From NCBI GenBank assembly GCA_964035545.1, contig OZ037769.1, forward strand, positions 13,422,633-13,486,632: 64,000 nt of DNA, written 5' to 3'. The DNA is from Bugula neritina. Its lineage: Eukaryota > Animalia > Bryozoa. How positions within the stretch are numbered: the first letter of the stretch is position 1; the number at the start of each line of letters is the position of its first letter. This document shows positions 1 through 64,000 of this stretch, piece by piece. The notes under the pieces are model-generated. The model was given only the letters and a program-made list of their open reading frames with translations, made no database searches and was not told the DNA's origin. The position numbers and the translations under genes were made by a program.

Positions 1-125
1 AGACTAGCCTAGTATCTAGAATAGTGTTTTAAACCACTATAAGGCTATTTTCAGAAATATAGCCTAGCTGCATGCTCAGGTCTAACATGGATGCCTTACT
101 TAAAATACTATTTTTTTCTACTCAC

Positions 126-1823
126 CTCTATAGGTGATATTAAACCTATCAGCAATTCTCATGTAGTCCGAATAAAAGTGCACATCTAGCGACGTCTTTC
201 CTCGAACATAAACGGATGTATTGTCCTGCGTGGCCGGGTCACAAATGCTGGTATCTGAACCATCTACTTTTATATAGGCATTCCCAGTTTTGCAGTTCGA
301 AAATCCATTTACACAATCATACATGTATTGGCAAGACAGAGTAAATGTTTCCACTTTGAGTTCAAACCAGGAATATTCTGGAATACCAGTAAGTGTCAGC
401 GTGCAGTTGACTTTACGTGCTGACTGAATTTGTGGACTGATTATGCTACCTTCAGTACCAGCTTCAACCCCCTGTGGTGATGTGTCACACATTGTATGCG
501 AAGCACCTGAAATCAAACATCGCGTGGGAGTCTTAATAAGACAAAAAAAGATTAGAAATATCAAAGGCATCTATATGATACAACTGACAAATTATAAAAA
601 GTATACATTATAAACTATGTTACTGGCCCCAAATCAATAAACCAGGATTCCCAAACGTAGAAGTTTATTGAAGGTTATACTTCGTGTTGAACTTGCTGCA
701 TGGTAAACTTGCTGATAAACTTGTTGATAAACTTGCTGGTAAAAACTCTTGGGTCCTTCATACACAGTGCCAGTAAATAATATATTGTCAAACCAGTAGA
801 TTAATAAAATAGTAAGTACAGTTTTGTTAAAGAGTACTGCCAACTGAATGTATTGAGTTTTTTGAGTGTTTATATGCTCTGATTGTTGTTACTGTACCAG
901 GTAAAAACATATTGCATAAACAACTATTGTCCCTGAAAAATACCACAATGATTGTGTCCCAAAACATAGTAAACATTCACTGGGTAGCCTCAGGGTACCA
1001 ACCCAGCCCGGTAGAGGTAGGGCAAGAATGACAGCCACCCCAACTACAATGACCTAACCACAATTTTCTAATAGTCAGCACAAGGTAGATGAGTAATGCC
1101 TGCTGACGTATGTCACCTAAACATAGTTAGGTCATTGTGGGCAACACACAACCAGTTGCAAACTATGTGAGATGTTTTACTACATTTAGGTACAGCAGAG
1201 ATATAGAAAAGCTTCAATTGCCTGAGCCGTTTAATTAACTCTATGAATTTTGATTCTGAAGAGCAAATTGAAATTCTATGGAGAACATAACATCTTTTAG
1301 TTATTTCTATCATCCAAAACACAGGCTTTTACCTGTAACTTCTTAGACACGTTTAATACCAAGTATATGTACTTCAAGACCACAACTTGCACTATGCATC
1401 TAACTCAAAGTGTTACATATTTTCTCAGTATAAAAGTAACTTGTATAATAATCAATACATGTTTGTTGAAGCATATAAAATACACTCCAGTATGATCAAA
1501 AAGAAAAGAATTGCAAATCCTTTATAACTACTTTTCTTTAATGTATACATTTAAACTAGACGCAAGATAAATCAGAAGCTTGCAGACATTCTTGTAGCAA
1601 AAAAAGTTGCTCTCTTTCTACATGTTGCTTTAAAACTGAGTTATAAAATAACAAAAATACAAATAATATGTTTATGATTATGTAATACAACTAATATCAC
1701 TAGCTCAACAAAATCCAACTAGCATGTAAGGATATTTTACATACCATTAGCACCGCACTTCATTATATCCAGGAAGAAGGTAAAGAAGATGAAAATCCTG
1801 TATGTGTTTTTCTGTTTAGTCAT
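126..1823 (-). CDS. CUB-domain receptor paralog D, 5' part only (signal peptide exon + CUB1 exon); gene continues off the left edge
   Basis: Exon 1823-1745 encodes MTKQKNTYRIFIFFTFFLDIMKCGAN (signal peptide, GT donor, phase 1). Exon 506-126 (381 nt, AG/GT, phase 1-1) encodes a CUB fold: C..GSIISP..NCTLTL..ICD..VHFYSD..FNITY. Near-identical to the matching exons of genes B and C. Confidence 0.85.
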
Positions 1824-3229
1824 TGCGCTATTTTAAAAATACTCTAAAACACAAAATTATGCAAATGAACTATTTTTATACACAGAGTTCCATCAGATTA
1901 TCTACGGTATATGACCAACTACGGGCCTTAATTGTGATTTGGCAATCATTAAGAATAGTAGAAATCTTATTTCTCACAAAACTGAAAGTTCGGCTTTTTT
2001 TTCATTTCTACTCTAGTTTATTTATGTGACAAACGCAGCAACCTCTCAATCATTAATTCTTAAAATGTTAAAATGTTTTTACAGCTATTGTGCTGTGAGG
2101 TTCCATTCTGGCAGTTGTTTCCCCTTTGATTTGAACTTTCACAGAAAACCCGTGATAATCACCTGTATCATTAACTCGGGAATCAAAAGCCTGAAATCTT
2201 CAATATTTATAAAATGAATTTGATACAAAATATTTTAGCAAAACAGTAGAGCCATGTAATATAACAGAATAAAATTTCCAAGCCCTACCTTTGACTCTTT
2301 GCACTTCTTGTATTCAACACAGAAAAGTAAACGTGTTTTTTAAAGTTTTGCTACATCGGTTGCTTCTAAGGGTGTAACTAGGTGTATGTATTATGCAACA
2401 GCTATAGGTAAGGAGCATAGCTTAGTCAAGGCAATAAAAAGTTGAGTTTTCCAACTTCCTTGTTACTTACAAAGAAATAGTCAGGTGTGTTTGAATTAGT
2501 CTGAAGTATAATAGAATTTGGAATCTCAACAATGAATAGAATTACTAGTCAAGTGTTAACCATATAATAATAGCCTCCTTAATTGTTTAACCTGATGGAA
2601 AGGACTTTCTTAGTGGGTAAGGGACTGTTTTTTATTGTGGCAAAAAACAATTATGACTGCATGCTCTTCCTAACATCACTATAGCTTTTAGTGGGTTTTG
2701 TACCACCAACTTTGCATTTATTGGGCCAGGACTCTAACCGCTAGACCAGTGGTTCCCAACCTGGGGGGAATTCCCCCCCTAGGGGGGAATTTGGACATTT
2801 TAGAGGGGGAATTTGGATTTTGAAAAATTCACGCAATTTGACGTTTTTGAGCTCTTGCAAGTTACATGTATATGCATATCTATAAATCTTCATCTTAGTT
2901 CATCTATTTAACCAAACCATATTCTGCAATCTCAATTTACTTCTACATGAATGTGTTTATTAATTACTCTACCCTAGCTGTTCTCTGTGCTACTTCGAAT
3001 GAAGGTCAAAGATATATCTTTGCATATATGCAAAAACCAACAGGCCAACTTTTAGAAGCCATGCAAGTCAATCTTTATGAACTGTATACTACATACCTAG
3101 TGAATATATTTGCTACACTAAATAATCTGAACTCAGAAATGCAGGAGTGCAATCATCATATCATTGCCTTTTATAGCAGCAACAATGTTTTCAAAGTTAC
3201 ACTAAAGAGGTGGAAACCTGTTCGATTTT

Positions 3230-3416
3230 AGGTAAAAATGGCACAGGTAAAAATTGCACACTGGTGTTAAATTTTTCTAAACCCAAACCTCCAACTCCCC
3301 CATCCTGAACGCCTAACCCCTAACTCAAATCTACAATGCTAATATTGCAAATGTGCCATTTTTACTTAATTTTCCATTTGTGCCATTATTACTTGCACCA
3401 TTTTTACCGGACACCA
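3230..3416. mobile_element. MITE with GGTAAAAATGGCACA subterminal repeats, nested in the hAT
   Basis: Inverted arrays AAAAATGGCACA / TGTGCCATTTTT around a CCCTAA-like core. Oppositely oriented copy at ~3680-3937 and partial copy at ~49160-49275. Ends approximate. Confidence 0.6.
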
Positions 3417-3679
3417 CCTGTTCCAGATCATTTTTCAACAAAAACTTCTAGGCATCTCTCCGAACTTTTAATGGAGTTTTAACGGTATTTCTCTGAGTTA
3501 CTTCCCGAGCTATACCTCCCGAAAAGATAAGAGCTAGATTCTTAACTTGACATGTGACCCATTGCAACGCTTTGTTTAAAAGTTTTTGAGAGGAATTACA
3601 GGAGGATTTTATCGAGTTGGTTCACAATTCATCAATGAAGGATGATTTGAAATTTTCTCCAGTTGATGTATTGTGGGTA

Positions 3680-3937
3680 GTGTCCAGTAGAAATGGCACA
3701 GGTAATAATGGCACAAATGGAAAACTAGGTAAAAATGGCACATGTTTTCAATATTGGGGCGGGGATTTGGAGTTTGAAAAAGGGGCTTGATGTGAGGATT
3801 TTGGGTTTGTACTTGGGGTTCTGGAGTTTGGGGTGAAGGGTTTGGGCTTTGAGTTTGGAAAAATTTAACATCAGTGTGCCATTTTTACCTACTTTTCCAT
3901 TTGTGCCATTTTTACATGCACCAGTTTTATCTAAACC
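3680..3937. mobile_element. Second copy of the AAAAATGGCACA MITE
   Basis: Same inverted subterminal repeats, opposite orientation to 3230-3416. Ends approximate. Confidence 0.6.
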
Positions 3938-5689
3938 CATTCTGGGTTTCAACAAGCAAACTCTTCCCACACATAGCTGACAAAGCAGAGTTTTGGTGCC
4001 ATCCAGCATCACCTATCCGTGTGACTTAGGATTCTTATTAATTCAAAGGGAAGAGAAACTGCCTTAACCTGCAGAGTCACTTAGGATGGGCCTGGTCTAA
4101 CACAAAGCCAGGCTTAAGCAAGCTGGCACAAAAGCATCAAATGAAGTCATAGCATTAATAATTGAACTGCTCTGTGTTTTATAACATAATACTATCGATA
4201 ATATTACTAATATGATAATTATATTATATACAAATATAATAGAACAAAATATATTACATTGTATCATATTATTCAGTAAGTCATAAAATCTTTTCGCTCT
4301 TCAAAGGGGGGAAATTAATAGTCAACATTTATGAAAGGGGGGAATAGTATGAAAAAGGTTGGGAACCGCTGCGCTAGACCATAGCTGATCCCTAATAGCC
4401 TCAACCAATCAAATAATGTGAGTAAGACAACTCCAAAACAGATCTTTATGCTAATAATACGCAATACTTTACTTTGTATAGCATCCTTATTGCTGGCTTT
4501 GCTTCATTTACTTTGAAATATGTATTTTGGCAAAAAGAGATAATCTATTTACACAAAGTATAACATGGTGTGTCTCATGACGGTACATCTTACTTCAAAC
4601 TCATAAATATTATTTGCCGATAACGAATGCTTTCATAGCAAATCAATGTGCAGTTTGTAAAAAACTGCTACTCTCATAAGGAATAGAGAAGACAACTTCT
4701 AGTAACACTGTAAAGGAATCAGTGTGCAACAGTTGACCTCCAACAATAAAAAATTGGTGCTTCATTTTCAAATAAATCTGAAAAAAAAAGAAATGAATAA
4801 TTAATTTTTCTTTCTGAATAAACACACAAAAACGATTATAATTCTTTATTCAGTCGTTATGCAAAAACATGGGAAGACAATTTCTAAAGATTTTAAGATC
4901 TAGAGTTTGTATACAATTTTTTCAGATATTTTTTTGAAAACTTGAAACAATTAATTGAAGTGGGCATTTTTAATAGTTTTGTTATTCAGTGTTGACACTG
5001 TGTTGCAAAATACATATTTAGATGCTGAAAATACATGGGAATAAATCTTGAACAAGCCAATAATTTAGCAGTAGGAGTTATGTTTTCTTGTTATCAGACT
5101 GTATTAATAAAATTGCCATGGATTCATACCAGTAACTGAAAGCAAACATAAACACTAGATGATTACCAACACATTAATATATTTGTTTTCAGTATACAAA
5201 ATTCAAAATTAGATTGCAACATTAAGGTAGGTAATTAAAAATATTCAAACTTTTAATTCATACACAAATGTGTAGCTGAGAATTTTGAGAGGTTTGGAGA
5301 TTAAGGAACAGATACAAGTGCATGCATGGTCACATAATTCCCAACAAGTTCAATATAAAGCATTGAGTGCTACATCAGCAATACCATAATAAAATATTAT
5401 ACAAGAATATTAAAATTATAATGCCTTTGTCTCAATAGAGAAGCACATTTGTAAATATGAAAGTTTGAGCAATCCTAATATCCCTAACAAATATGCATTG
5501 TTTTCCATTCACAAAAGCTGTATCATAATGATTTCAACATATGCAGTTCCTGGTTGAAGAGTGTTCTAGTAGTGTATAGTTTTAAATAAGAAAGTCTTAC
5601 ATTATAACTCCAATGTAAGAACCACTCTGTCATTATTGTACACACGGGTAACACACCATTTACTTCTATTATAGTTACAAAAAAACTTA

Positions 5690-5895
5690 AGCCAGTTTAT
5701 AGTCACTATCTCTGTGAGAAGCCCTGATAGAAAGGGCTTTTGTTAAATCGGGCTAAGGACTTATTCAGATGGGGCGCAGGAGCAATTACGACTGGAGCCT
5801 CTTCCTAACATCACCAATGACCTTTGTCAGGCTTGAACCCAGGACTTCATGTTTACTAAGCAACCGCTCTAGCCCCTAGACCACTGCTACTCCCT
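5690..5895 (-). mobile_element. tRNA-derived SINE
   Basis: Minus strand shows A box TGGTCTAGGGG, B box GGTTCAAGCC and family core GGTGATGTTAGGAAGAG. Related copies at ~2660-2746/4372-4395, ~13485, ~26250, ~28550-28757, ~38100 and ~53477-53685. Confidence 0.65.
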
Positions 5896-6651
5896 TATTA
5901 CCTATATACAACTGATATTAAATCAGATTTCCAGTTGTTCATTACTATAATTGCATTGAACGCAATCACAAAGTGTCACTTTTATTTGACACTTGAGAGT
6001 TTGCATTATTGTGAATTATAGGCAAATTTGATTGATTTCATGCATTGTTTATTACATAAATGGGTATAGAAATATTTAAGATAACAACACATACAAAAAA
6101 GTTTATAACATCATTAAACTCAGGTGGTAAAATCATGATTCAAAGTTATTAAAAATACACAAATTTGGCGACAGTCTGTTATAAATGTGTTTGCATTTAA
6201 AATAAATTTGTATTTTTTAGACTGAACCCAAGAAACAAACTCCATAAATAGGTGAATGCCCAATTATTTAAAAACAATTATAATATTCATATATTAGCTT
6301 ATATAGTGAGCTGTTGGTTATATAGCAACTAATAAAACAGTGACATCTCAATCAATTATCATATTGCTGACTATAATATAATGATACAGAAATATAATAA
6401 TTTAGTAATAATAATTTGCAATAAAAAAAAAGTAATGACAAATATATGAAACGATGGTTAGCTTTATAAAAAGCAAAAACAGTATTATGACATTAAAATT
6501 CAAAAGGTACTTTTTGTTTTTTTTTTGATGCACAAATATTTGAATATAAATTATTAGAAAATGTGGTGCAGTTGGTAGACTATAACATGCTTCTTACTTT
6601 TGAGGATGTGTGTATATAGTTGGAACTTCAGCTAAGTTATCGAGATAGTTT

Positions 6652-6762
6652 TATAAGCAGCTCCGAGTTGGAGTAACTGAGTGCAGTAGTTTGAAGTTGA
6701 GTCCCAAACATGAGAACTACAAACTACTGCACTCAGTCACCTCCAACTCGGAGCTGCTTATA
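6652..6762. mobile_element. Fold-back (hairpin) MITE
   Basis: ~42-bp inverted repeats TATAAGCAGCTCCGAGTTGGAG...CTCCAACTCGGAGCTGCTTATA. Other copies at 29509-29637 and 43206-43343. Confidence 0.75.
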
Positions 6763-6894
6763 GAGCAACGCAACACAGACACCTTTTAGGAAACTTTCGA
6801 ATTCTATTTTGCTGTTTAGATCAGCACTTAAAATACAAAGGCTGCGTTTAGAGAATTCTACTAACTTGCACACAGACACCTGTAGTGTTGAGAT

Positions 6895-6967
6895 TACCCC
6901 GTGGTATAATGGCTAGCGTGTCTGCTTGCAATCCGGAGGTCCCGAGTTCGAATCCCAGTGGGGGCAA
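6895..6967 (+). pseudogene. tRNA-like Pol III cassette (pseudo-tRNA or SINE head); duplicate at 29767-29839
   Basis: A box TGGTATAATGG and B box GAGTTCGAATCC at tRNA spacing, but the D, T and anticodon stems pair poorly. Confidence 0.5.
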
Positions 6968-7355
6968 ATGTTTTATAACTCCTATGCAACTGCATGGATA
7001 CCAACGAAAATGTATAAAAGTATCACATTATTACTGGGTATTTGCATCTATCTAATTGATGATGAATTTGCACTTAGAAATTTAAAAATAAAACTTGCAT
7101 ATTGAAGATAAAAAAAATAGAATAACTTAGCTAAAGTATTTTTATTTTGTAAGCTACTTTCATTCATGACTGTCCAAACATAGTTTTAGTTGCAGCAGCA
7201 GCTCCAACCCTAAGTAAGTGATGATTTATATTATATTATATTATATTATATATTGTTTATATTATATTAAATATTATTGTATTATATGTGATGTAAAGTT
7301 GCTTATACCCATACTAGTTATAGTAAAGTTTTAATTAAGGAACATAAAGCCATTA

Positions 7356-7490
7356 GTGTAGGGCCACACGACACGTGCGAGAAATCTCATTTAGCCCGAA
7401 AATTGGCGTTGCGTGCGGATTTTCAAGCGTCTAACATGCTGAGCGAGAAGTGCGTCACGCTCGTGTAAAACGCGTCGTGTGGCCCTACAC
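7356..7490. mobile_element. PIF/Harbinger (Tourist-like) MITE just downstream of the gene C stop codon
   Basis: TIRs GTGTAGGGCCACACGAC / GTCGTGTGGCCCTACAC with TTA TSD. Empty site in paralog B at ~30221. Confidence 0.85.
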
Positions 7491-7513
7491 TTAATAATAA
7501 CTCCCCTACCGCT

Positions 7514-10500
7514 TTAGACAGTTCTTTTAAAAATGGCCTCATTGTTTTCATACACGGTTTCTGGTACATCAAATATATCTTTGTCATCATCTGAAACAGG
7601 TTTGTTGCTGACTGGATTCTCATATATACCGGGTCTATTGCTCTGTGGGCAGTCACCGACGTTGAAACCACCTGCTGCTTCTCCCTCCTTCAAATCTCTG
7701 GAGCTGACCTCAGCATGCATAGCCTGTGCACCTGATGGACCTGGATGTAGTACTCTGTCATATAAGCCAGGGTTGGATACTTCAGTCTCATAACATATCT
7801 CACTGTCTGGTAAGAAAAATCATGAACTTTTAGCTATAGCCTGCTATAATTGGTTGTCTTAATTTTATATACAAACTGATTGTCTATATCAGGGAGTATC
7901 CTTAACCGTGGGCCACTTTGTAAAATTTAGCTTCAGCGGGGAGGGAGAGGCTGGGGGGCTCCAGCATCAGTATTTATCAGTTTTTTTTTCAAATTACTTC
8001 ATTTTAAATTTTTATGAATCATTACACAATGAAGTCCCCAGGGATTATTGCAGGCTATAATACATGTTTTAAGCGTGTATATAAATAATACATTCAAAAG
8101 GTTATATTTTTCCCCTCTAATTCATATATGTGTGCACAATAATTTTATTTGTTATGCCTTCATTGAGGGTCACATAAATTTAGACTGGGGGCCGCATCCG
8201 ACCCTGGGCCGCCTGTTAGACAGTCCTGTATGGTCTATATATAGTAGGGGTAACGAGGGGGGGGGGCGCACAACGGGCCGAATTTAGCATTTTCTGCTGT
8301 TTTTCAAGTTACTAGCTCAATAACCTCTAGTCTTAATGATGCATCTGTTGTCTATTACAGGTATCAGTTTGTTGTTTCTATTTTTCTCACAACTTTCAGA
8401 ATAATGAAATTTTCATGACGAAAAAATCGGCCCATTGTGCCCCGGTACCGGGGTACAATGGGCCACGGGGTGGGACACAACAAATATATTGAAACTTTGT
8501 GGATTTTGTTGCATCTAATCTTTATTTATTTAATTTTACAAATAAATAAAGATATTCTTTCAGATCTAAAGCAAAATTCATATTTTAGCTGTACAGTTTG
8601 TGCCACCACGGATAGCAGAGGAAGGCAAAATCAAACGCACATCACTCAGTTCTACGGTGCCATTATCATTACTGTTTAGAACTAAAAATATTGTTTTATT
8701 TTGACTTCAGAGGAACTTTTATCAGAAAAAACTTTGGTAACATGTACTACAAAATTCCGAGTAGACTTTTTTCTATAAGCTGTAGCTAAGGTGCATGGCT
8801 TCGGTTTCTGGCTGGAATACGGAAGGGAGATGGGGGAGCAAATGAGCAAATTACAATTTATTTTAGTCAAATACATGAATAATCCAATAATATAATGTAT
8901 AATGAATATCATGACTATCTATTAGTAGCAATAGCAGAGTGCTTTGTATTATGTATAAAATGGCAAAGCTTTAACCTCACCAGATGTATATATTAGGGGA
9001 GCTTCACCTTGTAGTTTGGTAGTCTTACCATGATGTCTTTGATATTTTACAAAAAGGTCAGAAATGGCTATATCTATAGATTTTATTAACATTTCAACCA
9101 ACTTTTTGGGCAAACAAATTAATAACAGTGATCAGGGTGGAATAATCAGGTGACCCATTGTGCCCCGGTCAGTGTGGCCAATTGTGCCCCGTGTGGCCAA
9201 ATTGAAAATAAATATGGCTCAAGGAAAATTTATTTTAGAGTTTGCTGTTATACTAGTTAAGCAATGTAGAGACAAGCAATGGCAACAATATCAGTAAAAA
9301 TTAGGCTTGTTACCTTTGAGTGTAAAAAGTTATAAAGCTTTAATGACATCTTAAACAATTTACAAAAAGTAGGTAAAAACAGTTTTTTACTCGCCTTTTC
9401 AACACGTATGTTCGACAAGTGTTGAAACTACAATGGCTGAATAATCATGTCAATACCTTTTTATGAAAAAAAATCACAACTCTAAGTCAATAAGTTCTCT
9501 CACAATTAGGGTATCTTTTTGTACCCCTATGACCGTTGTGCCTCCCCCCTCCCCGTTACCCCTAATAATTATTTTTACTGTATGAAATAAACCATGTGAA
9601 TCATGCATATACTAGCTAATGATTTATTTATATAATATTTAGCAATTTAATTTATTGAATCAATTGTGTTAAGTTTATGCTTTATTATGTTTTATTACAA
9701 GAATACACGATATACCTCTAAGGCAGTCTTCATCGTTGATAGTACAGTACTCAACTTCTTCAAAGGTGGCGGCGCCATCTGTGCTGGCATGTTGGAGTTT
9801 GTCCTCAAAATGAAGATTGCCTCCTGGTGCCATTGTACAATACTCACTGCTTGTTCCTGGTTTGGTGTTTTTATAGAATACCTTTTTATCTAGAAAAGAG
9901 TTATCATTGAATAAAGTTGTGAACTATTAAAGCTATATGAATTGAAAAGAAACAGCTAGAAGCTAGCATTAAGCCAAGCTCAATGGAGAGTTGGTAAACT
10001 AGGCTAGAGGTAATAAAATGAACCAACAGGAATTTATCTATAAAACAAATTAAATTTCAAAATCGCAAATTAATTGAAACCAAAGATATAATTAAACTAT
10101 TATTCACAATATTAGTGCATTATAAGTGAAGTTGGAAGCTTATACTAGATATACTGAACAAGCATTGTAATTACGATTACAAAAAGTTGTAAAGCATTGA
10201 AATGAAGTCATGAATTGAAGAATACTTTGTGGCAACAAAATTGGGCATTGGGCAGATAGATAACTTCACTTATCACAACCATAAACTAGTTAAAACTATA
10301 GTTTATATTCTATAGTCAGTTTTATAAGAGGTACCTGTTCCAGCTGATCCATTTGTTTGAGTGTTTGCTGCTGACCTAACCAAAATATATTAAATATTTT
10401 CAAATAATTACACCATTGGGTCAAGTCAATGGCTAGCCCAGTTAATTCAAGTTACATGGTCAAAACAAGCAAAATTTTGAGTGAAGCACAACTCAAGCCA

Positions 10501-13500
10501 ATATCATAAATTTGAGTCAAGTTAATTCAAGTTGACTAACATATGCACTTAACTGCAAATCAGTGCGTATTGTTTTATTTAACAGTTGCATAAAATTCTG
10601 AATTGTTGCACAACTTCGAAATTGAATAAAAATAAATTTTAATCATCAAGTCTGTTTATTTTAAACTCATTATTCAATGATGTTGAAATGTTATCTCATT
10701 ACAGTATAGCCAATGAATTTCTCTAACATAATTGAGATTATAATGTGTTCGTTTAAATAATTTTGACTAACCATTATTGAAATGCTGTTAAAATTGTTTA
10801 ACTAATGAAAATTGCATATTGTATACATACATATATACATACATATATAAATACATACATACATACATATTTAGTACTGCATATAGTGTATATACATGTA
10901 TATTACTTACCTTTTACATATACAATACACAATTATTATTTATATTACTATGATAATGCATAGTAGATAAAAATTACATATGCATTACTTTGTAATACAA
11001 CATATTAAATATAAAATATTACTGCATACATTACATATATTATTGCATCCATATTATTACATACACATTACATTATACAAAATACAGCATATTATACATA
11101 CATATTACGGCATATATTACACACATATTACATCTATATTACATGTATATTATAACACTGTTGATCTAATTTACTCAACTCACAATTTCTTCCTTCTCAG
11201 ATAAATGATGACAGCAGCTACAACCACCACCACTACCAGTAATGAAATGCCAACTATAAGACCTGCTTCCAAACTACTCAGTCTTGCAGCAAGTGGATTT
11301 CCTGCTGAAAAAGAGATAAACATGATATATACTAATGATATATCATCATCAGCTTAATATTTTCATGTTGTTCAAAACATAATATTAAGTTAGTTTCTAG
11401 TATATAACTAACATGTATATAGCAGTATATTGCTAAATATATAGCAATTACTGCTAAATATGCAGCAGCAGTACTAGCTATATAGCACCAAGAGATTTTA
11501 GTTGGTAAACAACTTTTTAGATGATTCACCATCAAAGTATACATAAACAGCATTTGAAATTGTTTTTGATGATGTTCAAAATTTCACCACTTTCTTCAAT
11601 TTGAAAGTGTGTTTAATAAAAATACTTTTTTTATAAGTGATAAACAATGTATTTTAGTTCTAAAGTAACATCTGTATATTCAAACAAAATGTGAAATTTT
11701 TCAAGCAAGGGCTAAAACTAATATAACTTTTTAATCTTTAAAGGTATTTCTTAAATTTAATTTGCATTATAACATTTAATTGCTTCAGAATTCATTCTAT
11801 AACTACATGCAAATAATATAGCAAAAATAAGCATAGTATTTCATTTTTACTTATGAAAACATAACAATTCGCGAGCATAAAATGATTAGTGTGTGGACAA
11901 CATACAAAATCACACGATCGTTTTCTGCCCATTTACACTTATACTGATACGAACAGGTCCTCATTAGGTATTTACACCTTTATAGGCTGCATTGAACAGC
12001 AAGTTACTGCTGGCTCAAATCTTAACAGGAAGTGGTAAAACACTCAGCATAAGCTGACCAACAGCAGCAGAGGCAGCTGTGATCTAGGGGCTAGAGCATT
12101 AGTAAAGAGTTTCATCCCAAATGGCCGCTTTCCACTTAGACGCTACTTTTTATTTTGGTACGATATATATGTGGGAAGTGTCTATGTAACTGCATGCCCT
12201 CCTAGACTGACATGAAGGTTTCATACGGGTGTATTTTTTTAGTGTAGTTTATTTTTCACTAAAGTTGTTCACATCATTAACGCCGCAATGCTACAATTTT
12301 TTCATAAAAAAAAGATTAAAATATGAGAGAATAAGAGAAAATTCAACTTAGAGAAGTACATACAACAGTTTGATAAATTGCTTGTTTTATAATTATTAAA
12401 ATATTCAACGTAATAGTACAGATTAGCAAAGTTATAACATATAAAAGCATACCCCTTTCACCCTTTCTAGGAGAGAGTTAGTAGTATAAGTAAGAAATAT
12501 TTTACGCCATGGGCGTTGTGAAAATAGCTAATTTTATATGAGAGTAAATGTGAATAGAACCTTGTCTTCTGAGGGTTTTTACTGTTGTGTCCTGGCTAAG
12601 TGTGTATATCTGTTTTGCACTTATTTTCTTAGTCATGATTTTGAGTGCAATATCAGAATGTGCTTGATTGTAAAGCAGTCGGTTGTTACAGTGAGTGCAG
12701 TCAGTGCAGAATAAAACATTTTACTCTTTCACGTACACGCAATATACCTTGTTAGTGTAGGGCCACACGCCGTGACGTGCGAGAAAACTCGTTTAGCCCA
12801 AAAATTAGACGTCGTGAGCGGGATTTTCATGCATCTAACATGCTGAGTGAGAAGTGCGGCAAGCTCGTGCGTGTTTGATCTAATTAGCTTATTATCATTT
12901 AGCAAGCACACTTATTTTAATTCATTTTAGCTTTAATTCATTTCATTAATTTTAGCTTTTAACGGACTGAATTAAAACAGTTTCATATAGTTTGCATTTC
13001 TGCTTTTGTAATATTTAAAGTCACTTTGCTGATGACGTATTTTAAAAACAAAAGTCTGTAGGCGAGCAGCAAAGTTTAACGCTAACATCATTAGTTAATA
13101 AATTTCTGCACTCGCAACACACGCATTGTGTGTGGCATGTCTATGCGGGTACGGGTTTTCTCGCAAGTCACGGGCGTGTAAAACGCTTAGTGTGACCCTA
13201 CGCTTACACTTACTAAAATGGTCATGAGGATAAAAACAGTGACAAAACAAGTGCTAAAAATACAATAAAGATGGATGATTCATCGCTGTTGGAATATGTG
13301 ACAACACAAAGGTAGTGTGGCAATGTCAGTAAATGCTAAATTGCTAAATGAGATATTATAACAGCTATGAACAAATTGGCAGCAAAGTGTCAGTAAGCAA
13401 ACTAATAAAACTAAATTTATGAAATTTTATTATTTATTACCAAGTACACTACAGTCTATTTGAAATGACACGTAGCAACGGTAGTTGGTGATGTTAAGAA

Positions 13501-16500
13501 GTGAACCCAGTCATAATTGCTCCTTTGACACAACCGACAACAAACCTGCCTAAAAACTCTTTCTATAAAGAGTTCACATTGAGTTAGTGACTATATAAAC
13601 CCACAGGAGGTCTTTATAAGCTGACCAGCTAAATAAAGCAGCTTGATTGGAAGTGGTAAAGATGAGTTACCTTCCTTAGCTGTGATGGAAGTCAGCTTTG
13701 TTGTCTGACTGTTATTTGATGAGTTAGTAGAAGGACTTGTAGGTGTAGTTGTTGTAGGTGTGGTAGCAACAGTAGATGCTGTAATCATATAGGGGTAGAT
13801 GTAAATGTGGGAGTAGTAAATAAATTTCGCCATGAAATATGTAAACTGAATATATTTATGATATTTTTTATATCTGAAATATGTGTGAAGGCTTAACAAA
13901 AACATAATACTTGCATTGGAAGTGCCATTTTATCAACTATGGAGTTAGGACACATCTATCAGATACTATAAGTGAAATTATACTTCATAGCAATAAGGTG
14001 CATCTTTTTTGCTTATTTAGCAGTACACAAACTATTAGTTGTGTTTAAATACTGCATGGTAAACTAATAGGCTTTAAAGTTACATTTTAATGTTATATTA
14101 AAAGCTAAATTCATCTGAATAATCCCAATAAATGACAGTCTTTGATTAGCAGTAAACCTTCAACATTACTAACCTGCATACTTAAATAAAAACCCTTTAC
14201 GTTGTTGACTATCATCAGAATAAAACTGTATAGTTATACTAAAACTTATACTGGATGCATTGAACGACCTCCATGTCTGTAGGTAACTGCTTGCATTTTG
14301 GTGTTGGCAGATTTTAGAAGAAGCAGCTCCTGTTATTATGACATAATCATAACATCGCTCATGTTCTTCCAGATTCAGATCGACAAAGTAAATGTCTACT
14401 GTCACAATGTTGGTGAATGTTAGTGTAGAGTTACTTCGTGGTCTGTAATCAAGTGGACCATAGCCTGGGTGACTAACTACATAGCCTGAGGGCTTACGCC
14501 TGGCATCTACTTCTATCGATTGTGACGAACCTCCCATATGTATTACACTGGCCACTAAAGAAACATATTTTTGCATAAATTTTGAGAAGGTGAAAAATTG
14601 CATTGTGCCCATAAATACCAACTCCTATTCCAACCGTTGAAAATAAAACTTTATGCAAGACAATTTTAGGCCAAGCATATTGCAATTTAATCAAAATTAA
14701 AACTCTTAGTTCATTGAGTTTACTGTCTTTCTCAAACCACATTTCCTGTTTGTGCAAAAAGTATATTGAGAATAGTGAATCTGATTGGCTTAGATTATTT
14801 CAGCCGCTAGAATAATCTCTAATAAAATATTTGACAGTATTTGGCTAGCAGTAAACCTTTAATGCTACTAACCTGCATACTTAAATAAAAACCCTTTACG
14901 TTGGCCACTATCATCAGAATAAAACTGTATAGATATACTAAAACTACTAGATGCATTGAACGACCTCCACGTCTGTAGGTAACTGCTTGCGTTCTGGTGT
15001 TGGCAGATTTTAGAAGAAGCAGCTCCTGTTATTATGACATAATCATAACATCGCTCATGTTCTTCCAGATTCAGATCGACAAAGTAAATGTCTACTGTCT
15101 CAACATTGGTGAATGTTAGTGTAGAGTTACTTTGTGTTCTGTAATCAAGTGGACCATAGCCTGGGTGACTAACCACATAGCCTGAGGGCTTACTTCTGGC
15201 ATCTACTTCTATCGATTGTGACGAACCTCCAATATGTATTACACTGGCCACTAAAGAAACATATTTTTGCATTTTGAGAAGGTGAAAAAATTGCATTACA
15301 CCTATAAATATCAACTCTAATTCCGACCATTAAAAATAAAGCTTTATGCAGAAAAATGTTATGCCAAACATATTACAATTTAATTAAAATTAAAAGTCTT
15401 AGTTTATTGGGTTTTCTATTTGATAACTGTTTTCCTCAAAACCCCTTCCCTGCTTGTGTGAGAAATATATTTAGTTTAGTGAATCTGATTGGTTTAGATT
15501 ATTTCAGTTGTTAGAGAAAATATTAGGAAATATTTCCGCCATTTTGACTTTATAAGCTTTACTTTAAAATAATATATATTAGGACTAATTTATATTTAGT
15601 TAAATTTGCCAAAATGCTTTAACTCTAATTTTTTTTCTTTAAAGCAACAGTTTAGCTTTGCGCTTTAAAAATAACTGTATGGCATTGGCCAAAGTAGCAC
15701 AAGATTGAAATGTTTCATCAATTGTAATATAAAATGCAAAGTTCATTTTGACATATTTCTCATTTAAAATAGCCTAGCTAGTAGCCTATCCATAGTAGTG
15801 CTTTTTATTATTATTCCAAAATTGGCATAAAGCTACCCGACAGAAAGAAAGTGAGCCAATTCATCAATGAGCCCCATTAGGCTACGCCTATAGGGGAATC
15901 CGAAAGTGCCCTAAAAGATCACAGTACAAATATTTGGACCAAGTGGTTTTGGGCAATGCAATGCAACTTGGTCAAATTGAATTTCCGACAGAAAATTGTG
16001 AAGGTATAAACACAACTTTACGCTTTTTCTAGAAATAATTCTGCTCAAGTCTAGCATATGCCTTACTTAATAGTGTGATAGTTTTGTGGATTGTGAATGA
16101 AACTAGTGCTGTTACATGCTTGTATGAGAAACAAGACGAGAAATAAGGTAAATGTAGATAATCTTTATTGTAGTATAGTCCGAGTGAATCAATGGTCTTT
16201 ATCCAGCGAGCTCCAGTAGTAGACTGAACTATACTGGAACTCGCTGGCTTTTATATACATGCAGGACAAAGACATTCCTTTGTTTGCCGAGATCGGAGGC
16301 CCGAAATACCGAATATCGGTACCTCGGGAATCCGAAATGCCGAATCCGGCATTTCGGTACATCGGTATTCCGATATGCCGAGAATCGGCATATCGGTGTT
16401 TCGGAGGACCGAAGTACCGATCTCGGCAACAAAGGACACACACACACAACATAAATTTACCACACACACCCCCCATCGGAAAGCATGCTTTCCGATAAAG

Positions 16501-19500
16501 AGGCGTACACAACACAAACACACAACAGGGAATGACACGACAATAAAACGCACAGTTGGAAGTAACACACAAAAAAAAATATGGTAAACATGCAGTGATA
16601 GTAATAATACAATGATAACGCAAAAAAAATACAGGGAAGATTTGTGCACACACAAGAAAAACAGAGCATGAATAGGTACATGCATTACATGAAGAACTTA
16701 CACACATATAATAAACAAACAAAGAATAAGAGTAGGAAAGAAAAATACTATACGAATAGTCTCAGCGGCGGTCGCCAGAACGACCCCGCTCCAGGCGGCT
16801 AACTCGTCTCCGGAGTTGCCCCAGCTCCTCTTCACATCTGCGGAGCTGCCGGCGTAACTGGTGGACCTCCTCTGCCAACTGAGCTGACGTCTGGTGCCTA
16901 GGGCGGTCGGTAGTACCACGGGCAGGACGTCGCTGGCGGTGCGTCTGCTTCTCGCCCGCCGCCGAGGGTCGGGGGCCCAGGTCCGATGAATCGGCCCTGG
17001 CACCTGGTCCGACCCGTGCCAGCATGACCCGAAGTGGCTGGGTGGCTGCCGGTTGGGGTGTCGCGGCGGGCTCCCCTTCTTCCTCCCGAACAGGCCTACA
17101 CGCGGGGAATCCCAGGGCGAGAGCAGCCCGTTTGTGGGGATCCGCCACGTGTGGCAGCACCAGGTCCCGAAATTCGGGAAAGGAGGCCTGGTCTACAGCA
17201 AACGTGTAGCCCGTGTGGCAGTGAGCTATGCGTTGATGTCTCAACACATAGTCCCTCTGGTAGGAGAACTCCCCACACGGGCAAAACACGTTGATGTAGT
17301 GCTGTTGGGCGTGTACGCGCAACCGCCGTGCAGAGGAGAATTTCCTCTTACACTCATGGCAGATGCGGTTGCCCGGCTCACCGCAAGCATCACCAATTTT
17401 CAGGTTGGTGGGTCCAGTCACCCAATACTGGCGGGCGACCAGGGCCCGAGGCAGGGCCAGTATCGGGGAGGTATCTTCTTCTGCTGGCAGGTGGTCGCCG
17501 TGTAGGATGCCCTGCTCCTCCCCGGCCGTGAGCTGAAGCTCGACCGGTTTGGGGTCAGGGCCAACCATGGCGGAACACACCTCTGTGGAGGAGGTGGCGG
17601 CCTGCTGGCTGGTAGAAGCTGAAGCAAGGCCCGGTGGGAGAGGGGAGTCGGACCGACTGGCCTCCTCAACGTCCATTCGCTCCTCTAGAATTGATAGTAG
17701 AGGCTGTGAGAAGCCGGTCTCACTATCGCCGAAATTCGGCACAGGTGTGTATGGAGATAAGTTAAGAACCGAGGGCCGAGGTGTATCGCAGAAATTGACT
17801 GAGCCTACATCGTGATTCAACAATGTATCAATGGCAGAGTCATCTCCGAGATCCATCTCGGCCTCCGGTTCTAAGATATCAGAACCAAGTAAGTCTAGTA
17901 AAGACCAGTCTACTGTAGTTTGACTAGACTCCGCAACTGGAGGATCTAATCTAGAAGAAATACCTGATTGTGTATCTGGTAGAGTAATTCCCATAGCTGC
18001 TGATAGCGTACGGAGAACAGTGGTAAAATCAAAATGAGTATTAAAATCAGAATTTAGTTTGAGTTGCAACTGCCGTGCGAGCTGTGTGAAGTCAGAATGA
18101 GAAATGGCCGAACCTCGTGCTTCAGAAGTTTTACCTGCTGAAGCCCGAGTCGCGTGGCTCGTGGGAATTTCCCCCGGATTTCGAGAAGACAACTCGTGTG
18201 ATCGAGTGTCTCCCGAAATTCGGTCGGCCATTTCTTCTTCTTGGTGGAATTCTCCGGGGTGATGGAGGGAATTTCCAACCAAGATGAGGTGGCAGTCAGT
18301 GTGGGGGGGGGTCTTCCTCAGGAGGGGGCCCCTCCAGGTGTCCTACGGCATAGTCTGCCAGGTACCTGGGAGGTCTTCTTGGCCGCTGGCTCCTCTCAAG
18401 TGGAACAGACTCTGGTGGTGTTGGTGGCTCCTGGGCTGCCCTGGTAGGGGGGTCCCCGTCTTCACCCCGTACGGGGGTGGGGGTGTCCTCCCCCGGGAAG
18501 GGTTGTGAGCCAAGGGCTTGCTGCTGTTCCTGCTCCCGCTCCGCTCTCTGCTGTCGCTCCAGCTGCTCTATCAGGGCGGCTTGCTCCTGGTCTGCCTCCC
18601 TGGGAACCATAATCTCCACCTCACGGGGCCGGGTGGCCCGTCCACGATGGTTGGGCTGACGGTGGGGCTCCAAGAGGGGTGGAGCCTGACCCACCGCGTC
18701 TGGGCTGGCATGGTAAGGTTTGAGGCGCTGCTCGCTCTGGACAGAGACCTGTCCAGAGCGCTCCACACGGTATGTGTGGTTGGGCAGCACCTCTACTACG
18801 CAGTAGGGGCCGACGAACTTGGGCTGAAGCTTAGCCGACTGTCCGCGCCGCCTACGGTAACTCACCATCCAGACCCAGTCTCCCACTTGGTACAACGGGG
18901 GCTCCTCTGAGTCCTCTGTGCGGGTCTGCCACTGCTGGGTGCGCAGCGCATCATGAGCTTTGCCCATGATGTCCATCAGACCCTCCACATATTCGTGTAC
19001 CGGTGACTCGGGGGCAGGAACATGGTACGTCAGGTGTTCCGGGACCCGCGTCTCCCGGCCTAACATCAGGAAGTTTGGGGTCTCCTGCGTGGCGGAGTGT
19101 GGTGTGCTGCGGTAAGCCCGCATGATCTGCGGCAGCACCACGTCCCATTCTTCCTGACCTCGACCAAGCAGCAGGCTCCGGAGCGCGTCACCCAACATCC
19201 TGTTGTTCCGCTCGACGACTCCGTTCCCTTGCGGGTGATATGGGGTGGTCCGACTCTGGTTCACCCCCCATATCCGGCAGAGGTCTCCCATGAGCTGGGA
19301 CTGGAACTGGGCGCCCTAGTCTGTATGTATCTGCTCGGGCAAACCGAGGTAACAGAATACATGTTGGTCCAGGGTCCGGGCCACCGTGGGGGCGGTGGCG
19401 TCTGGGATAGCCAGAGCATCCGCCCACCGGGTAAAGTGATCCGTGAGCACCAGTATCCAGGTGTTTCCTCTGGCGGATAACGGCATAGGCCCGACGAATT

Positions 19501-22500
19501 CTTCCGCCACTACTTGCCACGGTCGACCAGCGTACAGCCGGCGTCGACCAGTGGTTTCCGTGGGGCGGCCATGCTTGCTAGCTTGGCAGACCTCGCATTG
19601 CCGTACCCGCAGTCGTACGTCCCGAGTCATTCCGGGCCAATACCAACGCAGCCGCAGACACCTGATGACCCGACTGACTCCAGCATGAGCCTGCTTATGG
19701 GTGTCCCAGATCAGTTCCCGCCGGAGGGCGCGTGGACAGACGACGCGATCCCTCTTCTGCTGGCGGTTGTCTGCTGCTAACGTTATCATCAGGAGGCCAT
19801 CAGGACTGACCTTGAGGGCATCCCAGCGACGACAGAGGAGTTGGAACTCAACGTCTCCCTGCCGCTGCTGTTCCTCGCTAGGTCGTCGGCCCTCCTTCTT
19901 GGCCCGGAAGATGTCCGCTACCGCGCCGGGTAGCGTCTCCTGGAGTCGGCACAGCTCCTTGACGTTCTGGTGCAGAGTAGGGTTGGCGTGGAGCGCCTGG
20001 ACACCGTCCTGGTGGGTTTCGGTCCGAAGATGGCCGTGCTCCCACCGGTAGGCGGTGCCCTCCACTAGCTCCGTTTCCACGTCAAGGCGAGCGGGTCCCC
20101 CGTCCCGCTGTTCAATGTGCAGGCATTGCTTACAGTCCTCTACCGGCCGGCGGCTCATGCCGTCGGCGTTCCCATGCTTCCAGCCTGCACGGTGCTCTAT
20201 ACGGTAAGAGAACTCGGCAAGAATCTCTAGCCAACGAGCCACCTGGCTCGAGGGCTCTGCACGTTTACACAGCCATATCAGTGACGCATGGTCTGTTCGC
20301 AAACGGAACGATTTCCCATACAGATATGGCCGAAAGTGCTTGACCGCCTTGACTACTGCTAGGAGTTCCTTCCTAGTGGTGCAGTAGTTCTTCTCGGCGG
20401 CCGCGAGAGTCTTGCTATAGTAAGCCACGACCACCTCACTTCCACCCTGGACTTGAGACAGGACGGCTCCCACGCTGTGGTCGCTGGCGTCGGTGTCCAG
20501 GATGTACTCCTTGGCTGGATCAGGATACGCCAGGATTGGCGCTTCCATTAGCCGTTGCTTGAGGTGGTCGAATGCCTGCTGCTCCTCCTGTGTCCACTGC
20601 CACCGGACTCCCTTTGCGGTCAGCCGATTTAACGGCTGAGCCACTCCTGCGAAACCAGGTATGTACTGCCGGTAGTACCCTACTAGGCCCAGGAATGCAC
20701 GCAACTCAGGGAGGTCGCGGGGGACAGTCCACTCCTTCACAGCTTGTACCTTCTCTGGATCGGTAGCGACCCCATCACGGCCAACCACATGGCCCAGGTA
20801 TGTGACTTCTGGCTGCAGGAGTGCGCACTTGGAGGGCTTCAGCTTCAGTCCGGCTGCCCGGAGACGGTCAAAGACCTCCCGCAGACGACTGACATGAGTC
20901 GAAAAGTCTGGGGAGATGACAATGACATCGTCCAGATAGATGAGGAGGGTCTTCCAGTGTAACCCACTGAGGACTTGCTCCATGAGCCGTTGGAATGTTG
21001 CCGGAGCGGACGTTAGTCTGAATGGCAGTACTTTCCACTTCCAGAGCCCGTCGCGAGTAATGAATGCTGCTTTGTCCTGGGCATCAGGACTGAGGGGCAC
21101 TTGCCAGTACCCGCTAAGCAGATCCAAAGTACTGAAGTACTTGCTACCCGCGAGGGCATCTAGAGACTCATCTATCCGTGGGAGAGGGTAGGCGTCCTGG
21201 ATGGTAGCGTTGTTGAGTCTGCGGTAGTCTACGCAGAATCTCCAGCTACCATCCTTCTTCTTGACCAGGACCACTGGGGAGCTCCACGCACCGTGGGCAG
21301 GCTCAATCAGATCCCGGTCCAGAAGATCCTGTACCTGTCGGCTCACCTCCTTCTCCTTCTCCGGGCCCAGACGTCGGGTAGGCTGCCTGATGGGAGTGGT
21401 GTCGGCTGCCAGGGGTATCTCGTGAGAGATAACCTTAGTCAGCCCCATGTCTCTATCGCCACGACTGAAGACATAACTGTACTCCGCTAGTAGTTGAGCC
21501 AGTACTTGGCGTTCAGTACTACTCGTACAGTTTCCGCATGCTCCGCCATACAGGTCAGCCAGATGCTCCGGGACTGCTTCTCGTCTGGTGTGAGGGGGGT
21601 TTCCCTGGTTGTCGGCCACTGTCTCCAGTGCCGGACCCACATCCGCTTCCTGGATGGAGTGGTACTTCCCCACCAGCGCTCCAGCCGATAGTTGGACAGG
21701 TTCCGTGAAGGGGTTGATGCACTGCACGAGGAGCTCTTGCCGACAATCTAGCCGATTCAGGCTGTTTGCTAGTCGGATGGCTCCGTGCGTTCCTTCAACC
21801 ATCCCCAGGCCGGCGATCCCCTTGCAGTTGACTCTGCATCGGAGAGTCGCCTGGGACCTCCCCGGAACTGTGCAGTCCCGCACTACCTGGACTCCGCCCA
21901 CCAAGGGCCTGCCAAACTTGTCAACACAGACAAGTTTCTTCCCAGCCATCACCACCACTGACTTCTGGAAATCCATGTGGCACTGGTGTTTCTCCAGGAA
22001 GGGCATTCCCAAGATGGCGTCCTCCTTCAGCTGGCTGACTATAAACGTCTCGTGAACTGCTTGATCACGGACGCGTCCAGGTAGTGAAATGACGCCGTAG
22101 AAAGGAATGCATGATCCGTCCGCCAACGTACCATGCGCACCTTCATACGGCTCGAGGCTCGCCCGCTCTCGTGCACCAAGGGTGTCAAAGAGACGCCTAC
22201 TCAGCAGGTTGGTAGTGCACCCAGTATCCAGTAGGAATGTGGCAGCTTTACCCGAAATCTTCCCGGGCAGGAAGTAGCTGCTTCCGTACGGCTGGGTGCT
22301 CCTGGAGCGGTCAGTCTCTGGGGGAGACACGACTTGGGTCCGCACAGCGGGCCTCCTCTTCGTCTTAGAGACAACGGGGGTTTTCTGAGGTCGGGAGGGT
22401 AGCTTGGGATACTCTTGCGAGTAAGCTGAATCCTCCTCCACAACCTCCTCGGGCAACCCCGCGAACCGGTTACGGAGTGGCCAGGCTGGAGGATCGGGTA

Positions 22501-25368
22501 GACCTTGCGGCCTCCGAGATCTCCGAGGTGCCTGCCATCCGGTTTCTTCTAGTTCCATCCGGGTATCGAGTGGCAGGGCAGGAGGATCGGGTAGGCCTTT
22601 CGGTCTCCGAGATCTCCGGTTTGCGTGCCACTCGATATGGGTCGACTCTGGAGAGGTCTCTTCTGTGGTCTTCCGAGTCCTATCCCGGACCGGATTGGCG
22701 TGGGGCCCACGGGTGGCGGAATTCACCGTGAGCCTCGGGTGTTTAAAGGCTTCTGTCCCTTAGGGCAGTGCCTTCTCACATGTCCTGGCATCCCGCACTC
22801 CCAGCAAGTGGGCATAGGGGGGCGGACAGGGTCGTCCCGCGAGCGGGGAGCTCGCCTGTCCGTCTGGTTGCGCTGCAACTCCGTCACTGTAGCCTGTAGG
22901 CCTTTCATCATGCTCATCAGCATGTTGAGCTGCGTCTGCTCAGGTGACGGGGTAGCTGCTGCTGCCACTTGTGGGGTTGGGGGTACCTCTTCTGCATCTC
23001 CGGCCACCTGGCGAGCTGCGTAGTTCGCCCTCCGTGGCTCTTCCACCTGGAAGTAGGCCTTCCCCATCTCTAGTGCTTCGTCCAGGCTCTTGACTTTTGC
23101 GGCTAGCCAGTACCGCTGGAGGTCCGGGTGGTTCACACTCCGGAAGAACGCGTTAAAAACGAGGCGCTTCCGATCGTCGCCAGTGGCGTGACCGAAAGCA
23201 GCCTGAGCCAGGCGCTCTACCTCGTTAGCGTGATCTTCCAGAGATGTCCTTCGGTCTCTCCTCATCACTTGTAGCTGGTCTGACGCCTCTTCCGTGGTCA
23301 ACCCGAACCGAGCCCTAAGAGCCCGCAGGATGTGGGCTTCGTCGGGTCCCAGTGCGAAGTTCCTGGCCCGGCCTGTCAGACAGGCCCGGAGTTGGAGGAC
23401 GCGCACCCGTACTGGCCATTCAGCGGTGGCGGCCACGTCCTCGAACTCCTTGATGAACTGTTCCACGTCTCCATCTCCTCCGAAAGTCGGGGGCTGGAGG
23501 CGATACCTGTCACCAGGTGCTGCCTGTCCTTGCCCCCGCAATCCCTGGAGGGCTGTGACCAGCGCCTCAATAGTGAGGGCTGGTGGTGCTGCTGCCTCAG
23601 GGGCTGGGTCCCCTGGGGCCATCCTATTTCTCTTAGCAACTAGCTATTCGTAGAATCCCACCGCTGCCACCAATGTGATAGTTTTGTGGATTGTGAATGA
23701 AACTAGTGCTGTTACATGCTTGTATGAGAAACAAGACGAGAAATAAGGTAAATGTAGATAATCTTTATTGTAGTATAGTCCGAGTGAATCAATGGTCTTT
23801 ATCCAGCGAGCTCCAGTAGTAGACTGAACTATACTGGAACTCGCTGGCTTTTATATACATGCAGGACAAAGACATTCCTTTGTTTGCCGATATCGGAGGC
23901 CCGAAATACCGAATATCGGTACCTCGGGAATCCGAAATGCCGAATCCGGCATTTCGGTACTTCGGTATTCCGATATGCCGAGAATCGGCATATCGGTGTT
24001 TCGGAGGACCGAAGTACCGATCTCGGCAACAAAGGACACACACACACAACATAAATTTACCACAATAGCTTATAACTGTTGTTTTTCACTCACCTCTATA
24101 GGTGATATTAAACCTATCGGCAATCCTCATGTAGTCCGAATAAAAGTGCACATCTTGTGAAGTTTTTATTCCCAAGTAAACATATGTATTGTTCTGTGGG
24201 GCCGGGTCACAAATCCTGGAATCTGAACCATCTACCTTTATATACGAAATCCCAGTTTCACAGTTTGAAAATCTGTTTACACAGTCATAGAAGGATTGGC
24301 AAGACAGAGTAAATGTTTCCATTTTGAGTTCGAGCCAGGAATATTCCGGAATACCAACAAGTGTCAGCGTGCAGTTGACTTTACGTGCTGACTGAATTTG
24401 TGGACTGATTATGCTACCTTCAGTACCAGCTTCAATCACCTGTGGTGATGTGTCACACATTGTATACGAAGCACCTGAAATCAAACATCGTGTGGGAGTC
24501 TTAATAAGACAAAGAAAGATTAGAAATATCAAAGGCATCTATATGATACAACTGACAAATAAAAAGTATACATTATAAACTATGTCAGTCATTTTACTAT
24601 ATTACGGTACAGCAGAGACAGAGAAGCTTTAATTGCTTGAGTCGTTTAATTAACTCTATAAATTTTGATTTTGGAGATCAGATTGAACTTCTATGGAAAA
24701 CATAACTTCTTTTAGCTATTTCTACCATCCAAAACATAGGCTTTTAACTGTAATTTCTTAGACACGTTTAATACCAAATATGTACTTCAAGACTAAAATT
24801 TTCACCATATGCATCTAACTCAAAGGGTTACATGTTTTCTTATGTAGAAGTAACTTGCAATGTCAAAACTTGTTTTTGAAAACACATAAATTAAATGCCT
24901 GCATGACCAAAGAGAAAAGAATTGCAACTTCTTATTAAATCTTTTAAGAACCACACTTTTCTTTTATGCATACATTTAAATTAAAAACACAATAGACCAG
25001 AGGCATGCAGACATTTATAAAACTTTTACCTCCACTGAAATTTGAACACGGAGACCTCTGGCTTTCAAGCAGGTACCCTACCTGTGCGCCACAGGGGCAG
25101 CTGGGTAAACTCAACATCACTACACAATCTTGTAGCAGAAAAGTTTCTCTGGTTCTACATGCAGTTGCTTTAAAACTGAGTTATAGAATAGCAAAAAATA
25201 CCAATATAGTATATTTATGAGTATGTAATAAAACTAATATATCACTTGCCCTACAAAATGCAGCTAACTTGTAAAAATATTATACATACCATCAGCACTG
25301 CACTTCATTATACCCAAGAAGAAGGTGAAGAAGATAATAATCCTGTATGTGTTTTTGTATTCAGTCAT
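7514..25368 (-). CDS. CUB-domain type-I membrane receptor paralog C (SP-CUB-CUB-CUB-mucin-TM-ITIM tail), ~651 aa
   Basis: Phase-consistent GT-AG exons: 25368-25290 (SP), 24474-24094 (CUB1), 15250-14873 (CUB2a), 14554-14174 (CUB2b), 13778-13671 (Thr/Ser stalk), 11304-11184 (TM GLIVGISLLVVVVVVAAVIIY-LRRKK), 10375-10335, 9889-9716 (SEYCTM, VEYCTI), 7806-7514 (LYDRV, IYENP, VYENN, stop). Total 1956 nt, no internal stop. Confidence 0.85.
7890..8228. mobile_element. hAT-type MITE shared by paralogs C and B (B copy 30554-30839)
   Basis: CAGGG...CCCTG termini. The B copy is flanked by GTCTATAT / GTCTCTAT (8-bp TSD, 1 mismatch). Confidence 0.6.
8245..9564. mobile_element. Non-autonomous TIR DNA transposon (TA-flanked, Tc1/pogo-like) in the last intron of gene C
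   Basis: ~30-bp TIRs TAGGGGTAACG(A/G)GG..GCACAACGG / CCGTTGTGCCTCCCCCCTCCCCGTTACCCCTA; internal CCCATTGTGCCCC repeats. Absent from paralog B (~30850). Confidence 0.75.
10823..11155. repeat. (TACA)n and degenerate ATATTACAT minisatellite in the intron after the TM exon (expanded copy 32175-32635 in gene B)
   Basis: Direct reading of low-complexity tandem units. Confidence 0.8.
12755..13203. mobile_element. Longer, older copy of the Harbinger-type MITE
   Basis: Starts GTGTAGGGCCACACG after TTA and ends GTGTGACCCTACGC before TTA; both ends similar to 7356-7490. Confidence 0.7.
16074..16464 (-). repeat. 3' LTR of E1
   Basis: Direct repeat of 23674-24064. Minus-strand TATATAAAA (16249-16257) and AATAAA (16164-16169). 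PPT GATGGGGGGTGTG abuts at 16465-16477. Confidence 0.97.
16762..18231 (-). CDS. E1 ORF3: C2H2-type zinc-finger / coiled-coil accessory protein (~489 aa from first ATG; frame stays open further upstream)
   Basis: CHECKRKFSSARRLRVHAQQH and CPCGEFSYQRDYVLRHQRIAHC; acidic N-terminal half; C-terminal heptads LAEEVHQLRRQLRRCEEELGQLRRRVSRLE. Homologs in E2 and E3. Confidence 0.85.
   Translation of the reverse strand: MADRISGDTRSHELSSRNPGEIPTSHATRASAGKTSEARGSAISHSDFTQLARQLQLKLNSDFNTHFDFTTVLRTLSAAMGITLPDTQSGISSRLDPPVAESSQTTVDWSLLDLLGSDILEPEAEMDLGDDSAIDTLLNHDVGSVNFCDTPRPSVLNLSPYTPVPNFGDSETGFSQPLLSILEERMDVEEASRSDSPLPPGLASASTSQQAATSSTEVCSAMVGPDPKPVELQLTAGEEQGILHGDHLPAEEDTSPILALPRALVARQYWVTGPTNLKIGDACGEPGNRICHECKRKFSSARRLRVHAQQHYINVFCPCGEFSYQRDYVLRHQRIAHCHTGYTFAVDQASFPEFRDLVLPHVADPHKRAALALGFPACRPVREEEGEPAATPQPAATQPLRVMLARVGPGARADSSDLGPRPSAAGEKQTHRQRRPARGTTDRPRHQTSAQLAEEVHQLRRQLRRCEEELGQLRRRVSRLERGRSGDRR
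18296..22747 (-). pseudogene. pol: E1 pol (protease, RT, RNase H, integrase), entered by -1 frameshift; premature stop in integrase core
   Basis: LLDTG protease; LDLLSGYWQV and YLDD RT; TDASD..YYSK..TDH RNase H; H..H..C..C integrase zinc finger; GNGVVERNN; GPY motif. HTD-TAG-GAQF at 19316-19318 where E3 reads HSDQGAQF. Confidence 0.93.
22700..22747 (-). promoter_or_regulatory. -1 programmed ribosomal frameshift signal, E1 gag-pol
   Basis: In-phase slippery heptamer U UUA AAC (22741-22747), 6-nt spacer, 9-bp stem GGCUCACGG/CCGUGGGCC. The -1 frame reads directly into pol (..RLTVNSATRG). Confidence 0.85.
22723..23622 (-). CDS. gag: E1 Gag with CCHC zinc knuckle
   Basis: PPTFGGDGDVEQFIKEFE capsid-like start; CWECGMPGHVRRHC knuckle; ATG 33 nt after the PBS. 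Confidence 0.93.
   Translation of the reverse strand: MAPGDPAPEAAAPPALTIEALVTALQGLRGQGQAAPGDRYRLQPPTFGGDGDVEQFIKEFEDVAATAEWPVRVRVLQLRACLTGRARNFALGPDEAHILRALRARFGLTTEEASDQLQVMRRDRRTSLEDHANEVERLAQAAFGHATGDDRKRLVFNAFFRSVNHPDLQRYWLAAKVKSLDEALEMGKAYFQVEEPRRANYAARQVAGDAEEVPPTPQVAAAATPSPEQTQLNMLMSMMKGLQATVTELQRNQTDRRAPRSRDDPVRPPMPTCWECGMPGHVRRHCPKGQKPLNTRGSR
23655..23672 (-). other. Primer-binding site of E1 (tRNA-Leu)
   Basis: TGGTGGCAGCGGTGGGAT, 1 nt from the 5' LTR, complementary to the tRNA-Leu 3' end ATCCCACCGCTGCCACCA. Identical in E2. Confidence 0.9.
23674..24064 (-). repeat. 5' LTR of E1
   Basis: Direct repeat of 16074-16464; adjacent to the PBS. Confidence 0.97.
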
Positions 25369-28300
25369 TGTGCTATTTTGAAAATACCCTAAAACACAAA
25401 ATTATGCAAATCAACTACTTTGATACACAGAGCTGTATCAGAATATCTACGGTAAATGATCAACAGTAGGCCTTAATAAGGAGAAGAGAGGAGGGGGGAG
25501 GGGCTTGGCAACCATTAAGAGTAGTAAAAATCTTACTTCCGCAAAACTGAAAGTGCGGCTTTTTTGTCATTCCTATTCTAGTTTATTTATGTAACGAATT
25601 AAGCAATCTCTCAATCAATAATTCCTAAATGTTGAAATGCTTTTACAGCTATTGTGCTGCGATGGCCACATTCTGACAATAGAATTTTCATTTTGATTTG
25701 AGTTTTCACAGAAAGCCTGCATCATTAACTTGTGAACCAAAAGCCTAAAATTGTGTTATTTATGTAAAGTTCGTAATACAAAATTTACATAATATTCTAG
25801 CAAAATAATGAAACCTTAAGCGTATAGCATGATAGAATAAAATTTGTCCCACCTTTGACTCCTTGCGCTTCTTTTATTCAACACAGAAGAGTAAATGTAG
25901 CTTCTTATTTTAAGTTTTGCTACATCAGTTCCTCTTAGGGTAAGTGTCTAACTAGGTACATATGTTATCCGGCAGCAATAATTAGGCAGCATAGCTTAGT
26001 TTCTCAACTTCCTCCTTGCTCACAAAAAAATTGTGGGATGTATTTGCATCAGTCTGAATTATAATAGAAATTTAAAATGGAATTTCGAAATTGGATAGAA
26101 TTACTCCTTAACATATTATTAACTGATAGCTTCTTTGTCTAAACTCATGTGAGTTTATAGTCACCATCCTTGTGTGGTGCTCTAATGAACAGGACTTTTT
26201 AGTGAGCTAAAGAACTTGGCTAAAGAGTAATTATCATTAAATGTTTTTGCTAACAGCACCAATGGCTTTACTGGGGATTGAACCACTGACCTTGTGTTTA
26301 CTATAAGCCAGTGTTCCAACTCCCAGACCAACTGCTCCACTATAGCTTCAAACAATAGAATTATGTTATAAGTAAGACAACTAAAAAACTGTTGGAAACT
26401 CCAAAGGTAAATAGATTTCTATGTTAATAATATGTAATACTTTACTTTGTACAGAATGCTTATTGCTGGCTTTGCCTCATTCATTTTGAAATATGTTGTA
26501 GTTTGTCGAAAGGAAATAATTTAATTGCACAAAGTGTAATATCATGTGTCCCATAACAGTGCATCTTATTTTCAACCCCCATAATACATTATAGTTCAAT
26601 AGCAAATCAATGCGCAGCCTGTAAAAAACAGCTAGTTTCATGATTTCAATGCACTTAAAGAAAGACAACTTCTAATAACACTAAAATAATATGATCAGTA
26701 CAACAATTGCCTCCAACAATTAAAAACTGATGTCGCATTTTAAAAAAATTGAATAATTAATTTTTTTTTCTGGAAACGTAAATCAGATATTTTCTGAAAA
26801 CTTAAAGTATAAAAAACTTGAAACAATTAATTGAAGTGGGCATTTTTAATAGTTTTGTTATTCAGTGTTGACACTGTGTTGCAAAATACATAATATATTT
26901 ATATGCTGAAAATACATGGGAATAAATCTTGAACAAGCCAATTAATTTAGCAGTAGGAGTTATTTTTTCTTGTTATCAGACTGTGTTAATAAAATTGTCA
27001 TGGATTCATACCAGTAACTGAAAGCAAACATAAACACTAAATGATTACCAACAGATTAATTTATTTATTTTCAGTATACAAAATTCAAAATTAGATTGCA
27101 ACATTGAGGTAGATAATTAAAATATTGAAACTTTTAAGTAAATTAAATTTGAAATAGCAAAGATTTAAATGAAGCAAAATACAGCAAGCATATGAGATTT
27201 AAAAACAAAATAAAAATTTAAACAAATAACTAAAATATAGAACAAGAATGACTAAGTAAAATAGAAAAATATTATGGAGATTACATTTGAATGACTATTT
27301 TTTTAAATGTGTATTCTGATTAAATGAAGAATAAACTTGTTAAAATCAGTTTGCTATTATTGTTATCCAAGTTGGCCATATGTACACACACAGACACCGA
27401 TTTTCGTACTATAAATGCTTACTTATTTCCTAATTTCGCTTTCATTAAAAGCTGAATATCCTGCTACAGATGTGAAACGAAAAAGCTATGTCAGCATTTC
27501 CGAGGAATTTTGGTACGTCTGCAAACAGGAAGTCAGTAAGGTAGCTGCTAGGAGGAAACTTACTGCTAGCGTCACATCTTGCTATGTCAACATTTCCGAG
27601 GAATCCAAAGGCAGCTAAAAGCCACCAGACTACCCTCTCAATTGGATTTCTTCTGGAGTTCTTCATTTCCAAGTTATGTAATCTGACCTAAGAGTGAAAA
27701 ACCAGTAAATTCTTTTAATTCTCTCAACTTTTAGATTAAATTATATGACAAAATTTAGTATTAGCATATGTTTCAGATGCTTAAACTTAATAAAAGACAC
27801 AATATGTGATTCCACAAAAATGTGGTTTGATGAATCCAAGAATCATGATCGGGGAAAAGTCATAACAAATGAATAACGGTTAATAAGTTCTAGTGCGGAT
27901 GTAATAATATTTTTAGATAAACTAACCAACTTAGACTAAAGAGCTGGGGAAATTGCAAACTTGCAGAAATTTATATTAAAAATACTTGTGCTATAGGTAA
28001 AAAGTTCTACAAAGATACAATTAATTCTAAATTTGTGATCTAACTGCTATTTTAATTATAGTCTAAAACTTAAATTATTGCAATAGAGAAGCTTTGAATG
28101 ATAAGTACACGTGTTATTCATACACAAATGTGTAGCTGAAAAGTTTGAGAAGTTTGTTAAGGGAGATTAAGGAACAGATACAAGTGCATGGTCACATAAT
28201 TCCCAACAAGTTCAATATAAAGTGTTGACTGCTACGTTAGCAATACCATAATAAAATATTATACAAGAATATTAAAATTGTAATGCCTTTGTCTCAATGG

Positions 28301-28549
28301 AGAAACACCTTTGTAAATATGAAAGTTTGAGCAATCCTAATATCCCTAACAAATATGCATTGTTTTCCATTCACAAAAGCTGTATCATAATGATTTCAAC
28401 ATATGCAGTTCCTGGTTGAAGAGTGTTCTAGTAGTGTATAGTTTTAAATAAGAAAGTCTTACATTATAACTCCAATGTAAGAACCACTCTGTCATTATTG
28501 TACACACGGGTAACACACCATTTACTTCTATTATAGCTACAAAAAAACT

Positions 28550-28757
28550 TAAGCCAGTTTATAGTCACTATCCCTGTGAGAACCCCTGATAGAAAGGGCT
28601 TTTGTTAAATCGGGCTAAGGACTTATTCAGATGGGGCGCAGGAGCAATTGCGACTGGAGCCTCTTCCTAACATCACCAATGGCCTTTGTCAGGCTTGAAC
28701 CCAGGACTTCATGTTTACTAAGCAACCGCTCTAGCCCCTAGACCACTGCTACTCCCT
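28550..28757 (-). mobile_element. tRNA-derived SINE (duplicate of 5690-5895)
   Basis: Same A/B boxes and core, inside the duplicated block. Confidence 0.65.
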
Positions 28758-29508
28758 TATTACCTATATACGACTGATATTAAATCAGATTTCTTGTTGT
28801 TCATTACTATAATTGCATTGAACGCAATCAAAAAGTGTCACTTTTATTTGACACTTGAGAGTTTGCATTATTGTGAATTATAGGCAAATTTGATTTATTT
28901 CATGCATTGTTTATTACATAAATGGGTATAGAAATATTTAAGATAACAACACATACAAAAAAGTTTATAACATCATTAAACTCAGGTGGTAAAATCATGA
29001 TTCAAAGTTATTAAAAATACACAAATTTGGCGACAGTCTGTTATAAATGTGTTTGCGTTTAAAATAAATTTGTATTTTTTAGACTGAACCCAAGAAACAA
29101 ACTCCATAAATAGGTGAATGCCCAATTATTTAAAAACAATTATAATATTCATATATTAGCTTATAGTGAGCTGTTGGTTATATAGCAACTAATAAAACAG
29201 TGACATCTCAATCAATTATCATATTGTTGACTATAATATAATGATACAGAAATATAATAATTTAGTAATATTAATTTGCAATAAAAAAAGTAATGACAAA
29301 TATATGAAACGATGGTTAGCTTTTTTAAAAGCAAAAACAGTATTATGACATCAAAATTCAGCAGGTACTTGTTGCTGTATTTTTGATGCACAAATATTTG
29401 AATATAAATTATTAGAAAATGTGGTGCAGTTGGTAGACTATAACATGCTTCTTACTTTTGAGGATGTGTGTATATAGTTAGAACTTCAGCTAAGTTATCG
29501 AGATAGTT

Positions 29509-29637
29509 CTATAAGCAGCTCCGAGTTGGAGGTGACTGAGTGCAGTAGTTTGGAGTTCTCAAGTTTAGAGTTGAGTCCCAAACATGAGAACTCCAAACTA
29601 CTGCACTCAGTCACCTCCAACTCAAAGCTGCTTATAG
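29509..29637. mobile_element. Fold-back MITE copy
   Basis: Same inverted repeats as 6652-6762, with a longer spacer. Confidence 0.75.
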
Positions 29638-30243
29638 AGCAACGCAACACAGACACCTTCGGAAACTTTCGAATTCTATTTTGCTGTTTAGATCAGCACC
29701 TAAAATACAAAGGCTGCGTTTAGAGAATTCTACTAACTTGCACACAGACACCTGTAGTGTTGAGATTACCCCGTGGTATAATGGTTAGCGTGTCTGCTTG
29801 CAATCCGGAGGTCCCGAGTTCGAATCCCAGTGGGGGCAAATATTTTATAACTCTCCTAAGCAACTGCATGGATACCAACAAGAATGTATAAAAGTATCAC
29901 ATTCTTACTGGGTATTTGCATCTATCTAATTAATGATGAACATGCACTTAGAAATTTGAAAATAAAATTTGCATATTGAAGATAAAAAAATAGAATAACT
30001 TAGCTAAAGTATTTTTATTTTGTAAGCTACTTTCATTCATGACTGTCCAAACATAGTTTTAGTTGCAGCAGCAGCTCTAACCCTAAGTGAGTGATGATTT
30101 ATATTATATTATATTATATATTGTTTATATTATATTAAATATTATTGTATTATATGTGATGTAAAGTTGCTTATACCCATACTAGTTATAGTAAAGTTTT
30201 AATTGAGAAACATAAATCTATTAATAATAACTCCCCTACCGTT

Positions 30244-33200
30244 TTAGTCATTTTTTTTCAACATGGCCTCATTATTTTCATACGCGGTTTCCGGCACGTA
30301 ATACATATCTTTGTCATCATCTGAAGCAGGTTTGTTGCTGACTGGAATCTCATATACTTCGGAAACCGGTCTATTACTCTCTGAGTGGTCATACATGTTG
30401 AAACCTGATGGGTGTGGTACTCTGTTATAGCCAGGGTTGGATACTTCAGTCTCATAACATATCTCACTGTCTGGTAAGAAAAATCATGAACTTTTAGCTA
30501 TAGTCTGCTATAATTGGCTGTTTTAGTTGTATATACAAACTGATTGTCTATATCAGGGAGTTATGCAACCGAGAGCCAATTTGTAAAATTTAGCTTGGAC
30601 TGGGGCCACAACATCAGTGTTTTCAAATTACTTTATTCTAAATTCCCATGAATCATTATACAATGAAGGCTGCATGTTGTGTAGCATGTATATAAATAAA
30701 GCATATGAAATATTATTTTCCGCTCTAATTTATATAAGTGAGAAAAATTATTTTTTATTTTTTATACTTTGATTGAGGGCTACATAAATTTATGCTGGGG
30801 GCGGCATCCGACCCTGGGGTCGCCTGTTGGACACCCCTGGTCTCTATAATAATAACTATTTTTATTTATATAATTTTTAGCAGTTTACTTTATTTAATGA
30901 GTTGTGTAAACTTTATGCTTTATTGTGTTTTATTACAATAGCTAGTATACACAATACCACTAAGGCAGTCTTCATCGTTGATAGTACAGTACTCAACTTC
31001 TTCAGAGGTGGCGCCATCTGTGCTGGCATGGTGGAGTTTGTCCTCAAATTTAAGATTGCCTCCTGCTGTCATTGCGCAATACCCACCGCTTTTTCCTTCC
31101 TTTGTTTTTGCATAGAATACATTATCATCTAGAAAAGAGTTATTATTGGATTAAGTTGTGATTTATTCAAATAAGACAGTAAAAAGAAACAAGAAGCTGG
31201 CATTATAAGTTGAGCCCCATAGGAAGTTGGTGGGCGTGGCTTATAGGAGAAGTAAAATAAACCAGCTATAAATTAGAATTTATTTATAAAGCAAAATTCA
31301 ATTTTAAAATTACAACGTTAAAACTGGAAAAATATCTAAAATTTATTATTCACAATATTGGTATGGTAAGTAAAGTTGGAAGCTTATACTAGATAAAGTA
31401 AAAAAGCATAATATTTGTGATTACAAAAATGTATGAAACAAATTGAAGGCTTAACTGAAGCATATTTTGTGGCAGCTGCAACAGAACGTAAATTTCTTTT
31501 TTGCTTAACCTACAAGCTTTTAAATTTTAATTGCATTCTTAAATGTAGAGTTACCATGTAAATTATCTATAGGGCAGACAACTTAATTCATAATAGCCAC
31601 ATACATAGTTGAAACTATAAATTTATATTCTATTATAGTCAGTTTCGTAAAAGGTATACCTGGGTTGGATGATTCATTTGCCTGAGTGTTTGACCTACAA
31701 AGTTATTAAAGATCTTCAAATGATTAAAATACAAATGAATAAAATTAGGTCAAATAGTTGCAGTGTGTTACTCATGTTAAGTCAATGCCTAATAAAGTTA
31801 ATTCAAGTTACGTGGTCAAATCAAACAAAATTTTGAGTGAAGCACAAATCAAGCCAGTATCATAAATTTGAGTCAAATCAATTCAAGTTGACTAAAATAT
31901 GCATTAACTATAAATTAGTAAATATTGCTTTATTAAAAAGTTGCATAACATTTTGAATAGTTGCACAACTTAGAATTTGAATAAAAATGAATTTTCATCT
32001 TCAAGTATGTTTGTTTTAAACTTATTATTCAATGATAGTGAAATACAATCTCATGACACTAGCCAATGAATTTCTCTAACAGAATTAGGATTATAATGTG
32101 TTTGTTTAAATAATTTTGACTAAAAAAATTGAAATCCTGTTAAAATTGTTTAACTAATGAAAATTGCATATTGTAAACATACATATATACATACATACAT
32201 ACATATTTAGTACTGCATATAGTGTATATTTACATGTATATTACTTACCTCTTATATACGTACACAATTCACAATAACTATTTATATTATATTAATAATG
32301 CATAGTAAATACAAATTACATGCGCATTGCTTCATAATAAAACATATTATATACATATTACTGCATACATTATACATATATTATTACATTCATATTATAT
32401 ACACGTTACATATTATACATAATACAGCATATATCACATACATAATACAGCACATTACATACATATTACTGCAGATATTACAAACATATTACATGTATAT
32501 TACATATATATTACATGTATATTACATCTATATTACATCTATATTACATATATATTATATACATATTGCATATATATTACATATATATTATATACATATT
32601 GCATATATATTACATATATATTACATACATATTATTGTTGCACAGTTTATTTAATTCACTCAACTCACATTTTCTTCCTTCTCAGATAAAAGATAACAAC
32701 AGCTATGATCACCACCGCCACTACCACCAATAATGAAGTGCTAATTATAACACTTGCTTCCAGGCGCGTCAGTCTTGCAGCAAGTGGATTACCTTCTGAA
32801 AAAGTTGTAAAAATGATACGACAGTGATATATCACCATCAGCCTAATATTTTCATGTTGTTCAGAACATAATATTAAGTTAATTTCTAGTATATATATAG
32901 CAAACATGTATATATAACAGTATATTGCTAAATATAGGCCTATAGCAATTACTGCTAAATATGCAGCAGCATTACTAGCACCAAGAGATTTTAGTTGGTA
33001 GACAATTTTTTAGATGATTCACTATTAAAGTTGACACATAAAACAGCATTTAAAAACTTTTCGATGATGTTTAAAATTTCACCACTTTCTTCAATTTGAA
33101 AATGTGTTTTAAAAAAAATACTATTTTTATTAGTCATAAACAATGTAATATCTGTATTCAAACAAAATATGATATTTTTTTAAGCAAGTGCTAAAACTAA

Positions 33201-36200
33201 TATAACTTCTTCATTCTTTAGAGAAATTTTTTAAATTTAATTAGCATTATAATATTTAATTGTTTCATAATTTATTCTATAACTACATACAAATGATAGC
33301 TTATAGCTAAAATAAGCATAGTATTACATTTTACTTAAAAACACAACAATTTGCCATCACAAAATGATTATTTTTTCTTTCATAATATTTGAAGTGTATG
33401 GACAACATATCAGGGTTGGGGTAATTGTAATTTGTAATTGTAGTTGGTTGTAATTAATTACATTTTTTAAGTAATTGGATGTAATTTTTAATTTATGTAT
33501 ACAGATTTAATTGTAACTGTAATTAATTACAAATCTAATGTAATTGATTTTTACAATTACTTTATAATTACATGTCAATTACTTCAAACTTTTAAACCCT
33601 AAAAATTTCACACTTTTCCTACCTTGTCTACTGTTAAATAAAAAGTTCAGATTAATTCAATGTGGTAGAGTATCACTGTTGAGAACAAAGGAAGTCAAAA
33701 TTGCCCCTGGATCCTATGGAAGTGAAAATGCTAACTTCTACTTATCCCTTGTGAGAACAAAAGTAATTGTAATTGTAATTAATTACATCAGCGTGTAACT
33801 TTAATTGTAAATAATTACATTACTTCTTAACTGTAATTATAATTGTAGCCTAGTTGTAATTGACAAATCTCCATGTAATTGTAATTGTAATTAATTACAT
33901 TCACATGTAATAGACCCCAACCCTGCAACATACAATCATATATATAATCATTTTCTGCCCCTTTATACTTGTACTAATACTAGCTAGTCACCCTCATTAA
34001 GTATTTACACCTTTATAGGCTGCTTAAACAGCAAGTTACTCTTGGCTCAAATGTAAACAGGAAGTGGCAAAACACTACGCTGACCAGCAGCAGTGGAGGC
34101 AGTCATGATCTATAGGGGTCAGAGCCCTAGGTTTTATCTCCAGTAAAGGCCATTAGTGATGTTAGTTTTGCCCATGTGCCACATATGAATAAGTCTATCA
34201 AGAACTCTTGCATGGACTCTTTATAAGCTGATATAAGTTAAATAAAGCAGCTTGACTGGAAGTGGTAAAGATGAGTTACCTTCCTTAGCTGTGATGGAAG
34301 TCAGCTTTGTTGTCTGACTGTTATTTGATGAGTTAGTAGAAGGACTTGTAGCTGTAGTTGTTGTAGGTGTGGTAGCAATAGTAGATGCTGTAATCATATA
34401 GGGGTAGATGTAAATGTGGGAGTAGTGAATAAATTTTACACTGAAATATATGTAAAGGCTTAATAAAACATAATATTTGCATTGCATTAAGTGCCATTTT
34501 ATCAACTATGAAGTTGAAACACGATCTATATTATAATAAGATACTTATAGTTAAATTTTATTTTCTTGCTTACTTAACCATAAATAAACTATCAGTTGTG
34601 TGTAAATACTAATAGGCTGTAAGATTACACTTGATTATATTAAAAGAAAAATCGATCTGAATAATCTTGATAAAATAATTGACAGTCTTTGCATGGCTAG
34701 CAGTAAACCTCTAACACTACTAACCTGCATACTTGAATAAAAACCCTCTATGTTGGCCACTGTTATCAGAATAAAACTGTATAGATATACTAAAACTACT
34801 GGATGCCGTGAACGACCTCCACGTCTGTAGGTAACTGCTTGCGTTCTGGTTTTGGCAGATTTTAGAAGAAGCAGCTCCTGTTATTATGACATAATCATAA
34901 CATCGTGCATATTCTTCCAGATTCAGATCCACAAAGTAAATGTCTACTGTCACAACGTTGGTAAATGTTAGTGTTGAGTTAGTTTTTGATCTGTAATCAA
35001 GTTGACCATAGCCTGAGTGACTAACCACATAGCCTGAGGGCTTACGTCTGGCATCCACCTCTATCGGTTGTGGTGAACTTTCTGCGTCTATTACACTGGC
35101 CACTAAAGAAATATGCTTTTGCACATTAACATGGTGAAAAAATTGCATTGAGCCCATAAATATCAACTCTTATTCCGACCAATAAAAATAAAGCTTTATG
35201 CAGGAAAATTTTATGCCAAAAATATCGCAATTTAATTAAAATTAAAAATCTTATTTTATTGGGTTTTCTATTTGATAACTGTTTTTTTCAAAACTTCTTC
35301 CCTGCTTGTGTGAGAAATATATTTAGATTAGTGAATCTGATTGATTTGGATTATTTTAGTTGCTAGAAAAAATAGTTAGGAGCCTCTCGGGCCCGCATTT
35401 AATTAAAACCAAGTAAAGTATAGTGACTTTATAAGTTTTACTTTAAAATAAATTATATTAGAACTAATTTATATTTAGTTAGATTTGCCAAAATGCTTTA
35501 ACTCCATCTTTTTTTCTTTAAAGCAACAGTCTATCTTTGCACTTTAAAAATAACCGTGTGGCATTGGCCAAAGTAGCATAAGATTGAAATGTTTAATCAA
35601 TTGTAATATAAAATGAATAGTTCATTTTGGCATACCTTTTAATTAAAATAACGCTAGTATCCATATTACTGTTTTTTATTATTATTCCGAAATTGGTATA
35701 AAGCAATTTCATGAAAATAAAGTGAGCTAATTCATTGGTCAGCCCCATTAGGCTACGCCTAGAGAATCAGAAAGCGCCCTAAGTAGTCACAGTGCAAATA
35801 TTTGGACCTAGTGGTTTTGTGCAATGCAATGCAATTTGGTCTAATTAAATTTTCGACTGAAAATTGTGAAGGTATAAACGAAACTTTGGGCTTTACTAGA
35901 AATAGTTCTGCTCAAGTCTAGCATATGCCTTGCTTGATGTTACTGCTTCATACTCACCTCTATAGGTGATATTAAACCTATCAGCAATTCTCATGTAGTC
36001 CGAATAAAAGTGCACATCTAGTGACGTCTTTCTTCTCAAGTAAACGGATGTATTGTTCTGTGGGGCCGGGTCACAAATGCTGGTATTTGAACCATCTACC
36101 TCAATATAGGAATTCCCAGTTTTACAGTTGGAAACTCCACTTACACAATCATACATGTATTGGCAAGACAGAGTGAATGTTTCCACTTTGAGTTCGAACC

Positions 36201-37214
36201 AGGAATATTCTGGAATACCAGTAAGTGTCAGCGTGCAGTTGACTTTCTGTGCTGACTGAATTTGTGGACTGATTATGCTACCTTCAGTACCGGCTTCAAC
36301 CACCTGTGGTGATGTGTCACACATTGTATATGAAGCACCTGAAATCAAACATCGCGTGGGAGTCTTAATAAGACAAAGAGGGATTAGAAATATCAAAGGT
36401 ATCTATATGACACAGCTGACAAATAAAAAGTATACATTATAAACCATGTCAGTCATTTTACCATATTACGGTACAGCAGAGATAGAGAAGCTTCAATTGC
36501 TTGAGTCGTTTAATTAACTCTATGAATTTTGATTTTGGAGATCAGACTGAAGTTCTATGGAGAACATTACTTCTTTTAGTTATTTATATCATCCAAAACA
36601 CAGGCTTTTCCGCAACTTTTTAGACACTAATTAGACTACAATTTTCACTATATGCATCTAACTCAAAGTGTTACATGACATTGTCTTCTCATGTAGAAGT
36701 AACTTGTAACGTCAAAACCTGTTTTTTGAAAACACATAAATTAAATGCCTGCATGACCAAAGAGAAAAGAATTGCAACTTCTTATTAAATCTTTAAATAA
36801 CCACTTTTTTATAATGCATACATGCAAATTAGAAACACAATAGATAAGAAGCATGCAGACATTTATAAAACTTTTGCCCCCACTGAGATTTGAACCCGGG
36901 AAACTCTGGCTTGCAAGCAGGTATAATACTACCTTTACACCACAGGGACAGCTGGGTAAACTCAACACTACACATTCTTCTGGCAAAAAAGTTGCTCTAT
37001 TCATACACACTGCTTTAATTAAAGCTGAGTTATGAAATAGCAGAAATACAAATAATATATTTAAGATTATGTAATAAAACTAATATATCACTTGCTCAAC
37101 AAAATGCAGCTAACATATAAGAGTATCGTACATACCATTAACATAGCACTTCATTATATCCAGGACAAAGATGAAGACGATGGCAATCCTGTATGTGTTT
37201 TTGTATTCAGTCAT
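30244..37214 (-). CDS. CUB-domain type-I membrane receptor paralog B (SP-CUB-CUB-mucin-TM-ITIM tail), ~501 aa
   Basis: Exons 37214-37136 (SP MTEYKNTYRIAIVFIFVLDIMKCYVN), 36338-35958 (CUB1), 35102-34725 (CUB2), 34387-34280 (stalk), 32795-32669 (TM), 31694-31660, 31128-30958 (GYCAM, VEYCTI), 30470-30244 (YNRV, VYEIP, YYVP, AYENN, TAA). Total 1506 nt, phases consistent. Confidence 0.87.
33411..33925. mobile_element. hAT-type MITE with GTAATT internal repeats, in a gene B intron
   Basis: TIRs CAGGGTTGGGGT / ACCCCAACCCTG; TSD CAACATAT / CAACATAC. Empty site CAACATAC in gene C at ~11898. Confidence 0.85.
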
Positions 37215-39931
37215 TGTGCTATTTTGAAAATACCCTAAAACACCAAATTACGCAAATCAACTACTTTGATACAAAGAGCTTTATCAGAATATCTACGGTA
37301 AAGAGAAGGAAAGGGAGGGGGGAGGGGTTGGCAACCAGAGTAGAAATCTTACTTTTGCAAAACTGAAAGTGCAGCTTTTTTGTCATTCCTATTCTAGTTT
37401 ATTTATGTAACGAATTTAGCAATCTCTCAATCAATAATTCCTAAATGCTGAAATGCTTTTACAGCTATTGTGCTGCGATGGCCACATTCTGACAATAGAA
37501 TTTTCATTTTGACTTGAGCTTTCATAGAAAGCCTGCATCATTAACTTGTGAACCAAAAGCCTAAAATTTTGTTATTTATGTAAAGTTCGTAATACAAAAT
37601 TTACAAAATCTTTCAGCAAAATAATAAAATCATATAGGCGTATAGCATGATATAGAATAAAATTTTAGCGTCCCACCTTTGACTCCTTGCGCTTCTTTTA
37701 TTCAACACAGAAGATTAAATGCAGTTTTTTATTAAGTTTTGCTACATCAGTTCCTCTTAGCGTAAGTGTGTAACTAGGTCCATATGTTATCCGGCAGCAA
37801 TAGGTAAGCAGCATAGCCTAGTTGAATCAATAGAAGGAACTAGTTTCTCAACTTCCTTTGTGCTTGCAAAGAAATAGTCCGGTGTAAATTTGTATTAGTC
37901 TGAATTATAATAGAATGGAATTTCCACATTGAATAGAATTACTAGTTAACGTATTATTAACCAATAACCTATTTGTTTAAACTCATGTGAGTTTATAGTC
38001 ATCATATTCTATAATCAATAATGTTCTAATAAGCAGGACTTTTTAGTGGGCTAATGGACTTGTTTTCATGGTGGCAAAAGAGTATCTATCATTAAATGTT
38101 TTTGCTAACAGCACCTATGGCTTTACAGAGATTCAACTACTAATTTTGTGTCTACTTTAAGCCAGTACTCTAACTCCTAGATCACCTGCTCCCCTAGTCC
38201 CTAATGGCCTCAACCGATAAAATAATGTGAAATAAGACAACTAATAATAAACTGTTGGAAACTCCAAAGTTGATCTCTATGCTAATAATATGAAATACTT
38301 TACTTTGCACAAAATGCTAGTTGCTGGCTTTGCTTCATTTACTTTGAAATATGTCGTTTGTCAACAAGAGATAACTTATAATTTGCACCAAGTATAATAT
38401 AGTGTGTCCCATGACAGTGCATTTTATTTTTAACTCATAGATATTATATGTCATAGCAAATCGATATGTGCAGTCTGTAAAAACAGCTAATTCCATGATT
38501 TCAAATCCATTTGAAGGATTAGGGAAGACAACTTCTAATAACACTAAAATAATATGATCAGTACAAAAATTTGCCTCCAACAACTAAAAATTGATGTCGT
38601 ATTTTAAAAAAAAATCTGGGTAAAAAAATGAATAATTAAATATTTTTTGGACATACAAAAAAGTAGTTGTAGTTTGATTATTCAGCTGTAATGCAAAGAC
38701 TTGGGTAGCAAATTTTAAAAGTTTACAGAGCTAAAGGCTGCAGTTGGTTGCCGATTTTTTTCAATGTGATTTATTCAGATATTTTCTGAAAACTTTAAAG
38801 TATAAAAAAACTTAAAACAATTAATTGAAGTGGGCATTTTTAATAGTTTTGTTATTCAGTGTTGACACTGTGTTGCAAAATACATAATATATTTATATGC
38901 TGAAAATACATGGGAATAAATCTTGAACAAGCCAATAATTTAGCAGTAGGAGTTATGTTTTCTTGTTATCAGACTGTATTATAAAAATTGTCGTAGATTC
39001 ATACCAGTAACTGAAAGCAAACATAAACACTAGAATAACTAGATAAATACCAACATTTTTCTTACCAACACATTAATTTATTTGTTTTCAGTATACAAAA
39101 TTCAAAATTAGATTGCAACATTAAGGTATATAATTAAAAATATTGAAACCTTTAAGTAAATTAAATTTATAATAGCAAAGATTTGAACGAAGCAAAATAC
39201 AGCAAGCATATGAGATTTAAAAACAAAATAAAAATTTAAACAAATAACTAAAATATAGAACAAGAATGACTAAATTAAAATAGAAAAATATTACGGAGAT
39301 TACATTTGAATGACTATTTTTTTAAAACATGTATTCTGAAAAAATGAAGATGAAAATTGTTAAAGTCAGTTTGCTATTATTGTTATCCAAGTTGGGCATG
39401 TACACACACAAACACCGGTTTTTTTCGTACTATAAATGCTTACTTATTTCCTAATTTTGCTTTCATTAAAAGCTGCTATCACTTCTACTCTGATAGATTA
39501 ACTAACCATTATGAAACATTTAAAGAAGATGTTTTTTAAATGCAAAACATCTTCACGTTAGAAATATCAAATTAGTTTAAAAATAATCTCCTGTCATACT
39601 GCTATAACAAATATTAAATGCAGTGCTTTTACAAAATATTAATTTAATTTTTTATAATAATAAATATTATTACAATTATTACAAACATAGCTTTGACTTA
39701 GTCACCGTGCAGATTGAATTCCATCGACTGATTATGAAAAGTTTTACTTTGTAACAACTTCAACTTAAATTAATGCTAATGGCTTGTTAGACCTACATGT
39801 ATACAACTGCTAAGTTGAGAAACTCAGAGACTAAGATGTCAAAGTCACATTGTCTCTGTTATAGATTATCACAAATCTAAAGGAAAGGGGGTTGGAATTT
39901 GTGAAGGGGAGTTCAAGAGGTGTACACTGTA

Positions 39932-42900
39932 TTAGCTCTCAATGTCGGTGCTGTAAAATAAACAAACAGTGCTATAGTGAATCAACATAACAAAACAAAT
40001 GAGTACTTTTTATAAAAGATAATATCAATTGAAGCACAATTTTTGCGTCCAACTCAGTATTCTACTTAACCTGTACCAGAAGTTCTGAATTAATATTTTA
40101 CATGTTTATTTGTATTGGCTATATATACAAGCAAAGACGACATAATCTATTGTATATCAGATGTAACAATGAAAACGTGCCTAACAAACATTAAATATAT
40201 GCAGACACATGAATTTATTACTGTGTTCCCTTACCTATTTTTTAGTGGAATGTTATGATCCCCTTCCGTTGCTGAGGATTTAGGTGCGAATGTGGTGCTG
40301 AGGCTACCAGGCTGAGGTGAGTCATAGTAAGGGGGTGTGTCATCAGTAGCTACTAGCTTGTAGTCAGCATCTATAGAAGTGAACATAGCAGATGTTAAGG
40401 CAATATGTTACTCTTTTAAACTACTAATAGAACTTAGGAATATAGTTTAGAAACTATTTAGCAATGGTAATATATACATCAACTCGCCTTCCAGCTTGCT
40501 CTCAGTCTAAATATTTAAATTATTCATCTTTGAAAGTGTAATCAAAACAGTTTACATAAACTTTCCATTTTAAGCCTAATTTTCAAATAGTTTTTAAAAA
40601 TGTTATCCGGGGATATAGGAATTGTCTGCTCTTTATTACTGAATATCTGCTTATTATGCAAGCTTTACTCAACTGTATCAAAAGTGTGGTAGCTTAGCTT
40701 TTACAAAAGCATCTCCTAACACTAATTTTATAGAAAACCTTAAGCTTCCTATTGTTTCATACCACTTTGTGCTTACAACTTAAAACCTTCTAGTAAATTC
40801 GAACCAGCGAGTATATAAAGCAATACGAATCTGCAGAAAGTTTTACACTGTCTGTACAGGAAACATAAACCTGTACATAGAGAAAAAGCAGACGTAAAAT
40901 ATCTTACTTGCAAGAGAAGAGGGTCTGCTTGGATCTTCTGGACCGGAGATTTTAGCCTCCTTGTTTACTGAAGACTTTTCACTGTTTGAACTAAAAGCAA
41001 GGAATAAAATTATTTTTTTAAATGTAATTAGTTTAAAAATTTGCCCTCACAACAGACCACAAAATATTTCAAGAAATTCTATAGTTCATCAGTTTCCAAA
41101 GCTAAAGATTTTTTTATTTCGTTACAGATCTTCATACATGATGCAGTATAGTTCAACTTGGGTCATGACATGAAAAAATCTTTAAATATGGTCTAAATAA
41201 GGTTTTCAAAGAGAAGACAACTCCTATAGCTGCTAAAAAGAATTTTATGCACACCTTTTCCTTCTCTTTACCACAACCACAGCAATAATAACGATGAAGA
41301 TAAGCATCATTGCGGCACCTCCAGCCCCCATCACCATGAACAGCTTTTTCTTGTCACCAGAAAAGATGTTTGTCTTCTCTTTCTTTATTTGTTCAGAATT
41401 TTCTGCACCTAAAAGTAAAGGCAAACACATATTGCTAAATTACATATTTTAGTTCTTTAGTCCCAGTTAGTTTTAAGCATTTTCAAATAAATAACTTCAA
41501 TTTTTAATTGAAAATTTAACTAAGAAGTTTTAGTATAACATATAGTATTGTTTACGCATTAAACATTTGATGTTTTGTCAAACATATAAACTATAAACTT
41601 ACTCTCAAAATCTATATACATGACTTTAACATCAATTTCTCCCACCACACCTCTATCTCATGAATAGATTACTCTCTCTTGAGCTCAAACAACTTACCTG
41701 GTAACTCAAAAGAGGCATCTTCTGTTGAGAATGACCTCATGGTGGTTGTGGCAGGAACTTTGACAGCAATTCTGTGAGTTGGCGCGGCAGCAAATAACCG
41801 TCTTACAGTTGACGATACTGGACTTGCTGGCGGAGTGACGGGAGATGTTGGTGGCAAGTTTATCTCTCCGTGAGGCTGCGTGTTCAGAGAGCTAGTTTTG
41901 TCTGTAGATATTGGTGAACCTGAAGCATGTGTAGTTTTTACCGTAGTTGGAGATTTAGTGGTGCTTGCTGTAGTTTGTCTAGCTGTGCTGGTAGTTGGCC
42001 TAGATGTGGTGGTTGTGGTGGTTGTAGTGGATGTAGTGGTTGTGGTGGTTGTTGGTCCAACTGTTGTTTTGGGGGGCTGTGCTGTTGCCATGGTTGTTGT
42101 TGTGGAGCGCATTGTTGTGGTTGGCCTAGCTGTGGTGGTTGTGGTGGAGGTGGTTGTTGGCTGAGCAGTGGTGGGTGGTTGTGTTGTAGTAGTGGGTTCA
42201 GTTGTTGTTACTTGCTTTGTAGTAGGAATATTTTGTGTAGACTGTACAGATGCTGACTGAGTTGTCTGGACAATGTTTCCTTGTGTACCAGTTGTCACAG
42301 CCGGGTACAACACTAAGCAAAACAACAAAAATTTTGTAAGCAACATGTTTCCAGAATGTAATTGTGATTACCAGCTATATTTATGAATGTATGTCAGTGA
42401 AGTGTAACTAAAATAGAGATTAAAGAGCAGTAGACCTGCAAAGTAAATTATTGTCAAAACTTTTTGCTGCGTTTATTGTTTAGATTTAAATGTTACTTGT
42501 GATCCCATTGCAACACATTTTTAAGGAGATAACAGTTTTGAAGTGAGGTTGCATGAAATATAATAAGGCAATATCAATATTCCATTTAAACTTGTTTCAA
42601 CTAAAGACATTTCACACAATTTGATACAAAAACAGTAGACTGCATTTCATCAGTAAAAAGTTAGAAAAATATGAAAGTAAAATTTTGTGTAATGTTATAG
42701 CATTGCAAACAACATCCGATAAGTTAACTTATTTTGAATATCTTACTTCTGTATTGAAATCTGAAGCCATCACTGTGCTGCGTAGAGGAAGTAACAAGCT
42801 GGAAGGAGATTTCCTTGTTGGCAGTTGTGAAGGGCACCCAGTTATCTAAGTAGCGCACTGTAGACTGCATGTCACCACACACTTTGGTCACCTGCTCTCC

Positions 42901-45900
42901 GTGTCGAATGTTCAGGTGATCTAGACAACTGGAGTTGCTAAAATCCAAATCTAACGAATCAAAGAATATTTCTACTGTGTTGGAGTCGAGGTTGGTCAGT
43001 GTGAGAGTGGAGTTGATGCTGCCTCTGTAGAACTCGCTGACGGAATGGTGGCCATATATGTAGTTGGAGTGACTCACGACGAATCCGGAATATTGCCCTT
43101 CTGTGTCAACTGTATGACTCGGGGTCAGCTCGCCGATGTCTATGACACTCGCAACTGCAAAACATTGAGTTGTGTTTTTTTAAATACGAAGCTTTTTAAT
43201 ACGAGTTGTTTTATAAGCAGCACCGAGTTGGGGGTGACTGAGTGCAGTAGTTCAAGGTTTAAATTGGAAGTTTGAACTTCAAACGTGAGAGCCCCAAACT
43301 ACTGCACTCAGTCACCCCCAACTCAGAGCTGCTTATAGAACAATTCTTTTAATACAAGCAGCTGGACAATATGACTAGGACTTATCTGCAGAGTTTACAA
43401 ATTTAACTCTACAGGAGCATGTAAGTTTTCTGCTCATGAATTGATGCTGAATTATTATAACTTTAGTGCATTAAGAGTAAATAAAACGTAAGCTCTGTAT
43501 TTAGCTGCTATATGTTAAAATAACAATTTTTGTTTAATAAAAAGTTACTTTTGTCAACAGCGAATTTTGTCAACAAAAACTAATCTGGAACATTATTTTA
43601 TTTCTAAATTATTCCCTTTAAGATAAACTAAGCAAACCAATACACTATAAACTAACGTAATATAATAAAAACTAATATAATTATAATATAATATAATATA
43701 GTATAAAACAATAGAATATGAAACAACATAATATAATACAATATAATGTAAAACAATATATCATAAATCAATAACATAAAACAGTATAATATTATAACGT
43801 GATATAACATAATATAATATAAGATAGTGAAGTTTCCATCAGTCTCACCTGTATAGGTAAGCATAAATCTGTAAATCTCCGCCCTGTAGTTGTCAGAATA
43901 GAGTCTCACTTTGAGTGAGCCGGCGTAGTTCTTGTAGTGATAGATGTAGGTGGGGGCGGGTTGGCAGAGCTTCACCCCTAACTGATCCACCTGGAGGAAA
44001 GACTCTCCAGTCTTACACCAAGTGCCCCAGCAGCTGTACTGTTGCACGCAGGGCAGGTTCAGGGTGTTGGCTTGCAGCCCAAACCAGGAATTTTCTGGAA
44101 TCCCTGTTAGCTCAAGATAGCAGTCGACAGCTTGGTCAGTTGTGAGGGTGGGGCTAATGATTCTCCCCTCCGAGCTTGCAGCAACTTGAGAGGTACTTGG
44201 GCTACACATGTAACTTGGCCCTAAAACAAGTTAATGTATTTTGTTGCAGGGAACAACACAGATTTGAAAGTGCACATATTGTCTTGGTTTTGCGCTTTGT
44301 TTAGTTATGTTTTAGCGATTGAAAAAAGAGCTACTATACTATATATACAGAGAATAATCTGCTATATATAGCATGATATACTAGATAATATAGTATAATC
44401 TACTCTATTTAGTATAATATACTAGATTGTATATAATGGACTATACACAGCCTAGTATACTTTACACAGTATAATATACATATACACACATGCAGTATAA
44501 TCACCTATACACAGTATATTATACTATACACAGCATATTATATTATACACAGTATATGATACTATACACAGTATATATGATATATATATCATATATACTA
44601 GTAGTATACTACTACATGAACAGTCTCAATTACTACACATATTTTAGAAAATGCTTTAGAATTGACAAGCCATTGAGTAAAGTGGAGATAAGAACAAACA
44701 AATTATTTATACTTGTATATAAAGTAGGGCACAATAAGTGGTTTTGTTGACAAAAGATTAAAGATTTGCTGGTAAAAAATCTTTTACAGAAATGTTTTTG
44801 CTGATGTTTCGTAATATTTGAATGTAAAAGAATATTTTCAACACAACAACAGGTTATTAGGTAACACTTTGTAAGCAGAACCCTAGGTAGATCATTTATC
44901 AGGACACTAAGTCTCTTGTAATACGAGGATATAATTTCACAGTTCATAATTCACATCAGCCCATAATATCGCATTTCTCTTTTTCATAAAGTAGACTAGT
45001 AGGTTTTAAATATTGTCACGCTTAACCAACCATGAGCACATTTTCTAGTATGACAAGTTTCTGTATGACAGTAGGAAGAGGGCTCTCCACCACCTCCCCC
45101 CTCTCTCCATATTATAAACTTGTGTTATAAACTTGTCTATATATGCTGATGGAACTTTAAGCTTGACTTAATTTCGACATGTAAACAACCAAATAGGTTT
45201 AATTAGCGGTTTAATTAAAACGTGTATCGAATTGCACCAAAATGTTGTCATAAACTAACATAGCACTTGTAGGCTTTAATCTAAATAAATAAAAATGCTA
45301 ATCCAAATGTAAATTAAAATGTAACATGTTGAAAATGCAAAATATCTAATTTAATATGTATGCAATTTGGAATAATCTAGAAATTTTATGTCAAGTCACA
45401 ATCAGTTTCTATGGGAGCAAAGGATGTTGCAATTGTTTTATATCTTTTTTTGCAGTAGCGCTATTAAAGCATCAATCAAATCAATTGCCTAATTGCAGTG
45501 GAGATGAGATGTAGATTATAGAACTGAGGAATTACACCAAGTCACTTTCAATTACCACATCAAGTGATGAAATTAACAGGCTTTTTTGCTAAACCAATTA
45601 TTTCTTGGCTTACTTAAGGGAAGATGATTTCACCTACTTAAGTTTTTTCAAACGAAATTTTGCTGAATGGTGTTGGTTTGCTAGTAGAAAATATTGAACA
45701 GAAAAAAAACTGCCCCCCCCCCTTTCCGAAGGATTCATATCTTAAGAGTCAAGTAGTGTGGACTTTATTTACTACTCAATCTTATTTACTTTAAACTTGG
45801 GTATCTTGATTTATACAAACTCAATTTCCTCCTAATATAGGCTTCTTGTTTCATTTTTAAACTTTTGTACAAGCTATGTTTCAGTGTATAAAGAAATAAT

Positions 45901-46282
45901 TTTTGATGAACATATTTATTACAATAATTTAATTAATACTGTTTTTATAGTTCAAGAACAAGTAAAAACATTCATCAGATGCTAATTTCAGGGACCTATC
46001 ATTTTGCCATTGTCATTCGTGAAGGTGGAATCTTTTTAGCAAATGATAAATTGTCATGTTGAGATATTAAAGCTAAATTTATTATTTATGACAGATTTGA
46101 TGGTACTACCACGTTTTGAAAGCATAATATAGGACAGGATATACTTGTATATCTCCAGGACACGTGCGTGTTACTATGTGTCCTGGCGTAGCTAATACTG
46201 CTATATACTTACTAGAGACTGCCTTCACCAATTCCACTACAAACAAGGAGATTAGAAGCTGTTTAAGTAGGTGTCTCAACAT
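39932..46282 (-). CDS. Divergent CUB-domain type-I membrane receptor paralog A (SP-CUB-CUB-long mucin stalk-TM-Tyr tail), ~618 aa
   Basis: Exons 46282-46213 (SP MLRHLLKQLLISLFVVELVKAVS), 44220-43849 (CUB1), 43154-42747 (CUB2), 42312-41698 (205-aa Thr-rich), 41408-41255 (TM ..MMLIFIVIIAVVVV-KRRK), 40990-40908, 40370-40235 (ADYKLV, PYYDSP), 39950-39932. Same exon phases as B/C through the first tail exon; the last exon is least certain. Confidence 0.8.
43206..43343. mobile_element. Fold-back MITE copy in gene A intron 2
   Basis: TATAAGCAGCACCGAGTTGGGGGTGACTGAGTGCAGTAGTT ... AACTACTGCACTCAGTCACCCCCAACTCAGAGCTGCTTATA. Confidence 0.75.
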
Positions 46283-49200
46283 CTTTCTAGATGATTCTGT
46301 AAACATAAAAGACATTTAATATAAAACAATTCTCATCAACTTAGAAGTACAAGCTTAAGATACATATAATTTTATTGCTTTTACAATGTTAATCTAATTG
46401 AGTATTCTTTGCAGTTAAAGAGAGAGTAATTTAGCCATGCAGTAGCAATAACCAAAACCACACATCCTTAAACCTCTACAATACAGTTACATTATATATT
46501 TAAGGGGTTAGTATAATTAGAGGTTTATGAACCTTTGTTTATTCTACAGAGCAGTGAAAACCTTAACAGTATTGTTTATAAGCAACTTTTATAAATTGAA
46601 TTGAGTTCACACAACTCTTTTACCACTAAAGTGAAAGGAAAGTTAGCATGCTGTGCTAATAATTAAGTTAATTGCTGAGGCAGAGGTAGCAGCTATTAAA
46701 ATGCGTTGCTTTCTTGAATAATAAAATTAGTTTTAAATGTATTTGTAGCAATTTATTGGAGCCCTGTGCAAGTCTGCATGAACATGTCAATGTTTCTTCA
46801 GCTAGTATAGGGGCAAAACTGTTGTGTGTTTCAGGCAAATGAACTGCGAGTTTGGTTATTTCAGGACAGTGGTGTGTCATGCCTTGTCATAAATGATGCC
46901 TGCCAATTTATAATATTTTTACATTAAAATGACAGCTACATTGAAATGTTGAATAAATTAAAAGGCCTTTGTCAGCCCTCATGAACTGCATAAAGGAAAA
47001 CGAATTACATTTACAGAAAAATGACCTTCGTGCAAAGTTGTTAAAGTGTTTTACATTATGATCTCATACACTGGCCTGTAATATCTGAACATCTGGCATA
47101 GAGCCCAACCCACCCCTTCACTGTATCACACCATCTCTCTACGTGGCAAACTCCTCTTAATTAAAATTCAACAGCCACAGCCTATTAGCCTCAGTACCTT
47201 CTATCACAGTACCAAGCGTTAGCCGGCACCCCCTTAGCTACTGTCACAAAAAGAGGAAGCTGATGAAATCTAACTACTGCTGGTCTGGAAACTTGTGTAA
47301 TAGTGTACTAAATGCTAGGTTAATCAATGGTAATCAATCAGCTAAAGACGCATTTTCAGTAAGTTACAGGAGATTGCTTTTACTTAGTAGCTGATATTCA
47401 TTTGTTCTTCATCAGAAAACTTCATACATTAAAATGATATAAACTAAATGACACGTTCGGCAAAAGCTGGAATATATGACAGCAAAGTGCGTCTGAGTTC
47501 ATGTATAATCAATAATAATTACACTAACAGTAAATACGCGCTATTGCTGTGTATATTGTTAGAGTATGTGTATTACAGGCAATGCAGCCTTTTCAACTTA
47601 CATTATTACCTACCAAATGGCATGACTTATTCTGGTAGAACACCCAGTAGCACAACTTGCTATATTTAGCACCTTACTATAAATTGAACACAACTTTCTA
47701 TTTTTAGCAATTATATATTTAGCTGTTATAGTATATCGGCATGCTAACTTATATAAGCTCTGATCCCTTAGTCACAAGAAATTAATTTTTTTTGGTTATT
47801 AGACTGAATTTGTATCAAGAAAATGGAAAATATCTAATTAATGTTTTTATCATATATTCTTATTATTACATATTGTTGTAGTGATTATTGTTATTTTTAG
47901 TGTGTAGTAAAATTCTAAAAAATTGCATAACTCCAAGCAACAATGTCGGTGAAGTGATGTGAGGACAGCAGATGATGTTGTTGCTAAGTGAAGTTACTAG
48001 ATGATTCACAACTAAAACCATTAGCATTGCTTATATATAACTGAATGTTTTAAATTTAATCTATAAAATTATGAACACTACTGTTATATCAGAACTTATC
48101 ATATCATGAGCCTCTTCTTTACATGAAAGCACTAGCCTTTATCACTTTGATTATACATTGCTTTTATTTTTAACTTTACAACAAAAATAGGACAGAATAA
48201 AATTATAATTTTAGAGGTCTAAGGTAGGTGACAGTGTAAGGAAGTTAAAAAGCCTGTGTTTTAAATGAAAAATTTCACAAAGGTCGTAGCCTATCTGAAA
48301 AGGATTTTAAACCTCATGCTTCAAACTAAATTTCATAGACTAACTTAACAACTATTAGAAAATTTTCAACTACACATTTGAATGAGAAAACATGGCAAAC
48401 AACTGGTTATTATGAATTTTAAGTATGTTTTTAATTTTTATTTAATAAAATCATAATTACACTTACCTTAAAATCTAGACAGTGACTGGAAGTTGAGCAA
48501 AATGCAGTTTCTGAACACTAGACTTGGTTTTGTAGAGACAAAATCTGAGCTACAACACTGAGGTGATCGTGAGGAATGTGTAATGGCTAAATTCAATACC
48601 AAAAACACTCCTACAATCCTTTATTTACGATGATCTTTCCTTTAACAAACAAGTTTTTGTTCTTATCTATCAACGCTTGTAAAACGTAGACAATGAAGCA
48701 AACATTAATCGTGCTGAGAGCTTTATGTTGGACGTAACGATGATAATTTACAAGAACAAACACTTCATTGTAGTACAACAAACAGTGAAGTCATACATGC
48801 GTATGGCGTGACAATTTATTAATCCCATTCAAAATGAACAGGCAATATCGATTGACCAATAGTATCGCACTAAGCGGAAGCTCTACCAATCGCTAGAGCC
48901 TCACGTGTGAACCGTAATGATGTATCTCCAACACGCATTATTAATATTCTAATACGCGCTAATTGATTATTTTGTAGTCAAGGCAACAAGACAACTTGCC
49001 TACGTGGACGATTTCATAAACATATACACGGACGTTTTTTGCTTATAAAAAGTGTACAACTTTAAAATAATGCATATTCATTATGAAGCTATCATATTAT
49101 CTAATATTAATAATAGTATAGTAATAATAATATTTTTATTTAATAACATAAAAAATCAGGGTTTAGGGTAGGGGTTTGGGAAAGTTTAGCATCAGTGTGC

Positions 49201-52200
49201 CATTTTTACCTACATTTTATTTGTGCCATTATTACCAGCGTCATCATTACCTGTGCCATTTTTACTGTGCCATTTTAATTTATAAAAAACTTATTTGTAT
49301 TCTTCTCAGCTACCAGAACCCCCCTCCCTCCTTTTAAAAAAAGGAAGCAAAGAACTTAGTCTAACTAAACAACCTAACAGACCTAGGAGACATTTAATGT
49401 GATTGTAATAAAAAAGCTGAAGACAGCTTATCACCATTGTATATGAACACTGAGAGATGATATATGATTATTGGTTGTTGTCCATGTGAACTTGAAATTG
49501 ATTAGAGAATAATTGAGGGATGGAACTTAGTGTTTACATTGTGCTAAAAATATTGCAAGCCTAACTTCTCCTTCTGTTCAAAAGTTACTTTGAGAGTAAC
49601 TATAAATGTTTCATCAGAGTTTATATCGCTGTAGATTATTAAACTTAACTTGCCCTTAAATTGAACAGTGGTGCTGGTAGATCAGCACTGTTTCATTCAA
49701 CGTTGTTTTGTTTTTGGGCTGCAACCTATATAGCAACAGCAAGCTGTAATGATTGAGGCTATAGTTATATATGCAAGAGATAAAAGACGTGCATGCGCCA
49801 TTCCAGAAAAAATTTGATTGAAAATTTTGATAAATATTTTGTGATCAAATTTTATAAAAAATTGATAGCAATTTCATAAAAAGTATTTATTTTTAGGCTA
49901 CAAGCTATAGTTATATAATAGTTGATTTATTTTTAAAATTATTGCACTTACATCAGAGTATAAATAAACATATTATAAGATAACACTACCTTTAAAACAA
50001 AATTTTTTTCTCTGCCTATTATAGCAGCTTCAACAAGTGTAACTAAAGCGAGGTAGGTGCAGTAATGGAGAAATTGAGAAAAGCCTGTGTTCTAAATTAA
50101 AAATGTAGCAAAAAAGTTATGCTCTCATAAGAATTTCAATCTGCACCCCAAACCAAAATTTAATAATAAAATTAAAGAACTAAAAATTAAGCTGTCTCAA
50201 TTTTTCCACTACTGCCCTGAAATGATTAATGCTTAATATTAAAGTGAACTGTTGGATTTCTGTATGAGATAATGTGTCTTTGGCAAAAAAGTTTAAATTA
50301 TTGCATAAGCAAAAAACTACAAAACAGAGGGATGGCTGAGTGCAGAGTCTGTCATATTCTTATCTAACACTGCCAAGTTTACGGTATGGTAAGTTTTGTT
50401 CATCAGTCAAAGCCCATGCCTAATTTCGAAAAGCTCTGCGCGATCATGCCATTTTCGCTCAAGTGTCTAGCAAAGCAACTTTGGCCTATTTATGAAAGCA
50501 AATAAAGCCAGCATTGGCTATTGAATCCAAAACTTACGCAATGATTGCTTTAAAATGATTGTTGTGAAATCGCTTTCATCTGACATTCATAATGCTAAGT
50601 ATGTAAACACTGTATTCCACACTCACTATAAGCAAACAGCGCCTATTACACAACTTTCAACTGCTGTCATTCTGCCAAGTTTATTTTAATCTATTATATT
50701 ATTATTGATCTATTATTTTATTATTATTGATCTATTGTCTTAATATTATTGAGCATAATATTTACAAATAGCAGTATAGGTATGCCATAAAAAGTGCTGC
50801 ACTATAAAATCATTCACTGTGCAGTGAATGGCTAAGGAATTATAATATTTTAATGAAAACATGTCTAATTTGAATAATGAGTTTTAGTGTAATGTTGTTA
50901 ACAGCCATTAGTATAAGGAGTTTTGTCAGTGCAAATCTAATGTGTAGCACAGTTACATAATATTCCTTTATGTTTGTTGGTAGCTATATGAAATAACGTT
51001 ACTTTTCTAAAGTTTTAGTATTATACGTATCTAAATCTGGTAAAATGCCAAAACAGGCCCCTTTCGAAATAGTTTAGTTTATTCATTTGTGTTAGTTTAT
51101 AGGCATTAGACCACAGGTGTCATTTAGTGCATTCTGTAAGCATTATAAGAGACCCCAACATGGGGTAGATAAAAGTTATTGCTAGCTTTCCCATGCAGCA
51201 TTGACACTAGACAAAAGATCAGCAGCCTTAGGAGTTGTTTGACCTTTTGTTGAATGAAATGCAGCCTAAACTAACATTTAGAGCCCCACACTAAGTGAAC
51301 GCTGTCAAGCGTTCTTATTTAATAATTTATAGATTATTGGATTGTAGCACTTCTATCTTTAGACTCTAATATGAAGGAAATCTTTAATTAATATGAAGAA
51401 GCTACTAGAACATCTTTGGGAATTTCCAATGGTGGTGCCATACACTATTATCTATGGCTACCTACAAAATAAAAGTTGATGATATTGCGTAATATTATAT
51501 GAAGAATAAAGTTTGAAGTGACACATCTACTTATATCCCTACTTGAGTTTGTATCTTCTATTTTCAGCATAAGCCATGCAGCAGTATATAATAATTATGT
51601 TAACTGTAGTTTTGACAGCAAGAAAATTTCAATAACCTCAGTTCTTCTACTATCATACTGATAATTCTAATTTTAGGGCAGCAAATAATCGTTAGAAAAG
51701 GCTATATAAAAAGTCACATGCTGTTATATCTATTTACACATTGATATTTGTAAATATTTACACTAGCTTATGACTTTATTATGAAAAGTTGTGCAACAAG
51801 CTTTGGCTAGTGGTCTGATATTAAATCCTAGTCAAATATTGATATATAAATCTCATTTGTGTATAACAACTTTATAAGAGCTATGCTATAATCAATAATA
51901 TATTTGTTGCATATTTAAAAAATTACGATGGGTAGTAAATTATAGTATCATTTTGTTGTTGATGTCATAGCTAAAGCTATAGCCAATGCGGACTGTTTCA
52001 TTCTGCCATTCTGCAAATATTTTAAGTTATTCTCATATTTTCTTGGATTGCACTGCTGCATTCATCTTAATTAGCTCTAAGATCCTAAATAATCTCACAA
52101 AGCAAAAGTAATATTACAGCCACCAGTACTTCTTTAGTTATCACTAAAAATATAAAATCTGTAGTATATATAATATTTGTATGTGTTAATTGTGTCTTAG

Positions 52201-53476
52201 TATAATATGGAAATATTTATTGTCACAGACTGAAAGAAACCGTTACATCATACGTTATAAGTGTAGTTGCAAGTCGCAAGTAGCAAGACGCAGCCTAGAA
52301 GATAAGTGAAAATGCTGGGTTTTTATACCAGTCAAAAAGGTTAGCTTTTGTGTAGTAGCAATAATGAGTGTGGAAAAAGCATAATATAGCTGTCATAGCT
52401 GTGATGATACATGAAAAGCTATCATGAATTAGGGAAAAACTTTCACAACTCTGTAAAGTCTCAGCAATATGACTATAGCAGACTGTTTTATAGGAAGTTT
52501 AAAACTTAGATCACATTTTTATTCAATCTGAAATGTGCACAATATCAGGCTTGTTATAAGAGAACATTTCTACTCATTAGGTAAGACAACCCTTTGACCT
52601 TCAATAGAAATAACCTGTAATATGCTGCTGTGTTGTATTCAGTGGCACAATTTTGCATCAATTCAAGTCACATAAATTTCATTTATTCACAAACATATTA
52701 TTGTTATAGTTACAGTTATTTACACATTTGTATATACTATGCAAATCACATCAAAATCTGAATATAACCACATATTGCAAGCATACATTATATTTAAACA
52801 CTTTATAGTATTACATAATACAATCTATATAGGTCCTATGTAAAGAATTAATAAAATTGTGTGATTGTTGAATATCAAACATTATTAAACATTTTAAATA
52901 AATAATATAAATAATCTGACATGGCTTTATAATAGACATAATTATATAATGAAACTTAAATGCTTATAATATAAAATAGTATATTTGCCAAAAATAATTG
53001 TAGATTAATAGATTTTCATTTAGATTTAAATTTGGATATTATTATTTGTTAATTGTTTTCAAATTAAAACAAAAGCAGTTTTATAGTAGCTGTAGCATTG
53101 TATTCTGTTTTAATTGATGAACAATGAAACCATTAGTGTGTTATCTCAACATATCTATTTCCAGTCAATACACAATGCATGGTAGTTAGTAGGAATTGTT
53201 CAGTTCTATCACTAAACTTTATAGACTGTTTAAATAGACAATCACAAGGCAAAACAAAGAAGCTGTTGTATTGCAACTTTATTGAGCAAACTTTATTTGC
53301 AAATAAATATCAATAATTGTAGCCTTCATACAAATATCCTATTATAAAATTATACATGTTTATATTTTGCTATAATATCCAATAACTGATGTTAATAAAT
53401 ATATATTCTAATTTATAGTAGATAATAATGTGGAGTAACAATAATTATGTTCCTAACTTTAAGGAATTATGTAACT

Positions 53477-53685
53477 GTGGTGTAGTGCATGGTTAGAGTG
53501 CTGAGCTATAAGTAAACACAAGGTCAGAAGTCCAAACATTGGTGGTGATGTTAGGAAGAGCAGTCACAATTGCACCTGTGCCACATAGATAAATGAGTCC
53601 TTAGCCCACTTTAACAAGACTTTTTCATGGAAGAAGAGAGAGAGGGGGGTTTGTAGGGGGTTCACAGGGATAGTGGCTATAAACT
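53477..53685 (+). mobile_element. Degenerate tRNA-derived SINE followed by (TA)n at ~53715-53744
   Basis: GGTGATGTTAGGAAGAG core and AATGAGTCCTTAGCCC..TTTAACAA match the reverse complement of 5690-5895. Confidence 0.55.
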
Positions 53686-53712
53686 TGCATTATGGGTTAT
53701 TGTTATTAACTT

Positions 53713-53744
<32 letters not shown>

Positions 53745-54877
53745 ATGCCACTTACTTACATTCTTCTTTGTGAAGAAATTGCTTCCTCGGATGTATTGTA
53801 AGTAAATTGAAGATTGGGCCACTACCATATTATAGTAATTAGCTAACAGCTGTACTAAGCAGAAGTGGTATTACTACGCAATGTAAGTTTACTAGCTCAA
53901 AGGGATATTCCCACAATTAAGATTTTAAGGTTTGTCCACTCTTGAGTGGAAGCTCTCTTGGCGATAAATATTATAACCAATCAGCAAAGATGGAGTTGTG
54001 ACAACTGAGAGATTAGGAAAGCAAAGGTTTTAACTAAAATATTTTATTGGGTGCAGAAACTGTTGTATTTATGTAATCAATATAGGAATGGGTCATCATG
54101 CATGTTGTCAGTAATTTGTGTGAAAAAATATGCACTTTGTGTGAGATTAATAAGTAGATTAGGTAAACTGCCTAAATAATTAAAACAAATGTGTATGTTT
54201 AACTGGAAAGTGATGAAACTCAAAGCATTCATATTTTAGCAGTTTACAGAAAATAATTAATACAGCTATAGTTTTTCACTAAAATATTCGACTTTTCACT
54301 TAAAAGTTTGAAACCTAGTTGCATATTAATTTGCTTGCATATTATTATAAACAGTGAACCATTTAACCCTTCTATAGACAACCATGTAGCATAGAAAAGT
54401 AGTTAGTGCTATACATAGTCACGTGCATAATATAGTTTTTAATTTGAATCAAAATAGAAATATAAACTTAAACCTTATAATATTACTTCGCAGCTAACTT
54501 GCAATATTGAACAAGAAAATAATTGCAAACACTACAAAAATGCAAGTAAAAGTGGTCATATTAGGTGTCTTAGACTTGCCCAGACTTGCTCGCGAGCTTG
54601 CCCTCCGCGTCCTAATCTGACGTAGGGATGGCAAAATAGCCCTATTGTAGCGTGAGTTTATATCGCGTAACGTTGTTCAGAAGCGGGTTTGTCACAGATT
54701 CATGTTGTTCGGAGCTCAAATCACACGAGTGTTACTCTTCGGGCGGCTACTAATAATCAACGTCAGCTATCAAAAAGTAAGAACGGGAACTAATTTGCCT
54801 TATCTTGACATTGAAATAAGTTATTCCACTTCGTTGGTTTTTAACCTCCTGCGATTAACAGTGTGGTATATTAATAT

Positions 54878-55229
54878 TGTAGTAATTTGTACAATTACTG
54901 AGCGTGAGTTATTTACTTGCGTATAGTTAGCTGGTTATTCTGTTATCAATTACTAAGGTAGCTGTCGAGTAATTATATTTATTATCCACAATAAAGCATA
55001 AACCAAACATCACATCAAATTATCCTATACAAGAGTCAACTACTAACACATGTTACTACTACAAGCCTCCGCTTACAACAACGTGCTATAATGTTAATAA
55101 CCCGGGAAGTGTCACGTGAATCGGAAGCATATCTTCCGGAGCTGCTAATTGGTTGCTACATAAGAGTCTAAGTATTCCAAGAGTAGGGAGAGGGCGATTC
55201 CTGTATTTGTACTTGCACTACTCACTACA
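54878..55229 (-). repeat. 3' LTR of E2
   Basis: TGTAGT...ACTACA; identical to 59790-60141. Confidence 0.95.
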
Positions 55230-55520
55230 CCGTCCCCCCCAGCAGAAAGCCCTACTTTCTGATAACACAATAAAAAAACATAATGAAAAACCATACAATA
55301 ATCCAAAAAGAAAAACATATATAAGTAAACCCACAAAGAGTAAGAAAAGAAATAGTTAAACACGACAACATTTACATTAGAAGACAACAGGGTGATCGAT
55401 CACACACATCTAGTCAGCTATTAAGAGAGAGGGTGCTCACCAGCACGCGGGCCAATGTCGGAGCGCTCGTCACATTCCAAACGAGCTATAGCTCAACGAA
55501 GGTGCCTACCCCAGGTATTC

Positions 55521-56318
55521 TCATTGGTTGGACTCTGCTTCTTGTAGCGACCGTGCTCTGTGTCGAGCCTGTCGGGCCCGTAGCCGCCTCTTCAGTCGCC
55601 CCACTGAGTCCTTCAACTGGTATAGACCTGTCGTCGTATCCAGCAGGTCAGGGGCAAGTTGTGTGAACTCGGCTTGCAGTCTTAGAAGCCGCTCTTCTAC
55701 GTTAGCCAGCTGGCTAGGCCTTGGTGGGGTTATAGGGGTCTCCGTTAGACGGGATATGGTTGTTTCTTCTACTTCTGGGGTGTTGCTAGGGTTGACGGGG
55801 GTAGGAGGTGGGCCCTGAACCATAGGGGACTTATGGCGGGCAGATAGTAGCAGTACGTGAAACCCTGACGTTAGTGCGGCCAGGGTGATAGCCTTCCTGA
55901 TGACTGGCTTGATGGCATCCAGGTATAGGGGGAAACTGTCTTCATCAACAGTGTGGTTCTCTTCGGCGAAGCAGCTTAGCTTATGTACTGTCACGGGGTA
56001 CGGGTAGACGTCGTGGAACCCGCAGGGACTGAAGTGGAGTAGGAAATGGGCGTCTACATGTAGACGCAGGGAGCGTTGCGACGGGCACTCCTCAAAGCAG
56101 ACCTGGCAGGTTCGGTGTGGTCCACTGGGTCCCCAGGCTTCTTCAATTCTCTTCTCTGTCGTGGGTGACACCCAACGGTGTCGTCGGCGGAGTACTACGG
56201 GTATGCCATTCTCCATTACAGGTTCTTCTTCCATAGACAGAGAGGTTGGCTGGTCCCGTGACCGGGAGGTGGTCACTCGAGTGTGATCTGAAAGAGTAGC
56301 AGTGTTAAGATTATACAC
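55521..56318 (-). CDS. E2 ORF3: zinc-finger / coiled-coil accessory protein (first ATG 56234)
   Basis: CQVCFEECPSQRSLRLHVDAH finger; degenerate second finger SPCG..H; VDEDSFPLYLDAIKP..GF block; heptads LANVEERLLRLQAEFTQL..LKDSVGRLKRRL. Confidence 0.8.
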   Translation of the reverse strand: MYNLNTATLSDHTRVTTSRSRDQPTSLSMEEEPVMENGIPVVLRRRHRWVSPTTEKRIEEAWGPSGPHRTCQVCFEECPSQRSLRLHVDAHFLLHFSPCGFHDVYPYPVTVHKLSCFAEENHTVDEDSFPLYLDAIKPVIRKAITLAALTSGFHVLLLSARHKSPMVQGPPPTPVNPSNTPEVEETTISRLTETPITPPRPSQLANVEERLLRLQAEFTQLAPDLLDTTTGLYQLKDSVGRLKRRLRARQARHRARSLQEAESNQ

Positions 56319-56595
56319 TGAGGCACCGTCGGCGTGTACAGCCTGACCGGTACTCTGTTCAGTTACACTCGTGAGATTCAGGCTAATGAATAGTTGATGG
56401 AGAACACACTCGCTATGACAGATTATTTAAAATCAAAGTCGACGTGTATTCCCACCACTGTTTATCATTATCGAATCTCCAGCTAGCTAGTGTAGCTAAG
56501 CTGACTGATGCAGTCTAGTTATCGTACCAAAAACATAATTAACTCACCCTTCGATCCAGAATAGTAAGACATTTTGGAATGAGAGTGGTAACTGA

Positions 56596-58855
56596 TTACT
56601 GTTTACTGGCACGTCTACTCTCGACTGCATCAACATAGGAAAAGACCGGACAGCGTGGTTGTGAAACGTGACTAGGGCTTTTCACTTCCAGCGGATGAAT
56701 CTCGTGCGAGATTCCGCCGAGGCAAAAGTTGAGATTCTCGTGGTGATCACAACTCCCACGGCTCTTTGCCTGTTTTCCCATGCGAGGCCTCTCTAGACTT
56801 TTGTTACTGCCGCTTATACCGCGGTCACGTACACAGTCTCTGAGACACGCTGGAAGTTGCCTAGTGTGTGGTCCTGGTCTTATGTTGGTATCTCCTTGCG
56901 GAGCCCCTCCCACGGGGGGTTTTTGCACTTCCGGACCTGTTTCTGGTTCCGGAAGTGGTGATGATGGCAGGCTTGACGTTGGGGGCGGTGAGCGCACTTT
57001 CAAGGACGGAAGTGGCCTTTCTCGCCTCGCCAAGTCTTCCTGACGTGTCATGGAGGTGTTTCCGGCCAGGTTGACAGTCTCCGCCTGCCGAGACCTTCTC
57101 GCACAATGCGTCTGCCGCCCCGCTTCACCAGGGAGACGGCTATGCTTGTTGGTCTGGCAGACTTTGCACCGTCTCACTCTGCGTCGGATATCCCGTTCCA
57201 TGTTAGGCCAGTACCACCGGAGTTGTAGCTTGGTGACCACCCCTTGGACTCCTCCGTGAGTCTCCTCGTGGGTGTCTTGTATCAACTTCCGGCGGATGGC
57301 AACTGGGCAGACAACCCTCTTCCTGGCTGGCTGTCTGCTGTTGGCGGCCAAGGTCATGGTTAGCAGACCATCTGGCCCGACCCGCAGAGAGCTCCAACGT
57401 TGACAGTACAGCCGTAACTCGGCGCATCCCTGTCGCCGTTGTGTACTACTGGGTCGTCGCCCCTTCTGTTTCGCTCGGTACACGTCGGCTACCACCCCAG
57501 GAAGGCATTCCTGGAGCTTCGGCAGCTCCCTAACGTTACCAGCCCATACAGGTTTGGCGCGGAGGCTCTGGGCAGCCTCCGGGGGCGTGTCAGCCCTCTG
57601 TTGGAGTAGCTGAGCAGGGGCGGTCCTCTCCGCCCGTGGTACCTCACGGCAGCCTGCTCTATTTAGGCGGGCTCCGTGGTCTGTGTGGCTGAACGCCTCA
57701 CTGTACCCATGTGGCAACCTAGCCATAGCCTGGCGCTTCCCGTTGCCTGTGCAGCCACGCGTCCCCGAAGGAGGGGAGGCGTGGGTTGGGACGGTCCTCC
57801 GCCCTCGAGACGGGCTCTGCTGAGGACCTTCCGTCGTAGCTCCCGACGACGGCCCAATGGCTTCCTCCTGGACAGGATGGAAGCAACCCAGCATGGATCT
57901 GGGTGGTAGGTCTACTGTCTCTGAGAAGGGGTTGATACACTGCACTGAGATCTCTCCTTGCCCCGTGAGCCGGCTAAAACTACGGGCAAGTTGGACTCTC
58001 GAGTGCGTACTTTCGACAACTCCCAACTTAGAGGTTTGGCCACCGTCTACCTTGCAGCGGACGGTAGCCCGGGAGTGGCCTGGTATAGTACAGCTCCGTA
58101 CTACCTGCACTGCTCCCGCTAGAGGACGACCAAACTTATCGACACAAGCGAGCTCCTTGTCGCCCATGATTATCGCAGATTTACTGAAATCGATGCGACA
58201 ACCGTGTCGTTGTAAGAATGGCATCCCGAGGATAGCATCCTCGTTGAGCTGCCCGACGATAAACGTCTCTTGGATGGCCTGGTTACGGACGTAACCAGTT
58301 AGCTCAATAATGCCGTAGAAGGGAATGCACGACCCGTCTGCCAGGGTGCCATGACCCCCCCTCATACGGTGCCAACCCGTCCTTGACCTTAGCGCTGAGG
58401 GTGTCATAGAACTGACGGCTAAGGAGGTTGGTGGTGCAGCCGGAGTCCAGGAGGAAGTTGGCAGGCTTGCCGGCTAACTTCCCTGGTAGGAAGTAGCTAC
58501 TTCCGTGCGGCTGCAATTGAGTGTGCCGTGGTTGCACCTCCCTCGCTGTGGGTCGAGGGGTCCACGGTTGGCGGCGACTGTTGACCAGCTGCCGAGGTTG
58601 GGGCGGTACGCCTTGCGGCGCTTGTACCGTTTCCCTCGCAGGCTCTGTGGTCAACCATCTGCCGGCTCCGTGTTGGTGCCGGAGTGGCGTAGAGGACCCA
58701 GGCGGCGAGTGGCTTGAGCCTACTTGCCGCGGGGGTCGCCACTTCACAGCATCTCCGCGCGGCGCCCAGCGGGGCGACAGACGCGCGGGCCTCCCTGGGT
58801 GATTCACAGACGGCCCGCAGGAGGTGGGAACATCTGCGGGCCGGGGTAGTTTAAC
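56596..58855 (-). pseudogene. pol: E2 internally deleted pol (protease, PR-RT spacer, integrase HHCC, C-terminal tail)
   Basis: FLLDSGCTTNLL protease. One extra base in a G7 run (58355-58361) splits the frame. Homology to E1 jumps from the start of RT to NVRELPKLQE, keeps H..H..WYWP..CKVC, then skips the DDE core. No YxDD motif. Confidence 0.88.
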
Positions 58856-59754
58856 CCTGGTGGGAGTTGAGGGCAGTTTCTCTGGAAATGTCCTGGCCTT
58901 CCGCATTCCCAGCAGAAGTGGTGCCCCATGCCTGGTGATTGTACCTGCGGCCCGCAAGGCTCACGGGCAGTATCTACCTGGCTTGGGGAGGCTAATGTGG
59001 TGACCAGTTTATCTAGCATGTCAGTCATCTGTGAGATTTTTGACGCTAGTGACATCTGGTTCACACTAGCCACCGCGGAGGGTTCCGCATTTAATTCGGT
59101 GTGAGCAGTAGAGTGCTCCGTGGTCACCTGGCGGGAGGCCACGCGGTTGCGGTGCATATGAGTCGCCAAGAGATAGGCTTCTCCCACCGCAAGTGCATCT
59201 TCGACTGTGGTGACTCCCCTCGCTTGGAGTTGATGGTGGAGCCCCAAGTCGTTGATGGACTGCACGAAGGCATCATAGGTATACCTCTCACGGTGTACCG
59301 GAGGCAGATCGCGGAATGCGATCTGCGCTAATGGGTACACCGTGGCAGCGTGCTCTTCTAGTGACGTGTGAGGATCACGCCGCATCCTCTGTAGACGGGC
59401 CCGCGCATCTATGGGAGAGATGCCAAAACGGGCCCGCAGGGAAGCAAAGATTCCGTCTATGTCAGGTCCAGCTCCGTACGGCTTAGCTTTGCCCGTCAGC
59501 GCCATCCTGAGCTTCAGCAACGCCACCCTTGGCGGCCATTCTGCAATCTCCATCACATCCTGGAATTCTTGGATGAACTGCTCCACTGCTTCCTCGCCGG
59601 TGAAGTTGGGCGCCTTCAGCCGGTATCTATCTTCACCATGCTCTCTAAGAATTCTCACTTCTTCATCTAACACCACTGGTTCCACAGGTATATCAACATT
59701 ATCTCTCTCACCTTCATTCAGTGGAATGGGTAGCTCCGTGCCGTCTTCTGCCAT
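58804..59754 (-). CDS. gag: E2 Gag with CCHC zinc knuckle
   Basis: DRYRLKAPNFTGEEAVEQFIQEF aligns to E1 Gag; CWECGRPGHFQRNC knuckle; ATG at 59754. Confidence 0.92.
   Translation of the reverse strand: MAEDGTELPIPLNEGERDNVDIPVEPVVLDEEVRILREHGEDRYRLKAPNFTGEEAVEQFIQEFQDVMEIAEWPPRVALLKLRMALTGKAKPYGAGPDIDGIFASLRARFGISPIDARARLQRMRRDPHTSLEEHAATVYPLAQIAFRDLPPVHRERYTYDAFVQSINDLGLHHQLQARGVTTVEDALAVGEAYLLATHMHRNRVASRQVTTEHSTAHTELNAEPSAVASVNQMSLASKISQMTDMLDKLVTTLASPSQVDTAREPCGPQVQSPGMGHHFCWECGRPGHFQRNCPQLPPGLNYPGPQMFPPPAGRL
58811..58855 (-). promoter_or_regulatory. -1 frameshift signal, E2 gag-pol
   Basis: G UUA AAC (58849-58855) in phase, then stem CGGCCCGCAG/CUGCGGGCCG with a 13-nt loop. The -1 frame is the protease ORF. 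Confidence 0.78.
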
Positions 59755-59770
59755 GACTGCTATACGCAAG

Positions 59771-59788
59771 ATCCCACCGCTGCCACCA
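59771..59788 (-). other. Primer-binding site of E2 (tRNA-Leu)
   Basis: TGGTGGCAGCGGTGGGAT, 1 nt from the 5' LTR. Confidence 0.9.
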
Positions 59789-59789
59789 C

Positions 59790-60141
59790 TGTAGTAATTT
59801 GTACAATTACTGAGCGTGAGTTATTTACTTGCGTATAGTTAGCTGGTTATTCTGTTATCAATTACTAAGGTAGCTGTCGAGTAATTATATTTATTATCCA
59901 CAATAAAGCATAAACCAAACATCACATCAAATTATCCTATACAAGAGTCAACTACTAACACATGTTACTACTACAAGCCTCCGCTTACAACAACGTGCTA
60001 TAATGTTAATAACCCGGGAAGTGTCACGTGAATCGGAAGCATATCTTCCGGAGCTGCTAATTGGTTGCTACATAAGAGTCTAAGTATTCCAAGAGTAGGG
60101 AGAGGGCGATTCCTGTATTTGTACTTGCACTACTCACTACA
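59790..60141 (-). repeat. 5' LTR of E2
   Basis: Identical to 54878-55229. Confidence 0.95.
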
Positions 60142-60232
60142 ATATACCACACTGGCGATTAAAAAAATAATTAGTTGTTTGGTCTCGATCTTTGAGTTTG
60201 TATTACTATTATACTTTAAAAAATTAGGCATC

Positions 60233-60597
60233 ATGTCGACCACACCATCCAACTCTGAATCTCTTAAATATGCAGCAAATGATGAAGTTCAACCGTTTTG
60301 TTTTGAACCAGAGGTTGATAGTTGTCACATTCAGTTTCACAGTGAATTCAACTCCAAGTTTCAAAATCTCAATCTGTTGGACTCCAATCACTGAATCAGT
60401 ATCACAGTGACTGCGAGTGTGACAGTGACAATCACAATGACAATGAGATTGACTTCAAGTATCAGCACAAGTATGACGATACTGAGTCTGATAGTCATAG
60501 AGATACTGATAGTCACAGTCAGTCCGAGGGTCATGATTTACTTGACTTACTTGAGGGTCATGATGATAGTCTTAGTACTCTTAGTTCTACTTTTTCG
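60233..60597 (+). pseudogene. Broken exon resembling the N-terminus of a Kolobok KolX / P2X7-tail-like protein
   Basis: MSTT..DEVQPFCFEPE (PxxFEP motif), then an Asp/Ser/His-rich tract in a shifted frame and a G|GTAAGC donor. Motif resemblance only. Confidence 0.3.
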
Positions 60598-61453
60598 GTA
60601 AGCTCGAATTTTAGTTTTAAACTCTACTCATTTTGATTTCCCATTGCCATTAGTATTACTATTACTGATTATCATAATAATATTAATAATGTAACTCTTA
60701 GTATTGTTGTTGGTGGTACATAATTTATTATTAAATACTAACAGTAACAGTGTTAGTATTTATTATTTAATAATAAACTATGTTTTGCAACCACATTTAA
60801 CTTGATATTCTATTGCCTATTACTATTAGTATTGGTAAAAGAGTATTCCTATTGCTATTAGTATTAGATTGGTATTACTATTGTTATAGTTTTCAGATTT
60901 AGGGTTGATGTGCCACCAAGAGAGTCTATTTATCACTAGAGAAACTTCACCAGTTAAGTCGAGTAGATATCGTTATATTTAATACAAGAATGCATAATAA
61001 AATCCAATGTACAACAGTAATGATACGCACGTCTATTTAATTTACAGCACTATCCTCAACTGAGCTAGTAGCGCGAAGCTGCTACTACTCACATAAAACA
61101 GCCTAGCTAATTGGCTAATACATTGTTCCGGGTCAATACGCAACCTTGCGTATTGTGTTGCTGGTAGCTCCACGAGCCACCACACTGCCCCCTCCAGCAG
61201 AAAGCCCACTTTCTGATAATATAAAATTCGCATAAAAAAACGTATACTTCGTTGTGGGGGGGTAAGAGAACAGTATAAAAGTATATACAAAAAAACAACA
61301 ACTGATAAAAATATACAGGTATATATAACGTGCACACTAAGTAATAAGCAAGAGAAGGTCCTATCTACATGTAGAGTACGTGCCACCATTACGGTAGGGA
61401 ATGCCACAGAGAGGTAGGGGAATGAGTAGTATGGAGTTGTAGGTAGACTCAAG

Positions 61454-62527
61454 TTAACTGCGGGCCGCACGCTTCATGCGTTTAATAGACTCCTGTAAAT
61501 ATTTGAGTTCACTGGATGCAGCCTGCACCCGTGGGGCCAATCTGTACACTTCTTGCTCCAAGTCGTGTGCCCTAGCTTCTACTTCACGTAGGTTGCGGGC
61601 CCAGGGGGACGAGCGAGAGGAAGTCGGCTGTCTATGTCTTTTCCGCTCTGAGGATGGAAGGGGAGGAGGGAGTGTATACGCATTTGTGTCTACCCTCTGT
61701 AGTACGACACGAGGAAAGGTATGCGGCATGCGTAGAGGACTGTGAGGTGGAGAGTTAGTAGACTGTGTAGGTTTATCTGCGGCTCCAGAGATGATGGGTC
61801 GCGGGGAAGGGAAGCCTTGCTCCAGGCGAGATAGCCGAGCTGAGTCAGTGATGAGTGGTTTGATGGCGTTGAGAAAAGCAGGATAGGATGATTCGTCTAC
61901 TTCATAGACATGCCCTTGATAACACTGCATAGTACGTTGGTGCCGCAATAGGTAATCACGATTGTAGCTATATTCTCCGCAAGGGCAGAAAGTGGTGATG
62001 TAGTGCTGCGGCAAGTGTACTTTTAGTCTGCGGTGGGTCGTGAATCGCTGCTGGCAGAGGTTGCATTCACGATTACTCTCACCTCCTTGATGGGTCCTGA
62101 TTTCTCTCTCTGTGGCAGGGGTAATCCAGTTGGAGGTTGCTTCCAACTGGGGTGGCAGTTGCCTGGTTGTAGAAGTTGTTGGGGCCGGCTCTGGGTCCCA
62201 CGCCATCTCTAGAGAAGGCATGCCCGGAGAGACGGGCGCGAGTGTGTCTACAAAAGTAGAATTATTGTTAGATCGCGGTGGATCTTTACAACATAATTCT
62301 AGTGACTGTCGACCGTTGCTAGCCTGAGAGTCACAGCTTTTGGAATGCACTCGAGGAACTGATGAATCATGTGTGGACTGACCAAGAACAGTGTCTAGCT
62401 CCAGGTCTAACAGACCATCGGCCATTACAGTGTCTTCATCGTCATTCACATGAAACGTGGTTCCCAGTAATTCTGATTCAATCTGCTGAATTAGTTCAGA
62501 ATTTACTGGCATCGAGCCCGTTTCCAT
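61454..62527 (-). CDS. E3 ORF3: C2H2-type zinc-finger / coiled-coil accessory protein (357 aa)
   Basis: CNLCQQRFTTHRRLKVHLPQH and CPCGEYSYNRDYLLRHQRTMQC; acidic DDEDTVMADGLLDLELD; PRVVL; heptads LREVEARAHDLEQEVYRL..LKYLQESIKRMK. Confidence 0.87.
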   Translation of the reverse strand: METGSMPVNSELIQQIESELLGTTFHVNDDEDTVMADGLLDLELDTVLGQSTHDSSVPRVHSKSCDSQASNGRQSLELCCKDPPRSNNNSTFVDTLAPVSPGMPSLEMAWDPEPAPTTSTTRQLPPQLEATSNWITPATEREIRTHQGGESNRECNLCQQRFTTHRRLKVHLPQHYITTFCPCGEYSYNRDYLLRHQRTMQCYQGHVYEVDESSYPAFLNAIKPLITDSARLSRLEQGFPSPRPIISGAADKPTQSTNSPPHSPLRMPHTFPRVVLQRVDTNAYTLPPPLPSSERKRHRQPTSSRSSPWARNLREVEARAHDLEQEVYRLAPRVQAASSELKYLQESIKRMKRAARS

Positions 62528-62544
62528 GAATAGGAATACAAGAC

Positions 62545-64000
62545 TTATACTGGCTTACCTGGGAACTCGGTATTAATGTCCATACTCAACGTTCTTGGTA
62601 AGGTTGGAGCTGGTTGTGAGATACGTCTGCCTTTGGCGATGTCAGCATAAGAAAAGGCTGAGCATCGTTTCTGAGGCACGAGGTCGGAACTATTTGCTTT
62701 ACGCGCATTAATTCCTCCCACTATTCCGCCCTCGCAAAAGTTGATATTTGCGTGGGGTTCACAACTCCAACATTTTATCGTACGGTTTTCCCCTAGACTT
62801 TCATGTGCGCCGCTTCTAATGCAGTCACATACGAAGTCTTTCAAATACGGTGGGGGTTTCCTCGTACGCTGTCCCCTTTCTAGGGGGGGTGACACGCTTG
62901 CCGGTTCGTTAGTAGGGGCCTCTAATGGCGTCTCTACTTCACCGCTAGCGGTCACCTCTTCTTGTTCTCCGGATGGAGCCCCTCCCTCCGTGGGGGTTTG
63001 CACTTCCGGAACCGGCTCGGTTTCTGGAAGTGATGGAATTAGACTTGGCGGTGGCGGACACGCTTCTGTTAACAAAAGCTGCCGCTCCTCTCTCACCAAG
63101 TTTTCCTCCCGCGGTATGACCACTTCGTATTCAGGTCCATGCCGCCGTCGCCCGCGCGTCGTTGTCTGCCTCCTGGGCTCTAACAACGGGGGGGGGCTTC
63201 TCCCACTCCGTCAGGGCTAGCCCAATACGGTTTCAAGCGAGACTCATTCTGGATAGACACCTGTCCTGAGCGCTCAATCTTGTACGTATGATTGGGCATA
63301 GCCTCGACGACCACGTAGGGGCCTACGAACTTAGGCTTCAGTTTATCAGCCTGTCCGCGACGCCTACGGTAATTGACCATCCACACCTTATCTCCCGTTT
63401 GATAGAGAGGTGGTTCATCGGAATCTTCGTGCCGCACCTTCCACTGCTGTTGACGCAGTATATCGTGTGCGGCCTTCATCCGTTCCACTAGTTCACTGGC
63501 ATACTCGTGAACCGAGTTGTCCTGCTCTGGAACGTGATAGGTGAGATGGTCAGGGACACGAGTCTCCCTCCCGAGCATCAAGAGGTTTGGGGTCTCACCA
63601 GTACTGGTGTGTGGGGTGCTACGGTATGCACGCATGACTTGCGGCAACACCGTATCCCATTCCTCTTGACCTCGTCCAAGGAGGAGACTCCGGAGTGCAT
63701 CACCTAGCATCCGGTTGTTGCGCTCCACCACCCCGTTACCTTGAGGGTGGTAGGGGGTGGTCCTGCTCTGATTTACTCCCCAGAGGCGGCAAAGGTCGCT
63801 CATCAGTTGAGACTGGAATTGAGCGCCTTGATCAGAGTGTATCTGTTCGGGAAGCCCAAAATAACAGAATACATGTTGGTCTAGTGCCCTGGCCACTGTT
63901 GGGGCTGATGCATCTGGGATAGCCAGAGCATCCGCCCACCTAGTAAAGTGGTCGGTTAGTACTAGGATCCAATTATTGCCTCTGGGGGTCAGGGGCATGG
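62545..64000 (-). CDS. pol: E3 pol, 3' part: integrase catalytic core, GPY/F module and tail (frame break in G9 run at 63188-63196)
   Basis: DHFTRW..IHSDQGAQF..TTPYHPQGNGVVERNNR..KFVGPY. ORF 62545-63186 continues the homology to E1 (PLLEP..RKPPPYLKDF). Confidence 0.88.

Follow-up and report, generated by a model that had tools for sequence, protein, structure and literature searches.

Four paralogous genes, A to D, follow one another head to tail along the minus strand of the 64,000-nucleotide stretch of Bugula neritina DNA analysed here (hereafter the window). This tandem cluster constitutes a receptor family that is real and narrowly distributed. We put at roughly 0.55 the probability that its products are bryozoan-restricted type I membrane glycoproteins that serve as scaffold or adhesion co-receptors like CDCP1 and DCBLD, rather than as dedicated inhibitory receptors. 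The first-pass annotation had described a tandem array of paralogs A, B and C with D at the left edge, and both this layout and the proposed architecture (signal peptide, CUB, CUB, mucin stalk, transmembrane (TM) helix and tyrosine-rich tail) were confirmed. The limits of the span that it gave, 7514-46282, coincide exactly with the stop codon of gene C and the start codon of gene A.

Cluster layout and gene models

As at loci of the Alr and fuhc type, the paralogs stand in tandem, with four of them within 46 kb (Table 1). All predicted exons of the cluster are bounded by AG acceptors and GT donors in compatible phases, and in-frame stops are absent from every one of them. Phases are 1-1 in the signal, CUB1, CUB2 and mucin exons, 1 to 2 in the TM exon, 2 to 1 in the small middle exon and 1 to 1 in the tyrosine exon, with the last exon leading from phase 1 to the stop. 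The tails that had been assembled by manual splicing proved coherent by the same measures (GT-AG throughout, fitting phases, no in-frame stop), and in B and C all 17 exons are open with intact splice sites. In these predicted gene models the tail exons are joined to the TM exon; their expression and splicing we infer from sequence. Net indels between B and C within exons are multiples of three in six of six cases (6, 6, 3, 3, 69 and 6), the figure for small non-coding indels being 35 of 97, and the restriction of exon indels to in-frame changes supports the gene models as coding.

The window is colinear with B. neritina draft contig L001 at ~86% nucleotide identity. Gene A was checked there against the length and coordinates of an independently annotated 628-aa product, and the 8-exon model, at 1887 nt, equals that product with the same start and end. 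The exons of gene A are 96-100% identical in protein to L001, as compared with the ~86% DNA identity of the locus. A tRNA scan of the window returned none.

Table 1. Genes, exons, tail motifs and the retrotransposon of the cluster, in positions of the window
Feature	Positions	Strand	Remarks
Gene A	46282 to 39932	-	8 exons
A signal exon	46213-46282	-	further in-frame ATG at 46306
A CUB1 exon	43849-44220	-	
A CUB2 exon	42747-43154	-	
A mucin stalk exon	41698-42312	-	204 aa, Thr/Pro-rich
A TM exon	41255-41408	-	with KRRK
A middle exon	40908-40990	-	
A tail exon	40235-40370	-	with YKLV and PPYY
A last exon	39932-39950	-	including stop
Gene B	37214 to 30244	-	8 exons, 501 codons, no internal stops
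B signal exon	37136-37214	-	
B CUB1 exon	35958-36338	-	
B CUB2 exon	34725-35102	-	
B mucin exon	34280-34387	-	35 aa
B TM exon	32669-32795	-	with RRKK
B middle exon	31660-31694	-	
B Tyr exon	30958-31128	-	with GYCAM, VEYCTI
B GYCAM	31070-31084	-	
B VEYCTI	30980-30997	-	ITIM-consensus hexamer
B last exon	30247-30470	-	stop 30244-30246
B YEIP	30343-30354	-	last exon
B YENN	30271-30282	-	last exon
Gene C	25368 to 7514	-	9 exons, 651 codons with the two CUB2 exons both in use
C signal exon	25290-25368	-	
C CUB1 exon	24094-24474	-	
Ty3/Gypsy LTR retrotransposon	16074-24064	-	second intron of C, oriented like the gene
C CUB2 exons	14873-15250 and 14174-14554	-	tandem duplicate, 87% identical DNA
C mucin exon	13671-13778	-	
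C TM exon	11184-11304	-	
C middle exon	10335-10375	-	
C Tyr exon	9716-9889	-	with SEYCTM, VEYCTI
C SEYCTM	9831-9848	-	
C VEYCTI	9738-9755	-	ITIM-consensus hexamer, in 14-residue block EEVEYCTINDEDCL identical in B
C last exon	7517-7806	-	stop 7514-7516
C YENP	7613-7624	-	last exon
C YENN	7541-7552	-	last exon
Gene D	126 to 1823	-	5' part only; remainder past the left edge of the window
D signal exon	1745-1823	-	
D CUB1 exon	126-506	-	90% identical to B CUB1

A two-CUB ectodomain and its narrow distribution

Searches were run exon by exon rather than with joined spliced proteins. Only domain 2 of B and C passes the cut-off of Pfam PF00431 (27.1-32.2 bits against 21.4), with CUB2 of A falling slightly under it at 20.1 bits; the CUB1 exons gave no Pfam match, and scans of all tail, TM and mucin exons matched no family. 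Profile-profile comparison nevertheless relates CUB1 to CUB2 (94% probability, E = 9e-8), and the AlphaFold model of B CUB1 is all-beta (pLDDT 80, pTM 0.73), with a low-confidence loop at residues 55-75. When this model was compared with the PDB by Foldseek, almost only CUB domains were returned (TM 0.5-0.6, best E = 3e-4), among them those of MASP-1, neuropilin, Kremen, Neto2 and spermadhesin. Next to the canonical CUB2, domain 1 is thus, by profile comparison and predicted fold, a divergent CUB despite its lack of a Pfam match.

In alignment with the CUBs of MASP, CUB2 of B and C retains the Glu (NLE), Asp (YDY) and Asp/Ser (SDNS) of the calcium-binding CUBs of MASP, C1r, C1s and cubilin; like MASP CUB1, it is without the first disulfide pair. 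These residues are absent from CUB2 of A in the same alignment, a loss read from sequence, and the proteins compared differ further in being secreted proteases or peripheral membrane proteins. The CUB pair is followed by a Ser/Thr/Pro stalk of mucin type, 35 aa long in B and C versus 204 aa in A, and by a single TM helix closed by RRKK or KRRK. The TM segments of A, B and C hold no charged residue and all three tails are long, so that the short tail and charged TM residue of paired activating relatives, which ITIM-bearing receptors often but not always have, were found in none of them.

A profile search of 1.84 billion representative proteins yielded only 22 matches at E <= 0.001, which supports the lineage restriction claimed at first pass. 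Nearly all are unnamed exon-sized fragments; they include no named full-length relative aligning over the domain, nor the annotated 628-aa B. neritina protein. The few long matches, to a repeat protein of Mya arenaria, a BACON-domain protein from a bacterium and unnamed proteins 904-2127 aa long, align over short stretches only and look spurious. On the longest foreign contigs (L005-L007), no CUB2 exon was found in the 0.7-1.1 kb downstream of distant CUB1-like exons. Likewise, word searches with the Tyr exon and last exon of gene C found no relatives of the tail, and two scans of JGI metagenome contigs with alignments of the B and C tail exons produced pattern matches of which none was confirmed by tblastn. 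Motif conservation in the tail therefore rests on one recent duplicate pair, B and C.

Tail tyrosines and a proposed scaffold-receptor mechanism

Each of the named motifs (VEYCTI, SEYCTM, GYCAM, YENN, YENP and YEIP) lies on the minus strand where the first-pass annotation had placed it. The tails of A, B and C are acidic and rich in tyrosine; those of B and C, with 4.7-7.5% tyrosine, consist of conserved islands around the tyrosines within a remainder that evolves fast. For example, YENP and YENN of C fall in blocks conserved in B (YE.PVSNKP.SDDDKD and VPET.YENNEA). The C tail holds three YxN motifs (shuffle P = 0.006), and YxxP occurs only once or twice per tail. B and C each carry one hexamer fitting [ILVS]xYxx[ILV], which is no rarer than chance (P ~0.2), one such match per tail appearing in ~19-21% of shuffles that preserve the composition of each exon. 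The tail of gene A has no ITIM hexamer and instead contains YKLV and PPYY. Since the A tail and the B and C tails have no recognisable sequence in common, a shared signalling output is not established. Other motif classes were considered and rejected: the two EYCT[MI] tyrosines are ~30 residues apart as against the ITAM spacing of 6-12 residues, the tails contain no ITSM, and the termini KRTV and KKND both fail as class I PDZ ligands.

In the scaffold or adhesion co-receptor that we favour, the CUB pair would bind an extracellular protein ligand, held off the membrane by the stalk, which would be O-glycosylated. CUB2 of B and C probably contacts a basic residue of the ligand in a calcium-dependent manner, and the variable Cys-rich loop of CUB1 would sit at the usual CUB binding loop. 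Ligand binding or clustering may then lead to phosphorylation of tail tyrosines in their acidic contexts, creating putative docking sites for SH2 or PTB adaptors (YxN, YxxM, YxxP and one [ILVS]xYxx[ILV]), and the same tyrosines when unphosphorylated could act as YxxPhi sorting signals.

A CUB ectodomain with an SH2-docking tail is not a new principle, given that the phosphotyrosine tail of CDCP1 binds SHP2 (PMC4395315) and that YxxP motifs of DCBLD1/2, once phosphorylated by Fyn or Abl, recruit CRKL (PMC6029619). CDCP1 is likewise a type I TM glycoprotein with a divergent CUB-like ectodomain and a short tail bearing several SH2-docking tyrosines phosphorylated by Src-family kinases (PMC4395315), but it has three CUB-like domains, no mucin stalk and other tail motifs. 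DCBLD1, DCBLD2 (ESDN) and the neuropilins are also single-pass scaffold receptors with CUB in the ectodomain, and CUB1 has one of its best structural matches in the neuropilin a1 CUB. However, they contain LCCL, discoidin or MAM domains that the bryozoan genes lack, with their two CUBs and mucin stalk, and DCBLD tails have repeated YxxP as against the one or two per bryozoan tail. Searches of solved structures returned CUBs of MASP, neuropilin, cubilin and PCPE and did not return CDCP1. With only generic CUB matches, no Pfam family in the tail and a differing domain order, the resemblance to CDCP1 and DCBLD is best described as functional analogy and not as orthology.

It is rather unlikely, in our estimation, that the proteins are instead endocytic or scavenger receptors, with cubilin-like CUBs capturing ligand for uptake and tail tyrosines acting mainly unphosphorylated as sorting signals (YxxPhi/AP-2, NPxY, PPxY/Nedd4-type ligases, acidic clusters). 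Every ITIM and YxxM of the cluster doubles as a YxxPhi endocytic or sorting signal, and YxxPhi is the only motif class that the three complete genes share in their tails (as YKLV in A, and in B and C as YCTI, as YCAM or YCTM, and as YDRV or YNRV), yet Yxx[LIVMF] counts do not exceed those of shuffles. PPYY in A and NPGY in B would suit such a role, as would the calcium-site residues of CUB2 in B and C, which cubilin and MASP-type CUBs use for ligand capture; the strongly acidic contexts of the tyrosines, however, are typical of kinase substrates, and the enrichment of YxN in C points to SH2 docking. Uptake would in any case be compatible with the scaffold-receptor explanation, as dual use of one tail is common.

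Selection, recent duplication and the question of recognition

Outside the mucin stalk, gene A and its counterpart on L001 share 395 of 402 residues at dS 0.15, with dN/dS 0.05. Such strong purifying selection on gene A is not the pattern of a polymorphic recognition gene. B and C are recent duplicates (dS about 0.2), and the CUB exons of B, C and D show dN/dS of 0.26-0.42. In the tail exons of B versus C dN/dS is 0.64-1.6, which suggests that the tail may be weakly constrained apart from short islands. Codons 55-95 of B-type CUB1, which encode the Cys-rich loop where CUB domains usually bind, reach a dN/dS of 0.59 as against 0.20 in the rest, with single pairs above 1, in a region picked post hoc and on small numbers. 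Furthermore, one B-type contig is a mosaic, with a CUB1 exon at dS 0.18 adjoining an intron that is 97.7% identical. The B-type genes are faster-evolving, with mosaic exchange and a variable CUB1 loop.

The retrotransposon in gene C, ~8 kb long, is inserted 24 bp downstream of the CUB1 donor; its LTRs (16074-16464 and 23674-24064) are 99.5% identical and its target duplication is the 4-bp ATAG. The B/C/D subfamily is young and its duplication ongoing, as seen in exon duplication, exchange between copies and this recent insertion.

At first pass the cluster had been read as an ITIM-bearing inhibitory family and a candidate immune or allorecognition locus, in which phospho-VEYCTI would recruit an SHP/SHIP-type phosphatase in innate immunity or in colony or kin allorecognition, and polymorphic CUB ectodomains would give specificity. 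We consider this improbable. Although the hexamer of B and C fits the consensus and lies within the best-conserved block of the tail, it is confined to these recent duplicates and missing in A, arises in ~20% of shuffles and doubles as YxxPhi, and no paired activating receptors with a charged TM residue were seen. The tandem, still expanding cluster recalls Hydractinia Alr and Botryllus fuhc/fester, where a colonial marine invertebrate likewise has a cluster of duplicated genes whose products are type I membrane proteins bearing tyrosine motifs in the tail; those proteins, however, have Ig-like or sushi-type ectodomains and are extremely polymorphic, whereas the bryozoan ectodomain is CUB and the gene A protein is nearly invariant, the opposite of a hypervariable determinant. 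The concentration of amino-acid variation in the B-type CUB1 loop and the mosaic contig would accord with recognition, as would a colonial host in which kin aggregation is reported (PMC10078279). Against this, overall dN/dS stays under 1 for every CUB exon, where the copies compared may be alleles or paralogs that are not separable, and nothing ties the locus to a fusion, rejection or immune phenotype.

We give just as little credence to the proposal that only gene A is functional and that B, C and D are young duplicates drifting to pseudogenes, their tail motifs being functionless leftovers. The tail dN/dS of B versus C, the insertion so close to a donor site of C, a frameshift in a B-type copy of the draft genome and the lack of any transcript-derived protein among the profile-search matches could be read in this manner, but all B and C exons are open with intact splice sites, every exon indel keeps frame and the CUB exons of the subfamily remain constrained. 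Some copies may nonetheless be inactive, given the retrotransposon in C and the B-type frameshift. The latter may reflect a sequencing error in the draft assembly, which is a long-read one.

To our knowledge, almost no surface receptors have been functionally described in Bryozoa, a colonial phylum, and no recognition genes are known from it. Least likely of all is that the fast-evolving B, C and D serve to recognise kin or colony, gametes or a vertically transmitted bacterial symbiont. The Cys-rich CUB1 loop would then set specificity, with duplication and the exchange of exon-sized segments among paralogs as the source of its diversity and the tyrosine tail as the read-out, gene A being the invariant ancestral receptor; if true, Bryozoa would have their first known recognition locus, and CUB domains would for the first time be the basis of one.

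The cluster represents a previously uncharacterised receptor family of narrow distribution, whose first domain is a predicted CUB variant undetected by Pfam. It is also a compact case of the birth of a receptor family, combining phase 1-1 domain exons with a duplicated exon, sequence exchange among paralogs and a retrotransposon that arrived very recently, and in it a strongly conserved founder gene adjoins fast-changing copies. Should the CUB1 loop prove not to be polymorphic in populations, these genes would encode an ordinary lineage-specific adhesion or scaffold receptor; should it prove polymorphic, kin or symbiont recognition would have a concrete candidate in this locus.

Organization of the receptor cluster and its genomic setting

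Comparison of the window with itself reveals a repeated unit with all genes on the minus strand, bearing out the tandem cluster proposed in the first-pass annotation, and the spliced models offered there are coherent (boundaries read from the sequence, every site AG/GT, no exon with an internal stop). Of the four CUB-CUB-mucin-transmembrane (TM) paralogs, B and C are 81% identical in their non-coding parts and 83-98% identical within exons, while A is related to the other paralogs in protein only (41-45% in the first domain, CUB1; 36-40% in the second, CUB2). Signal-peptide exons of the B-type genes, located via the N-terminus of a B. neritina protein, lie 0.8-0.9 kb upstream of each CUB1 exon. 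Phase 1 closes the signal exon, and each of the CUB1, CUB2 and mucin exons is 1-1, as is classic for extracellular modules spread by exon shuffling; on the tail side follow a TM exon (1 to 2), a middle exon of 35-83 nt (2 to 1), a tyrosine-rich (Tyr) exon (1 to 1) and a last exon running to the stop. Gene C reaches its greater length because its CUB2 exon is duplicated in tandem.

Coordinates of receptor genes, mobile elements and repeats, relative to the start of the window
Feature	Position	Strand	Remarks
Gene A	46282->39932	minus	8-exon model
Gene B	37214->30244	minus	501 codons
Gene C	25368->7514	minus	651 codons
CUB2 exons of C	15250-14873, 14554-14174		tandem duplicates
Gene D	from 1823, past left window edge	minus	
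Block 3' of stop codons	5256-7355 (C), 28116-30223 (B)		2.1 kb
Ty3/Gypsy element	16074-24064		GC-rich
Ty3/Gypsy element	54878-60141		GC-rich; LTRs 54878-55229, 59790-60141
Ty3/Gypsy element	60142-64000		GC-rich; cut by window end
Extra Ty3/Gypsy ORFs	16762-18282, 55521-56318, 61454-62527	minus	
Dispersed repeat, ~130 bp	6648-6768, 29503-29643, 43205-43344		
Tandem array	32342-32634		11-mer x 27; intron after B TM exon
Tandem array	43658-43826		TAATA x 34; directly after CUB1 exon of A
Tandem arrays	44432-44600		19- and 38-mers; upstream of A CUB1 exon

Three independent checks support the gene models. Of the net exonic indels that separate B from C, six of six have a length divisible by three, against 35 of 97 small non-coding indels (by our own estimate, a chance of ~0.002 given the non-coding fraction). 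At the protein level, the exons of gene A match those of the B. neritina draft locus L001 (GCA_010799875.2, VXIV02003459.1) with 96-100% identity, whereas the introns differ by ~14%. Finally, the model of A placed on L001 totals 1887 nt and equals the annotated 628-aa product, with the same start and end. The same contig encodes the hypothetical protein EB796_024849, the protein hit by gene B's first large exon in a word search. From 46972 to 34174 the window is colinear with L001 at about 85-87% nucleotide identity. This ~14% non-coding divergence and a synonymous divergence of 0.15 in gene A imply that the window genome is another lineage of the species complex or a close congener, distinct from the Virginia draft. 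Such a difference agrees with B. neritina being a cryptic-species complex.

GC content is ~33% across the AT-rich window and is raised in islands at 16-24 kb and 55-64 kb. Each of three Ty3/Gypsy elements carries an extra ORF between integrase and 3' LTR; these ORFs, 27-34% identical to one another and without a Pfam match, have in common a zinc-finger-like CxxC...HxxxH motif and a C-terminus resembling a coiled coil. In the element at 54878 the LTRs are 100% identical and the target duplication is ATAT. Gag zinc-knuckle and integrase zinc-binding domains occur in its internal ORFs but no reverse transcriptase domain does, which makes a non-autonomous or internally deleted element probable. 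The element in C, which may have damaged the gene, lies 24 bp after the CUB1 donor in the orientation of the gene (LTRs 99.5% identical, 4-bp target duplication). A dispersed, palindrome-like repeat matching in both orientations, which looks MITE- or SINE-like, occurs in the CUB1-CUB2 intron of A, in the 3' flanks of B and C, and in L001 (3534-3647). Long AT-rich tandem arrays lie within and beside the family genes.

Domains, distribution and tail motifs

Database searches were run per exon. CUB2 of B and C matches Pfam CUB at 27-32 bits, and that of A scores 20.1 bits, slightly below the cut-off. Alignment to MASP CUB domains places calcium-site residues (NLE, YDY, SDNS) in CUB2 of B and C; these are lost in A. 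The CUB1 exons have no Pfam match, but CUB1 aligns with the CUB2 profile with a probability of 94%, and the PDB entries most similar to its AlphaFold model (pLDDT 80) are almost all CUB domains. A Ser/Thr/Pro-rich stalk, 35 aa long in both B and C but 204 aa in A, precedes a TM helix without charged residues, followed by RRKK or KRRK.

The family is restricted in distribution, judging from sequence searches, in line with the lineage-specific family inferred in the first-pass annotation: a CUB1 profile found only 22 matches at E <= 0.001 among 1.84 billion representative proteins, with no named full-length relative aligning over CUB1. Matches spanning the whole domain are unnamed, exon-sized ORFs (23-35% identity) on short, AT-rich contigs from one Logan run, Tara and other ENA metagenomes, and JGI B. 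neritina metagenomes. Several start at the first Cys and stop at YRG or YKG, the bryozoan exon end, which suggests that the exon is conserved. The distant CUB1-like exons from Logan SRR25569774 and the ENA scaffolds have these apparent limits too; they lie on eukaryotic contigs of 33-39% GC, and the 0.7-1.1 kb of downstream sequence examined holds no CUB2 exon.

The tails match no Pfam family. B and C share seven tyrosines in small conserved islands amid variable sequence (EEVEYCTINDEDCL, SEICYETEVSNPG, YE.PVSNKP.SDDDKD, VPET.YENNEA). Translation recovered VEYCTI twice, in B and in C, and every other motif named in the first-pass annotation is likewise in place. Among the three complete genes, the description as ITIM-bearing applies to these two; exon-wise shuffling leads one to expect one ITIM-consensus hexamer in about 20% of such tails, and every ITIM and YxxM doubles as a YxxPhi sorting signal, the only class of motif that all three genes have in common. 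Only YxN, with three copies in C, stands out from the shuffles (P = 0.006). Motifs common to B and C are weak evidence, because these genes are recent duplicates; between them the Tyr exon has a dN/dS of 1.6, from 19 non-synonymous and 3 synonymous changes, and the last exon one of 0.64. The tail of A has no sequence relation to those of B and C, contains no ITIM (YKLV and PPYY are present) and is 100% conserved in L001.

Constraint and exchange between copies

In the two genomes, gene A has one-to-one counterparts under strong constraint (window versus L001 outside the mucin stalk: dN 0.007, dS 0.153, ratio 0.05). A JGI metagenome contig carrying gene A is 99.9-100% identical to L001, although related Illumina data went into polishing the draft (PMC7576161), so the two may not be independent. 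B-type CUB exons show dN/dS of 0.26-0.42 between paralogs, and B shows 0.46 against its positional counterpart in L001. Among six B-type CUB1 sequences, amino-acid changes are concentrated in codons 55-95, predicted to form a Cys-rich, low-confidence loop in place of the canonical binding loop; a dN/dS of 0.59 in this stretch, versus 0.20 elsewhere and with a few pairs above 1, is a lead rather than a test, since the region was picked after viewing the alignment.

Another contig, L010 from a JGI B. neritina metagenome, differs from L001 in the CUB1 exon (3-356 versus 10889-11234, dS 0.18), while the intron is 97.7% identical and CUB2 has a dS of 0.04; this is best explained as an exon-scale mosaic produced by exchange between paralogs. 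The blocks lying 24-160 bp past the stops of C and B are 95% identical, against 81-90% for the genes themselves; recent gene conversion, unequal exchange of units or a common insertion would account for this. The B-type CUB1 exon of L001 (10858-11234) shifts frame near codon 50, so that EB796_024849 is annotated as a truncated 91 aa; this may be a long-read assembly indel or a real pseudogene.

Proposed role of the family

The first-pass annotation read the cluster as inhibitory receptors at a candidate immune or allorecognition locus. Its observation is confirmed and its interpretation partly supported: an inhibitory or allorecognition role is contradicted for gene A, and for the B/C/D subfamily it is possible but unlikely, no test having come out in support of it. 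Profile searches against solved structures gave no sign of orthology to vertebrate CDCP1 or to DCBLD1/2. The evidence best supports a lineage-restricted CUB-CUB-mucin type I receptor. Its CUB pair would bind an extracellular ligand, and the disordered, acidic, tyrosine-rich tail would serve docking and sorting. In CDCP1 two phosphotyrosines bind SHP2 (PMC4395315), and in DCBLD1/2 the YxxP motifs bind CRKL (PMC6029619); by analogy, we propose that the bryozoan receptors may work in a similar mode.
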